In this document: one piece after another, positions 1 to 64,000 of the stretch
Numbering within the stretch: the first letter of the stretch is position 1
Layout: each line of letters starts with the position of its first letter
NCBI GenBank assembly: GCA_965217895.1
Contig: CBDCJV010000002.1
Span: 480,001 to 544,000, forward strand
From: Waterburya sp.
GTDB taxonomy: Bacteria; Cyanobacteriota; Cyanobacteriia; Cyanobacteriales; Xenococcaceae
Direction of reading: 5' to 3'
Length of the DNA stretch: 64,000 nucleotides
The notes under the pieces: model-generated
Seen by the model: only the letters and a program-made list of their open reading frames with translations
Database searches by the model: none
What the model was told of the DNA's origin: nothing
Made by a program: the position numbers and the translations under genes

Positions 1-1
1 C

Positions 2-844
2 TGGACGGCAGTGGCGATCGCACTGAAGTTTTTATTTGGCTGGAAAGTAATTATTGTTTATGAAGGCGGATCTCCAGGTATAGACTATCGCAATTCCCCT
101 TTACGTTTGCGATCGCGTCGTTGGCTGGTGAAATTGGCAGATGCTTTAGTAGTTAATGGTCGATCAGCAAAAGAATATATAGTAGACATATTAAACGCTC
201 AAGAAAACCGAGTATTTGATCGACCCTTTTTAGTACCAAGTGTTAAAGCTTTACTGCAATATAGCGAAAATGAACCGCCTCAAATCGATATGGCAACCGA
301 TAAGCCGATCTTTCTTTATGTCGGACAAATTGTTCCCAGAAAAGGATTGAAAGTATTGTTGGAAGCGTGCCTAATTTTGCAAGACTGGGGATACCATGAC
401 TATACACTGTTGATAGTTGGTGATGGCGATCGGCGTCAGGAATTAGAAGCTTTTGCCTCTAGCAAAAACCTGGACAAACAGATTAAGTGGGTAGGACAAA
501 TTCCCTATAAATATTTAGGTGCTTATTTTCAGGCAACAGATATTTTTGTTTTCCCAACTTATGAAGATATATGGGGGATGGTATTAACTGAAGCAATGGC
601 TTTTGGTAAACCAGTTATCTGTTCTCAAGGTGCAAAAGCAGTAGAAATGATTGTTAATGGCGAAAATGGCTTTGTCTTCGATCCAGGCCAATCATTAAAA
701 CTAGCTGAGTATATGGGTCAGTTTTTAGAAAATCCTCATTTAATTGACTCTATGGGGAAAAAATCCGCAGAAATAATGATCGATCACACACCAGCAAAAG
801 CAACTCAATCTTTTATTCAAGCATTAAAATTTGTTATTAATTAG
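2..844 (+). CDS. Glycosyltransferase family 4 (GT-B), 5'-truncated by window edge
   Basis: FLYVGQIVPRKG and DIFVFPTYEDIWGMVLTEAMAFGKPVI GT4 motifs; reading frame is open back to the window start. Confidence 0.9.
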   Translation, partial: WTAVAIALKFLFGWKVIIVYEGGSPGIDYRNSPLRLRSRRWLVKLADALVVNGRSAKEYIVDILNAQENRVFDRPFLVPSVKALLQYSENEPPQIDMATDKPIFLYVGQIVPRKGLKVLLEACLILQDWGYHDYTLLIVGDGDRRQELEAFASSKNLDKQIKWVGQIPYKYLGAYFQATDIFVFPTYEDIWGMVLTEAMAFGKPVICSQGAKAVEMIVNGENGFVFDPGQSLKLAEYMGQFLENPHLIDSMGKKSAEIMIDHTPAKATQSFIQALKFVIN

Positions 845-986
845 GCGTTAGTTCGGACAAAACTTTATTGTTAACAAAATCATAGGTGTTTGACCCTTGT
901 TTGAGATTAAGATAACTAACTACTCTAACTGATCTAACTGTTGATTAAAGTAATCCGCTTTCAACTCTTTGACCCAGTAACCAAAA

Positions 987-2384
987 CTATGAGGCTTTTG
1001 ATTGATTATCAATTGTCAAGGGTATACGGACTTGAAAGTTAGTTTTCCCTGGTTGTGACTCGAAACGCAAATTACCTTGATGTTTTTGGACGATAATACG
1101 GCGAGAAATATCTAAACCCAAACCGCTTCCCTTGCCTACTTCCTTACTGGTAAAAAAAGGTTCAAAGATGCGGGACTGGATTTGGGGAGGGATTCCTGCA
1201 CCATTATCAATAATTTCGATCAGCACACAGTTATTTTCTAAGCCAGTACGAATAGTTAGTTCACCTTTACCATCCATGCCATCGATCGCATTATCGATTA
1301 GGTTTGTCCATACTTGATTGAGTTCACTACCGTGAGCTGAAATCTTGGGAATGTTGGCACTGTATTCTTTATTAACCTTCACGCCATATTTAATCTTGTG
1401 ATGCAGAATCTTCAGGGTATTGTCCAACCCTTCATGGAGATCTATCTCTTGTACAGCAGCCCGATCCATATAGGAATAATTTTTAATTGCCCCTACCAAG
1501 TCAGAGATGCGACTGGTGCTTTGTTCTACTTCATTTACTAAGCCATTCATTGTCAAAGTCGCTTCTAGCCAGACTAACGCCTCACTAAAAGCCTCAGATT
1601 CCATGTCTTTAGCCAGGGTTTCTAATTGAGATGGTTGTATTTTGGCACTTACCAAACTAGGTGATAACTCCCAGGCATTCTTTACGCCTTTATTTTCTAG
1701 CCAGTCTGTTAATTCATCTTCAAGATCGCTTTGTTCTAGAGGAGATAAAGCCGATTTGCTGTTTGCTTGAGCGATCGCCTGTTGCTGTAATTCTCCCATT
1801 AGCTGACGATGATGGGCGGAAAAATGTTTACCCCGAAGCGAGAGCATATTCTGCTGTAGAGAGGCGATCGCGGTGTTAAGTTGTTTGGCTGCCCTTCTGC
1901 CTGCTGCTGCGGGATTATTTAATTCATGTGCCAATCCTGCCGATAATTTGCCCAAAGCTGCCAATTTCTCCTGCTGACGCAGCCTTACTTCTAAATCCTT
2001 AGAACGTTCTGCTAAAGCTGGCACAAATAAATCGATACTGCGAGGACAGCCTTTAAGTAACTCTCTAAAATCTTGAAACTGAATTACTCGACTAACATCA
2101 ACACTACTAGCAGTTGCTTGGGAAACTCCTCCAGTCAACATACTTAAATCACCTGTAAACTCACCTCTACGGTGTAGAGTAACCACAATTTCTTCTGCGC
2201 CTAACTGTTTAGTTACTTTTACCTGTCCTTTTAAAACTACATAGAAACAATAGGCGGTATCGCCTTCACGATATAAAATTTCCCCTGGCTTAAGATCTAA
2301 AGCTGTACCACAAACTTCTAAATCCTGTAAATATTTTTCTTCTAAAACTGGAAAGAGAACTGAATCAGACAGCGTGGTACTCAT
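987..2384 (-). CDS. cNMP-binding-domain sensor histidine kinase
   Basis: N-terminal cNMP fold (GEILYREGD..FYVVLKGQV..GEFTGD); H-box LAHELNNP; N box NLIDNAID; G boxes DNGAGIP and GSGLGL. Confidence 0.9.
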   Translation of the reverse strand: MSTTLSDSVLFPVLEEKYLQDLEVCGTALDLKPGEILYREGDTAYCFYVVLKGQVKVTKQLGAEEIVVTLHRRGEFTGDLSMLTGGVSQATASSVDVSRVIQFQDFRELLKGCPRSIDLFVPALAERSKDLEVRLRQQEKLAALGKLSAGLAHELNNPAAAGRRAAKQLNTAIASLQQNMLSLRGKHFSAHHRQLMGELQQQAIAQANSKSALSPLEQSDLEDELTDWLENKGVKNAWELSPSLVSAKIQPSQLETLAKDMESEAFSEALVWLEATLTMNGLVNEVEQSTSRISDLVGAIKNYSYMDRAAVQEIDLHEGLDNTLKILHHKIKYGVKVNKEYSANIPKISAHGSELNQVWTNLIDNAIDGMDGKGELTIRTGLENNCVLIEIIDNGAGIPPQIQSRIFEPFFTSKEVGKGSGLGLDISRRIIVQKHQGNLRFESQPGKTNFQVRIPLTIDNQSKAS

Positions 2385-2401
2385 AGTAATAATTACAATC
2401 T

Positions 2402-2977
2402 CTAAAAAATATCAGCTAAATTTAAGATAAGGCCAGGCAAGATATCATTACCAGATAATGTCTTTGGTGATTTTAACAACTGTACATCTTGTCCCAAAAG
2501 ATAAATTTCTACTTGTTTGGCTTCAGGATTAATTAACCAACCTAGCTTGACTCCATTATCAAGATATTCTCTCATCTTGGCTTGGACGTTAACCAAATAA
2601 TCACTGGGAGACATTAGTTCTAAGGCAAAATCTGGGGCGAGGGGAATAAATTTTTGTCTTTGTTCGCAAGTAAGACTATTCCAGCGTTTTTTTTCGATCC
2701 AGGAGACGTCAGGAGAACGGTTTGCACCACTGGGTAATTTGTAGCCTGTAGAAGAATCAAATACTTCCCCTAAGTTAGTTTGCCGATTCCAAATCCAAAA
2801 TTGCCCAACCAAGTCAGTATTGCGTTTTCCCGTTTCTCCACCAGTAGGGGGCATAATTATAATTTCTCCCTCAACATTGCGCTCAAATTTAGTATCGGGA
2901 TTATGGATACAGAGTTGATAAAACTGTTCGTCGCTGATTTCGATAATGGAATTGAAGTTAACTGTGATGGCAGTCAT
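2402..2977 (-). CDS. Uma2 family (DUF820) putative endonuclease
   Basis: Typical cyanobacterial Uma2 motifs MPPTGGETG, SSTGYKLP..RSPDVSW, PDFALELMSPSD, GVKLGWLINP. Confidence 0.9.
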   Translation of the reverse strand: MTAITVNFNSIIEISDEQFYQLCIHNPDTKFERNVEGEIIIMPPTGGETGKRNTDLVGQFWIWNRQTNLGEVFDSSTGYKLPSGANRSPDVSWIEKKRWNSLTCEQRQKFIPLAPDFALELMSPSDYLVNVQAKMREYLDNGVKLGWLINPEAKQVEIYLLGQDVQLLKSPKTLSGNDILPGLILNLADIF

Positions 2978-3022
2978 GGGATTTATCTCCCCAAAGATGA
3001 GATATATGTATTTTAAAAGATT

Positions 3023-3115
3023 ACCTCTTGCACAAATAAGAAATATCGGTTGAGAATGAGATCACAGATCAGAAATTTCAAAACTATTACTAAAAAATAT
3101 ATTTATGCAAGAGGT
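3023..3115. mobile_element. MITE-like element with ACCTCTTGCA terminal inverted repeats
   Basis: acctcttgcacaaata ... tatttatgcaagaggt; related copy at 55892-55978 and a half copy near 16124-16139. Confidence 0.6.
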
Positions 3116-3284
3116 TTACTGTTTCTTCTATATCCAATATTGTATGTAATTTTATGTACTATCCTAATAGAATACGTCAAAGTTAAGCTGGGAGGTTAAT
3201 TTTTCCCAATCTGAAATAAAAACGATCGCCCTGCACGATGATGTCAACAGTTGCGATCGCCTTGATCTTGCCAATAAATATTAT

Positions 3285-3626
3285 CTACGATTCGTCGCGA
3301 TCGTCAACCCTGGCTGGAGGGCTGGTGGCTTCCACAGCAGTAAAAGATTCGGTGATTTTGTAGGTATGTGATGCACCTTTAGGTACTAACCAAGAATCTC
3401 CAGGCTCTAACTTGATTACCTGTTCTTCTAAATGTAGTTCTGCTTTCCCAGCAATAACATAACCTACTGTTTCATATTCTCTAGATTGTTTGGGTTTTGG
3501 TTCTCCTGGCTGCTCCTGCTCCCAAAGACGCATAGCCATAGTTTTACCCGCAACTAGATATTTTTGACCCATTTCACCTTTTGGTGAACTGTCAGAACTA
3601 ACTTTTTTGACAGTAGTATCGCTCAT
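3285..3626 (-). CDS. Cupin domain protein
   Basis: ETVGYVIAGKAELHLE...LEPGDSWLVPKGASHTY cupin motifs. Confidence 0.85.
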   Translation of the reverse strand: MSDTTVKKVSSDSSPKGEMGQKYLVAGKTMAMRLWEQEQPGEPKPKQSREYETVGYVIAGKAELHLEEQVIKLEPGDSWLVPKGASHTYKITESFTAVEATSPPARVDDRDES

Positions 3627-3847
3627 AAGATTTTTGATAAATTTGAATGCTACTTGATGACTAGTTCTACTGTAATGCTATAAGCACGATCGTTACTTCT
3701 GCTCAAAGATAGAGAAAATAAAGTGAATTGATTGGCTGTTTACTTGAGATATAAAAAGAAATAAAAAAATATATTTTGTTACTAAAGATAGATGTTTCCT
3801 ACTATTTAGCCTACTAATCTGATAAAAAACAAAGGAAAAAAACTAAC

Positions 3848-4153
3848 ATGGAAAACCAAGACAATCAAGACAAAAAAGTAGTTGCTAAAACCAATCCCGA
3901 AAAAGCAGAACCAGGGAAAGGCGCACCAGGCGATCAAATTGGAGTACAGACAGCGCAGACTACAGCCGTCAATCCTCCTGACATGGTTATTCCTTCTGGT
4001 GCAGATGAAGAATTGAACAAAGAGCAAATTCAAGCAATGGAAGAGCAGGAAGAGGGAACTGGAGTCAGTACTACGGATGGCTACATCATTGATGAAGCTG
4101 GGAAAATGGACAATTTTGCCATAGAACCAGAAATGTATGTAGAAGACAAGTAA
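3848..4153 (+). CDS. Small acidic hypothetical protein
   Basis: 101-aa ORF; C-terminal TTDGYIIDEAGKMDNFAIEPEMY resembles conserved cyanobacterial small proteins. Confidence 0.7.
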   Translation: MENQDNQDKKVVAKTNPEKAEPGKGAPGDQIGVQTAQTTAVNPPDMVIPSGADEELNKEQIQAMEEQEEGTGVSTTDGYIIDEAGKMDNFAIEPEMYVEDK

Positions 4154-4245
4154 GGATTAATTAGTTAAGAGAAAATAAAATTTTGTTCCTCTTTGAATCG
4201 AGCAAATTATTAGCTTTCTTTAATAGTAATTAGCTTAAAAATATT

Positions 4246-4560
4246 ATGCAGAAAAAGATTAATGTATTCAATTTATTGCGTTCGTTGGCGATCGCCTTTA
4301 TTTTTGGACTAGGAGTTATCATTCTAAATGTACAGACAACTTCACTAGCCTATGCAGGAGATAATTACAGCGCGCAAACAGATACTTATCAAGAAACTCG
4401 TAATCCTAATCGAGTTGACACCACCACTGAAGAGTTGGCTAACAGTAAATTAAATGAACCAGAAGAAAAAGGTAAATCTATTTACGAAAATTTGATCGAT
4501 AAGGTAGATCGGCAAAAAGAATCTGCGTTACAAGGTAAACAAAGTAAAGACCTGCCTTGA
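4246..4560 (+). CDS. Hypothetical secreted or membrane-anchored protein
   Basis: Signal-peptide-like N-terminus ending LAYA, hydrophilic remainder. Confidence 0.65.
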   Translation: MQKKINVFNLLRSLAIAFIFGLGVIILNVQTTSLAYAGDNYSAQTDTYQETRNPNRVDTTTEELANSKLNEPEEKGKSIYENLIDKVDRQKESALQGKQSKDLP

Positions 4561-4594
4561 ATTAAAAAAGCGATCGCGCGGTCGCTTTTTTAAT
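4561..4594. terminator. Bidirectional rho-independent terminator built on a HIP1 site
   Basis: attaaaaaagcgatcgc-gcggtcgcttttttaat hairpin with A/T tails between convergent genes. Confidence 0.75.
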
Positions 4595-4599
4595 TTATT

Positions 4600-4797
4600 T
4601 TAATTATTATGCTGGGTTGTCTGGCGATCGTTTTCTGCTGGTTCGCCAAAAATTAATATTTGCATAATAGAACTTAAAAACCAGTAAACACTAGCAATCA
4701 AAATCACTAAAAGTAAAGGTGCAAAACCAGCAAACGGAGCTAAAACAAAAGTTAATACGAATCCTAAAAGGGCTATTTTGTACCAAATATTACTCAT
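4600..4797 (-). CDS. Small membrane protein
   Basis: 65 aa with two hydrophobic segments. Confidence 0.6.
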   Translation of the reverse strand: MSNIWYKIALLGFVLTFVLAPFAGFAPLLLVILIASVYWFLSSIMQILIFGEPAENDRQTTQHNN

Positions 4798-4888
4798 TAT
4801 CTTATATTAATTAATCTATATTTTCAATTTAGCCATAACCTAGTTTGTAATCACCTATCTTTAGTAATAGCTTTTGGCTTGTCTTAAA

Positions 4889-5446
4889 TTACACAACACA
4901 AATGGCAGTATCAAAAGCTAAACTGTAATAATTATTGTGATTAAATTCAAAGCGATCAATTATCGTCATCTTTAATTTTCGAGTGTGAGCCTCATAAGAA
5001 CGTCGATTAGCAGTGTTGATAAAAGTAATCCCTGTTTTGAACTTAGTTAAAAATTCTTGACGCATTACTTCAAATAGTTGTGGAAGTAAATTAGTACCTC
5101 TTTGGCTCGAATCAATACAGACTGATCCATACTGAAAAGTGCGATCGCGCTGGATTATTTGTCCTTTAAAGCTGAGAGTAGGAAAACGAGCAACCATAAA
5201 CGGAAAAATATCCCACTGAGAGAAAAAATCCCAATCGCCAGCAAAAATATAGCCTAATACTATGCTGTTGTCTTTGGCTACAAACGCCCCTTTTTGATTT
5301 AGCAACTCTTTAATTTGCTGCTCATTAAATGGAGTTGTAACAAATCCAGCTTGTCGCTGTTCGGTTGTTAAATTGCTATAAAGGTTTCTCTCTTGTAAAG
5401 CTAATATACCTGAAATATCTTCTACCTTTCCTAATCTTAATTCCAT
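4889..5446 (-). CDS. GNAT-family N-acetyltransferase
   Basis: VCIDSSQRGTNL acetyl-CoA motif A variant; N..S...H motif. Confidence 0.75.
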   Translation of the reverse strand: MELRLGKVEDISGILALQERNLYSNLTTEQRQAGFVTTPFNEQQIKELLNQKGAFVAKDNSIVLGYIFAGDWDFFSQWDIFPFMVARFPTLSFKGQIIQRDRTFQYGSVCIDSSQRGTNLLPQLFEVMRQEFLTKFKTGITFINTANRRSYEAHTRKLKMTIIDRFEFNHNNYYSLAFDTAICVV

Positions 5447-5593
5447 AATCTTATTAATAACATCTTAGTTTAAATCTCTTACCTCAATTTATTCTTATTC
5501 CCCCCAAATATTATTTATAACTATCGACAGATAAACTAAATCGCCAAATAATTTTAAGCTTTATGAAACAATTATTAAATAAAATATTAAACA

Positions 5594-7276
5594 ATGCCGA
5601 CATACGATGTGGTGATTATCGGGGCGGGTCATAATGGATTAGTATGTGCTGCATATCTACTTAAGGCTGGTTATAGCGTGGCTCTACTAGAAAAAAGAGC
5701 TATCCCTGGCGGTGGTGCAACTACAGAAGAGGCAATGCCAAAAGAAGCACCAGGATTTAAATTTAATCTCTGTGCGATCGATCATGAATTTATTCACTTA
5801 GGACCTGTAGTTGAAGAATTAGAATTAAATAAATATGGTTTAGAGTATCTTTATTGCGACCCTGTAACCTTTTGTCCTCATCCTGACGGTAAGTATTTCT
5901 TAGCCCATAAATCTGTCGAGAAAACCTGTGCAGAAATCGCTCGCTTTAACAAAAGAGATGCTGAAAAATACGGTGAATTTATAGATTTTTGGCAACGGCT
6001 AACCAAAGGCATTACTCCCATATTTAATGCGCCACCAAAATCCGTACTAGATATTGCGGGTAACTATGGTCTAAAAAACGTCCAAAATTTGCTTTCTACT
6101 ATAGGCGGTGTAGATAAAACCCTAGACCTGATTCGTACCATGCTGACATCTCCCCAAGACAGTCTTCAGTATTGGTTTGACTCGGAGTTTCTTAAAGCAC
6201 CTTTAGCTAGGTTAGCATCGGAATTTGGTGCGCCTCCTTCTCAAAAAACCATTGGCATTGGTTCAATGATGATGTCAATGCGTCATAATCCAGGTATGGC
6301 AAGACCTCGCGGTGGAACAGGAGCATTAACTCAAGCTTTGCTCAAGTTAGTGACAGAAAAAGGTGGGGTTGTCTTGTGCGATCGCGCTGTAGAAAGTGTT
6401 TTAATTAGCAATAATGGTAAAGCAGAAGGTGTAAGAACCAGCAACGGCGAAGAATATCGCGCCAAAACCGCCGTGATTTCTAATATTGATGCTCGTCGTC
6501 TATTTTTGAATATGATATCTGCTGCTGATAGTGATGCAGCCGACCCCAATCTACGAGAAAGACTAGATAGACGTATTGTTAACAATAATGAAACTATTCT
6601 CAAAATTGATTGCGCTCTTTCTGAAGCACCTCGTTTTGAACATCATAATCACAGAGAAGAATTTAATATTGGTTCAATCTTGATTGCCGACTCTGTACAC
6701 CATGTAGAAGAGGCTCATGCTCTACCGTCAATGGGTAAAATACCCGATGAAAATCCCTCGCTGTATCTGGATGTACCCACAGTATTAGATCCGTCTCTTG
6801 CCCCAGAAGGTAAGCATACACTGTGGATCGAATTCTTCGCCCCATATCAGATTCACGGCAAAGAAGGAACAGGTTTAAACGGTACTGGCTGGACGGATGA
6901 ACTTAAAAACAGCGTTGCCGACAGGGTAATCAATAAGCTAGCTGACTACGCACCAAATGTAAAAGACTCAATCATTGCCCGTCGTGTTGAAAGCCCTGCC
7001 GAATTAGGAGAACGTTTAGGTGCATACAAAGGCAACTATTATCACATTGATATGACCCTAGATCAGATGGTGTTTTTCCGTCCCTTACCAGAAATAGCTA
7101 ATTACACTACGCCTATTGAAGGACTATATCTTACAGGGGCAGGAACTCATCCAGGAGGTTCAATTTCAGGAATGCCTGGGCGTAATTGCGCCCGCGTTTT
7201 TCTTCAGCAGCAACAGCCCATTAGGCAACTGATCGAAGATACAAAAGGGGCATTGCATCAGAGCGGGATGATCTGA
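5594..7276 (+). CDS. crtO: Beta-carotene ketolase (CrtI-like FAD oxidoreductase)
   Basis: GAGHNGLVCAAYL FAD motif, FKFNLCAIDHEFIHLGP, GAGTHPGGSISGMPGRNCA, all characteristic of cyanobacterial CrtO. Confidence 0.9.
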   Translation: MPTYDVVIIGAGHNGLVCAAYLLKAGYSVALLEKRAIPGGGATTEEAMPKEAPGFKFNLCAIDHEFIHLGPVVEELELNKYGLEYLYCDPVTFCPHPDGKYFLAHKSVEKTCAEIARFNKRDAEKYGEFIDFWQRLTKGITPIFNAPPKSVLDIAGNYGLKNVQNLLSTIGGVDKTLDLIRTMLTSPQDSLQYWFDSEFLKAPLARLASEFGAPPSQKTIGIGSMMMSMRHNPGMARPRGGTGALTQALLKLVTEKGGVVLCDRAVESVLISNNGKAEGVRTSNGEEYRAKTAVISNIDARRLFLNMISAADSDAADPNLRERLDRRIVNNNETILKIDCALSEAPRFEHHNHREEFNIGSILIADSVHHVEEAHALPSMGKIPDENPSLYLDVPTVLDPSLAPEGKHTLWIEFFAPYQIHGKEGTGLNGTGWTDELKNSVADRVINKLADYAPNVKDSIIARRVESPAELGERLGAYKGNYYHIDMTLDQMVFFRPLPEIANYTTPIEGLYLTGAGTHPGGSISGMPGRNCARVFLQQQQPIRQLIEDTKGALHQSGMI

Positions 7277-7291
7277 TAATACTTTATTGTT

Positions 7292-7389
7292 ACTTTAGAT
7301 ACCAATGCTATTATCGCCCTGCTGCAAAATTGGTTACTCGCGATGCTCAATTAAATAAAATTAACAATCTGACAATCATTAATTGGTAG
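7292..7389 (+). pseudogene. Collapsed PIN/VapC toxin remnant
   Basis: N-terminal LDTNAIIALLQ joined out of frame to C-terminal KLVTRDAQLNKINNLTIINW*; central part absent. Confidence 0.7.
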
Positions 7390-7424
7390 TTGACATAAAT
7401 AATTTGATCGCACAATGCGATCGC

Positions 7425-7851
7425 GGGTTACCAAAAAGGAAAAAGACCTAAAATTAAAAATTTTCAACGTTTTCAAGAATTTGTGTTGCAGCACAATGGC
7501 AAAACGCAGCAGCGAATAGCTCAACTATGGGGCAATAATCTTACTCAGCAAAATGTGAGTGATGCAATGAAAAAACTGGGTATAACCAGAAAAAAAGCGG
7601 TGCGACCCCGCTGAACTTGTTTCAGCATGGGAACACACACTAAGCAGGACAAAGTATTCAAGAAATAGTTCAAGGCGCAGGATGTGAAATTTGGTATCTA
7701 CCACCATATTCGCCTGATTTGAACAAAATTGAGCGTTGGTGGTCGGTTCTAAAAACTTGGATGAAACAGAGAATTTATGACTTTGAGACTATTAGAGAAT
7801 GTGTTGATTCTGCTTTTGCTCAATGTCCTAACGTATTTGCGTAATGCTATA
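7425..7851 (+). mobile_element. Internally deleted IS630-family remnant
   Basis: orfA piece RPKIKNFQRFQEFV..KLGITRKK; orfB piece GCEIWYLPPYSPDLNKIERWW; ends in gtcctaacgtatttgcgtaatgctata, similar to the IS630 terminus at 34624-34650. Confidence 0.8.
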
Positions 7852-7955
7852 CAGCAAAAACCATAGCTTTCGTAAGGTGCGTTAGCAAAGCGTAACGCAC
7901 ATCATCAAGGAAATCTCAATCTTCTGATTAATTTCACCCACCTACTTATGCCTAT

Positions 7956-9215
7956 CTACTTCCTGGCTTTAGCTTTAATTAGTGGATTTGAATCGTCTGT
8001 TACCATGCCCCCGCAGGCATCACCTAACTGCTCCAAAGCAAGTAAACAAGCATATTTAAGCTCAAATATTGGCGTATTTAAAATTTCTTTTAGTAAGGGA
8101 ATTGCTTGAGTTGCTCGAAGATTTGCTAAAGCGATCGCTGCTGCTGCGCGGGATTTTTGAAACTGAGGCGAAGTATTGTTTAGGGCTTCGACAATTAGCT
8201 CGTAACCAGGCTGATAATTGAGTAAACCCAACAGCTTAACCACATGGAAATGTGCGCCATAGTCGTTGTGCGCTTCTTCTTGGTAGGTTTGTAATAAAGC
8301 CTGGGGTGCAAGCTCAGGGTAAACTTCTAAAAGGGTTTTTCCTGCCAAATAGCACCTGCCAAAATCGGTATGGTAAAGTTCCCTAATTAAAAACTCTATC
8401 GATGGTGGCTGATCGTACTCGTGTACCATCTCAATGTCTTGAGGGCGATCGCGGATGACTCGATCTAAGCTAGGTTCAATTTCGGCAAAAGTTATTTTAC
8501 CCGCAGCCATACCCGCAGCAGCAAGTAACCTAATACCTCGTAAGCGAAATGCTATAGAAATAGGTGCAAGAGCGATCGCCCGAATTGCTTGATAGTACTC
8601 TGTATCAATTAAATCTTGAATGCAGGCGCGTCTGGCGTTAATGTTGTCGTGTTGCAAAAACTCAACAACCCGCTCCATCTGGCTATAGTCATTAGTCAAA
8701 CGAGCTAAAGTTGCGATCGCAGCACTGGCGGTTGGTTGATCGTCGTTGCTAGTAAAGGGTTTAATTCTATCTATAGCTGGCTGGTAATCAAACTTAGCTA
8801 AGGTGTGCAGAATAACGCGATAGGTTTGATTAGGTTTAGTTAGTAGTTGAGCGATCGCTTCGAGGATAGAGCGATCTTCTGTGCCAATTTCGCCAATTGC
8901 CCACACCGCATTTTCTACCGTCAGGACATCTGCATCGTCTAAACAAGATGTTAGGGTTGGTAAAGCTATTCGAGCTTTTAAACGTCCTAAACTCTCAACT
9001 GCTTTACGCCTGGCGATGCGATTTTCCAAAGCAGGATCGCGATCTTCTATGGCTTCAACTAGAGCTTGAATCGATCTTTCGGTAGGAAAATTAATTAGAT
9101 GTGCTGCACCAACATAACGCTCTGATGTGCCATCTTCTGTATTTAAGGGTTTTTTTAATAAAGCGATCGCCTGATCTTCGGTTAAATTAAATATATTAGA
9201 AAATCTATTATCCAT
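7956..9215 (-). CDS. cpeY: HEAT-repeat phycoerythrobilin lyase, CpeY family
   Basis: N-terminus MDNRFSNIFNLTEDQAIALL..HLINFPTERSI..NRIARRKAVESLGRL, DFGRCYLA and DYGAHFHV match recalled CpeY-family sequence; 419 aa. Confidence 0.8.
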   Translation of the reverse strand: MDNRFSNIFNLTEDQAIALLKKPLNTEDGTSERYVGAAHLINFPTERSIQALVEAIEDRDPALENRIARRKAVESLGRLKARIALPTLTSCLDDADVLTVENAVWAIGEIGTEDRSILEAIAQLLTKPNQTYRVILHTLAKFDYQPAIDRIKPFTSNDDQPTASAAIATLARLTNDYSQMERVVEFLQHDNINARRACIQDLIDTEYYQAIRAIALAPISIAFRLRGIRLLAAAGMAAGKITFAEIEPSLDRVIRDRPQDIEMVHEYDQPPSIEFLIRELYHTDFGRCYLAGKTLLEVYPELAPQALLQTYQEEAHNDYGAHFHVVKLLGLLNYQPGYELIVEALNNTSPQFQKSRAAAAIALANLRATQAIPLLKEILNTPIFELKYACLLALEQLGDACGGMVTDDSNPLIKAKARK

Positions 9216-9293
9216 TACTCAAACTATCTTTTTTATATTCAATAGTTTATAACTTTCTGGGCCACATCTAAATTTTAGAGTAAAGTAGCCACA

Positions 9294-9992
9294 CTAATCA
9301 TTGATAGCATCTAAGATTTCATCAGCAGTAGGATTATAGTTAGGCTCAGACAACTGTATATTCTCTTTCCAAATATAGTAAACTTCTTCTAGTGTTCCAT
9401 CGTGATGACTCCAAGATCCCGTATAGTCCTTAAAATTAAGCTTCACTAACAGCCATTCTTGCTGGGAAGTATCTAATGGTTTGGTTGTAAAAATAAATCC
9501 AGCTTCATCATCATGATATTCATATAATTCTAGAGAATACAAAGATCCTTGCCAGCCATATTCTCCTGAAACTGTTGCTTCAATTGCTGCTTTTTCTGTA
9601 TCATTTTTAGGGGTAAAAATAAAAGCTTCTCTAGGTCTGACAGAGTAAATCATAGGCGACCAGCTAAACTTATTAAGCATAAATTCAGCTAATTTTTCTA
9701 AAGCCTGTTTATCGGTAGTCATCAGCCAAATTTCAGCTTCAAGTTGGCTACTAATTGTCCATCTAATTTTGCTTTTAAATTTATAGGCAACTCCTGCAAA
9801 AGCATTATCATAAGCTAATTTATGATCTATGCCTACATATCCTTCTTTTAAAAGTTCGTCAATAGTTTTTTGTGAAGGAAAAGGCTTTTTATAAGAAAAA
9901 TCATAGTGTATTGGTCTTGCCTGAAGACTAGACTTGGCGTAGTTTTGGCTACGCTCTAGATTAACAGCTTGGTTATTTTGCATGATTAACAC
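9294..9992 (-). CDS. Hypothetical protein
   Basis: 232-aa ORF with no recognised motif; start may be the ATG of MQNNQ. Confidence 0.55.
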   Translation of the reverse strand: MLIMQNNQAVNLERSQNYAKSSLQARPIHYDFSYKKPFPSQKTIDELLKEGYVGIDHKLAYDNAFAGVAYKFKSKIRWTISSQLEAEIWLMTTDKQALEKLAEFMLNKFSWSPMIYSVRPREAFIFTPKNDTEKAAIEATVSGEYGWQGSLYSLELYEYHDDEAGFIFTTKPLDTSQQEWLLVKLNFKDYTGSWSHHDGTLEEVYYIWKENIQLSEPNYNPTADEILDAIND

Positions 9993-10132
9993 TATCTTCG
10001 AGAGAACTTGTACTTATTGTTCCCTAAAAAATTACTAAACATATAACCACGATCAATGTTATTAGCAAGTAAACAAAAGATACTTTAAAAGACAATAATT
10101 TTCAGAGCATCTTTTGCCGCTCAAAAAGCTCA

Positions 10133-10228
10133 TATAGCAATCCTAAATGAAGTGTAAAATTTTTGTTCTTTATTCCCTATTCCCAATACCAAAATTTAAC
10201 TGTCCACAAATGAAATAGGATTACTATA
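10133..10228. mobile_element. MITE-like element with TATAG(C/T)AATCCTA inverted ends
   Basis: tatagcaatcctaaatgaagtgt ... acaaatgaaataggattactata; IS630-like TA ends, no ORF. Confidence 0.6.
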
Positions 10229-10238
10229 GCTATTAAAT

Positions 10239-11000
10239 TTAGTGACGTACTTGTTTTTGGTTGCGCGTCGAAAAGTAGAGGACAACCGACAGCAGAATTA
10301 GGGCAATGATCGAAGCATAACCTCTTGAGAGTGATAAACCACCTTTTGCCGTTGGCTTGGTCAGAAAGTCGCCAAAAGTAGCTCCAAAGGGACGGGTAAA
10401 AATGAATGCGAGCCAGAATAGTAAAACAGCGTTAATCTTGGTTGCGTAGTGCAGGGAGATGACAACAATAATGACGGTAGCAGTTACCAATGCACCCTGG
10501 ATATAGCTCAATCCCATGTTGTCTGTTAGAAAGTCACCAAAAGCTGTTCCCAAACTATTGGAAAATACCACCGCTATCCAATAGGTAGTCTCTGCGTCTT
10601 TCTTGATAATCGGGTAAACACTCAAATCGCGATCGCGATAGTACCAGACAGCGAGAGTGGTCAAAAGACAGGCTATTAGAATCAGAGATCCCACTGCGTA
10701 GCCCAGACCAAGAGAGCGATCCATGAGGTCGGAAACTTCTGTTCCTGCTGTGGTTGTAGCAATGATGGCTAACCAAAAAAGGGCTGGACGATATTTCTCA
10801 CTTTGAATTTGAAAAAAGAGGATAATTGCCAGGAGTGCGACCGTTATAGCGAAGCCGACGTAGTAGCCCCAGTTGAGTCCTTGTGAAATAAAGTCACCTG
10901 CGGTTTCCCCCAGAGTTGTGGCGATAACCTTCATGATCCAGAAGAAAATCGTGACTTGTGCGACCTTGTTGGCAACTCTATTCGTTTTAACCTTGTTCAT
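10239..11000 (-). CDS. COG4705/DUF347 membrane protein
   Basis: NKVAQVTIFFWIMKVIATTLGETAGD, GTAFGD, FIFTRPFGATFGDFLTKP. Confidence 0.9.
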   Translation of the reverse strand: MNKVKTNRVANKVAQVTIFFWIMKVIATTLGETAGDFISQGLNWGYYVGFAITVALLAIILFFQIQSEKYRPALFWLAIIATTTAGTEVSDLMDRSLGLGYAVGSLILIACLLTTLAVWYYRDRDLSVYPIIKKDAETTYWIAVVFSNSLGTAFGDFLTDNMGLSYIQGALVTATVIIVVISLHYATKINAVLLFWLAFIFTRPFGATFGDFLTKPTAKGGLSLSRGYASIIALILLSVVLYFSTRNQKQVRH

Positions 11001-11061
11001 TGACTTTCCACCAAAAATTTAAATTTTTACTATTTTTTCCACCCAAACTTTAGGAAATAAT

Positions 11062-11080
11062 TGTCAGGAACTTTGCAAGA
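11062..11080 (-). promoter_or_regulatory. Operator-like box TCTTGCAAAGTTCCTGACA upstream of COG4705 gene 1
   Basis: Identical 19-mer at 13276-13294; followed after 9 nt by TAAAGT (-10-like). Confidence 0.7.
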
Positions 11081-11119
11081 AATAGAATTTTTTGATCGCG
11101 ATCGCCTAAATAAATTGTT

Positions 11120-12349
11120 CTACTTTTTAAGTTTCTGTCCAATATCTAACAAATTGCCGTTAAATAAGGCTCGGTCGAGACGTTTAATTATGCCTTTCAA
11201 ATCTTGTTCGTGATATCGCTTGCTGATTTGCTCAATGCCATCAACTAGATCTAGGCGATTTATGTCGGTTAAGGGTTTAATCAATTCACGATAACAATTT
11301 TCTTCATAATTATCGCTGATATAACAGGTATCAACCAGCTTCTCTTTGGAGACATCTTTTTCTTTAAAGGTAGAAATTTGCTCTAGCAATCCTAACGACA
11401 AAAAAGCCGTCATTGTTCTGACGCACTTTTCACATTTGCCACAGTTGTAGTTGCCCTCGCTATAGCTCTCCTTTTCATTACACACCCGAAGATGTTTGAG
11501 AGCTATATCCCATTCTCCTACTAGCTTAGTTTTTTCTAATCTGGATAAGGCTACATTTTCATGGCGTATTTGTAGACCAGTAGTGCTATATAAAGGATCG
11601 AGCAAAGGATGAGAACCCCAAGGTTCTAGGTTGGCAAAGTCATAGGTAGAGGCAATGGAAGCAAAACTCAATCGAGTCACAAAAGCATGAGCGATCGCTG
11701 CGAGGAAAGAACCATGGTATTCAAATCGCCAAAAGCTAAAGTCAGGATCTAAATCGCGAAAATGAGCGTAGGCATTGGTATAAACTTGAATGAGTTTAAT
11801 ACCTGCATCTTCTGCCATTGCGCTTACGGCATTGATTACGTTTTGAAAATTGGGATCGAATTCGTTTTCTCCTTGCAAAACCCCGTAAACTAAAATCCCA
11901 TCTTTAATATGTCGGGGATGATCTTTAGCAAAATTGAGATGATTATCTCGTACCATCGCTAAAGCATCAATGCCACCCGAAAATAATGCTCCTGCTCTGG
12001 GTGGCTTATCAGCAAACAAAACTTCTGTTTCCAGGGGAGCTTCAATGGGAATTACTTTGCGTCCTTCGACCTGCCAATTACTTAAGCACTTCATGGAGTT
12101 AATTAAACCATCTTTAATTTCAGGAGAAATCGACCCATCAAGAGCAATTCGCTGTTCTCCGTAGCGCATGGCAGGCAAAGCGCAAGCTAGTAAAAAAGAG
12201 TTGGGATTGAGAAAAAGAGCATCTCCAAATTCAGTAGTCGTTTCAAAATAAACATCTTGACTAGGGCGATCGCGATTTTCCCAAATTACCTTGGCGATTA
12301 TTCTTACTCGATCTGCGTTGCTCTCTTTTCTGAGATTTTCAATTTTCAT
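11120..12349 (-). CDS. PP-loop (adenine nucleotide alpha-hydrolase-like) protein with C-terminal Cys cluster
   Basis: ALFSGGIDA PP-loop; LRVC...NCGKCEKCVRT putative Zn site as in QueC-like folds. Confidence 0.65.
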   Translation of the reverse strand: MKIENLRKESNADRVRIIAKVIWENRDRPSQDVYFETTTEFGDALFLNPNSFLLACALPAMRYGEQRIALDGSISPEIKDGLINSMKCLSNWQVEGRKVIPIEAPLETEVLFADKPPRAGALFSGGIDALAMVRDNHLNFAKDHPRHIKDGILVYGVLQGENEFDPNFQNVINAVSAMAEDAGIKLIQVYTNAYAHFRDLDPDFSFWRFEYHGSFLAAIAHAFVTRLSFASIASTYDFANLEPWGSHPLLDPLYSTTGLQIRHENVALSRLEKTKLVGEWDIALKHLRVCNEKESYSEGNYNCGKCEKCVRTMTAFLSLGLLEQISTFKEKDVSKEKLVDTCYISDNYEENCYRELIKPLTDINRLDLVDGIEQISKRYHEQDLKGIIKRLDRALFNGNLLDIGQKLKK

Positions 12350-12451
12350 AAATTAATTTATGTTTTAAATAAAACGACAATCTGATAAAATTACCGAGAT
12401 TCCTGCTTATGGAGGTTTCTAAGAAATAGAAAGTAAAAACGGTAATTTTTC

Positions 12452-13222
12452 TTAGCTGTCACTAGGTAGTTTGGTCAATTGGGCTGGTTTTTTTTGCTTA
12501 ATGGTCATGTAAATAATTAAGATGGCGATTGTAGTGATAAAGCTGATAGTAGTTCCCACTGTACCGAAACCAAGCCCACCATTTTTAACAGGTTGAGATA
12601 ATAGATCGCCAATAGATGCCCCTAGTGGACGAGTTAAAACATAAGTCAGCCAAAAGGTTAAAACTGCATTCATGCCAAAGCGATAATAAGCAACCGCAAT
12701 TATAGCAATTACTCCTCCAAACACAAGCGCAGAAACCGCATAACCAAGACTTAATCCTTCTGCTAATAAGTCTCCTGCTGCTGTCCCCAAGGCAAAAGTT
12801 AATAAGATAGCAGCCCAGTAAAATAGCTCTCTTTTGGTTGTTTTGATCGAGTGCATTGCTAATGTCTTTTCACTTTGATACCACACGGCAAAAAGAGCTA
12901 ATAAACCCAGAGTAAAAATTATGGTGATGGTTACTAGACTAACTCCCATCTCATCTACTAGGCGATCGGTAATTAAGGTGCCGACAATACTAACTAAAAC
13001 CACCACAGCCCAGTAACTTACTGGTATATATCGTTTCAGTCTAAACTGATTCCAAAGCACAACCGCCAAAATAGCAGCCATGAGATAGGATGTAGCTGCT
13101 AACCCAAAATTCATGGTAAATGCTAAAAAATCTGCTCCTGTTTCCCCGACGGTAGTTGCCATAATCTTAATAATCCAGAAATATAGCGTTACCTCTGGAA
13201 CTCTATTCAACATCCTGTTCAT
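12452..13222 (-). CDS. COG4705/DUF347 membrane protein
   Basis: NRVPEVTLYFWIIKIMATTVGETGAD, RELFYWAAILLTFALGTAAGD, LTRPLGASIGDLL. Confidence 0.9.
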   Translation of the reverse strand: MNRMLNRVPEVTLYFWIIKIMATTVGETGADFLAFTMNFGLAATSYLMAAILAVVLWNQFRLKRYIPVSYWAVVVLVSIVGTLITDRLVDEMGVSLVTITIIFTLGLLALFAVWYQSEKTLAMHSIKTTKRELFYWAAILLTFALGTAAGDLLAEGLSLGYAVSALVFGGVIAIIAVAYYRFGMNAVLTFWLTYVLTRPLGASIGDLLSQPVKNGGLGFGTVGTTISFITTIAILIIYMTIKQKKPAQLTKLPSDS

Positions 13223-13275
13223 AATGCTTGACTAGTATTTTTATTTTTAATAGACAACTTACCCTAATGAATAAA

Positions 13276-13294
13276 TGTCAGGAACTTTGCAAGA
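13276..13294 (-). promoter_or_regulatory. Operator-like box TCTTGCAAAGTTCCTGACA upstream of COG4705 gene 2
   Basis: Identical to 11062-11080; followed after 9 nt by TAGGGT (-10-like). Confidence 0.7.
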
Positions 13295-13413
13295 TTTTGA
13301 ACTAAACCCGATTTACTTTAAAAGCGGAAAAAACAGAAATTATTGCTATTTTGTTGATTTTTTATTCAAGCTAAACTATGATTGATGAATAGTTAGTTAT
13401 TGGAATAATAAAC

Positions 13414-13776
13414 GTGTCTAATGATTTTGGTATATTAATTCGCCAAGCGCGAAAAGAAAAAAAGCATTCTCAAAGAGAATTGGCTAAACTATTGAAAATA
13501 GATTTTACCTATTTATCTAAACTAGAAAATAATCGTGCAGATTATGCCCCCAAAGAAGAGGTGATTCGCGGTTTGGCAAGACATTTAGATTTAGATCAAG
13601 AAGAACTAATTTTTCTGGCTGGAAGAATACCTCAACAGGAGGAAGATTTACTCAAGCAACATTATAAAGATATGCCTGCTTTATTTCGTCGAATGCGAGA
13701 AAATCCTGAATTTGCTCAAAGAGTATTTCGCGAAGCTTCCACCACACAGACATCTCACGCGGGTCAGGACACTTAA
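13414..13776 (+). CDS. XRE-family HTH transcriptional regulator
   Basis: FGILIRQARKEKKHSQRELAKLLKIDFTYLSKLENN HTH_3 pattern. Confidence 0.9.
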   Translation: MSNDFGILIRQARKEKKHSQRELAKLLKIDFTYLSKLENNRADYAPKEEVIRGLARHLDLDQEELIFLAGRIPQQEEDLLKQHYKDMPALFRRMRENPEFAQRVFREASTTQTSHAGQDT

Positions 13777-13812
13777 ATCGAAGTGTCTTTAGATAGCTAG
13801 GAGCAATAATTT

Positions 13813-14451
13813 GTGAGTGTTTTTCGTCCATTTAGATTTATTTCTAAAATTGATATTGAGGCTGCTGCTTTGGATGTTTGGCTACAAATGGAGAAAGCGA
13901 AAAACAAGCCCCAATTGCCAGTTGATGCTAGCATTATTGCCGAGTTTCTAGACTTAGATTTAGTCTGGGATCGAATTGCTGATGACGAACAGGGGAAAAT
14001 AGCAGCCAGAATTTTACCTTTAGAAAAGCTAATAGAAATTAATGAAGATCTGCCACAGCTAAGAGGAGGTTTTGGCGAATCAACCATTGCCCATGAGATT
14101 GGACATTGGGTACTGCATATTGATACTGAAAAGATAGACAGCTACAGTCGGCTTAAAGAAAAGGGTGTCGATGTGAAGGTTAAGCCTTTTCTCTGTCGCA
14201 GTGGCGATAGTTTGGCAAGGATTGAGTGGCAAGCACAATACTTTGCAGGATGCTTGCTGATGCCACAGCACATATTAACAGAATTGAAGCAGGGTAAAGA
14301 TTTAACTAAATGGCAGCATCTTTATCGAATGGCTCAACAGTTGGGCGTAACTATCTCTAATTTGACAACTCGTTTACAAGATCTAGGCTGGATTTCTCTT
14401 GATGCAGATACCCGCAAAATTAAATTAATAAATAATTTATCTAATGTCTAA
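13813..14451 (+). CDS. ImmA/IrrE-family metallopeptidase
   Basis: STIAHEIGHWVLH (HExxH) and IEWQAQYFAGCLLMP. Confidence 0.9.
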   Translation: MSVFRPFRFISKIDIEAAALDVWLQMEKAKNKPQLPVDASIIAEFLDLDLVWDRIADDEQGKIAARILPLEKLIEINEDLPQLRGGFGESTIAHEIGHWVLHIDTEKIDSYSRLKEKGVDVKVKPFLCRSGDSLARIEWQAQYFAGCLLMPQHILTELKQGKDLTKWQHLYRMAQQLGVTISNLTTRLQDLGWISLDADTRKIKLINNLSNV

Positions 14452-15795
14452 ATGATCTTTTATTTCTTGAGCTAGCCAAGCTGCTTCTTCTTCTTTTAAT
14501 GCGCCACCAAGGTTATAAATGCGATCGCTCCCTCGCAATGCAACCTGAAAAATAGAGCCTGTGCGCTGCACAAAAACGTTATTTATTTTTTGACTAGCTA
14601 AAGTACTTTTATTATATTTCAAACCCAAAGCGTTACTGTAAATTACGGTCATATTGTTATTGATAAATATGTCTGTTTTTGATACAAGCAACAAGAAAAG
14701 CTTGATTAATACCATTAAAGGAAATATTAACAACAAGGTGGGAAAAAATGTCGTAAAAAACAAGGAAAAGCAGAACCAGGTGAATAAAGCCGCTAATCCA
14801 CTACAGCCACTATTAAAAAGCTCATTTGCTCTATCAAAACCCCCTGCGGGTATCTTGATTTCTAACAGACCTTTTTCCTTTTTTAGTTCAACTAGCGTTA
14901 GGGGAGCAATACTGTTAATTTTGTATTTATTGGTTGCTCGTTTGGTGAAAATTTCCGACTGGTTACTATAATTATAAGTAAACATCTTAGAAAGCAAAGT
15001 TTCCTTAGCTTCAACGGCATTTTGAAAACGTTTTTCTACCGTTAATTCTGTTATTTTCTCTAACCAATCAATCAAGTCTGGTTTAATATTAACGCGATCG
15101 CGAAATTGAATTCGAGAATCTTTATGAGGCAAATCCGCAGGGGATTTTCCTGTTAATAAATGAATTAAAGTTCCCCCCAAAGCATATAAATCTGAAGCCT
15201 CAACCGCCCTACCCCAAAACTGTTCTAAAGGCGCATAACCCACTGTACCAACAACTGTAAAAGTAATTCCCGTAACGGCTGCCTGTGCCTGCACTGCGCC
15301 AAAATCGATTAAATAAATGCGATCGTCTTCTCCCAAAATTATATTACTGGGCTTAATATCTCGATGTAGTACCGAGGGATTTAATTGATGTAGATAAATT
15401 AGAATATCCAAAGTTTCTTGGGCGATACTCCGAATTTTATCCTCAGTAAAACGCCGACTTTGTTCTAATAGTTCTTGTAAAGATAAGCCAGGAATATATT
15501 GCTGTACCAGAGCAAACCAAGGAACACCTTCGCCAACTTCCTTATCTAAATCAAAATAATCATAATATTTAGGAATGCAGGGATGGTCTAGAGCTTTTAG
15601 TGTCTGCGCTTCTCTTTCAAACAGCTTTAATTCTTCCCAGCGCATTTGTGGATTAAACGCCAATAGCTTGATCGCGACAAATTCGGTACTTACCCGATCG
15701 CTCGCCAGCCAAGTTTGATGTCCTGCTGCGGTACGCCCTAAACGCCTTTGCAGTTGATATCGAGAATTTAAGACTTGATCTTCTTTAAATACCAT
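14437..15795 (-). CDS. Ser/Thr protein kinase with C-terminal membrane domain
   Basis: VAIK, HRDIKPSNI, LIDFG, GYAPLEQF, SDLYALG; hydrophobic segments near the C-terminus. Confidence 0.92.
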   Translation of the reverse strand: MVFKEDQVLNSRYQLQRRLGRTAAGHQTWLASDRVSTEFVAIKLLAFNPQMRWEELKLFEREAQTLKALDHPCIPKYYDYFDLDKEVGEGVPWFALVQQYIPGLSLQELLEQSRRFTEDKIRSIAQETLDILIYLHQLNPSVLHRDIKPSNIILGEDDRIYLIDFGAVQAQAAVTGITFTVVGTVGYAPLEQFWGRAVEASDLYALGGTLIHLLTGKSPADLPHKDSRIQFRDRVNIKPDLIDWLEKITELTVEKRFQNAVEAKETLLSKMFTYNYSNQSEIFTKRATNKYKINSIAPLTLVELKKEKGLLEIKIPAGGFDRANELFNSGCSGLAALFTWFCFSLFFTTFFPTLLLIFPLMVLIKLFLLLVSKTDIFINNNMTVIYSNALGLKYNKSTLASQKINNVFVQRTGSIFQVALRGSDRIYNLGGALKEEEAAWLAQEIKDHLDIR

Positions 15796-16178
15796 GCGAT
15801 CGCCTTGATAAAATCAGTAAGGTACATAATTAATATTAAAAATCAATCAGAACCAAGATTCTTGAAAATATTTAAGTTGAATGGAAAACAGTATCTTCAT
15901 TTAGTCTGAACGTTTTTGCACTAGATTGACAACTATTTAGCAAAATTTTAAATATTTCTTATGCGATCGCTTCAGTTCTCTTAGAACAGACAAGTTATTG
16001 AGCGAAGGCAGCAAGGTGTAACCACCGCAGCTAGTCAGACGGCAGAAGTCAGAAGGTTGATCTTTGAATTGTTCTTTGCAAATGACCCAAGACTATCTTT
16101 TTAGAAAGGTAGTTAACAATAATTTATGCAAGAAGTCTAATATACTTAAAGGATATTTTAAACGCTATTTTTTTGTTT

Positions 16179-16367
16179 ATGAATCAACCATCAAAAATTA
16201 ATAATCCTAATTTAACTTCTATACAAGAACCAATAACTAGTGCTGCACCAGAAGTAAAACAAATTATTGAGGAAATCCTAAAACTAGAAAAAGATAAGCT
16301 ATATTTAAAGACTCCTCGCAATATCAATGAAGATGTTTTAAATATAATCAAAAAAATTGTGCCATGA
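16179..16367 (+). CDS. Small protein translationally coupled to the ABC-ATPase
   Basis: About 62 aa (EPITSAAPEVKQIIEEILKLEKDKLY..NINEDVLNIIK); ATGA overlap with the next gene. Confidence 0.75.
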   Translation: MNQPSKINNPNLTSIQEPITSAAPEVKQIIEEILKLEKDKLYLKTPRNINEDVLNIIKKIVP

Positions 16368-18427
16368 AGCTAATTAATCTGCAACTATGCAACTTTAGAC
16401 AATTTTATGGCAAAACGATCCAAATCAAATTTGCTAGTGGAGAAAAAAATACGACGGTTATTTATGGCAATAATGGTGCAGGAAAAACGTCGATTCTTAA
16501 TGCTTTTACCTGGGTGCTATACGAAAAGTTTACCGCTGCTTTTGCCTTTCCCGAACTATTAGTTAATCAACGTGCTGTTACGGAGGCGCAAGCAGATCGG
16601 GCGGTGGAATGCTGGGTAGAGCTACAGTTTGAGCGCGATCGCAAACTTTATCAGCTCAAGCGTAAGTGTTACGCTAGCAAAAATACAGCCAATCAGATTC
16701 AATACAGCCAAACTAAGCTGTTTATGCTAGTTGCGGGGGATGATGGACGTTGGTATCCACCTCTTGAGTCTCCAGAAGATATTATTGACAGGATTTTACC
16801 TGCAAGCCTGCATCAATATTTTTTCTTTGATGGCGAAAGGATTGACAGTTTTTTTCGCCATAATCAGCATCATAGTATTGCTGAAGATACTAAAGAATTG
16901 TTAGGAGTAAAGGTTTTAGATCGGGCAATAGAACATTTGAAAAAAGCCAAGCGAACTTTACAAGAAGAATTACAGGAGTTAGGAGATACTAAAACTAAGC
17001 AGTTGGTAAAACAGCAAATTAAATTAGAGCAAGAAAGCGAAAATTTGGCACAGCGTAAAAACGGAATAATTGCTAAAGTTACCCAGCTTGAAGAACGTAA
17101 ATCTAGTTTATCTAATCAGCTTTTAGAAGCTAGTGGTGCAGATAAAATACAAGAGTTAAAAAATAAGTTAGTTAAACAGGAAGCAGCAGTTAAAAAAGAT
17201 ATTATTCAAAGTAAGGATAAGCTTAAAAAAAGCATTTCTCAAGATAGCTATCTAGTCTTTTTGCCCGATCTAAATAATAAGTTTGTTAAATTGCTGGAGC
17301 AGTTACGCGATCGCGGTCAATTATCTAGCGGCATCAAACAAGAATTTATTCAACAATTGTTACAGCAAAAAAGCTGTATTTGTGGTGCAGAATTGAAACC
17401 AGATACAGATGCCTATCAAAAGGTAAAATCTTGGCTAAAAAAAGTAGAAATAAAAAATGTGGAAGAATCTGCTATTCGTTTAGAAACTCAGGTAAGCAAA
17501 ATTAAATCTCGCTCAGATATATTTTGGCAACAATTAGACCAGCAGCAGGTAGAAATAAAGCATCAATATTTAGAAATAAATCGTCTAGAATCAGAAATAA
17601 CCAAAACTAATAAACAGCTAAAAAGCTATCCTGATCGAGATATTCAACAGCTACAGCAAAAAATAGAGCAAATCGAATCGCAGCTTAAAAAACTGATTTT
17701 GGAACAGGGGATAAATCAACAGCAGCAAAGCGATCGCGCCTCACAATTAAGCAAGCTAGCTCAAACAATATCCCAACATCAGCTAACCGAAAATAAGCAG
17801 AAATTGGCACAAAGGCGCATCGATCTAACTCAAGAATCTATTGTCAGATTAAACGAAGTAAGAACTCGTTTAGAACAGCAATTTAGATTAGCTTTAGAGC
17901 AAAAGGTTCAAGAAATATTTAGCTTTATTTCTTTTACTCCCTATCTACCCAAACTAAGCTCTAATTACGAACTAACTTTAGTCGAAAACACATCGGGAGT
18001 AGAAGTACCTGTTGCAGCTTCGACTGGAGAAAATCAAATTCTTAGCCTCTCGTTTATTGGCGGTATAATCGATCGCGTTAGACAGTGGAGTCAGCGAAAT
18101 ACCTTAGTAGGTTATGATAGCAGTACCTTTCCCATCGTCATGGATTCTCCTTTCGGCAGTTTAGATCAGGTTTATCGACGACAGGTAGCCAAAGCTATTC
18201 CCGAACTCGCCAATCAATTAGTGATTTTGGTAACTAAAACCCAGTGGCTAGGGGAAGTAGCAACAGAAACACGCTCGCGAATCGCCCAAGAATATGTCTT
18301 AACCTACTATTCACCAAAGACAAACTGTGAACCAGACTATATCAATCTTCAGCAGCAAGATTACCCTTTAGTTCAACCTAGCGGTAATAATTTTGAGTAC
18401 ACGAAAATTATGGCAATTAAAAATTAA
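16364..18427 (+). CDS. Rad50/SbcC/DndD-like coiled-coil ABC ATPase with CxC hook
   Basis: Walker A GNNGAGKT, FFFDGE, long coiled coil with central SCICG, signature ASTGENQ, Walker B/D-loop IVMDSPFGSLD. Confidence 0.9.
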   Translation: MKLINLQLCNFRQFYGKTIQIKFASGEKNTTVIYGNNGAGKTSILNAFTWVLYEKFTAAFAFPELLVNQRAVTEAQADRAVECWVELQFERDRKLYQLKRKCYASKNTANQIQYSQTKLFMLVAGDDGRWYPPLESPEDIIDRILPASLHQYFFFDGERIDSFFRHNQHHSIAEDTKELLGVKVLDRAIEHLKKAKRTLQEELQELGDTKTKQLVKQQIKLEQESENLAQRKNGIIAKVTQLEERKSSLSNQLLEASGADKIQELKNKLVKQEAAVKKDIIQSKDKLKKSISQDSYLVFLPDLNNKFVKLLEQLRDRGQLSSGIKQEFIQQLLQQKSCICGAELKPDTDAYQKVKSWLKKVEIKNVEESAIRLETQVSKIKSRSDIFWQQLDQQQVEIKHQYLEINRLESEITKTNKQLKSYPDRDIQQLQQKIEQIESQLKKLILEQGINQQQQSDRASQLSKLAQTISQHQLTENKQKLAQRRIDLTQESIVRLNEVRTRLEQQFRLALEQKVQEIFSFISFTPYLPKLSSNYELTLVENTSGVEVPVAASTGENQILSLSFIGGIIDRVRQWSQRNTLVGYDSSTFPIVMDSPFGSLDQVYRRQVAKAIPELANQLVILVTKTQWLGEVATETRSRIAQEYVLTYYSPKTNCEPDYINLQQQDYPLVQPSGNNFEYTKIMAIKN

Positions 18428-18514
18428 TATTAATAAATTTTTCAACAATTAAGTTATAACTGTATCGGTTGCTATACCAATCAGTTACGGGAGAAGAATA
18501 GGAGAAAAACGACA

Positions 18515-19150
18515 ATGCTTTTCTTAGATTATACACAAGTCAAATACTGCAAGTTGAAAAATAATGATCGAGCCATAACAGGACTTATTTATAATGGTAA
18601 TGTCTTTACCAGAGCCAAAGCTTTTCCCAAAGAAGAATTAGAAGCAGCTATCAAAGAATGTAGAGAAGAATACTTAGATCACGAAGAACGTTCTAAAATT
18701 GCTACTTTACTAGTTAAAGATAAAAATTCTGTCGGAATTTGGATGCAAAGCGATCGCTTTAAAGCGTCTGATGCTATAGCTTCTAGTGAAGAAAAGCAAT
18801 CACCTGATGCAAAATTGTCTTCAGCTAGTTCTAGTCAGCCAAAATCAGACCTGAGCAAAATTAGTGTTCGGCAAATAGCATCAGAAATGCGTTCAGAAAC
18901 AGGCGTAGAAATTAAAACTCGCCGTTACAAACTTAAGCTATATCAGCGTTGTTTTTTAGGCAATGAGGCTGTAGATTGGATTGTCAAACGAGTTAACATT
19001 TCTCGTGCTGATGCGGTTAGATTAGGTCAAAAAATGCTGGACAAAAACATTTTTGACCATGCAACAAACGAACATCAATTCAAAGATGAAGAGTTGTTTT
19101 ACCGTTTCCGAGATGATGAAGGTAAAAGTTTATGGAATAGCAAAATTTAA
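18515..19150 (+). CDS. DEP-domain protein
   Basis: C-terminal IKTRRYKLKLYQRCFLGNEAVDWI..SRADAVRLGQKML..HQFKDEELFYRF is the DEP signature. Confidence 0.8.
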   Translation: MLFLDYTQVKYCKLKNNDRAITGLIYNGNVFTRAKAFPKEELEAAIKECREEYLDHEERSKIATLLVKDKNSVGIWMQSDRFKASDAIASSEEKQSPDAKLSSASSSQPKSDLSKISVRQIASEMRSETGVEIKTRRYKLKLYQRCFLGNEAVDWIVKRVNISRADAVRLGQKMLDKNIFDHATNEHQFKDEELFYRFRDDEGKSLWNSKI

Positions 19151-19160
19151 TTGCATTTCC

Positions 19161-20381
19161 CTAACTTAAAAAATCGATCTGATTATTAGGCTTAAAGTTG
19201 GGAAAAACTTGACTCAGGCGATCGCCTGCAACAGACAAATGATTTTCTAAAACGTGAGCAATTATTTCTCTATAATCTGTAGTTACAGACAAATCTCGAT
19301 CCTGATCAAGCTCAGGCTCATCTAAACCTTTCCATTCTCCATAGACTTTTCCCCCACGAACTCCTCCTCCCAAAAGCATCATCACGTTGCCATATCCATG
19401 ATCTGTTCCTTTGGAGTCATTTTCTTTGAGAGTACGACCAAATTCTGATAAAACAACAATTACCGTATCGTTATAAATTGGCTCCAATCCTTTGACCAGA
19501 GTTGCTAGACCTTCGCCAAAAGAAGGTAATAATCGATTAAGAATTGCACTTTCATTCACATGAGAATCCCAGCCACCTATGTCCATGAATGCCAATTGAG
19601 TTTTAGTGCTGCCCACCATTAACTTTGCTACTTCGCCTGCATCATCGACAAAAGCGTTGACGTTTTTGGCTTGACGAGAAGAGGATTTCATTTCCTGACT
19701 CAATTCTGTCAAAATTTTCTCTCTGACCTTACGCCCATCCTGATAAGCTTTGCTCAAGTCATCGGTTCCACCATATAATTCATCAAAAGCTTTACTTACG
19801 TTAACATTGTCAGTAGGAATAGCTCTTGTTGAGTTTTTGCCAGGTTTTATGCTCGCAATATTCATTTTCCCCTTGAGTATGTAAGGGGTAGTAATACCGA
19901 CGTTAAGAGCTTGAGTGGCTTCTTCTTGAGGTAGTTCTGCTAAAAGCCGATTCATCCAACCATCGGCAGTGTTTCTAATTCCTGGAGTACCATTTTCAAT
20001 ATAGTCCTGAGCTTGAAAATGAGAACGCTCAACAATTGGTAAACCACTCGCATGAACAAAAGCCAAACTTTTCTGTTGCCAAAGGGGCATCAAATCTTTT
20101 AGGTGAGGATGCAGACCAAAAAAGCCGTCAAGATCCAGCACACCATCTTTTTCCTGGGGATAGGGGATGGCAATAGTTGGTCTTGCTAAATAATAATCTT
20201 TCTCTTGATAAGGAACAACCAGATTTAAACCATCAACTCCCCCCCGTAACAATACCACCACCAAACGTTGAGGATTAGCTGACTGGCTAAGTCCCTGAGC
20301 AGCCCAGCTATTTAAACCGATGGGAACTAAAATTCCTGTAGTTACCAAACTGGCTGCGGTCAAAAATTTTCTTCTTTTCAT
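19161..20381 (-). CDS. DUF1501 protein (Tat-exported)
   Basis: MKRRKFL Tat motif; LRGGVDGL, RSHFQAQD, GGWDSH, SEFGRT, GTDHG. Confidence 0.9.
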   Translation of the reverse strand: MKRRKFLTAASLVTTGILVPIGLNSWAAQGLSQSANPQRLVVVLLRGGVDGLNLVVPYQEKDYYLARPTIAIPYPQEKDGVLDLDGFFGLHPHLKDLMPLWQQKSLAFVHASGLPIVERSHFQAQDYIENGTPGIRNTADGWMNRLLAELPQEEATQALNVGITTPYILKGKMNIASIKPGKNSTRAIPTDNVNVSKAFDELYGGTDDLSKAYQDGRKVREKILTELSQEMKSSSRQAKNVNAFVDDAGEVAKLMVGSTKTQLAFMDIGGWDSHVNESAILNRLLPSFGEGLATLVKGLEPIYNDTVIVVLSEFGRTLKENDSKGTDHGYGNVMMLLGGGVRGGKVYGEWKGLDEPELDQDRDLSVTTDYREIIAHVLENHLSVAGDRLSQVFPNFKPNNQIDFLS

Positions 20382-20412
20382 GACTATTTTTTAAGTGAAG
20401 ATTGAGTAAAAC

Positions 20413-21918
20413 TTATCGATACATTGCTTCAGGACTGCCTAAAATAATTGCCGAACGAAGTTTTCTAGGTGTTTTGGAGATTACTTGCTTTGTCTTGTCA
20501 GAAAGATCATCATAATTGCTGATTAACTGCTTGTATTGAATAGGTTGCTCGCGATTTAAAACGCCATTGGCGATCGCTGTTGCAAAGCCTATCCTTTGTA
20601 AAATTGCCTGGGAATTTAACCAAACATCTTGAGTATTTTTATAGCCAATAGGTGCAACACACATATATGTTGGCATAGACAGACTAATCAACATTCCTCT
20701 GATCCTTTTCCAATTAGGCTGCTTGATTTCTCCTGTTCTAACCAAGGAAACTATATATTGAAACGGAGTTTGGAATTTTTGCCTGTAATACTGAGGATCA
20801 TCCAATTCTGGAGCGTGAATCAAAGTATCCATAACAACTTTAATGTTGCCATCACTTTGCAAAAACTTTTGAGCTAGTTTATCTACCAAGCTTGAGGGTG
20901 GCTCATCAGCAACAAAGTACTGTGCCAATTTATAGCTGATAAATTTAGCGGTGGCAGGATGAGTTGCTAAAATGTCCAAAGCTTGCTGTCCTTCTGCAAT
21001 GCCATTAGGCTCAATTTTATGACCCAAAAATACCTTTTCACTGTGGTCGTGACGTTTTTCATCAAAGAAAAAGCTTTGTTGGTCTTCTCCTCGAACATTT
21101 ATACTCCATCCCGTAAAAATTTTGGCAAGCTCTATTACGTCCTCCTGAGTGTAGCCACCGTCAACACCTAAGGTATGTAACTCCATTAATTCACGGGCAT
21201 AGTTTTCATTGAGGTTTTTAACAGCTTTTTTAGTCCCAGAAGCCTCAGACACTCTATTTCGCTGATTGTCTAAATAAATAAGCATTGCTGGGTGAGTTGC
21301 TGTTACTGACAACAAATCGCGAAATTTGCCAAAGGCATTGGTTCTAAGCTTATTTTCATAATCGTTTACCCATAAAGCTACTGTCCCTTTGCCAGCAAAT
21401 ACATTAAAGTGATTAAACCAAAAATCCACCATCACTTCTTGCAGTTGCCTATTAGAATAGATAGCTCTTGCTAGGTGAGCATCCATTGCTTCTTCTCTAA
21501 GTTTGGCGTGTATTTCTTTCCTGGCTTTTTCCATTTCCAATTGCCTTGCGACAGATAGCTTTTGCTTTTTTATTTTTTGACTGTCAGCAAATTCGTTTCT
21601 TTGTAATTCAATCGGCTGCTGGCTAACAAACTTTGGTTTAGCTAAATAATTTTCTAATTCAGAGGATTCTGTAATACTTTCTGGGTTAAGTTGAGACTGA
21701 ATATAGGCTTCTATTCCTTCCTTTTTTGCTTGTTTCAATTGTGCTGAATTAACACCAAAGCTCAGACGATCCAAAATGTGTCTTTGGCTAGTCTGAGATA
21801 GCTCACTTTTGCCTACGGTAACGTTAATTAAGCCAAAGCACAGAAGCAAGCTACAAATTATAGTTAAGATGCCATACCGTAGTTTATGTTTCATAATCTG
21901 TTGCAAAACGAGCAGCAA
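20413..21918 (-). CDS. DUF1800 protein
   Basis: RQLQEVMVDFWFNHFNV, AMLIYLDN, NENYARELMELHTLG; start probably at MKHKL. Confidence 0.9.
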   Translation of the reverse strand: MLLVLQQIMKHKLRYGILTIICSLLLCFGLINVTVGKSELSQTSQRHILDRLSFGVNSAQLKQAKKEGIEAYIQSQLNPESITESSELENYLAKPKFVSQQPIELQRNEFADSQKIKKQKLSVARQLEMEKARKEIHAKLREEAMDAHLARAIYSNRQLQEVMVDFWFNHFNVFAGKGTVALWVNDYENKLRTNAFGKFRDLLSVTATHPAMLIYLDNQRNRVSEASGTKKAVKNLNENYARELMELHTLGVDGGYTQEDVIELAKIFTGWSINVRGEDQQSFFFDEKRHDHSEKVFLGHKIEPNGIAEGQQALDILATHPATAKFISYKLAQYFVADEPPSSLVDKLAQKFLQSDGNIKVVMDTLIHAPELDDPQYYRQKFQTPFQYIVSLVRTGEIKQPNWKRIRGMLISLSMPTYMCVAPIGYKNTQDVWLNSQAILQRIGFATAIANGVLNREQPIQYKQLISNYDDLSDKTKQVISKTPRKLRSAIILGSPEAMYR

Positions 21919-22102
21919 TTTACAATTTATTTGCTCTCATTGTAATTTTTTTTTTTACTTTTGGTTAAGCTTGGGTTGTTTGACAAACCTTAACGATACA
22001 TTGCTTTAGGACTACCTAAAATAAGGGCAGAATAAAGAAGCTTTGACTATTAGCAATTACCTTTCTGATGTGTGCAGAAAGCTCTCCCAGGTTTGTTGCT
22101 AT

Positions 22103-22193
22103 GTATTGTGCCAATTTATAGCTGATAAATTGCGTGGTGGCAAGATGAGTTGGCAGAATGCCAAAAGCTTGTTGCTCTTCTGCAATGCCTTAG
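22103..22193 (-). pseudogene. Degenerate fragment of a second DUF1800 copy
   Basis: tgtgccaatttatagctgataaatt identical to 20921-20945; similarity continues to ctgcaatgcc (about 21003). Confidence 0.75.
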
Positions 22194-22196
22194 TGA

Positions 22197-22859
22197 TTAT
22201 TGTTTGAGAGCTAAGGTTAAGCCGTCAGCGATCGCCAGCATACTAATATCTACTCTTTGGTCTTGATGTAGTTTTTGATTGAACTCCCGCAGAGCAACCG
22301 TTCTTTTATCTGTATCTTCAGAATCCGCGACGCTTCCAGACCACAATACATTGTCGATCGCAATTATTCCCCCAGGACGCAGAAGCGTTAAAGCTCGTTC
22401 GTAATAGTTGAGATAATTGCTTTTATCAGCATCTATGAAGGCAAAGTCAAAGCTACTAATTTCTCCTTCAGCTATTAACTGGTCGAGAGTATCTAAAGCT
22501 GGTGCTAGACGAAAATCAATTTTGTGTTCGACTCCTGCTGCTTGCCAATAGCGACGAGCGATCGCCGTAGCTTCAGGATCGCGATCGCAAGCCACTACTT
22601 TTCCGTCTTCTGGCAATGCTAAGGCTACTACCAAAGAGCTATAGCCAGTAAAAACGCCAATATCAAGGGTTTTCTTCGCTTTTAATAATTTGACGAGCAA
22701 TGCCATAAACTGTCCCTGATCGGCAGAAATTTGCATCACGCTGGCAGGGTGGCGATCTGTTTCTTCTCTTAGCTTGCTTAAAATTTCAGGCTCTCGTAAC
22801 GATACTGAAAGCAAGTATTTGTATACACGATCGTCCAATTCCAAACTTTGCTTACTCAT
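22197..22859 (-). CDS. Class I SAM-dependent O-methyltransferase (CCoAOMT-like)
   Basis: LDIGVFTGYS, FDFAFIDADK, IDNVLWSG. Confidence 0.92.
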   Translation of the reverse strand: MSKQSLELDDRVYKYLLSVSLREPEILSKLREETDRHPASVMQISADQGQFMALLVKLLKAKKTLDIGVFTGYSSLVVALALPEDGKVVACDRDPEATAIARRYWQAAGVEHKIDFRLAPALDTLDQLIAEGEISSFDFAFIDADKSNYLNYYERALTLLRPGGIIAIDNVLWSGSVADSEDTDKRTVALREFNQKLHQDQRVDISMLAIADGLTLALKQ

Positions 22860-22908
22860 AATCCTCTAAATACTTCATGGTCTAATACAAATACCACTTA
22901 AGCAAATC

Positions 22909-25203
22909 TTATTCAGGCTGATTAATTCTAACTTTTTGCCAAAGCATCTGCTTTTCCGCACGGGCGATCGCTTTATAGGTTCGCTCTACCGCTTCTGATT
23001 CAACGGAAATGACATCAATTCCCCAATCTATGAGTTTGGCAATCAAATCAGGATATTCTACTGGTGCTTGACCACATATACAGCATTCTATGTTGTTAGC
23101 TTTAGCCGTAGCAATTAACTCAGAAATTGCCCTGTGCATGGCAGGATGATTGGCGTTTAAACCGCGATCGCTAAATTCAGTCTGCTCGCGATCTGCTCCC
23201 AGTAGCAGTTGAGTTAGATCGTTAGTACCAATTGCAATTCCTTGGACACCTGCACGAACGTATTCAGGTAATAACAAAATTACTGAAGGCACTTCTGCCA
23301 TGATCCAAACTTTAAATGACTTTCTGCTGATTAAACCAATATTTTTCAGCCGACGATAACAAAACTCAAACTCTTCTACGCTGCGAACAAAAGGTAAGAT
23401 TAAATTAAGATTGCTATAGCCTTCGGCTGTGATAGTTGCTAATGCCTTTAGCTCTAAATCAAATAAGGACGGATCGCGGGTGTAACTATATGTACCTCGA
23501 TTACCCAAAATTGGATTTGAATCTTGGGCATACCAATCCATAGACCGATAAAATACAGGACGAGAGGCAAAAGCACTGACAAACTGACGTAAAGAATTAG
23601 TTAGGGTGTTCAAAAAATTGAGGCGATCTAATTCTGGCTGTTGTCGAGCAAAAAACTGAGGAGTTAATAACTCTGCAAGCATCAATTCAGAGCGCAACAA
23701 GCCAACTCCATCTATAGGTAGATCGAGAACCTTGGTAATACTTTCTGGTTGAGAAAGATTAACCATTAGCTTAGTGGCAATGGGATGGCTGGGATCGAGT
23801 AAATGATCGTTGGGCAAATGAGTTAGAAATAAATGCCTAGCTGCTGCGGGATAAACTTTGCCATCATTTCCGTTTAACAATACCTCAATTCCAGCCTGAA
23901 GGATTTTAGTGGCATCAACGGCGTTGACTATAGCAGGAATATTCAATTCTCTAGCGACAATTGCTCCATGACTAGTTGTACCTCCAGTTTCGGTAATAAT
24001 TCCGCCAACTTGTTTAATCAGAGCTATATGACGGGGTTCAATAGCTTTAGTTACCAAGATGCAGCCTGGAAAAATCGGCATAGAGTGGCTATCAGAGTGA
24101 GCATCAAAATCTTCAACTATTACAGTCTTCGCCAAAACAGTACCTGGAGAAGCAGCAACACCATCCAATAGAGATGATACAGATGATGAGGGTAATACTT
24201 GAGCTAATCGATTGGCTAGTAAAGTAGAACCAGCAGGCAGGCGATCGCTCAATTGAGTAAAGTAAAACTGTGGAAGAGACTGATATTCTATTTCTGGTGC
24301 AGTCCAAACTAAATATTTAACCTGCGGTTGTTTATCTAGAATAATCTGAGTTAATTGAAGCAGTTTGGCGATCGCCCTTTGCTCTAAAACATACTTCTCT
24401 GTATGGGTTTCAGCAGGCAGATAGGCTTCTAAGCAATCGTTAGCTGGTCTATTTAAATCTGTATGTTTAAGTTTATAAGCATAATTTTTATGACCCAAGG
24501 ATCTTGATAAAATATAGCCTGTAGCTCGATCTATATAATATTCATCTGGCTCAACGTCTCCCTGCAGTAAACTTTGTTCTAAACCCCAGCTAGCTTTAAT
24601 TCTTGCTACATTTAAATTAAGTTCAATTATGCCTGAAGCGTAAGCGGGCTGGAGTGGTCTAACTAAGATTGCTAAATCGATGTCTTTGATGCTTAATCCT
24701 AATTTATGCCAATACAATAGGCTGCTGGCGGTAAATAATTCTGACCAGATTTTTTTAAGTGCTATGGTTAAAGCTTGAGGATTATTATTGCAAGTATGAG
24801 ATCTCCATAAGCCCAGACTTCCCTGCTGCTGACAAGGAACTGTTACAAAGGGTTGGAGAATGAAGCTATCTGAATTGAACTGTTGTGCAGCCTGGGATAT
24901 TTCTGTTAACCATGAATCAGGCAATGGATATTGGCTAATAATCTCACGGCTACGTTGGGCGATTAATTGTAAAGCCGAAGAGCGATCATTAACTGAAAGT
25001 GAAGGAGAATTTGGCAAATGACCAACCAATAACTCTCCATGCTTTAAATCAGCTAAAAATTGCTTTAATAAACTGTGATCTAAAACAAATCCAGGTAAAA
25101 TCGGGCATTCATGTTGAAGTAATTGGCTGAGAATAAACAAATTATTCCCAACCAAATGTTGTTCTGAAAGCTGAATTTGTGAAAGCCAATAAATATAGCT
25201 CAC
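22909..25203 (-). CDS. Divergent PEP-synthase-like protein (PEP-utilising enzyme)
   Basis: Phospho-His domain GGTTSHGAIVARE; GVGLLRSE, IGTNDLTQ, CICGQ; degenerate N-terminal ATP-grasp region. Confidence 0.85.
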   Translation of the reverse strand: MSYIYWLSQIQLSEQHLVGNNLFILSQLLQHECPILPGFVLDHSLLKQFLADLKHGELLVGHLPNSPSLSVNDRSSALQLIAQRSREIISQYPLPDSWLTEISQAAQQFNSDSFILQPFVTVPCQQQGSLGLWRSHTCNNNPQALTIALKKIWSELFTASSLLYWHKLGLSIKDIDLAILVRPLQPAYASGIIELNLNVARIKASWGLEQSLLQGDVEPDEYYIDRATGYILSRSLGHKNYAYKLKHTDLNRPANDCLEAYLPAETHTEKYVLEQRAIAKLLQLTQIILDKQPQVKYLVWTAPEIEYQSLPQFYFTQLSDRLPAGSTLLANRLAQVLPSSSVSSLLDGVAASPGTVLAKTVIVEDFDAHSDSHSMPIFPGCILVTKAIEPRHIALIKQVGGIITETGGTTSHGAIVARELNIPAIVNAVDATKILQAGIEVLLNGNDGKVYPAAARHLFLTHLPNDHLLDPSHPIATKLMVNLSQPESITKVLDLPIDGVGLLRSELMLAELLTPQFFARQQPELDRLNFLNTLTNSLRQFVSAFASRPVFYRSMDWYAQDSNPILGNRGTYSYTRDPSLFDLELKALATITAEGYSNLNLILPFVRSVEEFEFCYRRLKNIGLISRKSFKVWIMAEVPSVILLLPEYVRAGVQGIAIGTNDLTQLLLGADREQTEFSDRGLNANHPAMHRAISELIATAKANNIECCICGQAPVEYPDLIAKLIDWGIDVISVESEAVERTYKAIARAEKQMLWQKVRINQPE

Positions 25204-25225
25204 TGGTTTAACTCACAAAGTGAGT

Positions 25226-25257
25226 AGCTATAAGCTATAAGCTATAAGCTATAAGCT
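25226..25257. repeat. Heptamer short tandem repeat (AGCTATA)n
   Basis: agctataagctataagctataagctataagct. Confidence 0.85.
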
Positions 25258-25270
25258 TGGATTAAAGATT

Positions 25271-26185
25271 TTAATTGACAGCTACTAGCTCTTGCTCTTT
25301 AACTAAAGCTTTTGCCAAAAATTCCTCGGTTAGTTTGACAAATGCTTTTGAACCTCCAGAGTTTGGCATCGCTACCGAGACTGGAGTAAATAAATCTACT
25401 GCCTTAGCAACATTAACGTCCATCGGAATTGACTGCTCAAATAGCTGCTCTGGATAAAAGTCATCGCGGACTCTTTTCATCACCTGCTTATAATATCTGC
25501 CCATCAACCCACCAGCAGAAAGGATAAAGACGATTCCTAAAAGATTGACATCTATTGGTTGTGTATGTTTGTGACTTTCTCTTAGTTTAGCGATTCTTCT
25601 TTCCAAAAGCTGAATTCCCACTAAGGACAAAGGTTCAGGACGAGCAGGCAGAAGATAAAAATCACTAGCAGCAATACCGCTACGAGTTAGCAAGTTATAT
25701 CCAGGGGCGCAGTCGAGGATAATAAAGTCATAATTATCGGCTATTGGCTCAATAATATTTTGAATTAAAATTCTCTCAAAATTATCCCAAACTTTTTGGA
25801 ACTCTTCTGCTTCACATTCAACTGCTTGTTGGTGCAGCATTTCTGAGACTTGATACTCATCATAAAGTTCAATATCTCCTGGAAGTAGCTCCAGACCATC
25901 TATGCCACAAACATTAGTCACAATAATATCTTGAACTTCTAATTTGCTCCAAGGATTAGGATTAATTACATTGTCAAGAAGATAGCTAAGAGTATGTTTT
26001 TTCTTACGCAACTTCGCAAAATCGTGGGGCGAAAGCAAGCTTAAGGTAGCACTAATTTGAGAATCTAAGTCTAAAACTAATACACGCTTGTTGTGTTTCT
26101 GAGCCAAACAGGTTGCAAGATTAACGGTTAAAGTAGTTTTGCCTACTCCTCCTTTCATGTTGACGGTGCTTATAATAGTTCCCAT
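25271..26185 (-). CDS. ParA/Soj-family ATPase
   Basis: NMKGGVGKTT deviant Walker A, DLDSQ, DCAPG. Confidence 0.9.
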   Translation of the reverse strand: MGTIISTVNMKGGVGKTTLTVNLATCLAQKHNKRVLVLDLDSQISATLSLLSPHDFAKLRKKKHTLSYLLDNVINPNPWSKLEVQDIIVTNVCGIDGLELLPGDIELYDEYQVSEMLHQQAVECEAEEFQKVWDNFERILIQNIIEPIADNYDFIILDCAPGYNLLTRSGIAASDFYLLPARPEPLSLVGIQLLERRIAKLRESHKHTQPIDVNLLGIVFILSAGGLMGRYYKQVMKRVRDDFYPEQLFEQSIPMDVNVAKAVDLFTPVSVAMPNSGGSKAFVKLTEEFLAKALVKEQELVAVN

Positions 26186-26425
26186 GTTTGAAATTCCTAA
26201 CAGTCCTTGTTAACGTTAGTGTGCCAGAATATATTGTGGCAACAATAAATCATAATATTTCCTAAAGTTTTTTTGGTCGATGCTGATTTATTTATAGGTT
26301 CGTAAGCAAGATTGTTCGTAGCTGTTAGCCATTAGCTCTAAGCTTTTTATTAAATTTCTTACTTTAATTTGGGAACACTAGCTTATATGTAGCTTAATTA
26401 AGCTAGTCGATCTGAGGTATTAGGC

Positions 26426-26788
26426 ATGACTCACTATAAATTTAATCCTAGGAATCATATCTGTTCACTGGTTTGGACGGTGTTTCTCTTAATTACCGTT
26501 ACCAAAGAAACCAAGACGATCAACGGTATTACCTGCGCAGCTTTATTTGGCTTGCCTACCATTGTGGCAGGAATTAATCTACGGGAAAAAGCCGATCGCA
26601 ACAAGCGCATCCAAATTATTAAAATGATTACAGAAAAGCAAATGCTCACTGCCAGTCAAACGGCAAACATCTTAGATATTCCCGCTAGTGAGGCTCAGAC
26701 ATTACTCAGTCAGCTCTATCGAGAATCAAGAATCAACGTCAGTAATCGCAGTGAAGACATGGCTGTTGTTTATATTCCCATGAATTAA
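26426..26788 (+). CDS. Hypothetical membrane protein with possible C-terminal winged helix
   Basis: Two hydrophobic segments followed by LTASQTANILDIPASEAQTLLSQL. Confidence 0.6.
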   Translation: MTHYKFNPRNHICSLVWTVFLLITVTKETKTINGITCAALFGLPTIVAGINLREKADRNKRIQIIKMITEKQMLTASQTANILDIPASEAQTLLSQLYRESRINVSNRSEDMAVVYIPMN

Positions 26789-26790
26789 TT

Positions 26791-27279
26791 ATGGTAGATT
26801 GCGCGATCGCTTTGGGCAGTAATGAAGGTAATTCTCTAAATATCTTGGAAAGTTCTCTTAATGCCCTCAATCAAATTCCTGGCATTACCCTCAAAACAAC
26901 TTCTAGCTGGTATCAAACTAAACCCGTAGGTACACTAAATTCTCAAGCAGACTATCTTAATGGCTGTGCGTTATTATCAGCAGCACAAACCCCTGAAGAA
27001 TTGTTAGCTATTCTCCAGGCTACCGAGATGCAGTTTGGCAGAGTAGGTAAGGGTACACTGCAACCAAGAACCTTAGATCTAGATTTATTATTATATGGTG
27101 ATGTAGTTTTAAACACTCCTGATTTAACTATTCCCCATCCCCGCATGAGTGAACGTGCTTTTGTCTTAGTTCCTTTAGCCGAAATTGCCCCAGACTGGAT
27201 TGAACCAGTATCAGGAAAGAAAATAGCCAAGCTTCTGCGCAACGTGAATACTTCGGGAGTTAAACTCGTTGCAGTTTAA
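26791..27279 (+). CDS. folK: 2-amino-4-hydroxy-6-hydroxymethyldihydropteridine diphosphokinase
   Basis: IALGSN, YLNG, PRTLDLDLLLY, IPHPRMSERAFVLVPL. Confidence 0.95.
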   Translation: MVDCAIALGSNEGNSLNILESSLNALNQIPGITLKTTSSWYQTKPVGTLNSQADYLNGCALLSAAQTPEELLAILQATEMQFGRVGKGTLQPRTLDLDLLLYGDVVLNTPDLTIPHPRMSERAFVLVPLAEIAPDWIEPVSGKKIAKLLRNVNTSGVKLVAV

Positions 27280-27361
27280 CAATTCCATCTTTGGTACGAC
27301 AAATAAAATTAAAGTTTGAACCAAAATGTAATTAAGTTCACTATATTTTGCTTAAATTATT

Positions 27362-27550
27362 ATGTCTGACAATAAAAATGCCACTGGTAAAAGCGGTACT
27401 GCAAAACCTAACACCAATGCCAATGGTCAAATGGATCTAGCTTCTAAGTCAACAGTCGATCCTGAATCTATTATTGACGAAGCACCCGCAGCAGAAAGAT
27501 CGGAGTCTGCACCAGAAAACAAGGCTGCTACTAAAAGAGAAGAAGCCTAA
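27362..27550 (+). CDS. Small hydrophilic hypothetical protein
   Basis: 62-aa low-complexity ORF. Confidence 0.55.
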   Translation: MSDNKNATGKSGTAKPNTNANGQMDLASKSTVDPESIIDEAPAAERSESAPENKAATKREEA

Positions 27551-27827
27551 AATTTTAAGCCAACTTTCAAGATAACGATAAAAAAAAGGATATATACCTC
27601 TTCTTTTTCATTAAAACTCCTGTTTTCAATATGGAAAGGGTTTAAAACTATGTCCTTTTTTTCTTTGACTATCATTAATACTTGCAGATAAAGCGATCAC
27701 AATTTTATTCTAAATAGTCTGTCCAACATTTTAATTATAATTAACGGAATATCAGACTGACTATCTAAGTTTATTTGTTGGTAAACACTGCCTAATGTTT
27801 TATTCACAATACCGTGTCTCGTCAAGT

Positions 27828-28112
27828 TTATGTTAGTAGCCATCGATACACCCCCAAACAGTCTACAAACAGGAAGATTGACCCCGAATAAAACATCATT
27901 AAATTATCTTTGGTTTGAATACTAGAAACCAAAAGCTGACTAGAACTTAAGGCTAAAAACAAGAATCCATAGCTACTAATATTTAGTTTTGCCGCCAACA
28001 TTACTCCACCAATAACAGCACAGATACTACTAGATATTTTTAGTAATTGAGCCGATAAATTTTTTCTCAATAATTTATAGAAAAATAGTTCGACCTGCCT
28101 GAAAATAATCAT
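27828..28112 (-). CDS. Small membrane protein
   Basis: Three hydrophobic segments, ends GVYRWL. Confidence 0.6.
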   Translation of the reverse strand: MIIFRQVELFFYKLLRKNLSAQLLKISSSICAVIGGVMLAAKLNISSYGFLFLALSSSQLLVSSIQTKDNLMMFYSGSIFLFVDCLGVYRWLLT

Positions 28113-28126
28113 ATGTTGTATCTGAT

Positions 28127-29419
28127 GAACCTTCTCAAAAAGTCTGGGGGCTAGCTACAAAAATTTAGACCAATGAAACAGATACTGTCTCTGTAAGTTC
28201 ACCCAGTCTTGATGCTGCTTTCTGAGCAATGATTTCCCCTAAGGTCGGAATCAAATTTGTTCTCCCCACTCGATCAGTAAGATACTTCCAGAAGGAAACT
28301 CCTAATTTACGACAAGTCTTTTTGAGACTGGCAAAAGTATCTCGGCACCTTCGTCCCTCATCACTGCGGGTGCTGCCGCTGATCTTACCTTTAGTTACAA
28401 ATTCTCGGATGTCTTGCTCACTGGCATTGTTGTGAAGCGGTAATTCTGGTTTGTCTAAAACTTTGAGCAACTCCCTTTGCCGTCGGTTGAGTCTTGTCAA
28501 AACTTGATTGAGGGTTTCAAAACAAGTGTGAGTCGTAAAGATTTGGTCGAAACTAGTTTCGAGTCGGACTTTCTGTTGTTGCTGCTGGTTGGATGTCAAT
28601 TTTTTGTAAGCTTTTAAGTCCTGATAGAAATCCTAAATTTCTCCCTGAACCTTTTCCACTGCCAGTCTCTGAACCCTAGTCAAAGGAATCAGCTTGTTAA
28701 TCAGACGCTCGGCGTGAACCCAGCACAAACCATGCTCCAGCAATCGAAATTGTCCAGCGCAGATGTCTATGCCCCATTCCTGCATTTGTTCCAGGAGCTT
28801 GGGTTGGGTCACATGGCACCGCTTTGGGTAATTTCCCTCTCAAGTATTCTGCCCTTGGCGTTTTCCAGATAGCTAGTCGATACCGTGTATTATGGGCACT
28901 GATAATTAGCTCTTGAACTGTGTAATCTTGGTATCCTTTAAATTCTGAACCTGGAGGAATTTCTGACGGGGGCTGGATTATTTTGGTCTCGTGGATGATT
29001 AAGTTCGCATTTTTCTGCCGTTTTTGAAAGCCAGGACGCTTTTTCTTGCCTTGCTGCTCTTGAGACCCTTCGGTTTTTGTCTCCTCTTCTTGACTTTGAG
29101 CTTTCTTTTCTGGCTCTAGTCTGCTGGGTTTAATTTTGGGCTTTCCCTTTTCTCCTTTCAGACGGGCGATTTCATCCGTTAGCTCTTGGATGCACTCTTC
29201 CCGCTCTGGCAGTAACTGCAACAGTAGAGTCTCTCGGTCGCAGAGCTCTTCACAGGATAGCTTGGGGATTTTTGTGAGTTTTATGCCCATAGCTGATGAT
29301 TTTACCAGTTATCTCTCCCTCTAGGAAGTCTGGGCTTACTTCCTCATCTTTAAGCTTCGGACTGGTCTGTCTTTTCTCGTTTCTTTCCCTGAGTTTTCCC
29401 AGACTTATTGAGAAGATTC
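28127..29419 (-). mobile_element. IS66-like element with multiply deleted transposase
   Basis: Inverted ends gaaccttctcaaaaagtctggg / cccagacttattgagaagattc; fragments FKGYQDYTVQEL, CHVTQPKLLEQMQEWGIDI, LCWVHAERL, LHNNASEQDIR in different frames. Confidence 0.85.
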
Positions 29420-29680
29420 GTAGAAACTACCAAAGATTTAGGTATTCAGCTAATAGAAGTTGAAGATGTTGGGGTTGAAGAAGCGATCGCAATACTCGAA
29501 GGCAATCCGCAAATCGAATATGCCGAACCGAATTCTATTGTCTCAATAACCGATACATTTCCCAACGATCCGCGTTTTGATGAGCTATACGCCCTTAATA
29601 ATACAGGACAAACAAGCGGTACTCCCGATGCCGATATCGATTCTCCTGAAGGCTGGAATCTCCAAACTGGCAGTAGCGAT
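29420..29680 (+). pseudogene. S8 subtilisin-like peptidase fragment
   Basis: IEYAEPN..PNDPRFDELYALNNTGQTSGTPDADIDSPEGW (prodomain end plus start of catalytic domain), cut on both sides. Confidence 0.8.
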
Positions 29681-29692
29681 GCAGAAAAATGA

Positions 29693-32467
29693 TTATTTAC
29701 GCCTAGCAATAAAATATCCCTGGAACAGCTTTTCCATCTCTACCCAAACAAACACCAACATACTAAAGCCAAGACAAATTAGTAAGTCAGTAAAGCTAAG
29801 AACACTAGTCTCAAAAAAGTTGCGTAGTGGTGCAACGTAAATTAGTAATACCTGTAAAACTGTGGTTAAAGCGATCGCACCGAGTAAATAAGGATTAGAG
29901 AAAAAGTTCATTTCGATAGTCAGTCTGGTATTAGAGCGTACCGCCAAAGCATGACCCATTTGCGCCAGACAAAGGGTAGTAAACACCATAGTTTTCCAAT
30001 GATTAGGATTGACGCTTTCGAGATCGTTGTTATAAGACCACACCATTAAGCTGATGGTTATAAGGGCAAAGATAATCCCAATTCGCACCATGTATAGCCC
30101 CATTCCGCGAGCAAAAATGCTTTCCTTTGGATCGTAGGGTGGGCGACTCATTACGTTGGGTTCGGCTGGTTCTAATGCTAGTGCCAGTGCAGGTAAACCA
30201 TCGGTAACAAGGTTCATCCAGAGAATTTGTAGGGGAGAAAGAGGAACACTACTTAAACCTAATAATGGCGCAGCAGCAATGGTTAATACCTCGCCAATAT
30301 TACTACCAAGGATATATTTGATAAACCGCCGAATATTATCATAAACTACTCTGCCTTCTTTGATCGCAGCGACGATAGTGGCAAAGTTATCATCGAGCAG
30401 AACCATGTCGCTAGCTTCTTTACTAACGTCAGTTCCAGTGATGCCCATAGCAATCCCGATATCTGCCTGTTTTAAAGCTGGCGCATCGTTGACTCCATCC
30501 CCCGTCATAGCCACAAATTCGCCCTGCTTTTGTAAAGCTTTAACTATCCGCAGCTTATGTTCTGGGGCAACACGAGCATAAACGCTAACCTGTTTTACCA
30601 CCTGTTCTAACTCTGCTGCGGACATCCTGGCTATTTCTTGCCCTGAAATTACTTGTCCATTAGCTTTAGCGATGTTCAGCTTAGTTGCGATCGCCATAGC
30701 GGTCAAAGGATGATCTCCCGTAATCATTACTGGTCTAATTCCCGACCTCAAACAGTTTGCCACCGCCTGTTTTACTTCCTCTCTGGGTGCATCCAGCATT
30801 CCTACCATCCCGAGCCATACAAGTTCTCGTTCGTTCTCTTCTTCTGTGTTAGCAGCAGGTATTTCTGCCAGAGGTTTATATGCTATACCCAATACTCTTA
30901 AGCCAATACTTGCTAGATAGGTATTTGAATCTAGGATTTGTTGCTTTTGCTGTTCTGTAATGGGTTGAGATTTATCGTCGTTCTGAATGTAAAGCGATCG
31001 CTCTAACATTAACTCTGGTGAACCCTTGACAAACATTATGTAGGGCGATTCTGTCTCTGGATTTTCTACTGTGACAGACATTCGTTTTCGCTCGGAGTCA
31101 AAGGGAAACTCTGCTAAGCGAGGTCTGTTTTGTTCGAGATCTTCTTTAAAAAGTCCTGTCTTTCCTGCCAAAGCCAATAGTGCGCCCTCTGTCGGATCGC
31201 CTAAGATCGACCATTTAGCTTTTTTTTGTGAGGTCTTACGGGAACATTGAAGCAGGGCATCATTACACAATACACAGGCTTCGAGTAGCTTATTAATTTC
31301 TGGCTCTTTTTCTAGACTATCTGGGTCTTCTCCTTGAAATTCTCCCGCTGGCTGATAACCCGTCCCTGTAACTTCAAAGTTAAATGAGTGGGTGCATACT
31401 TGCTGGACGATCATCTTGTTTTGAGTCAGCGTACCCGTTTTGTCAGAACAGATTGTAGTCACCGAACCTAAAGTTTCCACTGCTGGTAACTTACGTATCA
31501 AAGCCTGACGGCGAATCATCTTTTGTGTGCCAATTGCCAGAGTCACAGTTACCACCGCAGGCAATCCTTCTGGCACTACCGCCACTGCCATACTTAAAGA
31601 AGTTTCTAGAATCTCTTCAAAGATTCCCCAGCCTGACTTAAGTAAACCACCAAAAGTAATTAAGACTACCAAAGATAGCGAACCACTAACTAGTACTTTG
31701 CCTAGCTGGGTCATGCGTTGTTGTAGAGGAGTTGGTTCTGTCTCCACCGTTTGCAGCATGGTGGCAATTAGACCAATCTCCGTCTCCATGCCTGTTTTAG
31801 TGACTATGGCTTTTCCTCTGCCTTTTGCTACCTGTGTACCTTTAAAAATTAGGTTTAGACGCTCGCCTAACGGGGCATCTTCAGGTAAAATGACATCGGC
31901 ATCTTTATTTACCGCAGTGGCTTCGCCCGTAAGAGTAGACTCGCTAACCTGCAAATTTTGTGCCTCTAGCAAATGCCCATCCGCAGCAATTTGTACCCCT
32001 GCCTCTAAAAATATGATGTCTCCTGGGACTAGTTCTTCTGCATCAAGTTGTTGAGTTATCCCGTCGCGGATTACTTTTACCTGAGTCGAAGAAAGACGTT
32101 TGAGTGCAGCGAGGGCTTTTTCAGCACGACTTTCTTGAACATAGCCTAAAATGCCGTTGAGAATAACAATGATAAAGATAGCGATGGAATCTTTGGGAAA
32201 ATTGCCGTGACGCAGATCTAAAATTGCCGAAATTATGGCGATCGCCATCAGCATAATCAGCATAATATTAGTAAACTGATCCCATAAGATGCTCAGTTTA
32301 CTTCGTCCAGCCGTCTGTTTTAGTTCATTCTTGCCAAAATACTTTTGTCTTCGATCAACTTCATCACTAGATAAGCCGCTGCTAGCATCAGCTTTAAGTA
32401 ATTCAATGGCTTTTTCAAGGTTTATAGTATGCCAATCGTTAATGCTCGTCAGCGTTGATAAAGACAT
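29693..32467 (-). CDS. Cation-transporting P-type ATPase (type IIA, PacL/Ca2+-like)
   Basis: TGEA, VPEGLP, DKTGTLT, KGSPE, MITGD, GDGVND, LWMNLVTD. Confidence 0.93.
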   Translation of the reverse strand: MSLSTLTSINDWHTINLEKAIELLKADASSGLSSDEVDRRQKYFGKNELKQTAGRSKLSILWDQFTNIMLIMLMAIAIISAILDLRHGNFPKDSIAIFIIVILNGILGYVQESRAEKALAALKRLSSTQVKVIRDGITQQLDAEELVPGDIIFLEAGVQIAADGHLLEAQNLQVSESTLTGEATAVNKDADVILPEDAPLGERLNLIFKGTQVAKGRGKAIVTKTGMETEIGLIATMLQTVETEPTPLQQRMTQLGKVLVSGSLSLVVLITFGGLLKSGWGIFEEILETSLSMAVAVVPEGLPAVVTVTLAIGTQKMIRRQALIRKLPAVETLGSVTTICSDKTGTLTQNKMIVQQVCTHSFNFEVTGTGYQPAGEFQGEDPDSLEKEPEINKLLEACVLCNDALLQCSRKTSQKKAKWSILGDPTEGALLALAGKTGLFKEDLEQNRPRLAEFPFDSERKRMSVTVENPETESPYIMFVKGSPELMLERSLYIQNDDKSQPITEQQKQQILDSNTYLASIGLRVLGIAYKPLAEIPAANTEEENERELVWLGMVGMLDAPREEVKQAVANCLRSGIRPVMITGDHPLTAMAIATKLNIAKANGQVISGQEIARMSAAELEQVVKQVSVYARVAPEHKLRIVKALQKQGEFVAMTGDGVNDAPALKQADIGIAMGITGTDVSKEASDMVLLDDNFATIVAAIKEGRVVYDNIRRFIKYILGSNIGEVLTIAAAPLLGLSSVPLSPLQILWMNLVTDGLPALALALEPAEPNVMSRPPYDPKESIFARGMGLYMVRIGIIFALITISLMVWSYNNDLESVNPNHWKTMVFTTLCLAQMGHALAVRSNTRLTIEMNFFSNPYLLGAIALTTVLQVLLIYVAPLRNFFETSVLSFTDLLICLGFSMLVFVWVEMEKLFQGYFIARRK

Positions 32468-32611
32468 TTAATTTTGTCCTTAAATACTGTTGGTAGTCTT
32501 CCAAATTTACCTTATAAAGCCATAAATTGTGAACCATCGCTGTAAAACATTAGAAAACTCGTCGTTTAATATGCGATCGCTGTCCTCTATATCACAACTA
32601 ACCATCCACCA

Positions 32612-32761
32612 TTAGTAATACTTTTTAGGATCTTCGCCAGGATCGCCACTGAAAGGTTGAACTCCAGTTTTGGGATAGTCATCATCTGTAGCTTTGAACA
32701 GTCGGAATACTCCATCAAATAAATATTGGACTGTGTTTTGCACCCATGTAAAAATCTTCAT
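32612..32761 (-). CDS. Small conserved cyanobacterial protein (49 aa), absent from the ORF track
   Basis: MKIFTWVQNTVQYLFDGVFRLFKATDDDYPKTGVQPFSGDPGEDPKKYY*; GAGG Shine-Dalgarno upstream. Confidence 0.75.
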   Translation of the reverse strand: MKIFTWVQNTVQYLFDGVFRLFKATDDDYPKTGVQPFSGDPGEDPKKYY

Positions 32762-32790
32762 ATCTTTTACCTCATCGATTAAATTAACGA

Positions 32791-33411
32791 TTATTCAGCT
32801 AAAAACTCTCGGTCAAATATTTGTCTTGTGAGGGGATACTCTAAAACCAATCCTTCTCCCCCAAGGGGATAATCTTCATTCAAAGGTATTCCCTCAACTG
32901 ATAAAAACACTCGTGCTTGGGGATCTATACTCGTTGCCGTATAAAGCACTTGAGCCACTCGATAAATCATTGAACTACTGCCACCTCCCTGAGTAAATTC
33001 ATGGGATAAATCGACGTGTACCCCATCTTCGCTAGTCTGTAGATCTAGTAAACGTGTACCCTGGGGAATTGTACTGGTTGGATTGAAGACGAACGCTTGG
33101 GCAAATAGCTTATCTAAAGCCTCAGTCAAAGCAGCTTGAGGCGAAGTTGCAGAAGTGTAAATAGCTTTGGGTGTCAAATGGATACGCCGATCAACTATCT
33201 CTAGCTGATAGATCTGAGGAGTAAACTTAGCTGGCTGTACCTCTTCAACTGAAGAAGATCCCGATCTTGTAACTGTGGGTAATATTACTTTGCTCAATGA
33301 CCAAATACCAGCGATTTCAGCAACTCCTATTAACAACAGTGAAAGTCCTATCAGTATCGGGGCTACATTAGATGACTTGTTGTGTAATTTGTCATGTATT
33401 TTCATTGTCAC
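32791..33411 (-). CDS. GerMN-domain membrane protein
   Basis: STIPQGTRLL..VDLSHEFTQGGGSSSMIYRVAQVLYTAT. Confidence 0.88.
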   Translation of the reverse strand: MTMKIHDKLHNKSSNVAPILIGLSLLLIGVAEIAGIWSLSKVILPTVTRSGSSSVEEVQPAKFTPQIYQLEIVDRRIHLTPKAIYTSATSPQAALTEALDKLFAQAFVFNPTSTIPQGTRLLDLQTSEDGVHVDLSHEFTQGGGSSSMIYRVAQVLYTATSIDPQARVFLSVEGIPLNEDYPLGGEGLVLEYPLTRQIFDREFLAE

Positions 33412-33441
33412 CTCACCTGTGTTTACTTCCTCTTGAAACTT

Positions 33442-34795
33442 TTAGATATTGGCTGTACTGGCTATATTCACCTTGGGCATGGTTATAGTTAATACTCCCT
33501 GAACCAATTCGGCTCTGATATGATTGACCTGAATTTTACTGGTAGGGAAACGTTGCACTCAAGCTGTCCATAGTGAAGCTGAGAAGGAATCAATTCTTTT
33601 TCGGTTGATGACTTATGGTGGTCATATATAGCAGTCGAAGTATAGGTTAGGACGTTAGCTTAACAGCATAATCAACTCTCTCTCGAAAATTTTCGATACT
33701 ACCTTTTGATTTTCTTACTCTGTTTTTAATGGGAAACCAACAATGCTCTATTTTATTTAAATCAGGAGAATAAGGAGGTAAATATTGAAGTTCACAACCC
33801 GCTGATTCAACTAATTCTCTAATTCTTTCTCCTGCTTGGTGCGCGTACATGCGGAAGCGCGCCTTTGTCTTGCGCCTATCGGCAGCGCGGGGTCGCATCC
33901 GCTTTATGAAATGTGGCATTATCTAAAATGAGTCTTTGCCCTGGATTTAATCCAGGAAGTAATTTTTCTTCGAGCCATTTTTCAAATACTAAGCGATTAC
34001 AAGACCCCTCAAAAGTTAATGGTGCGAGCAATTTTCCTTGGCACAATCCACTCATAATACTCACTCTAAGACTTCTTCTTCCTGATTTTAAATCATAGAA
34101 TCTTTTTCCTTTCTCATTCCATCCATAGCCATAATCCTCTCGATTGTCCATTCCTGATTCGTCAATATAGACTCTATTTTCTGGCTTGGTTTTGCTAATC
34201 TTTAACTTGAATTTTTGTCTTTTTTCTTCATCTCTCTCTTGATAACCGTAAGTTTTTTTTTCTGGTATATCCAATTTTTTGAAGTGCTTTGCCAATGGTG
34301 CGATCGCTAATTTTTTCTGACCATTTATCCGCCATTTCTTGCTAAGTAAGACTACCGTAAGTCTTAGCGAACTTCCTAAAATTTTCTAAATCAGTAATTT
34401 TAGAATTATATCCCTGTTGATATCCAACTTCTGCTCGATAATCTCCTGTTTTCGCTCTTTTTTTCAGCCAAAGGTCAATTGTATTCCGACTGATTTTAAA
34501 AATGCGACTTACCTGAGTTTTAGCCATTCCATCATTGATCGCATTAATTACTTTTGTTCTTAAATTGTAGCTATAAGAAGCTGGCATCTTAGTCTTTCAT
34601 TTATCGTACTTCATATTTATTATGTCCTAATCCTTGCTTCGATTGCTATACTCCAGAAATTGCCACTGATTCTGATTCGGCACTGATATTCAAATCCTTA
34701 ATCTCAACTCCAGGAAGTTCTGCTTTGAGAATTAAGTCTCGGTCAGTTTCATTGAACTCGATCGCTGGACACCAAGTTTTGTCTTCTTGTCTCAT
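33442..34795 (-). pseudogene. Hsp20/alpha-crystallin gene split by IS630 and frameshifted
   Basis: 5' part MRQEDKTWCPAIEFNETDRDLILKAELPGVEIKDL..ISGV (34649-34795); 3' part ..LHYGQL..IRAELVQGVLTITMPK (33442-33628) with a 1-bp frameshift near 33540. Confidence 0.85.
33629..34648 (-). mobile_element. IS630-family element (inactive)
   Basis: 25-bp imperfect TIRs tagcagtcgaagtataggttaggac / tagcaatcgaagcaaggattaggac; TA duplication; motifs YIDESG, LDNATFHK, LPPYSPDLNKIE; premature TAG in orfA; 70-bp insert in orfB. Confidence 0.92.
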
Positions 34796-34872
34796 TTTCT
34801 TCTCCCGATCTGCAAGTTAGTAACGTGTAAAAACTATCTTTTTTTCTATGATTTAAGAATAGCGATCGATGT

Positions 34873-34888
34873 TGAAGAACTTGTGAGG
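34873..34888 (-). promoter_or_regulatory. Island box CCTCACAAGTTCTTCA upstream of hsp20
   Basis: Followed after 11 nt by TATTCT; one of six copies. Confidence 0.75.
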
Positions 34889-34916
34889 ATTATCTAATTA
34901 TTAGTTTATATGATGA

Positions 34917-35387
34917 TTAATTACTGCTCGATGTCTTTGGAGTACTGGTGTTATTAGGGTTTACAGACTGCTTAAAGCTATCGATCTTAACTAAGCTAGG
35001 ATCGATTTGTACAACACTAATATTCATACTGAGGACATCTTTAGCATAATAACTAACACCGCGATATTCTAGTTTGATACTAGGCTGAGAAATATAAATC
35101 CTATTTAACTCTGATTGTTTAGTCAAGATGTCATTTAAAGTGCCTGTATAGTCTCCATTTATCCTAATATTTGTCGCTCTGCTGGATTGCCAGTCTAGCT
35201 GATGGCAATTTTCAAAATATTGAACTGTATTCAATTCGCGACAAGTTTCTAAATGCTCGATTTTGTATCTACGCCAAAAGCTAAACGGATTGATGAACCT
35301 AACGTAAGTATCCGCAGCAAACAGTTGCTGGAAGTATTGACCAAAGGGAAAGCTGATTTTTACTAGTCTTTTTTCCTCTATATTCAT
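34917..35387 (-). CDS. Hypothetical protein
   Basis: 156-aa ORF with GGAGA RBS and its own copy of the island box. Confidence 0.65.
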   Translation of the reverse strand: MNIEEKRLVKISFPFGQYFQQLFAADTYVRFINPFSFWRRYKIEHLETCRELNTVQYFENCHQLDWQSSRATNIRINGDYTGTLNDILTKQSELNRIYISQPSIKLEYRGVSYYAKDVLSMNISVVQIDPSLVKIDSFKQSVNPNNTSTPKTSSSN

Positions 35388-35434
35388 TATAAATCTCCGA
35401 TACTTGTGTATATTTTGAGATTAATTGAATAACT

Positions 35435-35450
35435 TGAGAAACTTGTGAAG
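35435..35450 (-). promoter_or_regulatory. Island box variant CTTCACAAGTTTCTCA
   Basis: Followed after 11 nt by TAATCT. Confidence 0.6.
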
Positions 35451-35455
35451 CCAGG

Positions 35456-36688
35456 CTAATTGTGATTTTTAATAGCGTAAGCCTGTTGTGCAATTGCCCA
35501 ATCTTCTTGAGTATGAATTACCAACACTTTTACAGTTGAGTCAACAGCAGCAACATTCATATCGGTAGGATTAGCATTATTTTTATCTAAATTATTTTTA
35601 TCTAAATTCAACTTCAAACCTAGATAGCTCAATCCCGCACAAGTTTGTTCGCGAATTATAGCTGAATTTTCACCCACTCCCGCAGTAAAGACTAAAACAT
35701 CTAAACCATTTATACTGGCTACCATTGCGCCTATAGAACTTTTTAAGCGATGTAGATAAATATCAAGGGCTAATGATGCTCTTTTATTTCCCTCGGCGAT
35801 CGCTTCTGAAATAGCTCTTATGTCCCCAGATATTCCAGAAACTCCTTTTAAACCTGAATTTTGATTTAATATCTGACTTACCTCCTCGAAAACTAAGCTA
35901 TATTCCTGCATCATGTAGAGCGGAATCTGAGGATCGATTGAACCACAGCGAGTACCCATCATTAAGCCTTCCAGGGGAGAAAAGCCCATCGTGGTATCGA
36001 TACAGATCCCGTTATCGATCACAGCCAGAGAACAGCCATTACCTAAATGACAGGTAACAATTTTAAGAGATTCTAATGGTTTCTGAAGAATTTGAGCAGC
36101 GCGGTTAGCGCAATACTCATGGGAAATACCGTGAAAGCCATAACGCTGAATGCCCTTCTCGTAATATTCATAAGGCAAAGGATAAACTTTTGCTGCTTCA
36201 GGGAGCGTTGTATGAAACGCTGTATCAAATACAGCTACTTGAGGTACAGGTACTTCGGGCAGTATTTCTTTGATCGCATTGATGCCTTCGAGATGAGCAG
36301 GATTATGATTGGGAGCAAGGGGAATTAGATCGGCGATCGCCTTTTTAACCTCATCATCAATTGGAGTAGCCTGACTATATTTTGCCCCGCCATGCACTAC
36401 TCGATGACCTACTAAATTGATTTCCTCAAGACTCTCTAAAACTTTAGTTTCTCCCTGAACTAGAGTACTCAATAGAACGGTTAAAGCAGTATCACGCTCT
36501 TGAACTTCAATTTTCTGTTTAATACCGTTACTTTTAACAGTTAAAATACCCCCCGACTGCGCTACCGTCCAATCGAGGTGAGCCGACCATAATGGTTTTG
36601 AAGCAGTGGGGAAAGGTTCTTCAAGAATATAAAGACAGCTTTTTTGGCTGCTAGAGCCTGCGTTTAGAACTAATATGTTCATTCTCAA
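35456..36688 (-). CDS. ackA: Acetate kinase
   Basis: VLNAGSSS, GHRVVHGG, FDTAFH, RYGFHGISH, CHLGNG, FTAGVGEN. Confidence 0.97.
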   Translation of the reverse strand: MRMNILVLNAGSSSQKSCLYILEEPFPTASKPLWSAHLDWTVAQSGGILTVKSNGIKQKIEVQERDTALTVLLSTLVQGETKVLESLEEINLVGHRVVHGGAKYSQATPIDDEVKKAIADLIPLAPNHNPAHLEGINAIKEILPEVPVPQVAVFDTAFHTTLPEAAKVYPLPYEYYEKGIQRYGFHGISHEYCANRAAQILQKPLESLKIVTCHLGNGCSLAVIDNGICIDTTMGFSPLEGLMMGTRCGSIDPQIPLYMMQEYSLVFEEVSQILNQNSGLKGVSGISGDIRAISEAIAEGNKRASLALDIYLHRLKSSIGAMVASINGLDVLVFTAGVGENSAIIREQTCAGLSYLGLKLNLDKNNLDKNNANPTDMNVAAVDSTVKVLVIHTQEDWAIAQQAYAIKNHN

Positions 36689-36743
36689 CCTTTTTCGTAA
36701 GGATTAGTAGTGTTGTCATTAGATAATCCAGAACCTACTCAAA

Positions 36744-37448
36744 TCACAAGGGAATTTTATTGATAACTTTCACTGCTGAATCAAATTCGTAGATAATGGG
36801 GACTCCCGTGGCTAGCTCCAATTTTGGCACTTCTTCAACAGATAATTTGTCTAAATCCATAATTATGGAGCGTAATGAATTACCATGAGCCACGACTAAA
36901 ACCGTTTCGCCATTTTTCAGGTGAGTAAAAATGCGATCTCTAAAGAAAGGTAAAACTCTAGCTCTAGTATCTTCTAGGCTTTCACCCCCTGGAGGTCGAG
37001 TGTTATAGGAGCGTCGCCAGAGATTGACCTGCTCTGCTCCATATTTTGCTGCTGTTTCAGTTTTGTTTAAACCCTGCAATTGCCCATAATACCGTTCATC
37101 TAAGTTTAATGTGGTAAAAATCGGCAATTCTTGAGTGCGATCGCCTTCATATTTGTCCCAATCATGCCAATTGGGATCATTAGTAAAATGTTTAATAATA
37201 GGGGTTTTGCCTCCACAAATTTCACTGCACTCAGTCAAGCAAATAATGGCTGTCTCTATTGCTCTGATTAATAAGCTGGTGAAACAAACGTCTATTCGCT
37301 CGTCGCTTTTACTCAATTTACGAGAGGCGGTAATCGCTTCAGCACGCCCTTTCTTGCTCAGAGGAACATCGACCCAACCTGTAAACCTGTTTTGGGCGTT
37401 CCAAAGGCTTTGTCCATGACGAATTAAAATTAGTCTAGCCACAATCAA
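36744..37448 (-). CDS. gpmA: 2,3-bisphosphoglycerate-dependent phosphoglycerate mutase
   Basis: IRHGQSLWN..RFTGWVDV, ERYYGQLQGLNK, AHGNSLR. Confidence 0.93.
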   Translation of the reverse strand: MIVARLILIRHGQSLWNAQNRFTGWVDVPLSKKGRAEAITASRKLSKSDERIDVCFTSLLIRAIETAIICLTECSEICGGKTPIIKHFTNDPNWHDWDKYEGDRTQELPIFTTLNLDERYYGQLQGLNKTETAAKYGAEQVNLWRRSYNTRPPGGESLEDTRARVLPFFRDRIFTHLKNGETVLVVAHGNSLRSIIMDLDKLSVEEVPKLELATGVPIIYEFDSAVKVINKIPL

Positions 37449-37449
37449 A

Positions 37450-39852
37450 CTATTGAGACCATTTCCAGTTAGTAATCTCTGGCTTATCCATCCCCTGTTC
37501 GTGAGCGTAAGCCAGATTGTCGATAATCTCGTTTTTCATCCGTTCTCTGACATAAACGGCTCTCGAACCAAGTTTTTCGACTCGATCTATAACATCGATG
37601 ATTAAGTTAAAGCGATCTATTTGATTTAGCATCGCTAGCTCTAAAGGCGTATTGATATTACCCTGCTCTTTATAGCCTCTGACGTGAATCCGCTCTTGAT
37701 TAGTGCGACGATAGGCTAGTTTATGAATCAACCAGGGGTAGCCGTGAAAGTTAAAGATTACTGGTTTGTCAGGAGTGAACAGAATATCAAATTCTTTGTT
37801 GGATAAGCCGTGAGGATGTTCACGTTCCGACTGCAAGCGATATAGATCGACCACGTTAATAAACCTAACTTTCAGTTCGGGAAACTCTTCGCGCAATATC
37901 GCTGTGGCTGCCAAAGATTCCATTGTCGGAATATCGCCACAGCAAGCCATAATTACGTCAGGTTCATCTGCTGCTTTTCCACAGTCATCGTTACTCGCCC
38001 AATCCCAAATACCGATACCCTTGGTACAGTGCTTTACCGCTTCATCCATTGTCAGATATTGCAGGTGATTTTGCTTGTCGGCAATGATCACGTTGACGTA
38101 ATCCTTACTCTTCAAACAGTGGTCGGCAACGGATAATAAGCAGTTAGCGTCGGGCGGGAAATAAATGCGGGTAACATCCGCACTTTTGTTTGTTACTACG
38201 TCAATAAAGCCTGGATCTTGATGGGAAAAGCCATTATGATCCTGTCGCCAGACTAAAGAAGATAGCAGCAGATTGAGAGAAGATACGGGAACGCGCCAGG
38301 GAACGTGCTTTTTACAGATTTCCAACCATTTGGCGTGCTGGTTAAACATGGAGTCGATGACGTGAATAAATGCTTCATAACTATGGATAAATCCGTGTCT
38401 GCCAGTAAGCAAATACGTCTCCAGCCAACCTTCAAGGGTATGTTCGCTCAACATCTCCATTACTCTGCCATTGGGTGATAACTGACTGCCATCTTCATCC
38501 TCTGGAAGATAGTCTGCCATCCACGCTTTCTTAGTAACTTCGTAGATATCCTGTAGGCGATTAGAAGCAGTTTCGTCGGGTCCAAAGACGCGAAAGTTGG
38601 TCATGTTGTGCTTCATCACATCTCGTAAAAACTTACCCAATACTCTGGTGTTTTCGACTTCTACCGTTCCTGGCGTTTCCATTTCTATGGCATAATCGTT
38701 AAAGTCAGGCAGCTTGAGATCTTTTCTCAAAAGTCCGCCATTAGCTACAGGATTGGCACTCATGCGTTTAATACCGACTGGAGCGAGTTCTTTGAGTTCG
38801 GGAATCAAAGTACCATGCTCGTCAAACAATTCTTCTGGTTTGTAGTCCTTCATCCACTGTTCGAGAAGCTTTACGTGTTCTGGGTTAGAGTGCATTCCTC
38901 CCATTGGTACTTGATGCGATCTCCAGAATCCTTCTACCTTGTGTCCGTCTACTTCTGCTGGTCCCGTCCAGCCTTTGGGAGTTCGTAAAATAATCATGGG
39001 CCAACGAGGTCGAAAGGCTTTATTTTGGCTACGGGCTTCCTGTTGATATTCTCTAATCTTGACAATGCACTCTTCCATGACTCCCGCCATTTTTTGGTGC
39101 ATGGTTTCGGGGTCTGAACCTTTTACTACATAGGGAGTATAGCCATAGCCTTCAAACAATTTAGTCAACTCTTCCTCACTAATACGAGCCAGAATTGTCG
39201 GGTTGGCAATTTTGTAGCCATTTAGGTTGAGGATCGGCAATACTGCCCCATCGCGGATGGGATTGAGAAATTTGTTGGAGTGCCAAGCCGTCGCCAATGG
39301 TCCTGTTTCTGCTTCCCCATCTCCTACTACACAAGCAACTATTAAATCGGGATTGTCGTAGGCTGCACCAAAGGCATGGGAAACGCTGTAGCCTAGTTCT
39401 CCTCCTTCATGAATTGAACCAGGGGTTTCAGGGGTACAGTGACTGCCGATATAACCAGGAAATGAGAATTGCTTAAAAAACTTTTGCATTCCCGATTCGT
39501 CCTGGCTTTTGTCGGGATAAACTTCGGAATAAGTTCCTTCAAGATATACGGGTCCTAGTACTCCAGGTGCGCCATGTCCTGGTCCTGCAATAAAGATAGA
39601 GTTGAGGTCGTACTTCTTAATCAGGCGATTGAGGTGAATATAGGTAAAGCTAAGTGCGGGAGAAGAACCCCAATGTCCTAACAGTCGTTGTTTGATATGT
39701 TTTGCCTGAAGGGGTTCTTTGAGTAAGGGATTATCTCGCAGATAAATCATGCCCACTGCTAGGTAGTTACAGGCACGCCAATAGGCATCTATTTTGCGAG
39801 CTTCTTCTGTGTTTAGGGCAGTCGTTGAATCTGTAGAGGGAGTAGATACCAT
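37450..39852 (-). CDS. xfp: Xylulose-5-phosphate/fructose-6-phosphate phosphoketolase
   Basis: [40 protein letters not shown]. Confidence 0.97.
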
Positions 39853-39907
39853 GATATTTCTATTAATGAAGGTAAAAACTAATTTGCTAGATCTCTGTAG
39901 CGCGAAA

Positions 39908-40927
39908 CTAAAAATTAAGCTGACTGAAAACTTCTTGGAGAACTTGAGCCGAATGACAAAGCTGTTTCTCTTCTCTAGGGCTTAAATCTAAATTAACAGT
40001 TTTGAGTATACCTTTTTCGCTGACTACTCTTGGTAAACCCAGACACACATTGTCAATACCGTACATTCCATCTACTAAACCGCTAACTGTAAGAACTCTT
40101 TCCTGACTGCGTAGAATCGCTTTAACGATATCGGTTACAACTAAACCGATCGCATAAGAAGTATATCCTTTGCGCTGAATAACGTCATAGGCTGCATTTT
40201 TGACGCGATCGAATATAGCAGTTAATTCTTGGCGATCGCTTTCTTTAAAATTCTCCCAATCTTGGGACAATAATTTTCGACCTGCGACATTCGCTGTACT
40301 CCAGACAGGAACTTCACTATCACCATGTTCGCCGATGATATAAGCATGAACACTACGAGCATCAATATTTAATTTACTTGCTAGCAAAGTGCGAAATCTA
40401 GAGGTATCTAATACCGTTCCCGAACCGATCACTCTAGAACTGGGAAAGTCAGAAATTTTAAGTGCTACGTAGGTCATAATGTCTACGGGATTGGTCACAA
40501 TCAATAGAATAGCGTCTGGACAATATTTGGCTACATCAGCCAAAATATTTTGATAAATAGCAATATTGCGACCTAGTAAATCGAGGCGAGTCTCGCCTGG
40601 TTTTTGCGCTGCGCCAGCCGTAATAATTACGATGTCTGCGTCTTTACCTGCATCAGCTACAGTTCCAGCTACAAGCTCAGTAGGATCGATCAAAGACATA
40701 CCATGAAGCATATCCATGACTTCTCCCTCAACTTTTTGAGTTTCAAGATCTTGCAAGACTAGCTCATCAAAGCAGTTTTGGATCAGTAAGGAATAGGCGC
40801 AGGCTAATCCAACCTGTCCTAAACCAATAATGACTCCTTTACGGGGACGAAGAATATTTGTTGATTCGGCTTCAGAATTGAGAGTAAAAATTTGGTCGAA
40901 CATAAAGCTTGCTTGAGTATTAATCAC
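39908..40927 (-). CDS. ldh: L-lactate dehydrogenase
   Basis: [42 protein letters not shown]. Confidence 0.93.
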
Positions 40928-40933
40928 TAACTA

Positions 40934-41296
40934 TTAACTCATAACCCATTCCAAAGCTCGATCTCTTTCGTCAAAAGTAAAATGCTTGACTTCAATGCTA
41001 TAAAACAAAGTATTACCCAGTGCTGCCAAAGCTTCTAACCATTTGCGATCGCTGACAATTGCTTCTTTTTCAAAATCATTAAGATGCTGCAAACTGAATT
41101 TTAGGTCTTTAATAAATGCACCCAATGACATTCCCGACCAATTCTTGATCTCAGCATAGATTCTTAATTTTCCCTCCTGCTTCAGTCTTGGTTCAATCAA
41201 TTTAGTTATGCGATCGATATCTTCAGTATCAATCCAGCCATCAATATCCAAGCCAATAATATGGTCTGGTTTGTGAGGAATAAGTCGAACAGTCAT
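40934..41296 (-). CDS. STAS/SEC14 (SpoIIAA-like) protein
   Basis: DLKFSLQHLNDFEKEAIVSD..W..EVKHFTFDERDRALEW; start moved to MTVRL after an AGGAG RBS. Confidence 0.85.
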   Translation of the reverse strand: MTVRLIPHKPDHIIGLDIDGWIDTEDIDRITKLIEPRLKQEGKLRIYAEIKNWSGMSLGAFIKDLKFSLQHLNDFEKEAIVSDRKWLEALAALGNTLFYSIEVKHFTFDERDRALEWVMS

Positions 41297-41327
41297 AATT
41301 AATTCTCCTATTTTTTTCAAATCAAGC

Positions 41328-41942
41328 TCATGCACAAACAGTAGTTTCAACACTTTCACTAGAAGCTGAAACTTCTGGGACAGGAGTCTGAACGATCAAA
41401 ACCGAGCAGGGAGAGTGATGCACGACATAGTTGCTAACGCTACCCAAAAACAATTCTTTCAAACCAGAATGTCCTCGTCTGCCAATAACTACAATATCGG
41501 CATGACAAGACTGGGCAAAGTCACAAATAGTTGTGCTTGGATGTCCCGTAATTTGACTAAACTCTGTCTGAACTCCTGCTGCGTTTGCGGAGCTAGAGTG
41601 GGCGGAAATGCTGCTTCGCAAGCAGCTTATTCCACGCCCGCTAGAAGACATCGCTTTTTTCATATAAGAACGCATCATCTTGATTCCTTGCTGCTTAAAC
41701 TCTGACCATTCGCGATCAAATTCTTCGTTGGCTCGACGCATAATTCTCGGATCGACATGAATACAGCGATCTTTATGATGTACAAAGTAAGGAGACATCT
41801 GCGGAGTTCCTGATTCTTCGGCACACAATACATGAAGCAGAATTAAGTTTCCTCCAACAGCTTTAGCTAAAGATAGAGCCTCTTCAAACACCTGTTTACT
41901 TACTGTCGAACGGTCAATTGCCACCAATATTTTTTTGCTCAT
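41328..41942 (-). CDS. Universal stress protein carrying a 22-aa in-frame insertion
   Basis: KKILVAID, ADIVVIGRRGHSGLKELFLGSVSNYVVHHSPCSVLIV. Confidence 0.92.
   Translation of the reverse strand: MSKKILVAIDRSTVSKQVFEEALSLAKAVGGNLILLHVLCAEESGTPQMSPYFVHHKDRCIHVDPRIMRRANEEFDREWSEFKQQGIKMMRSYMKKAMSSSGRGISCLRSSISAHSSSANAAGVQTEFSQITGHPSTTICDFAQSCHADIVVIGRRGHSGLKELFLGSVSNYVVHHSPCSVLIVQTPVPEVSASSESVETTVCA
41584..41649. repeat. 66-bp nested short dispersed repeat inserted in HIP1 (GCG^ATCGC)
   Basis: GCG at 41581-41583 and ATCGC at 41650-41654 flank a GC-rich nested hairpin. Confidence 0.85.
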
Positions 41943-42029
41943 TTTTCAAACCTCTGTTAATAGTTAATAAGCAGCGATCGCCTCTTTCATTAGATTTTCA
42001 AAATTTGAGAGTGTGATTAAGACGCAGAA

Positions 42030-42578
42030 TTAAAATTCATTAGTAAGAAGTTCTTGTTGATCGACTGTTTTTTTTGATTCAGAAGATAATCGCTCGGACT
42101 CGGAATTTACGGAATTACGAACTATCAACACCGAGCAGGGTGCATGATGGGTTACATAGTTACTCACGCTACCAAGAAACATTTCTTTTAATCCTTTGAG
42201 TCCCCGACTACCAACCAAAATTAGATCAGCTGACCAATTACCTGCTAACTCACAGATCATCCGTCCTGGATTTCCAGTCAGTTGAGTAAATTCCGTATCT
42301 ACTCCTCTGGCTGTGGCTTCTTTAGTTAGGTCTTGAAGAAAATTTAGCCCCCATTGTCTATACTCTTTCAACTGTTTTTGGTACGCTTCGTATTCATGAT
42401 TGTCCACCATAGGAAAATAGGTATATGTGAGTAATTCTGGATAGTTCGCTTCCGTTTCGGACATGATATGAAGCAGCATTAATTCTGCATCATTAGTTTG
42501 AGCCAAAGATACAGCAGTCTTAAAAATAGATTGATTGTTTTCAAAGCGTTGTACAGCTACTAAAATTTTGTTAATCAT
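42030..42578 (-). CDS. Universal stress protein
   Basis: ADLILVGSRGLKGLKEMFLGSVSNYVTHHAPCSVLIV. Confidence 0.93.
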   Translation of the reverse strand: MINKILVAVQRFENNQSIFKTAVSLAQTNDAELMLLHIMSETEANYPELLTYTYFPMVDNHEYEAYQKQLKEYRQWGLNFLQDLTKEATARGVDTEFTQLTGNPGRMICELAGNWSADLILVGSRGLKGLKEMFLGSVSNYVTHHAPCSVLIVRNSVNSESERLSSESKKTVDQQELLTNEF

Positions 42579-42606
42579 GATGAATACCTTTTATTGAAGT
42601 TAGGAG

Positions 42607-43155
42607 TCAAGAGTCAGAGGTCAGAAGTTCTTGCTGGTTATCTGCTTTTTCTGACTCTGCCAGGGTTTGTTTGGCATCAACGTTAATTGAGGTTCGCATA
42701 ATTAAAACCGAACAGGGTGCATGATGGGTGACATAATTGCTAACGCTACCGAGAAACATTTCTTTAAGTCCCTTTAGTCCCCGACTACCGACCAAAATTA
42801 GATCGGCTGACCAATTACCTGCAAGTTCGCAAATCATGCGTCCTGGGTTTCCAGTCAGTTGAGTAAATTCCGTATCTACTCCTCTGGCTGTAGCTTCTTG
42901 GGTTAGGTTTTGCAGAAAATCTAATCCCCACTGTTTATATTTAGCCAGCTGTTTCTGATACGTATCGTATTCGCGATCGTCTTCGAGGAAATAATAAGTA
43001 TAAGTAGGCAGTATGGGATAACCTGATTCACTGCTGGAAACAACGTGAACCAGCATTAGCGATGCACCAGTAGTTTGGGCTAAAGATACTGCCGAATTAA
43101 AAATCGATTTACCGTTTTCAGAACGGTCTACGGCTACCAGAATTTTGTTAATCAT
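42607..43155 (-). CDS. Universal stress protein (tandem paralog)
   Basis: Same C-terminal USP motif block as the adjacent gene. Confidence 0.93.
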   Translation of the reverse strand: MINKILVAVDRSENGKSIFNSAVSLAQTTGASLMLVHVVSSSESGYPILPTYTYYFLEDDREYDTYQKQLAKYKQWGLDFLQNLTQEATARGVDTEFTQLTGNPGRMICELAGNWSADLILVGSRGLKGLKEMFLGSVSNYVTHHAPCSVLIMRTSINVDAKQTLAESEKADNQQELLTSDS

Positions 43156-43172
43156 GATAAATACCTCTTAAT

Positions 43173-43207
43173 GAAGTCAGAAGTCAGAAGTCAGGAGTCA
43201 GGAGTCA
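43173..43207. repeat. Heptamer tandem repeat (GA/GAGTCA)n overlapping the ppsA stop
   Basis: gaagtcagaagtcagaagtcaggagtcaggagtca; similar run at about 42603-42628. Confidence 0.8.
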
Positions 43208-45717
43208 AAACAAGATAACTGTTGTTCTACCTCAGCTATTTTTAGTCTAGTTTTGAGGACTGAATCGGGATTGAGACTGATTGAATCAATTCCTTCTTTG
43301 ACTAGAAATTCGGCAAATTCTGGGTAATCGCTGGGTGCTTGACCACAGATGCCGATTTTGCGCTGTTTGAGCTTGGCTACTCCAATTGCCATAGTTAGCA
43401 TGGCTTCTACCGCAGGATTTCGTTCGTCAAATAGATGTGATACTAAAGATGAATCGCGATCGAGTCCCAGGGTAAGCTGAGTCAAATCGTTTGAACCAAT
43501 CGAAAAGCCGTCAAACACTTCGCTAAATTCGGCTGCCAGCATTACGTTACTGGGAAGTTCGCACATGACGTATACTTGCAAATCATTTTCGCCTTTTACT
43601 AGTCCGTGTTTTGCCATTTCTGCTAGCACTTTACGTCCTTCATCGGGAGTGCGACAGAAGGGAATCATCGGAATCACGTTAGTTAAGCCCATTTCGTTGC
43701 GGACTCGTTTAAATGCTTGACATTCTAGGGCGAAGGCTTCGCGGTATTTGGGATCGTAATAGCGACTCGCACCGCGCCAACCCAGCATCGGGTTTTCTTC
43801 TTTTGGTTCAAACTGTTTACCACCCAAGAGATTGGCATATTCATTACTCTTAAAGTCCGACATCCTGACTATCACAGGCTTGGGATAGAATGCTGCGGCG
43901 ATGGTGGCGATACCTCGCGATAGTTTATCTACAAAGAAATCAGGTTTACTGGGGTAGTGGATTGTTTGACGGGCAACAGCCATTTTTTCTTGAGCATCTT
44001 TTAATTCGTCAAACCTCAGTAAAGCCAAAGGATGTACTTTGATGTGGTTGGCAATAATAAATTCTAGCCGTGCCAAACCCACACCGTCACAAGGTAAAGC
44101 TGACAAGCCGAAGGCTGATTCGGGATCGCCCACGTTCATCAAGATCTGAGTTTTGGTTTCAGGCAAGTTATTTAGCTCGATTGATTCTACGTTAAAGGGA
44201 ATTGAACCTGCATAAACTTTGCCCTGTTCTCCTTCAGCACAAGAGACGGTTACTTCTTGTCCTGTCTGAATACTATTGGTGGCATCATTACAGCCGACGA
44301 TCGCAGGAATACCCATTTCACGGGCAATAATAGCAGCATGACAGGTTCTACCACCCTGGTTAGTAACGATCGCACTAGCTTGTTTCATAATGGGTTCCCA
44401 GTCAGGATCGGTTTTGTTGGTAACTAAAACTTCTCCAGGCTGAAACTTATCGATGTCAGTTACTTCCAGAATGACTCTGGCGACACCCGCACCAATTTTC
44501 TCACCCACAGACCTACCTGTGGTTAGGATGTTATCCCCCGCAGCATCTAATTTATATGTCTGCAATACATTGGCAGTTTTTTGAGACTGGACGGTTTCTG
44601 GGCGAGCTTGAACGATGTATAGTTCTCCAGTTAGTCCGTCTTTTGCCCATTCAATATCCATCGGCGTATAGGTATTACGCACTTTTGAATAATAATCTTC
44701 AATCTGACAAGCCCATTTAGCTAGCTGTAAGATTTCATCATCATCAATGGCATATTCGACTCTTTCTAAGTGAGTTGTGGGTACGTTTTTAGTTAATTTA
44801 CTACCGCCAACGTCATACACCATCTTAATTTCTTTACTGCCAAGACGTTTATCTAAAATTGGCTTAAAGCCTTTGTTCAAAGTTGGTTTAAAGACAATAT
44901 ATTCGTCAGGATTGACCGCACCCTGAACCACGTTTTCACCCAAACCATAAGCAGCAGTAATTAAAGCTGCATCTTTAAAACCCGTTTCGGTATCGATGGA
45001 GAACATGACCCCAGAAGTAGCCAAATCCGATCGCACCATCTTTTGTACCCCAACTGAAAGAGCCACATCAAAATGGTCGAAGCCTTTAATACTACGGTAG
45101 GAAATTGCCCGATCTGTAAATAGAGAGGCAAAGCACTTATGACAGGCTTCTAGTACACCTTGAACGTCATGAACATTAAGATAGGTTTCTTGTTGTCCTG
45201 CAAAACTAGCGTCGGGTAAATCTTCGGCAGTGGCAGAAGAACGCACGGCTACGTCAACATTGTAAGTATACTTTTTGCAAACCTCTTTTTCTTCTCCTTT
45301 AAACTGTTCGCAGTAAGAGAAGTCAATACTATTTCTGACACAAAGCTGACTGTAAGCTTCGGTAATCGCCGTATTAAGTTCGGTGGGAAAAGGAGTATTG
45401 AGGATTAATGCCCTGGCTTGTCTGCCCCGCGATCGCAAATTACTCAGATCTTCGACATCTAAATCGGCAAATAGTTGACGCAGCTTGATTTCTAGCCCTG
45501 CCTGTTCGATAAAATAGCGATAGGCATAAGCTGTAGTAGCAAAACCTCCTGGCACATTAATTCCTTGGGGTGTTAGCTGTTGAATCATTTCTCCTAAAGA
45601 GGCATTTTTACCTCCAACGTGAGAAACATCGCTCATTCCTACGTCTTCAAACCAGAGAACTAAAGCTTGTTCTTTATCCTGTTGAGTTTGGCTGTGACGA
45701 TTTGCGGTTACGACCAT
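43198..45717 (-). CDS. ppsA: Phosphoenolpyruvate synthase
   Basis: VGGKNASLGEM, VRSSATAED, GGRTCHAAIIARE, FSIGSNDLTQ, GICGQAPSD. Confidence 0.97.
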   Translation of the reverse strand: MVVTANRHSQTQQDKEQALVLWFEDVGMSDVSHVGGKNASLGEMIQQLTPQGINVPGGFATTAYAYRYFIEQAGLEIKLRQLFADLDVEDLSNLRSRGRQARALILNTPFPTELNTAITEAYSQLCVRNSIDFSYCEQFKGEEKEVCKKYTYNVDVAVRSSATAEDLPDASFAGQQETYLNVHDVQGVLEACHKCFASLFTDRAISYRSIKGFDHFDVALSVGVQKMVRSDLATSGVMFSIDTETGFKDAALITAAYGLGENVVQGAVNPDEYIVFKPTLNKGFKPILDKRLGSKEIKMVYDVGGSKLTKNVPTTHLERVEYAIDDDEILQLAKWACQIEDYYSKVRNTYTPMDIEWAKDGLTGELYIVQARPETVQSQKTANVLQTYKLDAAGDNILTTGRSVGEKIGAGVARVILEVTDIDKFQPGEVLVTNKTDPDWEPIMKQASAIVTNQGGRTCHAAIIAREMGIPAIVGCNDATNSIQTGQEVTVSCAEGEQGKVYAGSIPFNVESIELNNLPETKTQILMNVGDPESAFGLSALPCDGVGLARLEFIIANHIKVHPLALLRFDELKDAQEKMAVARQTIHYPSKPDFFVDKLSRGIATIAAAFYPKPVIVRMSDFKSNEYANLLGGKQFEPKEENPMLGWRGASRYYDPKYREAFALECQAFKRVRNEMGLTNVIPMIPFCRTPDEGRKVLAEMAKHGLVKGENDLQVYVMCELPSNVMLAAEFSEVFDGFSIGSNDLTQLTLGLDRDSSLVSHLFDERNPAVEAMLTMAIGVAKLKQRKIGICGQAPSDYPEFAEFLVKEGIDSISLNPDSVLKTRLKIAEVEQQLSCFDS

Positions 45718-45805
45718 AAGTCTTACTCTCTCTAAACTTCACCTCTTGACATACGCTGTATTGGTAATGCTTTGAGGTTGTTAACTTAGTTATAGAAAAT
45801 GAATT

Positions 45806-45821
45806 TGAAGAACTTATGAGG
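45806..45821 (-). promoter_or_regulatory. Island box CCTCATAAGTTCTTCA upstream of the ppsA-usp-ldh-xfp-gpmA-ackA run
   Basis: Followed after 11 nt by TATAAC. Confidence 0.78.
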
Positions 45822-46076
45822 ATGGAAAATATTTCAACTTTGAATCGATCTATTTACAAAACTTTATGGGAACAATAATTGCGTAACTATCTTGTAGTAC
45901 TAGGAATAAAAACTAGTTTTTTCTTCTAATCCTTTAAATATGATGGGGCAGATAAAGCTAATGCTACGTAATCTTTTGAGACTTTTTGCCTGAGTCATTA
46001 ATAGTAAAGTTAGCTAGATTCAAAATAGTAACAGTGGCGATCAATCGCATTCTTAAATAGATACGGACTTCCTAGT

Positions 46077-46215
46077 TTAAGTCTGAGCCTCTAGCTGCAA
46101 TTTCACTCGAAGTACCTCTAATTCTGTAGTAGGATAACGCTCGAAACCAAAGCTTTGAACGAGGTTTAACATAGCAGTGTTATCAGCAAGAACCTCCCCC
46201 AGTAGCTCTTGTAAT
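46077..46215 (-). pseudogene. C-terminal remnant of a GNAT domain (Pat/acyl-CoA synthetase-GNAT-like)
   Basis: ITRATGEVLADNTAMLNLVQSFGFERYPTTELEVLRVKLQLEAQT* resembles the G.VL..N..ML.L...LGF tail of Pat-type acetyltransferases. Confidence 0.55.
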
Positions 46216-46399
46216 CAGACTTTTCCAATGTAGCCTCATCAGTTGCTACCAAAGCCGTTGAGTAAATATTGAAGACTTTCCAATTTTTAGCTCAATTGTG
46301 CCTAAGACTTTCTATTTAATGTATGTTCTCAATTTCGGAAAATTATCGTAGCAATAATGGCAAAGCGTTGTTATGATTGGGGCTGTTTTGAGAACTTGA

Positions 46400-47320
46400 T
46401 TGATGAGAACAGAAGATGTTATCGAAATAGCTGTTGAGAAACTTCAATCTCTTCCAGGGCATGAATTCGATTTACTTACAGTATCAAAGCCTATCTCCTC
46501 CGAATCTGCTCTTAACTTGGCTAAAGTTGTTTCAAAACTCTCTCCCTTACTAGGTAATTTAATTGAATTCAATATTGCAGAATTTTTGAACAGCCACGAA
46601 GATTTTAAAAATTTAGGAGAATGGAAACGTCAAGATCCTGGGTTTCCAGACACTATTTTTGATGGACAGGTAAAACCAACTCCAGGTTTTGAAATAAAAA
46701 CATGGTTTCCTTTATCAACTGAAATTACGGCTAGGTTTAAAGATAGCCAAAATCATTTTAAATCTGATAATACTTATGTTGTCTTGTTACCTTGGCTTCT
46801 TAGACAATTAATTTATGGCAAACCTTATTTATTGGATATTTGTATAGTTTCTGCTCGCTCTGTCGCTGAAGCGCGAGATCGTCATTATCATAATCCCCCT
46901 GATTATTTGGTGCTAGAACCTGAAGATACGGGTAAGCGTACTCGAAATTTACAGCAAACAAATACCAATGGTTATAAGTGGCAAGGAACTCCTACTCAAT
47001 TTGAAGAAGCTTGCAAGATAGTAGAAGAATGGGGCATAGATAAGATAGCTTATCAGCCAACAAGAGAGTATCAGGAGTTATTAAGACAGCTAATAAATCT
47101 CTTTCCATATAGGCTAGATACAAATTTTGCCAAAATAGATAGAATCGTCCACCCAGAAATAGAAAGCTTTAAAACAAAAGTATTACAAACAAATGTCTGT
47201 GATATGACTATCAAGAATTGGAATAAATTATTTAAAAACAAAGATATTAATACAATCAAATCGGTAATGAAAGAAAAATTATCTATTTACTCTACTGATA
47301 TTGATGACCTAATTCTTTGA
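46400..47320 (+). CDS. Putative type II restriction endonuclease (PD-(D/E)xK)
   Basis: GNLIE..RQDPGFPD..GFEIK motif; converges on a DNA methyltransferase. Confidence 0.7.
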   Translation: MMRTEDVIEIAVEKLQSLPGHEFDLLTVSKPISSESALNLAKVVSKLSPLLGNLIEFNIAEFLNSHEDFKNLGEWKRQDPGFPDTIFDGQVKPTPGFEIKTWFPLSTEITARFKDSQNHFKSDNTYVVLLPWLLRQLIYGKPYLLDICIVSARSVAEARDRHYHNPPDYLVLEPEDTGKRTRNLQQTNTNGYKWQGTPTQFEEACKIVEEWGIDKIAYQPTREYQELLRQLINLFPYRLDTNFAKIDRIVHPEIESFKTKVLQTNVCDMTIKNWNKLFKNKDINTIKSVMKEKLSIYSTDIDDLIL

Positions 47321-48356
47321 TTCTTTGAACACCATAATAGAAATAAGTCCAATCTATTTCACTGGCATATGCTTTTCTCTGTAACCTTTTAGCAGCAAGA
47401 GAAGCAGAGAACAAGCCACCAAATGGCTCCCAAATTACATCACCGACATCACTAGCTGATTCAATCAATAAACTCATCAAATCTAAAGGCTTTTGATTGA
47501 GATGAATGGCTTTACTGGAATCAATTGTTACTCTTTCTTGCCCACGAAGAGCGTTTCTTTCCCATACGTTTGTGTATCCATGAGGACATAAGAACTTAGA
47601 GCGCATTGAAGCCCATTCATCCTTGGTCATCGATCTTTTTTTATCGCGAGAAAAGTAAGGTTTCCCTTCTGGTTTGCCAAATTTGTTGGCGTAGATTACT
47701 AATTTCTCGAACATTTCTGGTGGCGGGAAGTACCAAAGATGACCTCGATCGAGATACTTTCTGGTAGCCACGTTTTTTACACCACAAGCTTCATTTGCTT
47801 TTTTCTTTGGAAGACCTGTGCGTATCCATTCCGATAGAAGCCATTCTTTTAATGATAGGTCATCTATACGAGCTTCAAGCACATATTGTACACAAACCTC
47901 TGTTACTACGGGAAATCGTCTTATTTTTTTGGTATTTACATTGCCAGCAATATGTCCCTTTCCCTTATTCCAAATATTACAGTTTACATATTTCCAACCA
48001 TACTTTTCTAAAATTGGATGAACTGAAGCCCAACCAATTTCTGAGTTCCAGAACCAGAGAGTTGTCTGAGGCGTTGCATATTTTGACCATGCTTTGACAT
48101 GAGGTTCGTACCATTTTGGTAGATTAAGATGATCTGAAGTGTCCCCCTGAAATCCCAAAATACCATATCCACCATCAGACACAATTACGGTTGGAGTTTT
48201 CCATTTGTGATAATGATCGAGACTATCACCATAAAATAATGAAAGATACGTATCTTTCCAATTGGTGAATGCTGGTTCTGAATCTAACGAAATTGTCTTT
48301 CCTCGACCCACTGTACTAGCCGTACTTGGTGGTGAAGAGCCTATGTTATTGCTCAA
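47292..48356 (-). CDS. Amino-DNA methyltransferase (N4C/N6A, beta-class motif order)
   Basis: Motif IV variant VSDGGYG near the N-terminus; HLNQKP and motif I IWEPFGG near the C-terminus. Confidence 0.85.
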   Translation of the reverse strand: MSNNIGSSPPSTASTVGRGKTISLDSEPAFTNWKDTYLSLFYGDSLDHYHKWKTPTVIVSDGGYGILGFQGDTSDHLNLPKWYEPHVKAWSKYATPQTTLWFWNSEIGWASVHPILEKYGWKYVNCNIWNKGKGHIAGNVNTKKIRRFPVVTEVCVQYVLEARIDDLSLKEWLLSEWIRTGLPKKKANEACGVKNVATRKYLDRGHLWYFPPPEMFEKLVIYANKFGKPEGKPYFSRDKKRSMTKDEWASMRSKFLCPHGYTNVWERNALRGQERVTIDSSKAIHLNQKPLDLMSLLIESASDVGDVIWEPFGGLFSASLAAKRLQRKAYASEIDWTYFYYGVQRIKELGHQYQ

Positions 48357-48514
48357 GCTAACTTTCCTTGCTACGCGACTTATATCTGATTATCCCACTC
48401 TAAGCTATGCAAATTTTCTAATTATCCTCGCGATAAAATTGCTTAGAATCGAAAGTCCGATCTATGTCGTATAAAGTAACTAATATTATACATAAATATC
48501 AAACAAAATGTACT

Positions 48515-48760
48515 ATGTCAGACAAAATGACTATCAGCTCTGCTCAATGTCGTGGTGCGCGAGCAATGCTGAATTGGTCACAGGAAGAATTGTCAAAGAA
48601 GGCTCACGTAGCAAGAGCGACCATTGCAGACTTTGAGCGTGAATTTCGCAAGCCTATTGCCAATAATCTTCTCGCTATTCAAAAGGCTCTAGAAAAAGGA
48701 GGGGTAGAATTTATTCAAAACGAAGGAAATGGAGAGGGTATTAAAATTTATCCACGATAA
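48515..48760 (+). CDS. XRE HTH protein (possible controller)
   Basis: SAQCRGARAMLNWSQEELSKKAHVARATIADFE..ALEKGGVEFI; start taken at MSDK. Confidence 0.85.
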   Translation: MSDKMTISSAQCRGARAMLNWSQEELSKKAHVARATIADFEREFRKPIANNLLAIQKALEKGGVEFIQNEGNGEGIKIYPR

Positions 48761-48839
48761 CGTTGTAATACTGAACTCAAATATCTTTCTTCATTAATTT
48801 TTTTAAAATACATCCAGCAAAGTAATCTTGGCTGATTGT

Positions 48840-48970
48840 GGTAATTGGGGTAGTTTGGCTTCACTACTACATGCGGCTAAAGCCTTTGTCTATCTCCATC
48901 ACTCCACCACTTCTCTATCTCCACCATCTCCACTATCTTCTATACTCCTTACTCCCTACTCCATAACCCC
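48840..48970. repeat. Composite intergenic repeat, copy 1
   Basis: ggtaattggggtagt, ctactacatgcggctaaagcctttgtc and tctccaccatctccc all recur at 56740-56828. Confidence 0.75.
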
Positions 48971-48999
48971 ATGCTGCGTAATATCAGTTACTTAAATAT

Positions 49000-51561
49000 T
49001 TAAAGTCCAGGATGATGGAATCGCTGTCTTGCCCATCGCTTAAAGCCTTTGGCTGACAAAACAGATTGATGGCGATCGAAGATACGATAAGCTGCTAATT
49101 TTATGCGGTCTTCAATTAGAAATCCAATTAAAGCATATCCCCAAACAAATAAAGCCCACTTCCAACCAATTGGAGTCATCAGTAAGCCATAAACGGCAAT
49201 GATAGTAGCGATCGCCTGAGTGACCAGTACCGCACCTAATAATATTGATGCGGGTTTGATTGTCCAGAAAGGTCCTCGCGTCCGCGTTACAAAGATGGTG
49301 AGATGACCTGCCACTGAAAGCTTGAGATAAATTAAAGTCTGAATCACTTCTCGGCTGAGTTGAAAATAGGTTTCTCCCAGGTAGAAAAGACCAAAGGATT
49401 CAATTACCCCAGCTAATCCTAATACTGTTGCTACTCCCATAACTACGGGCATATTCCAGGCTTCAGGGCGATCGGCAGAATGAGTGCGGTCATAGGCAAT
49501 TGATAAAATAGCACCATCGTTGAGTAGTGCCAGCAGCACAATCATAATTGCCGTGACTGGGTAAAAGTTAAAGACCAAAATTGATAAGGTCATAAACACC
49601 AGCACTCGTATAGTTTCGGCAATACGGTAGGTAGCATAGCTGTTCATCCGTTGGAAAATTTTGCGACTCTCTTTAATCGCATCTATAATCACCGATAGTC
49701 CTGATGTCAACAGGACAATATCCGCTGCTGCCCTTGCTGCATCAGTAGCACCCGAAACAGCAATACCTGCATCGGCTTTTTTTAGTGCTGGGGCATCATT
49801 TACCCCATCCCCCGTCATGCCTACTATATGACCTTGCTGTTGTAAGACATCAACAATGTGATATTTATGTTCGGGAAAAACCTGGGCAAAACCATCTGCC
49901 TCCTCAATGGCATCAGCAAGCTGTCCGATTTGATGAGGATTGGTTTCGGCAAACATATTAGCATTGAGAATATTTTCCCCTAAGCTCAACTGATGAGCAG
50001 TCTCTTTGGCGATCGCTTGCTGATCTCCAGTGAGCATTTTGATCTTTACTCCCAAATGACGGGCAGCTTCAATCGTAGACTGAGAATCTTCTCGTGGCGG
50101 ATCGAAAAGTGACAGTACGCCGAGAAATTGCCATTGTTCTCGTTCATCGGTGCGAGCTACCCCAAGAGAACGAAACCCGCGCTGGGCAAATTGATTAATT
50201 GTTTGCTCTACTTGATCGGTAATTTGAGGTGCATTGGCTGATAAAGCCAAGATTACCTGGGGCGCACCCTTACTGACTTTAAAATTTCGACCGTTTGCCG
50301 TTCTAACTTCAGCTTCAGTGCGTTTACTAACGGGATCGAAAGGCTGAAAGTGAATAATTTGGTAGTTATCTAAAGTCTGGTTGGCTGGTAAACCACTAAG
50401 CACCGCTAGGTCGATTGGATCTCGATCTTCACTGCGGGAAGCCAATGCCGCACTTAGAATCACCTGTTCTTTGGTAGTTTCTCCAATGCTGAAGGGTTCG
50501 CCCAGAGTTAACTGATTTAGAGTTAACGTACCTGTCTTATCAGAGCAAAGTATATCAATTCCTGCTAGTTCCTCGATCGCAGCCAGACGGCTGACGATAG
50601 CCTGTTTCTTTGCTAGATTTTGCGCTCCTACTGCCATCGTTACCGACAAAACCGTAGGCATAGCTACGGGGATCGAAGCTACAGTTAAAACTAGGGCAAA
50701 TTGTAAGGTTGTAACCATCCCGTCACCGCGAAACACTGCTACTGACAAGATCAGCGTGACGAGGAATAATGCCACCAAAATTAGATAATTACCAATCTTC
50801 AAAACGGCTCGTTGAAAATGGCTGGTAGTGTGGGCAGTTTCTACTAGATGGGCAGTTTTGCCAAAATAGGTATTAGCACCTGTGGCATAGACTAAGCCAT
50901 CGATTTCGCCTCGTTTGAGAACCGAACCTGAATAAACCGTTTCTCCTGAATTTCGAGTGACGATTAATGATTCCCCCGTTAGGGCTGACTGGTCGATCTC
51001 TACCGAATCCCCCTCTAAAAGTCGGGTGTCGGCGGGGACAATATCCCCAATCCGCAAACGGATAATATCTCCTGGCACTAATTCCAGAGCGGAAATAGTT
51101 TTCCAGACTCGATCGCGTTTGACCCGTGCTTTAAGTGCTAACTTGGCTTTGAGAGCAGCGATCGCATTTCCTGCCTGATACTCTTCCCAAAAACCAATAA
51201 TGGCATTAACCACTAACAAAGTTAGAATAATACCAAAATCAGCCCAGTCTCTGACGAGTGCCGAAAGGATTGCAGCTATTTCAATCATCCAGGCGATCGG
51301 ATTCCAAAAATGAGTCAATAATTGCTGTAAAGTACTGGTGCTTGATTCTGCTAACTCGTTGTTACCGTACTTCGACAAGCGAGTTGTCGCTTCAGACTGA
51401 CACAAACCATCAGTAGAACTATCTAACTGAGTTTGTAGTTGAGTTAAGGATAAACTGTTAACCCGCTCTTCAGTTAAGGAAGATTCGTTTGCAGATATAG
51501 AGGTGCGAGCTTGGCTTTGAGAATGGTTTTTCTGGTTACGCGATCGCTGTTTAAATGCCAT
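49000..51561 (-). CDS. Plasma-membrane proton-efflux P-type ATPase (type IIIA)
   Basis: FWNPIAWMIE, SIPVAMPTVLSVTMAVGA, DKTGTLT, PFDPVSKRT, FAQVFPEHKY, YRIAETI, LLNDGAILSIAYD. Confidence 0.93.
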   Translation of the reverse strand: MAFKQRSRNQKNHSQSQARTSISANESSLTEERVNSLSLTQLQTQLDSSTDGLCQSEATTRLSKYGNNELAESSTSTLQQLLTHFWNPIAWMIEIAAILSALVRDWADFGIILTLLVVNAIIGFWEEYQAGNAIAALKAKLALKARVKRDRVWKTISALELVPGDIIRLRIGDIVPADTRLLEGDSVEIDQSALTGESLIVTRNSGETVYSGSVLKRGEIDGLVYATGANTYFGKTAHLVETAHTTSHFQRAVLKIGNYLILVALFLVTLILSVAVFRGDGMVTTLQFALVLTVASIPVAMPTVLSVTMAVGAQNLAKKQAIVSRLAAIEELAGIDILCSDKTGTLTLNQLTLGEPFSIGETTKEQVILSAALASRSEDRDPIDLAVLSGLPANQTLDNYQIIHFQPFDPVSKRTEAEVRTANGRNFKVSKGAPQVILALSANAPQITDQVEQTINQFAQRGFRSLGVARTDEREQWQFLGVLSLFDPPREDSQSTIEAARHLGVKIKMLTGDQQAIAKETAHQLSLGENILNANMFAETNPHQIGQLADAIEEADGFAQVFPEHKYHIVDVLQQQGHIVGMTGDGVNDAPALKKADAGIAVSGATDAARAAADIVLLTSGLSVIIDAIKESRKIFQRMNSYATYRIAETIRVLVFMTLSILVFNFYPVTAIMIVLLALLNDGAILSIAYDRTHSADRPEAWNMPVVMGVATVLGLAGVIESFGLFYLGETYFQLSREVIQTLIYLKLSVAGHLTIFVTRTRGPFWTIKPASILLGAVLVTQAIATIIAVYGLLMTPIGWKWALFVWGYALIGFLIEDRIKLAAYRIFDRHQSVLSAKGFKRWARQRFHHPGL

Positions 51562-51661
51562 TTTGATTCTTTAAATAAGGTTTTCACTTTATTGGCAAGG
51601 GCTTTGGGGGAAATTATGATTGGTTAAAACTTTGCTTTGTTTTGAAATTACAGAAACAGTT

Positions 51662-51677
51662 TGAAGAACTTATGAGG
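51662..51677 (-). promoter_or_regulatory. Island box CCTCATAAGTTCTTCA upstream of the H+-ATPase
   Basis: Followed after 11 nt by TAATTT. Confidence 0.78.
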
Positions 51678-51706
51678 GAATTAATAACTGACTAAAGCCG
51701 AAATTT

Positions 51707-54700
51707 TTAACGATGCTTTTTTCTCATCAGCCACTTCTCGATCTCCATAGCAAAAAAAACTATGCTACTTAAAATCAAGCAAATAGTTAGATCGAGCCTT
51801 GACAGAGGAATAGTTTGAAAAATGTTTTGCAATAAGGGTAGATAAACCACTGCTAGCTGCAAACTAAAAGTCAGCAAAACTGCTCCCAATGAAGGCTTGT
51901 TACCCAGCAAGCCAATACTAAATAACGATTCTCGTTCAGAGCGCATGGTTTGAGCAAGTCCTATCCGAGAAAAAGCCAAGGTAGTAAACACCATAGTTTG
52001 CCAACTAGCCTGACCTTTTGACCAATAGCTATATGCCACTGCCAGTAATACTAAACCTAAAAGCAACCCCACCCAAACAATATCTAGACCTACCCCGCGA
52101 CCGAAGATACTCTCATTTGGTTTGTAGGGTCTGCGTTGCATAATCTTACGCTCCCCTGGCTCTACACTTAAAGCTAGTGCCAACAGACCGTCGGCTAATA
52201 GATTAATCCAGAGAATTTGTAGAGGTAATAGGGGTAGTGGCATTCCCCAAACAGGAGCGAGGATAATTACCCAAAGTTCGCCACAGTTACCAGTCAAAGT
52301 ATACTTAATGAACTTACGAATATTGTCGTAGATAACTCGATCTTCTTTGATCGCAGCAACAACAGTAGTAAAGTTATCGTCCAGCAAGACCATATCTGCT
52401 GTTTCTTTAGCGACATCCGTACCAGTTATGCCCATCGCTACGCCAATATCGGCTTTCTTTAAAGCTGGGGCATCATTAACCCCATCCCCTGTCATTGCCA
52501 CAACTTGACCACGACTTTGCAAAGCGCGAACAATTTCTAGTTTTTGCTGTGGGGACACTCGCGCATAGACAGAAACCGATTCAACTGTGTTTGCTAATTC
52601 TTTAACTGAGAGATGTTTCAGATCTTGACCAGTGAGAAACCTTTCGTTAGAGGAAATCCCCAATTCGCGAGCAATATGCATAGCCGTAAGAGGATGATCC
52701 CCCGTAATCATCACAGGACGAATGCCAGCAGTTTGGCAAGTCTGCACTGCATTCTTAACTTCAGATCTCGCTGGGTCAAGCATTCCTACTACACCCAAGA
52801 AGATTAGATTTTGCTCGACACTGTTAATCTCTGTCCCAGAAGGAAGAGTTTCTAAGGGTTTAAAAGCGACACCAAGAACGCGCATCCCGTCTCGTGCCAG
52901 CCCTTCACTAAGCTGCAAAATTCTTTGCTGCCAGCGATCATTGAGTGGTTCAGGCTGTCCGTTTACCCAGACCTGACTGACAACTTCCAGTAGGCTATCG
53001 ACAGCACCTTTAGTAAAAACAATGCTTCCCGACTGCTCTAGCACTAACTCCCAAGGCAACATCGACTTAAGAGATTGGGGAAGCTGGCTGTTGTCTCTCG
53101 GAAGTTGGTGAACTGTGGTCATCCGCTTGCGCTCGGCATCAAAAGGAATCTCAGCACAACGCAGAAAGACTTCTTCTAAGTTAGCTTTCCAAAGTCCCTG
53201 ACGGGCAGCAGCTACTACCAAAGCATTCTCAGTCGGATCTCCAATGGAATGATGTGGGTCGTCGTCTTCCGATTTCAACACAGCATCATTGCATAGGGCT
53301 GCACTAGTTAGGAGAAGAGTTAAGGCAGGTTGTCCTCTGAGTAAAATGGATTTTGCTTCCTGACGGGGAGACAACCTCTACAATCAATATGAGACAGGGG
53401 ACTTAGAAAACCTTGCAGCTCAATAAAAATACCAACGTAATTGATTTAATATTCAAGGGCAAAATTGGAGAAATCAGCAGAACTCTTAAATTATTCAGCT
53501 CAATTTAGGTTATGGGACATCAAATAGATAAAAATAACTGTCTTATTGAATAGAAGACAGTTAAAGTTTTAAAAATGTTACCTCAATTTTATCTTGATTA
53601 TCTCAAAACTTATCTTCCTGACTCTGAATTATTAACGTTACAAATTTTGGTTTGGCTACTACAAGCTCATCGACAGGTTAGAATAGAAAGACTCGCATCT
53701 AGCTTCCCTTATCCTATCAAATGTGAAAGCCGAAGAAAGAAAATACAACGCTTTTTAATATCATCAAGTTTGAGTTTATCTTTATTATGGTTTCCTGTGA
53801 TAAAAAAGATAATTGAGAATCAATTCAAGGCAGGCGATCGCTTAATTATTACTATCGACCGAACGCAATGGAAAAATAATAACATTTCGATGGTAAGTGT
53901 TATCTGGAAGAAAAGAGCCTTGCCAATTTATTGGTTACTATTATCAAAAAAAGGTAGCAGTAATTTCTACGAGCAAGTAGCTACAATTAGACCTATAATC
54001 AGGCTGCTTAATGATTATAAGCTAGTTATTATAGGTGATAGAGAGTATCGAAGTACAGCCTTCGCTCTTTGGCTAGCTAAAAAGAATATAGATTTTGTTC
54101 TTAGATTAAATAAAAATACTAAGATTGTAAGAGTGGTGGTTATAATTTAGAAGGAAGTCAAGCTAATCCACAACGTTTGACTAATTTAATTTTATTAATA
54201 GCCATCGCCTATACTGCTAGTTGTTTGGCAGGTTTAAAAATTAGAAATACTGGTCATCAAGAGTATATTAATCGCCTCAAACTTGAAGGAAAAAACCGAC
54301 CAAGACATAGTTATTTTTGGACAGGATTATACGGTACGACATGGGTATTATCTATGGATATATGTTGGGAGTGGGTCGAAAAATTAATGAAAACTGCTCT
54401 CAATAAACTATCATTTTATCTCAAAGGTCTTAAAGCTATGAAACTTATACAGAGTCTTGTTTAGCCTGGTTGTCTCCCCGTCAGTTTTGCTTCACTATTT
54501 TTTGGTATTGGTGTGGCACTGTCTAGAAGTTCAGCTAAATCTACTCTTTGACCAGCTACAGCCAGAAAGGTGACGGTCATGCGGTTCTCAGTCAAAGTTC
54601 CCGTTTTATCAGAGCAGATGGTGGTAACTGAACCCAAAGTTTCCACTGCTGGGAGTTTGCGGATTAAGGCTTTCCTGGTCAACATCCGCTGCGCTCCTAA

Positions 54701-55588
54701 AGCTAGGGCAATTGTTACCACTGCTGGTAAACCTTCTGGTATAGATGCTACTCCCACACTTACGGCGGTCAGAAACATTAACTTTAAATCTTCTCCCCGA
54801 AGCAAGCCCAGTATGAAAATTGCTGTGACTAGAAACAAAATTGCAATTCCTAGAACCCGCCCTAATACTTCTAAGCGTTGTTGTAGTCGGGTTGGTTCGC
54901 GACCTACAGTTTGAATAGCTCCCGCAATCTGACCTAACTCGGTACTCATTCCAGTTTCGGTAACTACCGCCAGTCCCCGACCATAGGTAACAAATGTTCC
55001 CATGTAAGTCATATTGAGGCGTTCGGCTAGAGGTAGCTCACCTCGATTCAATACCGAAGAATTTTTATCTATGGGTTCTGATTCGCCTGTTAGGGAAGCT
55101 TCCTGAATTCTTAGGCTGGCACTCTCTAACAAACGGCAGTCAGCAGGAATTAGATTTCCCGCTTCTAACATTACAATGTCGCCAGGCACTAACTCACGAG
55201 CTGAAATTTTCTCCACGCAACTATTACGGCGCACCCTAACTGAAGGTACTGCCAGCTTTTTAAGTGCAGCAAGAGACTGTTGGGCTTGATATTCTTGTTT
55301 AAATCCTATCAAAGTATTGAAAATAACGATCGCCAGGATAGCAATAGCATCTTTGAAGTCTCCCAAAATAGCTGAAACTAAGGCAGCAACCAGCAAAATC
55401 AATACCATAGTGGCGGTTAGCTGCTGCCATAAAATTTGCCAGGGACTCTCAATATTTCGCTCGATTAATTCATTAAAGCCATGTTTTTTGAGGCGACGAG
55501 CTACTTCTGATTTGCTCAAGCCTTGTACGGAATTAGTCTTGAGCTTTTGCAATACCTCAATTGAGTTCAACTTGTACCAATTACTCAT
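51707..55588 (-). pseudogene. Cation-transporting P-type ATPase disrupted by IS4
   Basis: Removing the IS and one target copy restores in-frame ..PKNSEAK|SILLRGQ..; DKTGTLT in the 5' part, GDGVND in the 3' part. Confidence 0.92.
53360..54484 (+). mobile_element. IS4-family element, internally deleted
   Basis: Perfect 17-bp TIRs ctgacggggagacaacc / ggttgtctccccgtcag; perfect 9-bp TSD ttttgcttc (53351-53359, 54485-54493); transposase pieces TIDRTQW and IGDREY, central part missing. Confidence 0.93.
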
Positions 55589-55590
55589 GC

Positions 55591-55821
55591 TCAATCTCGG
55601 TTATGCTTGCTAATTTCAACTAAAGATTTAATAGCCTCATTAAGTTGGACTTTAATCTGTTGGACTTCTGCAAAAGCGGAGTTTACTGGGGATGCTTGTC
55701 GATTAATTAAACTCAAATAAACTGGTTCAGTTATTAATTCAGTTGCATCAAGGGCATTCTCAACTTTTTGTATGGCTTCTTCTATCTCACTAGATTGAGA
55801 CAAAACTTTTCTCATATTCAT
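55591..55821 (-). CDS. Hypothetical protein
   Basis: 76-aa helical ORF abutting the ATPase start. Confidence 0.5.
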
Positions 55822-55891
55822 GGCTCAATTTTTCTTTTTTAATTGGAGAAGGTTTAGAAGAACTAGACTTTTCTGATTTCAAATTGATTAC

Positions 55892-55978
55892 TAGACCTCT
55901 TGCATGAATAATAAATTAGTTTTTATTACCTATTACCTCTTGGCAAAGTAGTCAGTAGTGATTCGTGCAAAAGGTCTA
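55892..55978. mobile_element. MITE-like element (TAGACCTCTTGCA ends)
   Basis: tagacctcttgcatgaat ... attcgtgcaaaaggtcta; same family as 3023-3115. Confidence 0.7.
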
Positions 55979-56628
55979 CTGGGCGGTATAGCCTCCATCA
56001 ATAACTAATTCACTACCTGTAATAAACTTAGATTCATCCGAAGCGAGATAGAGAATGCCATAGGCGATATCCTGGGGTTCACCCATATGACCAATGGGAT
56101 GTAAACTATCGAGGTGCTGCTTATATGCTTCAACCCCTTGGGGCGATCGCCTTCCTAAGTCTTCCACTAAAGGAGTCAAAATAAAGCCAGGATGCACGGA
56201 GTTAACTCGAATATTATCTTTAGCGTAAAAAAGAGCATCGGTTTTGCTCATCAGCCGCACAGCCCCTTTAGATGCGTGATAAGCAGGAATATCGGTTGCA
56301 CTAACAAGACCGTATATAGAAGAGAGATTGATAATACTACCTCCAGAACTTTGCATATATGGAATAGCGTGCTTAGTACAGAGAAATACCCCTTTGACAT
56401 TTATATTAATCACCTTGTCCCACTCATCTTCAGCTATCTCGTGGGTAGGCTTTCTACACCAGAAATTCCCGCATTATTAACCAGAACATCAATTTTTCCG
56501 AACTGATCATAAATCTCGGCAAACACCAGTTTTACTTCTGCTTCTTGGGCTAATAATATGCAGGTTGTTTGCCCAATTCCATTTGCGCCACCTGTTACAA
56601 TAGCTACTTTATCTTTTACTCTGTTCAT
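55976..56628 (-). pseudogene. Short-chain dehydrogenase/reductase, deleted and frameshifted
   Basis: TGGANGIG and NNAG in one frame; YHASK, NSVHPG, DGGYTAQ in another; residues missing after LLAQE. Confidence 0.85.
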
Positions 56629-56739
56629 TTTTTTCTCCTAGTTAAAAAATTGTTAGTAAGTAAGGTGAATCTCAAGCCTTGTCAGCAAGTAACTTCTTCA
56701 GAGATTGTTTGTGAACAAAAGATTAAATTGAAAGAGTGA

Positions 56740-56828
56740 TGGGGTAATTGGGGTAGTGAAGTTTCTATTTCTCCACCATCTCCCCTACTTCCCTATCTCC
56801 TCTACTACATGCGGCTAAAGCCTTTGTC
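56740..56828. repeat. Composite intergenic repeat, copy 2
   Basis: Same modules as 48840-48970, including an identical 27-mer at 56802-56828. Confidence 0.75.
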
Positions 56829-56867
56829 CACTTCTTTAGCCTTAATGTTTACTTTACAAACAGTTTC

Positions 56868-57239
56868 TCAGTCAGAGTCATGTTTGCAGCAGTAATCAAG
56901 GCAATTAACCGCTTGTTTTGTGAAAACCTTGGACGGATGTACCGCACATTTTAGATATTGGTTTTTAGCTAAAAATCGACAGTTTCTACAGGGAACTTTA
57001 GAAAAGCGTGGAATACTTAAACTGCTCTTATGTGTTGACTTAAATTTTGAAAAGAGCCAAAAAGAACGGCAACATATAAACAAAAGCGATAAAATAATCA
57101 CTAATAAATTACTGTCTACATTATTTATTTGGAGAGGCGAATTCTCTGATTTTTCTTTAATTGGCTGAGTTTCACTTAAGGCTATCCGATCGGTTTTTTC
57201 TAGTAAAGTATGTTTTCCGAAAAAATTGCGGTCAGACAT
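56868..57239 (-). CDS. Membrane-anchored protein with C-terminal Cys motif
   Basis: TM segment then PCRNCRF..YLKCAVHP..AVNCLDY, a motif familiar from cyanobacterial small proteins. Confidence 0.7.
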   Translation of the reverse strand: MSDRNFFGKHTLLEKTDRIALSETQPIKEKSENSPLQINNVDSNLLVIILSLLFICCRSFWLFSKFKSTHKSSLSIPRFSKVPCRNCRFLAKNQYLKCAVHPSKVFTKQAVNCLDYCCKHDSD

Positions 57240-57756
57240 ATCTTTTACCTCATCTTTAAAATTGAATTTAGGTACTTTTGTTTCCTTATCACCTATTCAA
57301 AAATATATGCGATTAGCTCGAACAAGCTGTGGTAGCTTCAAATTCGTAGTTTTTCTTTAATAATTGAAAGATGACAATATTTCTATAGGTATTAAAACAA
57401 CAGACTATTATCGTCTTATCATCTTCGGTAAAGGAATTAAAAGCACTGTGAAAATTGCGTCTAAGTTTGTGATGTATATTGCCAGTGAATTGGCACGACT
57501 GCATGATAATACCTTCATCAAATACTTTATAACGCCAATCTTGGAAATTAGAAATTATTTCATTTATTAAATTCATAATCTAGTAATCTATGAACGTTGT
57601 AATCTTGGTAATACCAATTGTGTGCTTTGAAACTCAACAAGGATGACGATCTTTCTAATTTATTTAAATTATCTTTTTTCCAAATTTTCAGACGATCTGG
57701 TTAGTCTGAAAAGCCCTGAATGCTCTATTCTGTTGTTAAGACTAAGGCAGGATTGT

Positions 57757-58485
57757 TTACCAAGGCACGAGCGATTGCGACACGCTGTTGTTGTCCGCTT
57801 GTTGCAGTTCTAATGCAGCTTGTGCTGCATCTCTAGTGGCTTGTTTCTGGACTACAGTTTGCTCGGAAATTGCTCCCTCACTTAACAGACTCTGATTGCG
57901 TTGCAAATCGTCTTCTGCCAGATGTAAGTCTACTTCGGCTTGACTTAGTTGCGCTTGTGCTTGGGCAATATCTTCGCTGCGATTCCCTGCTTCTAACTTT
58001 TGTAGATTGGCTTTAGCTTCGTCGAGTTGTGCCTGTCCCTGGGCAATGTCTTCACTTCGATTGCCGTTTATCAGTTTATTGAGATTGGCTTCTTGTTGGG
58101 CTAATTGAGCGCGAGCTTGAGTTAACTGCCTTTGAAGGTCTGAATCATCCATATAAGCTACAATTGCACCTTCTTCGACGCGATCGCCTTCTTTAACTAA
58201 TAATTGTTTTAAATAACCCGAAGTTTTGGGACTTAAATTAATAGTGCGTTCGGCTTCTACCGCACCATTAGCAGAGATGGTAATCGGCATACTCTTCTGT
58301 TGTACTGTCGTCGTTACCAACTGACTATTAGTATTTTGGGGTGCAACTACTCGATAAATTATCAATCCACCACCTGCGATTCCACCCGCTAACACTAAAC
58401 CAATTAACCAACGAGATTTTAACTGTTTGGGTAAAAATTTATACCAGGTATTAGAACGAAAAGATTGAGATTGTGGAGAAGTCAT
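57757..58485 (-). pseudogene. Truncated HlyD/RND periplasmic adaptor subunit
   Basis: NLSPKTSGYLKQLLVKEGDRV lipoyl half and coiled-coil GNRSEDIAQ repeats; second lipoyl half and beta-barrel missing. Confidence 0.8.
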
Positions 58486-58771
58486 AGTAATGATTCCTGA
58501 TAGAGATAATTAGAAACCGCAGTCTTTAAATAAGCTCGTTAGGTAAATAAAATAATTTAAATATTTTGGTAAGAACGATTAAACATATTGAAGTTTCTAT
58601 AGTTAAATTTTAAGCAAGCCCCTCGCTCTACCACATGGATCGATCTTCCCAATTTTATTTAGTACCAAAGTCCTATAAATTTTTACTCCTAAAATCAAAA
58701 CCTTTTATTTACCAATATTTTCGCCTTCTTTTGATCGAGAGTTTGAACATTATGAGATTAGAAAAAAACTT

Positions 58772-58820
58772 TGAAGAATTTATGAGGGAGAAATATTTTG
58801 TGTTCCTCATAAGTTCCTCA
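58772..58820. promoter_or_regulatory. Back-to-back pair of island boxes serving divergent promoters
   Basis: CCTCATAAATTCTTCA (minus, 58772-58787, +11 nt TAATCT) and CCTCATAAGTTCCTCA (plus, 58805-58820, +11 nt TAAGTT). Confidence 0.78.
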
Positions 58821-58877
58821 AAACTTAGCCTTAAGTTGAAAACTAATTAGAGCAGTCTCGTTAGGAAAAATAAGTAA

Positions 58878-59210
58878 ATGAGCAACAAACAAATTCCTCA
58901 AGATCGTTGGGTAGAGTTTTTCGACCAATTTACCAATGGCAATAGAAAGAGACTAATTAAGCTAGAAATAGTCGATCGCGAAAGTGGCGACGAAATTCCG
59001 ATTCAGAATGCTCCTCTATGGTCGCTAGTCTACGATCCTGTTGATAAAGGTAATGATTTGACGATTGAAACAGGACGAGATGAAGTGAACTACGCCCACA
59101 CGGTTCCTGCACCAAAGATAGTCTGGGAAAGACAAGATAGTAATGGCAAAGTGACCGCTTTAGAAATTATAGACGAGGGCAACACTCAAACCATTTTGCA
59201 CCTCAAGTAA
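58878..59210 (+). CDS. DUF5335-like protein
   Basis: IPQDRWVEFFDQFT..YDP..H.V.AP..ALEI pattern. Confidence 0.75.
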   Translation: MSNKQIPQDRWVEFFDQFTNGNRKRLIKLEIVDRESGDEIPIQNAPLWSLVYDPVDKGNDLTIETGRDEVNYAHTVPAPKIVWERQDSNGKVTALEIIDEGNTQTILHLK

Positions 59211-59231
59211 TAAGAATTAGTTGGAGTTATT

Positions 59232-59531
59232 ATGTCTTTTTCTTTGAATCACGGAACTCTCGTCACAATCGTATCTGAAACCGTATTACAAGATCGTTTA
59301 ATTAAACTATTAACAACATTAGGTGTCTCTGGCTACACGATTGTTCCAGTACAAGGTGCTGGTAGTCATGGTAGACGCACGGGAGATATAGCGGGCTACA
59401 ACACCAATATTGAGGTCAAAACTATTGTGACATCTGAAGTATCAGACAAGTTGCTTGAAGAACTGGGACATTTTCCCAAAACTTATGCCTTAATTGCTTT
59501 TCGGCAAAACGTAGAAGGATTGTTTGCATAA
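59232..59531 (+). CDS. PII-like (SbtB/GlnB superfamily) small signalling protein
   Basis: LVTIVSE..LGVSGYTI..VQGAGSHGRR..NIEVKTIV; 99 aa. Confidence 0.8.
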   Translation: MSFSLNHGTLVTIVSETVLQDRLIKLLTTLGVSGYTIVPVQGAGSHGRRTGDIAGYNTNIEVKTIVTSEVSDKLLEELGHFPKTYALIAFRQNVEGLFA

Positions 59532-59657
59532 CAAATACCACGCAAGCAATTAAAACTATAGTCAAAAATGCTTAATACGGTTTCTAGCTCTCTAGCATCC
59601 AGACTATTTCTTTAGGTAGAACTTCAATCCAGACAAAGAGTTAATAATTTTAAAGCC

Positions 59658-62210
59658 ATGTATGGAAACTATTTTAAACAGCATCAGCCTCATCTAAAAA
59701 CTAATATCTTCGGCAGTAAACGTGCCAAGATTCAAATAGAAGACGATCGCACTGGCATAAGTATCGAAACCCTCAAACGAGCTATAACCGATAACTTATA
59801 TTACATCCAAGGCAAAAACGAGTCTTTAGCTACGCCCCACGATCGCTATATGGCATTAGCGTATACGGTACGCGATCGCCTGATTCACCGTTGGCTAAAA
59901 ACCATAGAAACTTATCTCCAACAAGATGCCAGATTTGTCTTCTACCTATCGGCAGAGTTTCTTATGGGTCGGCAACTGGGTCACAACCTAGTTAATGTCG
60001 GTCTTTGGTCGCAGGCATACCAGGCACTCGAAGAATCGGGACTCGATCTTTACGAATTAATGGAACTAGAAGCCGAACCTGGGTTGGGTAATGGTGGTCT
60101 GGGGAGGCTAGCAGCCTGTTTTTTAGATTCCCTGGCAACCTTAGAAATTCCTACCGTGGGCTATGGTATCCGCTACGAGTTTGGCATTTTTGACCAACAA
60201 ATTCAAGCTGGCTGGCAGGTAGAACGTCCCGACAGATGGTTGCATTTGGGCAACCCTTGGGAAATTCCCCGCCCTGAGTATATGGTAGAAGTTAAGCTGG
60301 GAGGACATACCGAAGCCTACACCGATTTACAGGGTCGTTATCAGGTGCGCTGGGTTAGCGATCGAACTGTCTTAGGCACGCCTTACGATACCCTCGTACC
60401 AGGATACAACACTAACACTGTTAATACGCTACGCTTGTGGAGTGCCAAAGCTAGCCAAGACTTTGACTTCCAGGTATTTGATACAGGGGATTACACCCGC
60501 GCCGTAGCTCAAAAGACATTTTCTGAGAATATATCGAAGGTTCTCTATCCTAACGATAATACGCCTCAAGGAAAGGAATTGCGATTAGAGCAGCAATATT
60601 TCTTTGTTTCTTGTTCTCTACAAGATATTATTCGCATTTACTTGTGGAATCACGATAACCTCGATCGCTTTTATGAAAAAGCAGCAATTCAACTTAATGA
60701 TACCCACCCCTCTATAGGTATTGCCGAGTTAATGCGCCTATTGATAGACGAACATCAGATGGACTGGGAACGGGCTTGGCAGATTACCCAGAATACTTTT
60801 GCCTATACCAATCACACTCTATTATCTGAAGCCCTAGAACGTTGGTCGGTTAGTCTGTTTGCTCGTCTTTTGCCCAGGCATTTAGAGATTATTTATGAAA
60901 TCAATCGTCGCTTTTTGGATCGGGTATGGTTGGAATACTCTGGCGATAAGGACAAAATTGCTCGTTTATCTCTAATTGAAGAGGGAGCAGAAAAACAAGT
61001 CCGCATGGCACACTTAGCCTGTGTTGGTTCTCATGCTGTTAACGGAGTTTCCGCTCTGCATACCGAGCTATTAAAAAGCGATGTTTTAAAAGATTTTTAC
61101 GAACTATCTCCAGAGAAGTTTAGTAATAAAACTAACGGAATTACACCCCGTCGCTGGCTGTTATTAAGCAACCCCAAGTTAACCCTATTGATTACTCAAA
61201 CCATTGGCAAGGAATGGATTAAGAATCTCGAAGAGTTAAGACAGTTAGAAACCTTGGTAAACGATCGCCAATTTTGCGATCGCTGGAATCAAATTAAACA
61301 GGAAAACAAACAGGATTTAAAAGCTTACATTCAGCATCATCAGGGCATTGAAGTCGATGCTAATTCTCTATTCGATATCCAAGTCAAACGCATCCACGAG
61401 TATAAGCGTCAACTGCTCAACGTATTGTACATCATCACTTTATATAACCGAATTAAAAACAATCCCGATCTCGATATTCAGCCACGCACCTTTATCTTCG
61501 GCGGTAAAGCAGCACCAGGCTATTGGATGGCTAAATTGATTATTAAGCTGATTAACTCGGTGGCGGAGGTATTAAACCGCGATCCTCATGTGGGAAATCT
61601 TTTGAAAGTTGTTTTTCTGCCTAACTTTTCCGTAACTCTAGGTGAAAAAGTGTATCCCGCAGCCGATCTTTCCGAACAGATTTCCACCGCAGGAAAAGAA
61701 GCCTCTGGTACGGGGAATATGAAGTTTGCCCTCAATGGTGCTTTAACTATTGGTACTCTTGACGGGGCTAATATTGAGATTCGCAAAGCCGTAGGTGCAG
61801 AAAATTTCTTTTTGTTTGGCTTGACTGCCGAAGAGGTAGTAAAACTTAAAACTCAGGGATACAACCCACGAGACTACTATAATACCAACGCCGAACTACG
61901 AGAGGCGATCGATCGCATTGCTTCGGGTTACTTTTCCCTCGATGAGCCGAGCCGATTTCAACCAATTGTGGATTCTTTGCTCAACCGAGATGAATACCTA
62001 CTGCTAGCAGATTATCAATCTTATCTCGACTGCCAAGAACAAGTTAGTCATGCTTACCAGGATCGAGATAACTGGACTCGAATGTCGATCCTGAATGTAG
62101 CGCGGATGGGCAGATTCTCTTCAGACCGAGCGATTCGCGAATATGCCAGCGATATTTGGCAAGTTAAGCCAGTCAAAATTGAACTTGAAGACACTAAAAC
62201 CGCTAAGTAG
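59658..62210 (+). CDS. glgP: Glycogen/alpha-glucan phosphorylase
   Basis: [40 protein letters not shown] (PLP lysine). Confidence 0.97.
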
Positions 62211-62350
62211 GCTTGGTATAATTGTTCTAACGCTATCCATTGCACGGTAATTTTTCAACACTTTTACCTTAATTGAATGGATAGCTTTTTTCTCCTCCGA
62301 GTAAAAATTGTCCAAACCATTGTTAGTATAAAGCTAAATTTAAAAATTAA

Positions 62351-63028
62351 ATGGTTATGAAAAATGTAAATACAGAACTAAATACGATACGGCTAACCCC
62401 AAAAGACTTTGATCGCGCTGCCGATCTTTTAACAGAAGCTTTTTATAATAACTCTGCTCACGTTTATATTTTCGCTAATGAAAAAACCAGGTTGAAGCTA
62501 CTAAAATGGGGCTTAAAAGCTAATTTAAAACTCAATCTCGCACCACCTACGCCGATCGGTAAAAGCTTCGCATTAGTCAAAGCCGATACTTCAGGAAAAA
62601 GACAGATCGAAGCTATGGCTTTTTGGCATCCTCCTAGATGTGATTCTCCTAGTTTAATTAATAAAATCACATCGGGATGGTTAACCATACCCTGGAAACT
62701 TGACAGAGAAACTTATCAACGTCTGACCGAAGTTACGATTACGATGGATAAAATTAAAGAAAATGTATTAGGCGATCGCCATGCCTGGTATCTTAATAAT
62801 ATGGTCGTAGCTAATGAACTGAGGGGAAAGGGAATTGGCAGTAAAGTTCTCCAACATCAGCTAGAAACCGTAGTTGAACCGTCAGGCTTTCCTGCAATTT
62901 TAATGACTCAAAGAGCAGCAAATGTTGTCTTCTATCAGCGATTGGGTTTTAAGGTAGTAACCGAATCAACAATAGGTACTGGAGAAGATGCGTTTACCAA
63001 TTGGTGTATGATTCGCCAAGCGAACTGA
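62351..63028 (+). CDS. GNAT-family N-acetyltransferase
   Basis: WYLNNMVV..LRGKGIGS..NVVFYQRLGF. Confidence 0.88.
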   Translation: MVMKNVNTELNTIRLTPKDFDRAADLLTEAFYNNSAHVYIFANEKTRLKLLKWGLKANLKLNLAPPTPIGKSFALVKADTSGKRQIEAMAFWHPPRCDSPSLINKITSGWLTIPWKLDRETYQRLTEVTITMDKIKENVLGDRHAWYLNNMVVANELRGKGIGSKVLQHQLETVVEPSGFPAILMTQRAANVVFYQRLGFKVVTESTIGTGEDAFTNWCMIRQAN

Positions 63029-63615
63029 CCTGCGTTCAATGATTTTACTAGGCGATTTTTGCCCTAGCGATCGCTTTTGAAGAATCCATTAAAAATATAC
63101 AACCAAAGAATAAATTTGTTGTCTAACAGCAACGATATACAATACAGCAATTTTAAAGACTTGTATTATAAATTTTAAATAGCAATCATTTGGATGAATT
63201 CAAGATGGCGATCGTGACAACACCGCTAGAGTAGTCGGGCGAGTAGATGAAGCAGCAACAGTTGAATACACTTTAAACGATCACCCTGCCTAGAATGCTG
63301 AAGTAAACGAGGGACTTAAGTTCGATATAGAACTGCAACAGACCATAGAGCCAATTCAGAGACAATTAGCTCTAAACAGGGTATCTTCAGCAACTGACAC
63401 TACTGACGAACTTGACAATCTGCCGAAGGGCGATCGCCAACTTTGAAAGAGCTAACGACCAGAAATGACTTAAGTAAATGGTACTTTGCTAGTTGAGAGT
63501 AAGCAACAACTGTTAAAAATTGTCCGAAGCATTGGAAGAGGGAACTTAAACCCAAGCTAAAAGCTAAAAGCTAAGAGCTACGAACGAAGTGAGTTAAATT
63601 AAGGGAGAAAATAAC

Positions 63616-64000
63616 ATGAGAACTCAAGAATCTAGAAATCTATCAAATTCAGGATGGACGCTTTCAACGGGGATTATCATGCTCGTACTGGGAATGATTG
63701 CCGTCATTGGTCCCTGGTTCTTAGCTTTGATCGCTGTCGTACTTATGTTTGCGTGGCTTTTGATTATTGGTGGTATTGCCCAGGCTGTTCATGCCTTCAA
63801 GTCGAGTAGTGCGGGAGGAATTTTACTCAAGCTGCTGCTTAGTATTCTCTCTCTGCTTGCTGGAATAGTTTTGCTGATTTATCCCCTGGCAGGCATGGTT
63901 AGTTTGACCCTGGTGTTGGGAATCTTTATTTTCCTTGATGGCGTTTTGCGAGTGATTCAGGCTTTTCAATTACGCCCTATGCCTAAATGGGGTTGGGTCT
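63616..64000 (+). CDS. hdeD: HdeD/DUF308 acid-resistance membrane protein, 3'-truncated by window edge
   Basis: MRTQE..GIIMLVLGMIAV..WLLIIGGIAQAVHAF..YPLAGMVSLTLVLGIFIFLDGV..AFQLRPMPKWGW; not in the ORF track. Confidence 0.85.
   Translation, partial: MRTQESRNLSNSGWTLSTGIIMLVLGMIAVIGPWFLALIAVVLMFAWLLIIGGIAQAVHAFKSSSAGGILLKLLLSILSLLAGIVLLIYPLAGMVSLTLVLGIFIFLDGVLRVIQAFQLRPMPKWGWV

Follow-up and report, generated by a model that had tools for sequence, protein, structure and literature searches.

A six-copy direct-repeat box in a fermentation gene island

The window, meaning the whole 64,000-nucleotide stretch analysed, holds six copies of a 16-bp box that precede genes of fermentation, glycogen breakdown and proton export (Table 1). 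The sequence-only reading had listed these boxes with their -10 hexamers, and all are present in the sequence as described: the gap from box to hexamer is exactly 11 nt at 6/6 boxes, and five of the six hexamers read TANNNT, the exception being TATAAC, with a C at its end. Matches with at most one mismatch number five in the window, compared with 0 in all 60 order-2 Markov simulations. The earlier description of a tandem direct repeat with an 11-bp period over the -35 region, as in operators of the OmpR/PhoB type, was borne out, as was the lack of boxes in the left half of the window: a model built from 198 sites of other genomes recovers the six boxes and scores nothing else in the window at 9 or above. 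Around box 3, the one promoter examined, no sigma-70 -35/-10 pair was found between 45600 and 46000. Boxes 5 and 6 stand back to back, 17 bp apart.

Some of the genes behind the boxes differ from their first description. Box 1 does precede hsp20 sequence, but the gene is reduced to a remnant that gave no match in an NCBIfam search; a longer copy at C2:678335 lies behind the same kind of box. Family searches with the 156-aa ORF were also without a match, and its YRGV-motif likeness to a DUF4278 protein is weak. An HlyD-like frame follows box 5 as claimed, but its start lies 302 nt from the box and the gap contains no open frame. Judging by their spacing, the genes from ppsA to ackA probably form a single operon.

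Table 1. Boxes, genes and candidate regulators. Positions are those of the window unless prefixed C2; mismatches are counted against the consensus of the sequence-only reading.
Feature	Position	Strand	Description
hsp20 remnant	34646..34795	minus	49 codons; ahead of IS630 transposase; family from likeness to copy at C2:678335
Box 1	34873..34888	minus	CAC variant; 0 mismatches; -10 TATTCT at 34861-34856; heads hsp20 remnant
156-aa ORF	34917..35387	minus	three copies in genome, each behind a box
Box 2	35435..35450	minus	CAC variant; 3 mismatches; -10 TAATCT at 35423-35418; starts 5 nt past ackA stop
ppsA - USP - USP - USP - SpoIIAA-like - ldh - xfp - gpm - ackA	35456..45717	minus	putatively read from box 3 promoter
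Box 3	45806..45821	minus	CAT variant; 0 mismatches; -10 TATAAC at 45794-45789
Type IIIA proton-efflux P-type ATPase	49000..51561	minus	TIGR01647 above cut-off
Box 4	51662..51677	minus	CAT variant; 0 mismatches; -10 TAATTT at 51650-51645
Short HlyD-like frame	57757..58485	minus	probable remnant
Box 5	58772..58787	minus	CAT variant; 1 mismatch; -10 TAATCT at 58760-58755
Box 6	58805..58820	plus	CAT variant; 1 mismatch; -10 TAAGTT at 58832-58837
DUF5335 - PII-like - glycogen phosphorylase unit	58878..62210	plus	behind box 6
Core relay: regulator B, CBS-GAF-PAS kinase B, small receiver	C2:4809562-4816417		three genes
Island paralogue A	C2:568999		25 kb right of window
Kinase A	C2:587268		CBS-GAF-PAS
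Receivers of island system	C2:591752 and 592410

The box and its spacing are conserved among cyanobacteria

The Waterburya genome contains 27 box sites, against 1 in the reversed control, and 23 of the 27 fall within one 165-kb island. The conserved element is YYTCAYAA(G/C)TTCYTCA-N11-TANNNT; of 301 genomes sampled from the phylum, 57 carry it, upstream of PFOR (nifJ), hox, pflB, ppsA, xfp, pfk, feoB and USP genes. Among 198 sites outside the Waterburya genome, 99-100% have TCA at box positions 3-5 and at 14-16, and 152 have TANNNT at spacer 11; the same spacing is seen at 45 of 50 nifJ-upstream sites, the -10 having played no part in choosing either set. The position before nifJ is itself conserved in 50 of 64 loci. 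In a held-out test on 29 genome matches outside the training set, 17 of which lie within C2:509-680 kb, TANNNT occurred at spacer 11 in 16 (background 3.1%) and at any other spacer in at most 3.

A box at feoB, predicted from Nostoc expression data, was found at 4/4 split-feoB loci and 0/3 full-length feoAB loci, with GAGAAT instead of TANNNT at the -10 position, and one ppsA paralogue carries a box in 5/5 genomes, compared with 0/4 second paralogues. Predicted starts in three hox promoters lie 63, 67 and 52 nt before USP; the value determined by RACE for alr0750 is reportedly 66 nt. For two Acaryochloris genes the transcript edges, which are coarse data, fall 13-18 nt past the predicted start; for a third gene the edge lies upstream of the box. 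A Fischerella start-site subset of 1,716 rows includes no box-bearing promoter.

We estimate that the regulon would comprise about 3-40 promoters per genome. The sequence-only reading had proposed a fermentation and acid-stress regulon co-activating the island; fermentation stands, but acid stress finds no support beyond the H+-ATPase, and the regulon extends far beyond the island, being conserved in several cyanobacterial orders as a fermentation/hydrogen regulon (nifJ, hox, pflB, ppsA, feoB). Genes for the photosystem core, phosphate, manganese, copper or nickel, for nitrogen control, the SOS response or phycobiliproteins do not occur as first ORFs behind any of the 27 sites. The hallmark targets of HLR1/RpaB, Pho, NtcA and LexA are therefore absent from these positions, in line with the earlier reading, which did not recognise the box as any of these, and those of SphR, ManR, CopR, NrsR and ChlR are likewise missing. 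Searches of openly accessible papers turned up no earlier account of the box.

RcaC-like regulators are candidate readers of the box

The regulator was expected to be encoded outside the window, and indeed the window contains no DNA-binding response regulator, while candidates of the OmpR/PhoB winged-helix type lie elsewhere in the genome. The best candidates resemble RcaC in layout (receiver-winged helix-Hpt-receivers) and share an AVRTHIK recognition helix; we consider them likely to read the box. Genomes carry 3-14 RcaC-like paralogues, and a box lies within 3.5 kb of the start of 22/38 regulators with the AVRTHIK helix but only 5/70 other paralogues. One form is a regulator-kinase fusion that corresponds by synteny to Alr2428 of Nostoc PCC 7120. 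In a 36-genome panel, 21/21 genomes that have an orthologue of the fusion (at least 72% identity) carry 3-21 boxes, and 14/15 genomes that lack it carry 0-2, in a sample picked by box status at nifJ, reached in every case through that gene, including kin that are not independent, and judged by cut-offs fixed after the counts were known. All five tested genomes without box and fusion keep hoxF, with the hox loci of box-less genomes mostly too short to include promoters, and a search of five fusion-less genomes with the middle part of the fusion, run without a positive control, gave no match. Two genomes are exceptions: G360 has 4 boxes but neither the fusion nor a FixL-like PAS, and G341 has 0 boxes, although it encodes a FixL-like kinase close to RcaC-like genes.

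Regulator and boxes also occur together in plasmid islands. A Stanieria plasmid island pairs an AVRTHIK-class regulator with 12 sites in 42 kb (control 0), Acaryochloris pREB4 pairs one with 19 sites in 138 kb, and similar plasmid islands are found in Chroococcidiopsis, Nostoc C052, Kovacikia and Leptolyngbya. No site above 12.3 was seen for a Gloeothece paralogue that has a different helix and lacks an island. The Waterburya genome encodes two such regulators, B in a core relay and A in the island, and the CAT variant of the box travels with A. The single regulator of the sequence-only reading thus stands as to its OmpR/PhoB-type class, but there may be two paralogous readers for the four CAT and two CAC boxes. 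A strict orthologue of the fusion is absent from this genome, the best match (61%) being a short OmpR that occurs throughout the genus. Nor do A, B and the fusion form a supported single clade; the link to the reader therefore rests on the shared helix, the PAS domain and proximity. Regulator B also occurs in box-poor relatives (2-3 sites), so that its presence does not predict regulon size.

Several other assignments were rejected. Paralogue A as the sole reader is present in 4 genomes of the genus, whereas 16 of 26 have at least 10 boxes. The RcaC-like paralogue in a ppsA operon is patchy, occurring in 5 genomes at 64% identity or more, one of them with 0 boxes. RcaC itself differs in helix and clade. 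Of the short OmpR paralogues, one is also found in box-poor genomes and others are rarely near a box, in a genome-by-genome profile that left out C2:5166638 and C2:4974332. A one-residue helix rule for CAT against CAC fails on Nostoc C052, which has a KG helix but CAT boxes, and the relationship therefore stands as a correlation only.

Sensor domains, expression and alternative explanations

The PAS domains of the fusion and of kinase B match FixL (E 4e-21 and 1.6e-14, respectively), with the proximal histidine that serves as haem ligand aligned. Kinase B is the only Waterburya protein with such a domain, it is the one sensor domain that all inspected fusions retain beside the kinase core, and none was found in three pREB4 stretches examined. 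A 2004 study reportedly described an Anabaena PAS protein, possibly Alr2428, as binding haem. Such an anatomy suggests a haem gas sensor, and oxygen could be the main input, at close to even odds in our estimate.

In published RNA-seq data the genes of the regulon change together, without fixing the signal. In Nostoc PCC 7120, according to PMC7699953, nifJ, hox, ppsA and the Fe(II) transporter were down 42-, 74-, 107- and 43-fold together 1 h after a CO2 step-down; we infer the boxes at these genes from relatives. Because the cells, a dense culture, were also washed into fresh medium, the step-down does not isolate CO2. In Acaryochloris under N2-bubbled microoxia in the light, 7 of 10 listed box-headed first genes were down (log2 -1.4 to -2.4), 2 up and 1 flat (PMC5295598 Table S3), and the box genes also mostly dropped in sealed O2 flasks. 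These genes are co-regulated, but in the direction opposite to low-oxygen induction.

The same box and reader class might instead respond mainly to carbon or energy status or to light (CO2/bicarbonate, adenylates through CBS domains, bilin through GAF domains), a possibility that we place somewhat below even. The Nostoc collapse and the Acaryochloris decreases favour such an input, as do the CBS repeats and GAF domains of kinases A, B and the pREB4 kinase; in the first GAF of kinase A a DPCF motif is joined by a second cysteine, as in cyanobacteriochromes. Against it stand the wash that confounds the step-down, the retention of the FixL-like PAS in the fusions, and the targets PFOR, PFL, Hox and FeoB, which are oxygen-sensitive or anaerobic functions.

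Other explanations concern the box itself. It is improbable that the box belongs to another factor, such as a single-domain OmpR or a CRP/LysR protein, with RcaC-like genes being merely members or neighbours of the regulon: the family is large, A, B and the fusion do not group in one clade, and CRP-like genes occur 5 kb from one Waterburya box and on pREB4, but the fusion profile (21/21 against 1/15) and the helix class both track boxes, the ppsA-operon paralogue fails the same profile test, and a direct repeat does not fit CRP operators. The regulator is very probably an activator. Repression is within the capability of the OmpR family and the box covers the -35 position, where a repressor could block until stress releases it; the strictly fixed spacer and the missing -35 hexamer (at the one promoter tested) fit recruitment, however, and not blocking, making a repressor site unlikely. 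We give still less weight to the box as the -35 element of an alternative sigma factor, despite the fixed spacing and the sigma-70 family genes on pREB4, as the element is a 16-18-bp tandem repeat with an ordinary TANNNT -10 and no sigma gene was seen among the listed island ORFs, by eye and in a partial Pfam scan. That the copies arose by chance or from a mobile element is scarcely credible. IS630 and IS4 pieces and an integrase do lie in the island, but the flanks of the window boxes show no kinship (mean pairwise identity 0.34 on both sides, against 0.87 inside the box), so the box is not a repeated element; a 301-bp query spanning boxes 5 and 6 gives only short matches of 23-64 bp in other genomes, and the position before nifJ is conserved.

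Proposed mechanism and significance

We propose, with a probability of roughly two in three, that the box is the operator of an RcaC-like activator of the OmpR/PhoB family for a fermentation and low-energy programme. Two winged-helix domains would bind head to tail to the half-sites 11 bp apart, replacing the -35 hexamer, and the bound activator would recruit housekeeping RNA polymerase to a weak TANNNT -10, with the 11-nt spacer presumably holding both on the same face. From the sites observed, the regulon here would cover glycogen breakdown, PEP synthase, phosphoketolase-acetate kinase, lactate dehydrogenase and proton export, and in other genera PFOR, PFL, the bidirectional hydrogenase and FeoB. 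In Nostocales the reader would be the regulator-kinase fusion with a small receiver; in Waterburya it would be the core relay with B and the island paralogue A with kinase A and receivers. The FixL-like, putatively haem-binding PAS in the fusion and kinase B would probably report oxygen to a His-Asp-His-Asp relay, wired as in RcaE-RcaF-RcaC and doing a job like that of FixLJ or DosSR. More tentatively, filamentous and rock- or mat-dwelling cyanobacteria may possess a dedicated haem-based oxygen phosphorelay (Alr2428 and split forms) that turns on hydrogenase, PFOR, PFL, PEP synthase, phosphoketolase and FeoB through the box, and into which mobile fermentation islands plug, some with their own paralogue, light- or adenylate-sensing kinase and a CAT-for-CAC box, giving one promoter grammar for different signals.

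Control of hydrogenase, PFOR and fermentation genes has so far been ascribed to general factors (LexA, CyAbrB, SigE), and passages of a 2026 review (PMC13421787) name no two-component oxygen sensor. The present results add a sharp box with its regulon and a named candidate reader gene, alr2428, in a genetically tractable model strain. This bears on the survival of mat, crust and rock cyanobacteria in dark anoxia, is relevant to the production of hydrogen and lactate, and provides a strong promoter for conditional expression, whose range in published data is 40- to 100-fold.

Comparison with known systems

LexA, CyAbrB1/2, SigE and ChlR are named as regulators of hox, nifJ and low-oxygen genes, targets that overlap with the box regulon, in passages of PMC4463661, PMC7699953 and PMC13421787 that mention neither a two-component activator nor the box. 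The ChlR box is a palindrome, unlike the direct repeat described here. The Pho box of E. coli PhoB differs in sequence, and phosphate genes are absent behind the 27 sites, but the winged-helix fold and tandem TCA-core half-sites replacing the -35 are the same; read as 18 bp, the present box ends 10 nt before the -10, the distance found at Pho boxes.

The closest likeness in layout is the RcaE-RcaF-RcaC system of type III chromatic acclimation in Fremyella diplosiphon, which shares the receiver-winged helix-Hpt-receiver-receiver order, the small receiver and a GAF/PAS kinase, and whose L-box likewise has two 7-bp half-sites 11 bp apart. Its targets differ and it lacks the haem-like PAS. The Waterburya genome has 0 exact copies of the L-box motif, which we confirmed before cpcB2-like and pcyA-like genes of Calothrix NIES-2100. 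The RcaC encoded beside those L-boxes has the helix ATVRSHIRR, unlike AVRTHIK, and belongs to another clade (support 0.99); its N-terminal part is 50-56% identical to those of A, B and the fusion.

In gene content, the box regulon resembles the DosR dormancy regulon of mycobacteria and the lxa locus of Burkholderia cenocepacia, with USPs, Hsp20, cation ATPases, PEP synthase/dikinase, phosphofructokinase and a ribosome hibernation factor. However, DosR is a LuxR-type regulator with a palindromic box and the haem-GAF sensors DosS/DosT, in contrast to the OmpR-type regulator, direct repeat and haem-like PAS found here. For the sensor, FixL of the rhizobial FixL-FixJ(-FixK) pathway is the best solved relative, alongside the haem PAS of DosP, and has the same proximal histidine; in the fusions the PAS directly precedes the kinase core, and the regulon is of the hypoxia type. 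FixJ has a LuxR-type output, whereas the predicted haem PAS here is neighboured by or fused to a Trans_reg_C output, an OmpR-type winged helix with an Hpt relay, and a direct-repeat box.

A putative box regulon in the Waterburya genome

The six boxes of the window (boxes 1-6, listed in the table) and the -10-like hexamers that follow each of them after an 11-nt spacer are exactly where the sequence-only reading had placed them. Five of the six depart from the consensus at no more than one base; simulating the window 60 times with a Markov model produced no such match, and the sequences flanking the boxes are unrelated to one another. Scanning the genome with a matrix from these six boxes only gave 35 matches scoring at least 16, with 10 for the reversed-pattern control. 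Among the 29 matches outside the training set, TANNNT stands at spacer 11 in 16, for a background of 3.1%, and 17 fall in C2:509-680 kb, C2 being the contig that holds the window. The genome-wide motif scan proposed with the earlier reading was made with a model of box plus promoter; its training set was 198 sites of other genomes, themselves picked by the box-only matrix from the Waterburya genome. The scan placed the motif above background, with 27 sites to 1 for the control, and 23 of the 27 lie within C2:514-680 kb, the island of which the window covers only the left part. Within the window this model recovers just the six boxes, bearing out the claim that the left half holds no close copy. 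Refinement gives the element (T)YYTCAYAA(G/C)TTCYTCA-N11-TANNNT, and the observation itself is real.

In the island to the right of the window, box-headed genes encode a ribosome hibernation factor, an antiporter, USPs, an HlyD-ABC unit, DUF4327, hypC, hsp20 and pentapeptide proteins. The 156-aa protein is a core member of the regulon, and the PII-like protein may, as a guess, regulate glycogen breakdown. In the Stanieria island psbA is intact and follows a Rieske gene that has a box in front.

Features of the window, the island and the candidate regulators (C2, contig; L-numbers, DNA loci examined; boxes 1-6 are described by what they head)
Feature	Position	Description
Box 1	window 34873	49-codon hsp20 remnant
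Box 2	window 35435	156-aa ORF
Box 3	window 45806	ppsA, three USPs, SpoIIAA-like gene, ldh, xfp, gpm, ackA
Box 4	window 51662	type IIIA H+-ATPase
Box 5	window 58772 (minus strand)	HlyD remnant
Box 6	window 58805 (plus strand)	DUF5335, PII-like gene, glgP
IS630-family transposase	window 33647-34587	in pieces, immediately behind the truncated hsp20
156-aa protein, three copies	window 34917-35387; L001:11830-12300; L007:14795-15268	unclassified; each behind a box, then a second box with hsp20 or USP
DNA methylase, 306-aa ORF, HTH gene	window 46400-48760	between H+-ATPase and ppsA; 306-aa ORF without Pfam match, possible restriction enzyme; set is a probable restriction-modification cassette inserted into the island
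Ca-type P-type ATPase gene	window 51707-55594	in 377- and 555-aa pieces
IS4-family transposase remnant	window 53575-54464	splits the Ca-type P-type ATPase gene
PII-like protein	window 59232-59531	between DUF5335 and glycogen phosphorylase
Regulator A	C2:568999	inside island; linked CBS-GAF-PAS kinase and small receivers
Kinase A	L003:3268-7608	four CBS repeats, GAF with DPCF and a second cysteine, several PAS, second GAF
Island interruption	C2:592.8-609 kb (L003:8842 to L004:5000)	integrase, toxin-antitoxin-like pairs, helicase-like remnants; probable integrated element
psbA-like gene	L004:14326-15398	in three pieces behind box-led hsp20
Regulator B	C2:4809562	linked CBS-GAF-PAS kinase and small receivers

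Distribution across cyanobacteria

The exact box is present in 15 of 24 same-genus relatives (control, 0), and the box followed by N11 and TANNNT in 57 of 301 genomes sampled across the phylum, where the control gave one match in each of five genomes. By family, the latter is found in 28/38 and 15/19 genomes of two families and in 0/18 and 0/17 of two others. A survey of nifJ returned 66 named loci, two of which were dropped for want of upstream DNA; a box lies at most 450 nt upstream of nifJ in 50 of the 64 used (control, 0), with TANNNT at spacer 11 in 45 of these 50. Box-headed units in other genera include USP-hoxEF, nifJ-DHODH-pfk, pflB, ppsA, hydrogenase maturation genes and xfp. Plasmid islands show the same arrangement. 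A 42-kb stretch of Stanieria pSTA7437.01 carries 12 sites with TA, against 0 for the control; on Acaryochloris pREB4, 19 sites fall within 66-204 kb, near hox, the N-ATPase, ppsA, glgP and USPs, and islands of Chroococcidiopsis CCNUC1, Nostoc C052, Kovacikia and Leptolyngbya boryana have smaller numbers. Plasmid pREB4 has already been termed a fermentation module, with a sigma factor and a PAS kinase guessed at, in an account whose accessible part mentions no box (PMC8949462).

Two one-base variants of the box, CAT and CAC, account for four and two of the window boxes, respectively. At least ten CAT sites occur in just four of 26 genus genomes (G000, 10/18; G008, 12/20; G014, 17/39; G022, 15/23), the remainder having 0-4. 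Clade A, the group of regulator A, was known beforehand in three of the four; it was predicted for G022 and then found there, with A's helix, in a gene broken at a contig end. In the Stanieria island, which also has A, 11 of 12 sites are CAT. Shared island ancestry could explain this association as well as a difference in binding specificity. All 14 genomes of genus g18 (family f18; L030, L031) have 1-3 CAT-type boxes; in the one opened, they adjoin clusters of kinase and receiver genes, and one such cluster includes an RcaC-like gene whose helix is related. We read this as a minimal, possibly divergent version of the system.

Candidate reader of the box

The Waterburya genome encodes two RcaC-like proteins, regulators A and B, with the layout receiver, winged helix, Hpt, receivers, and one box is located between regulator B and its kinase. 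A regulator-kinase fusion of other genomes was first found adjoining the hox operon of genome G030. The nifJ loci led to a panel of 36 genomes (23 with a box at nifJ, 13 without). An orthologue of the fusion (at least 72% identity) is present in 21 of them, all of which hold 3-21 boxes, while 14 of the 15 without it hold 0-2; we give no P value for this profile because the panel was selected, its members are related and the cut-offs were post hoc. Two genomes are exceptions: G360 holds four boxes without the fusion or a FixL-like PAS, and in G341 (L246) a FixL-like kinase lies close to RcaC-like genes, but there is no box under the pattern used. A second candidate regulator was rejected, as it fails the same panel test of presence against boxes. 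The hoxF gene is retained in 5/5 box-less genomes tested.

No strict fusion orthologue was found in the Waterburya genome. A tree was built from 108 receiver-plus-helix sequences, an incomplete sampling drawn from the top matches listed and from plasmid loci, with one unrelated OmpR among them; in it no supported single clade joins the fusion group, A and B. The recognition helix E(E/D/G)AVRTHIK(G/T)LR is common to three groups of this tree: the fusion clade, which takes in Acaryochloris, Kovacikia, Chroococcidiopsis and Nostoc C052 proteins; clade B, with a helix that several fusions have in identical form; and clade A. A box lies within 3.5 kb for 22/38 proteins with this helix, compared with 5/70 others. 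Downstream of the fusion in Nostoc parmelioides come a small receiver, TamB and an ABC transporter. Because this order agrees with that of alr2428-alr2429-all2430-alr2433 in PMC12267927, synteny makes it very likely that the fusion is Alr2428, for which the excerpted text of that paper gives no more than the annotation hybrid sensor and regulator.

In every fusion inspected, a PAS domain lies directly before the kinase core; among solved structures FixL and DosP match it best, with the FixL proximal histidine aligned. Kinase B has the sole FixL-like PAS of the Waterburya genome, kept in the two relatives checked, and kinase A has none. The two-cysteine GAF of kinase A is of a kind typical of cyanobacteriochromes, and kinase A is a possible light-plus-adenylate sensor. 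The FixL-like PAS also matches a recently solved PAS domain of a multi-sensor kinase, 10JX/10JY; with kinase B the E value is 1e-13.

Expression and proposed mechanism

Extracts of one expression study (PMC7699953) report that 1 h after Nostoc PCC 7120 was washed from 3% CO2 into air, nifJ (alr1911) was down 42-fold, the hox clusters 74-fold, ppsA (all0635) 107-fold and the iron transporter alr2118-asr2120 43-fold, for which the authors proposed LexA or CyAbrB as the cause. Taken as a fresh prediction, feoB has a box before 4/4 split-feoB loci (L256, L257, L258, L261) and 0/3 full-length feoAB loci. All of these boxes have GAGAAT, not TANNNT, in the -10 place; perhaps they depend on an additional factor or on another sigma. 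One ppsA paralogue is boxed in 5/5 genomes and the second in 0/4; we infer that the boxed feoB and ppsA paralogues correspond to alr2118 and all0635. In the accessible part of a calcium-shift study, hox and nifJ cluster together (PMC4915528).

What the analysis shows is the element with its spacing, targets and conservation, the way it co-occurs with a single helix class, and the FixL-like PAS. In the simplest model, falling oxygen would turn on the kinase, presumably through haem and oxygen sensing, and phosphate would pass from a small receiver to Hpt and on to the N-terminal receiver of the regulator in a His-Asp-His-Asp flow. Tandem-bound regulator would then recruit polymerase, with activation from the -35 position. 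The window promoters would receive their core input from regulator B, to which paralogue A may add its own. A trigger by carbon or energy status, not falling oxygen, is a close rival. After 7 days of N2 in light, seven of ten listed box-headed first genes of Acaryochloris were down (log2 -1.4 to -2.4), two were up and one was flat, in the excerpted Table S3 of PMC5295598, which covers differentially expressed genes only; most other pREB4 rows, among those examined, rose. These data tell against a simple low-oxygen switch.

The excerpted 2026 redox review PMC13421787 names CyAbrB2 for nifJ and CyAbrB1/2 or RpaA for hox, and FixL does not occur in that text. We found no description in the open literature of this combination of parts, of the box or of the regulon. 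True RcaC, beside L-boxes in Calothrix NIES-2100, differs in helix and clade from A, B and the fusion, and the Waterburya genome has no exact L-box. The parts themselves are of known kinds: an OmpR-type operator, an Rca-type relay, a FixL-type PAS and a DosR-like gene set.
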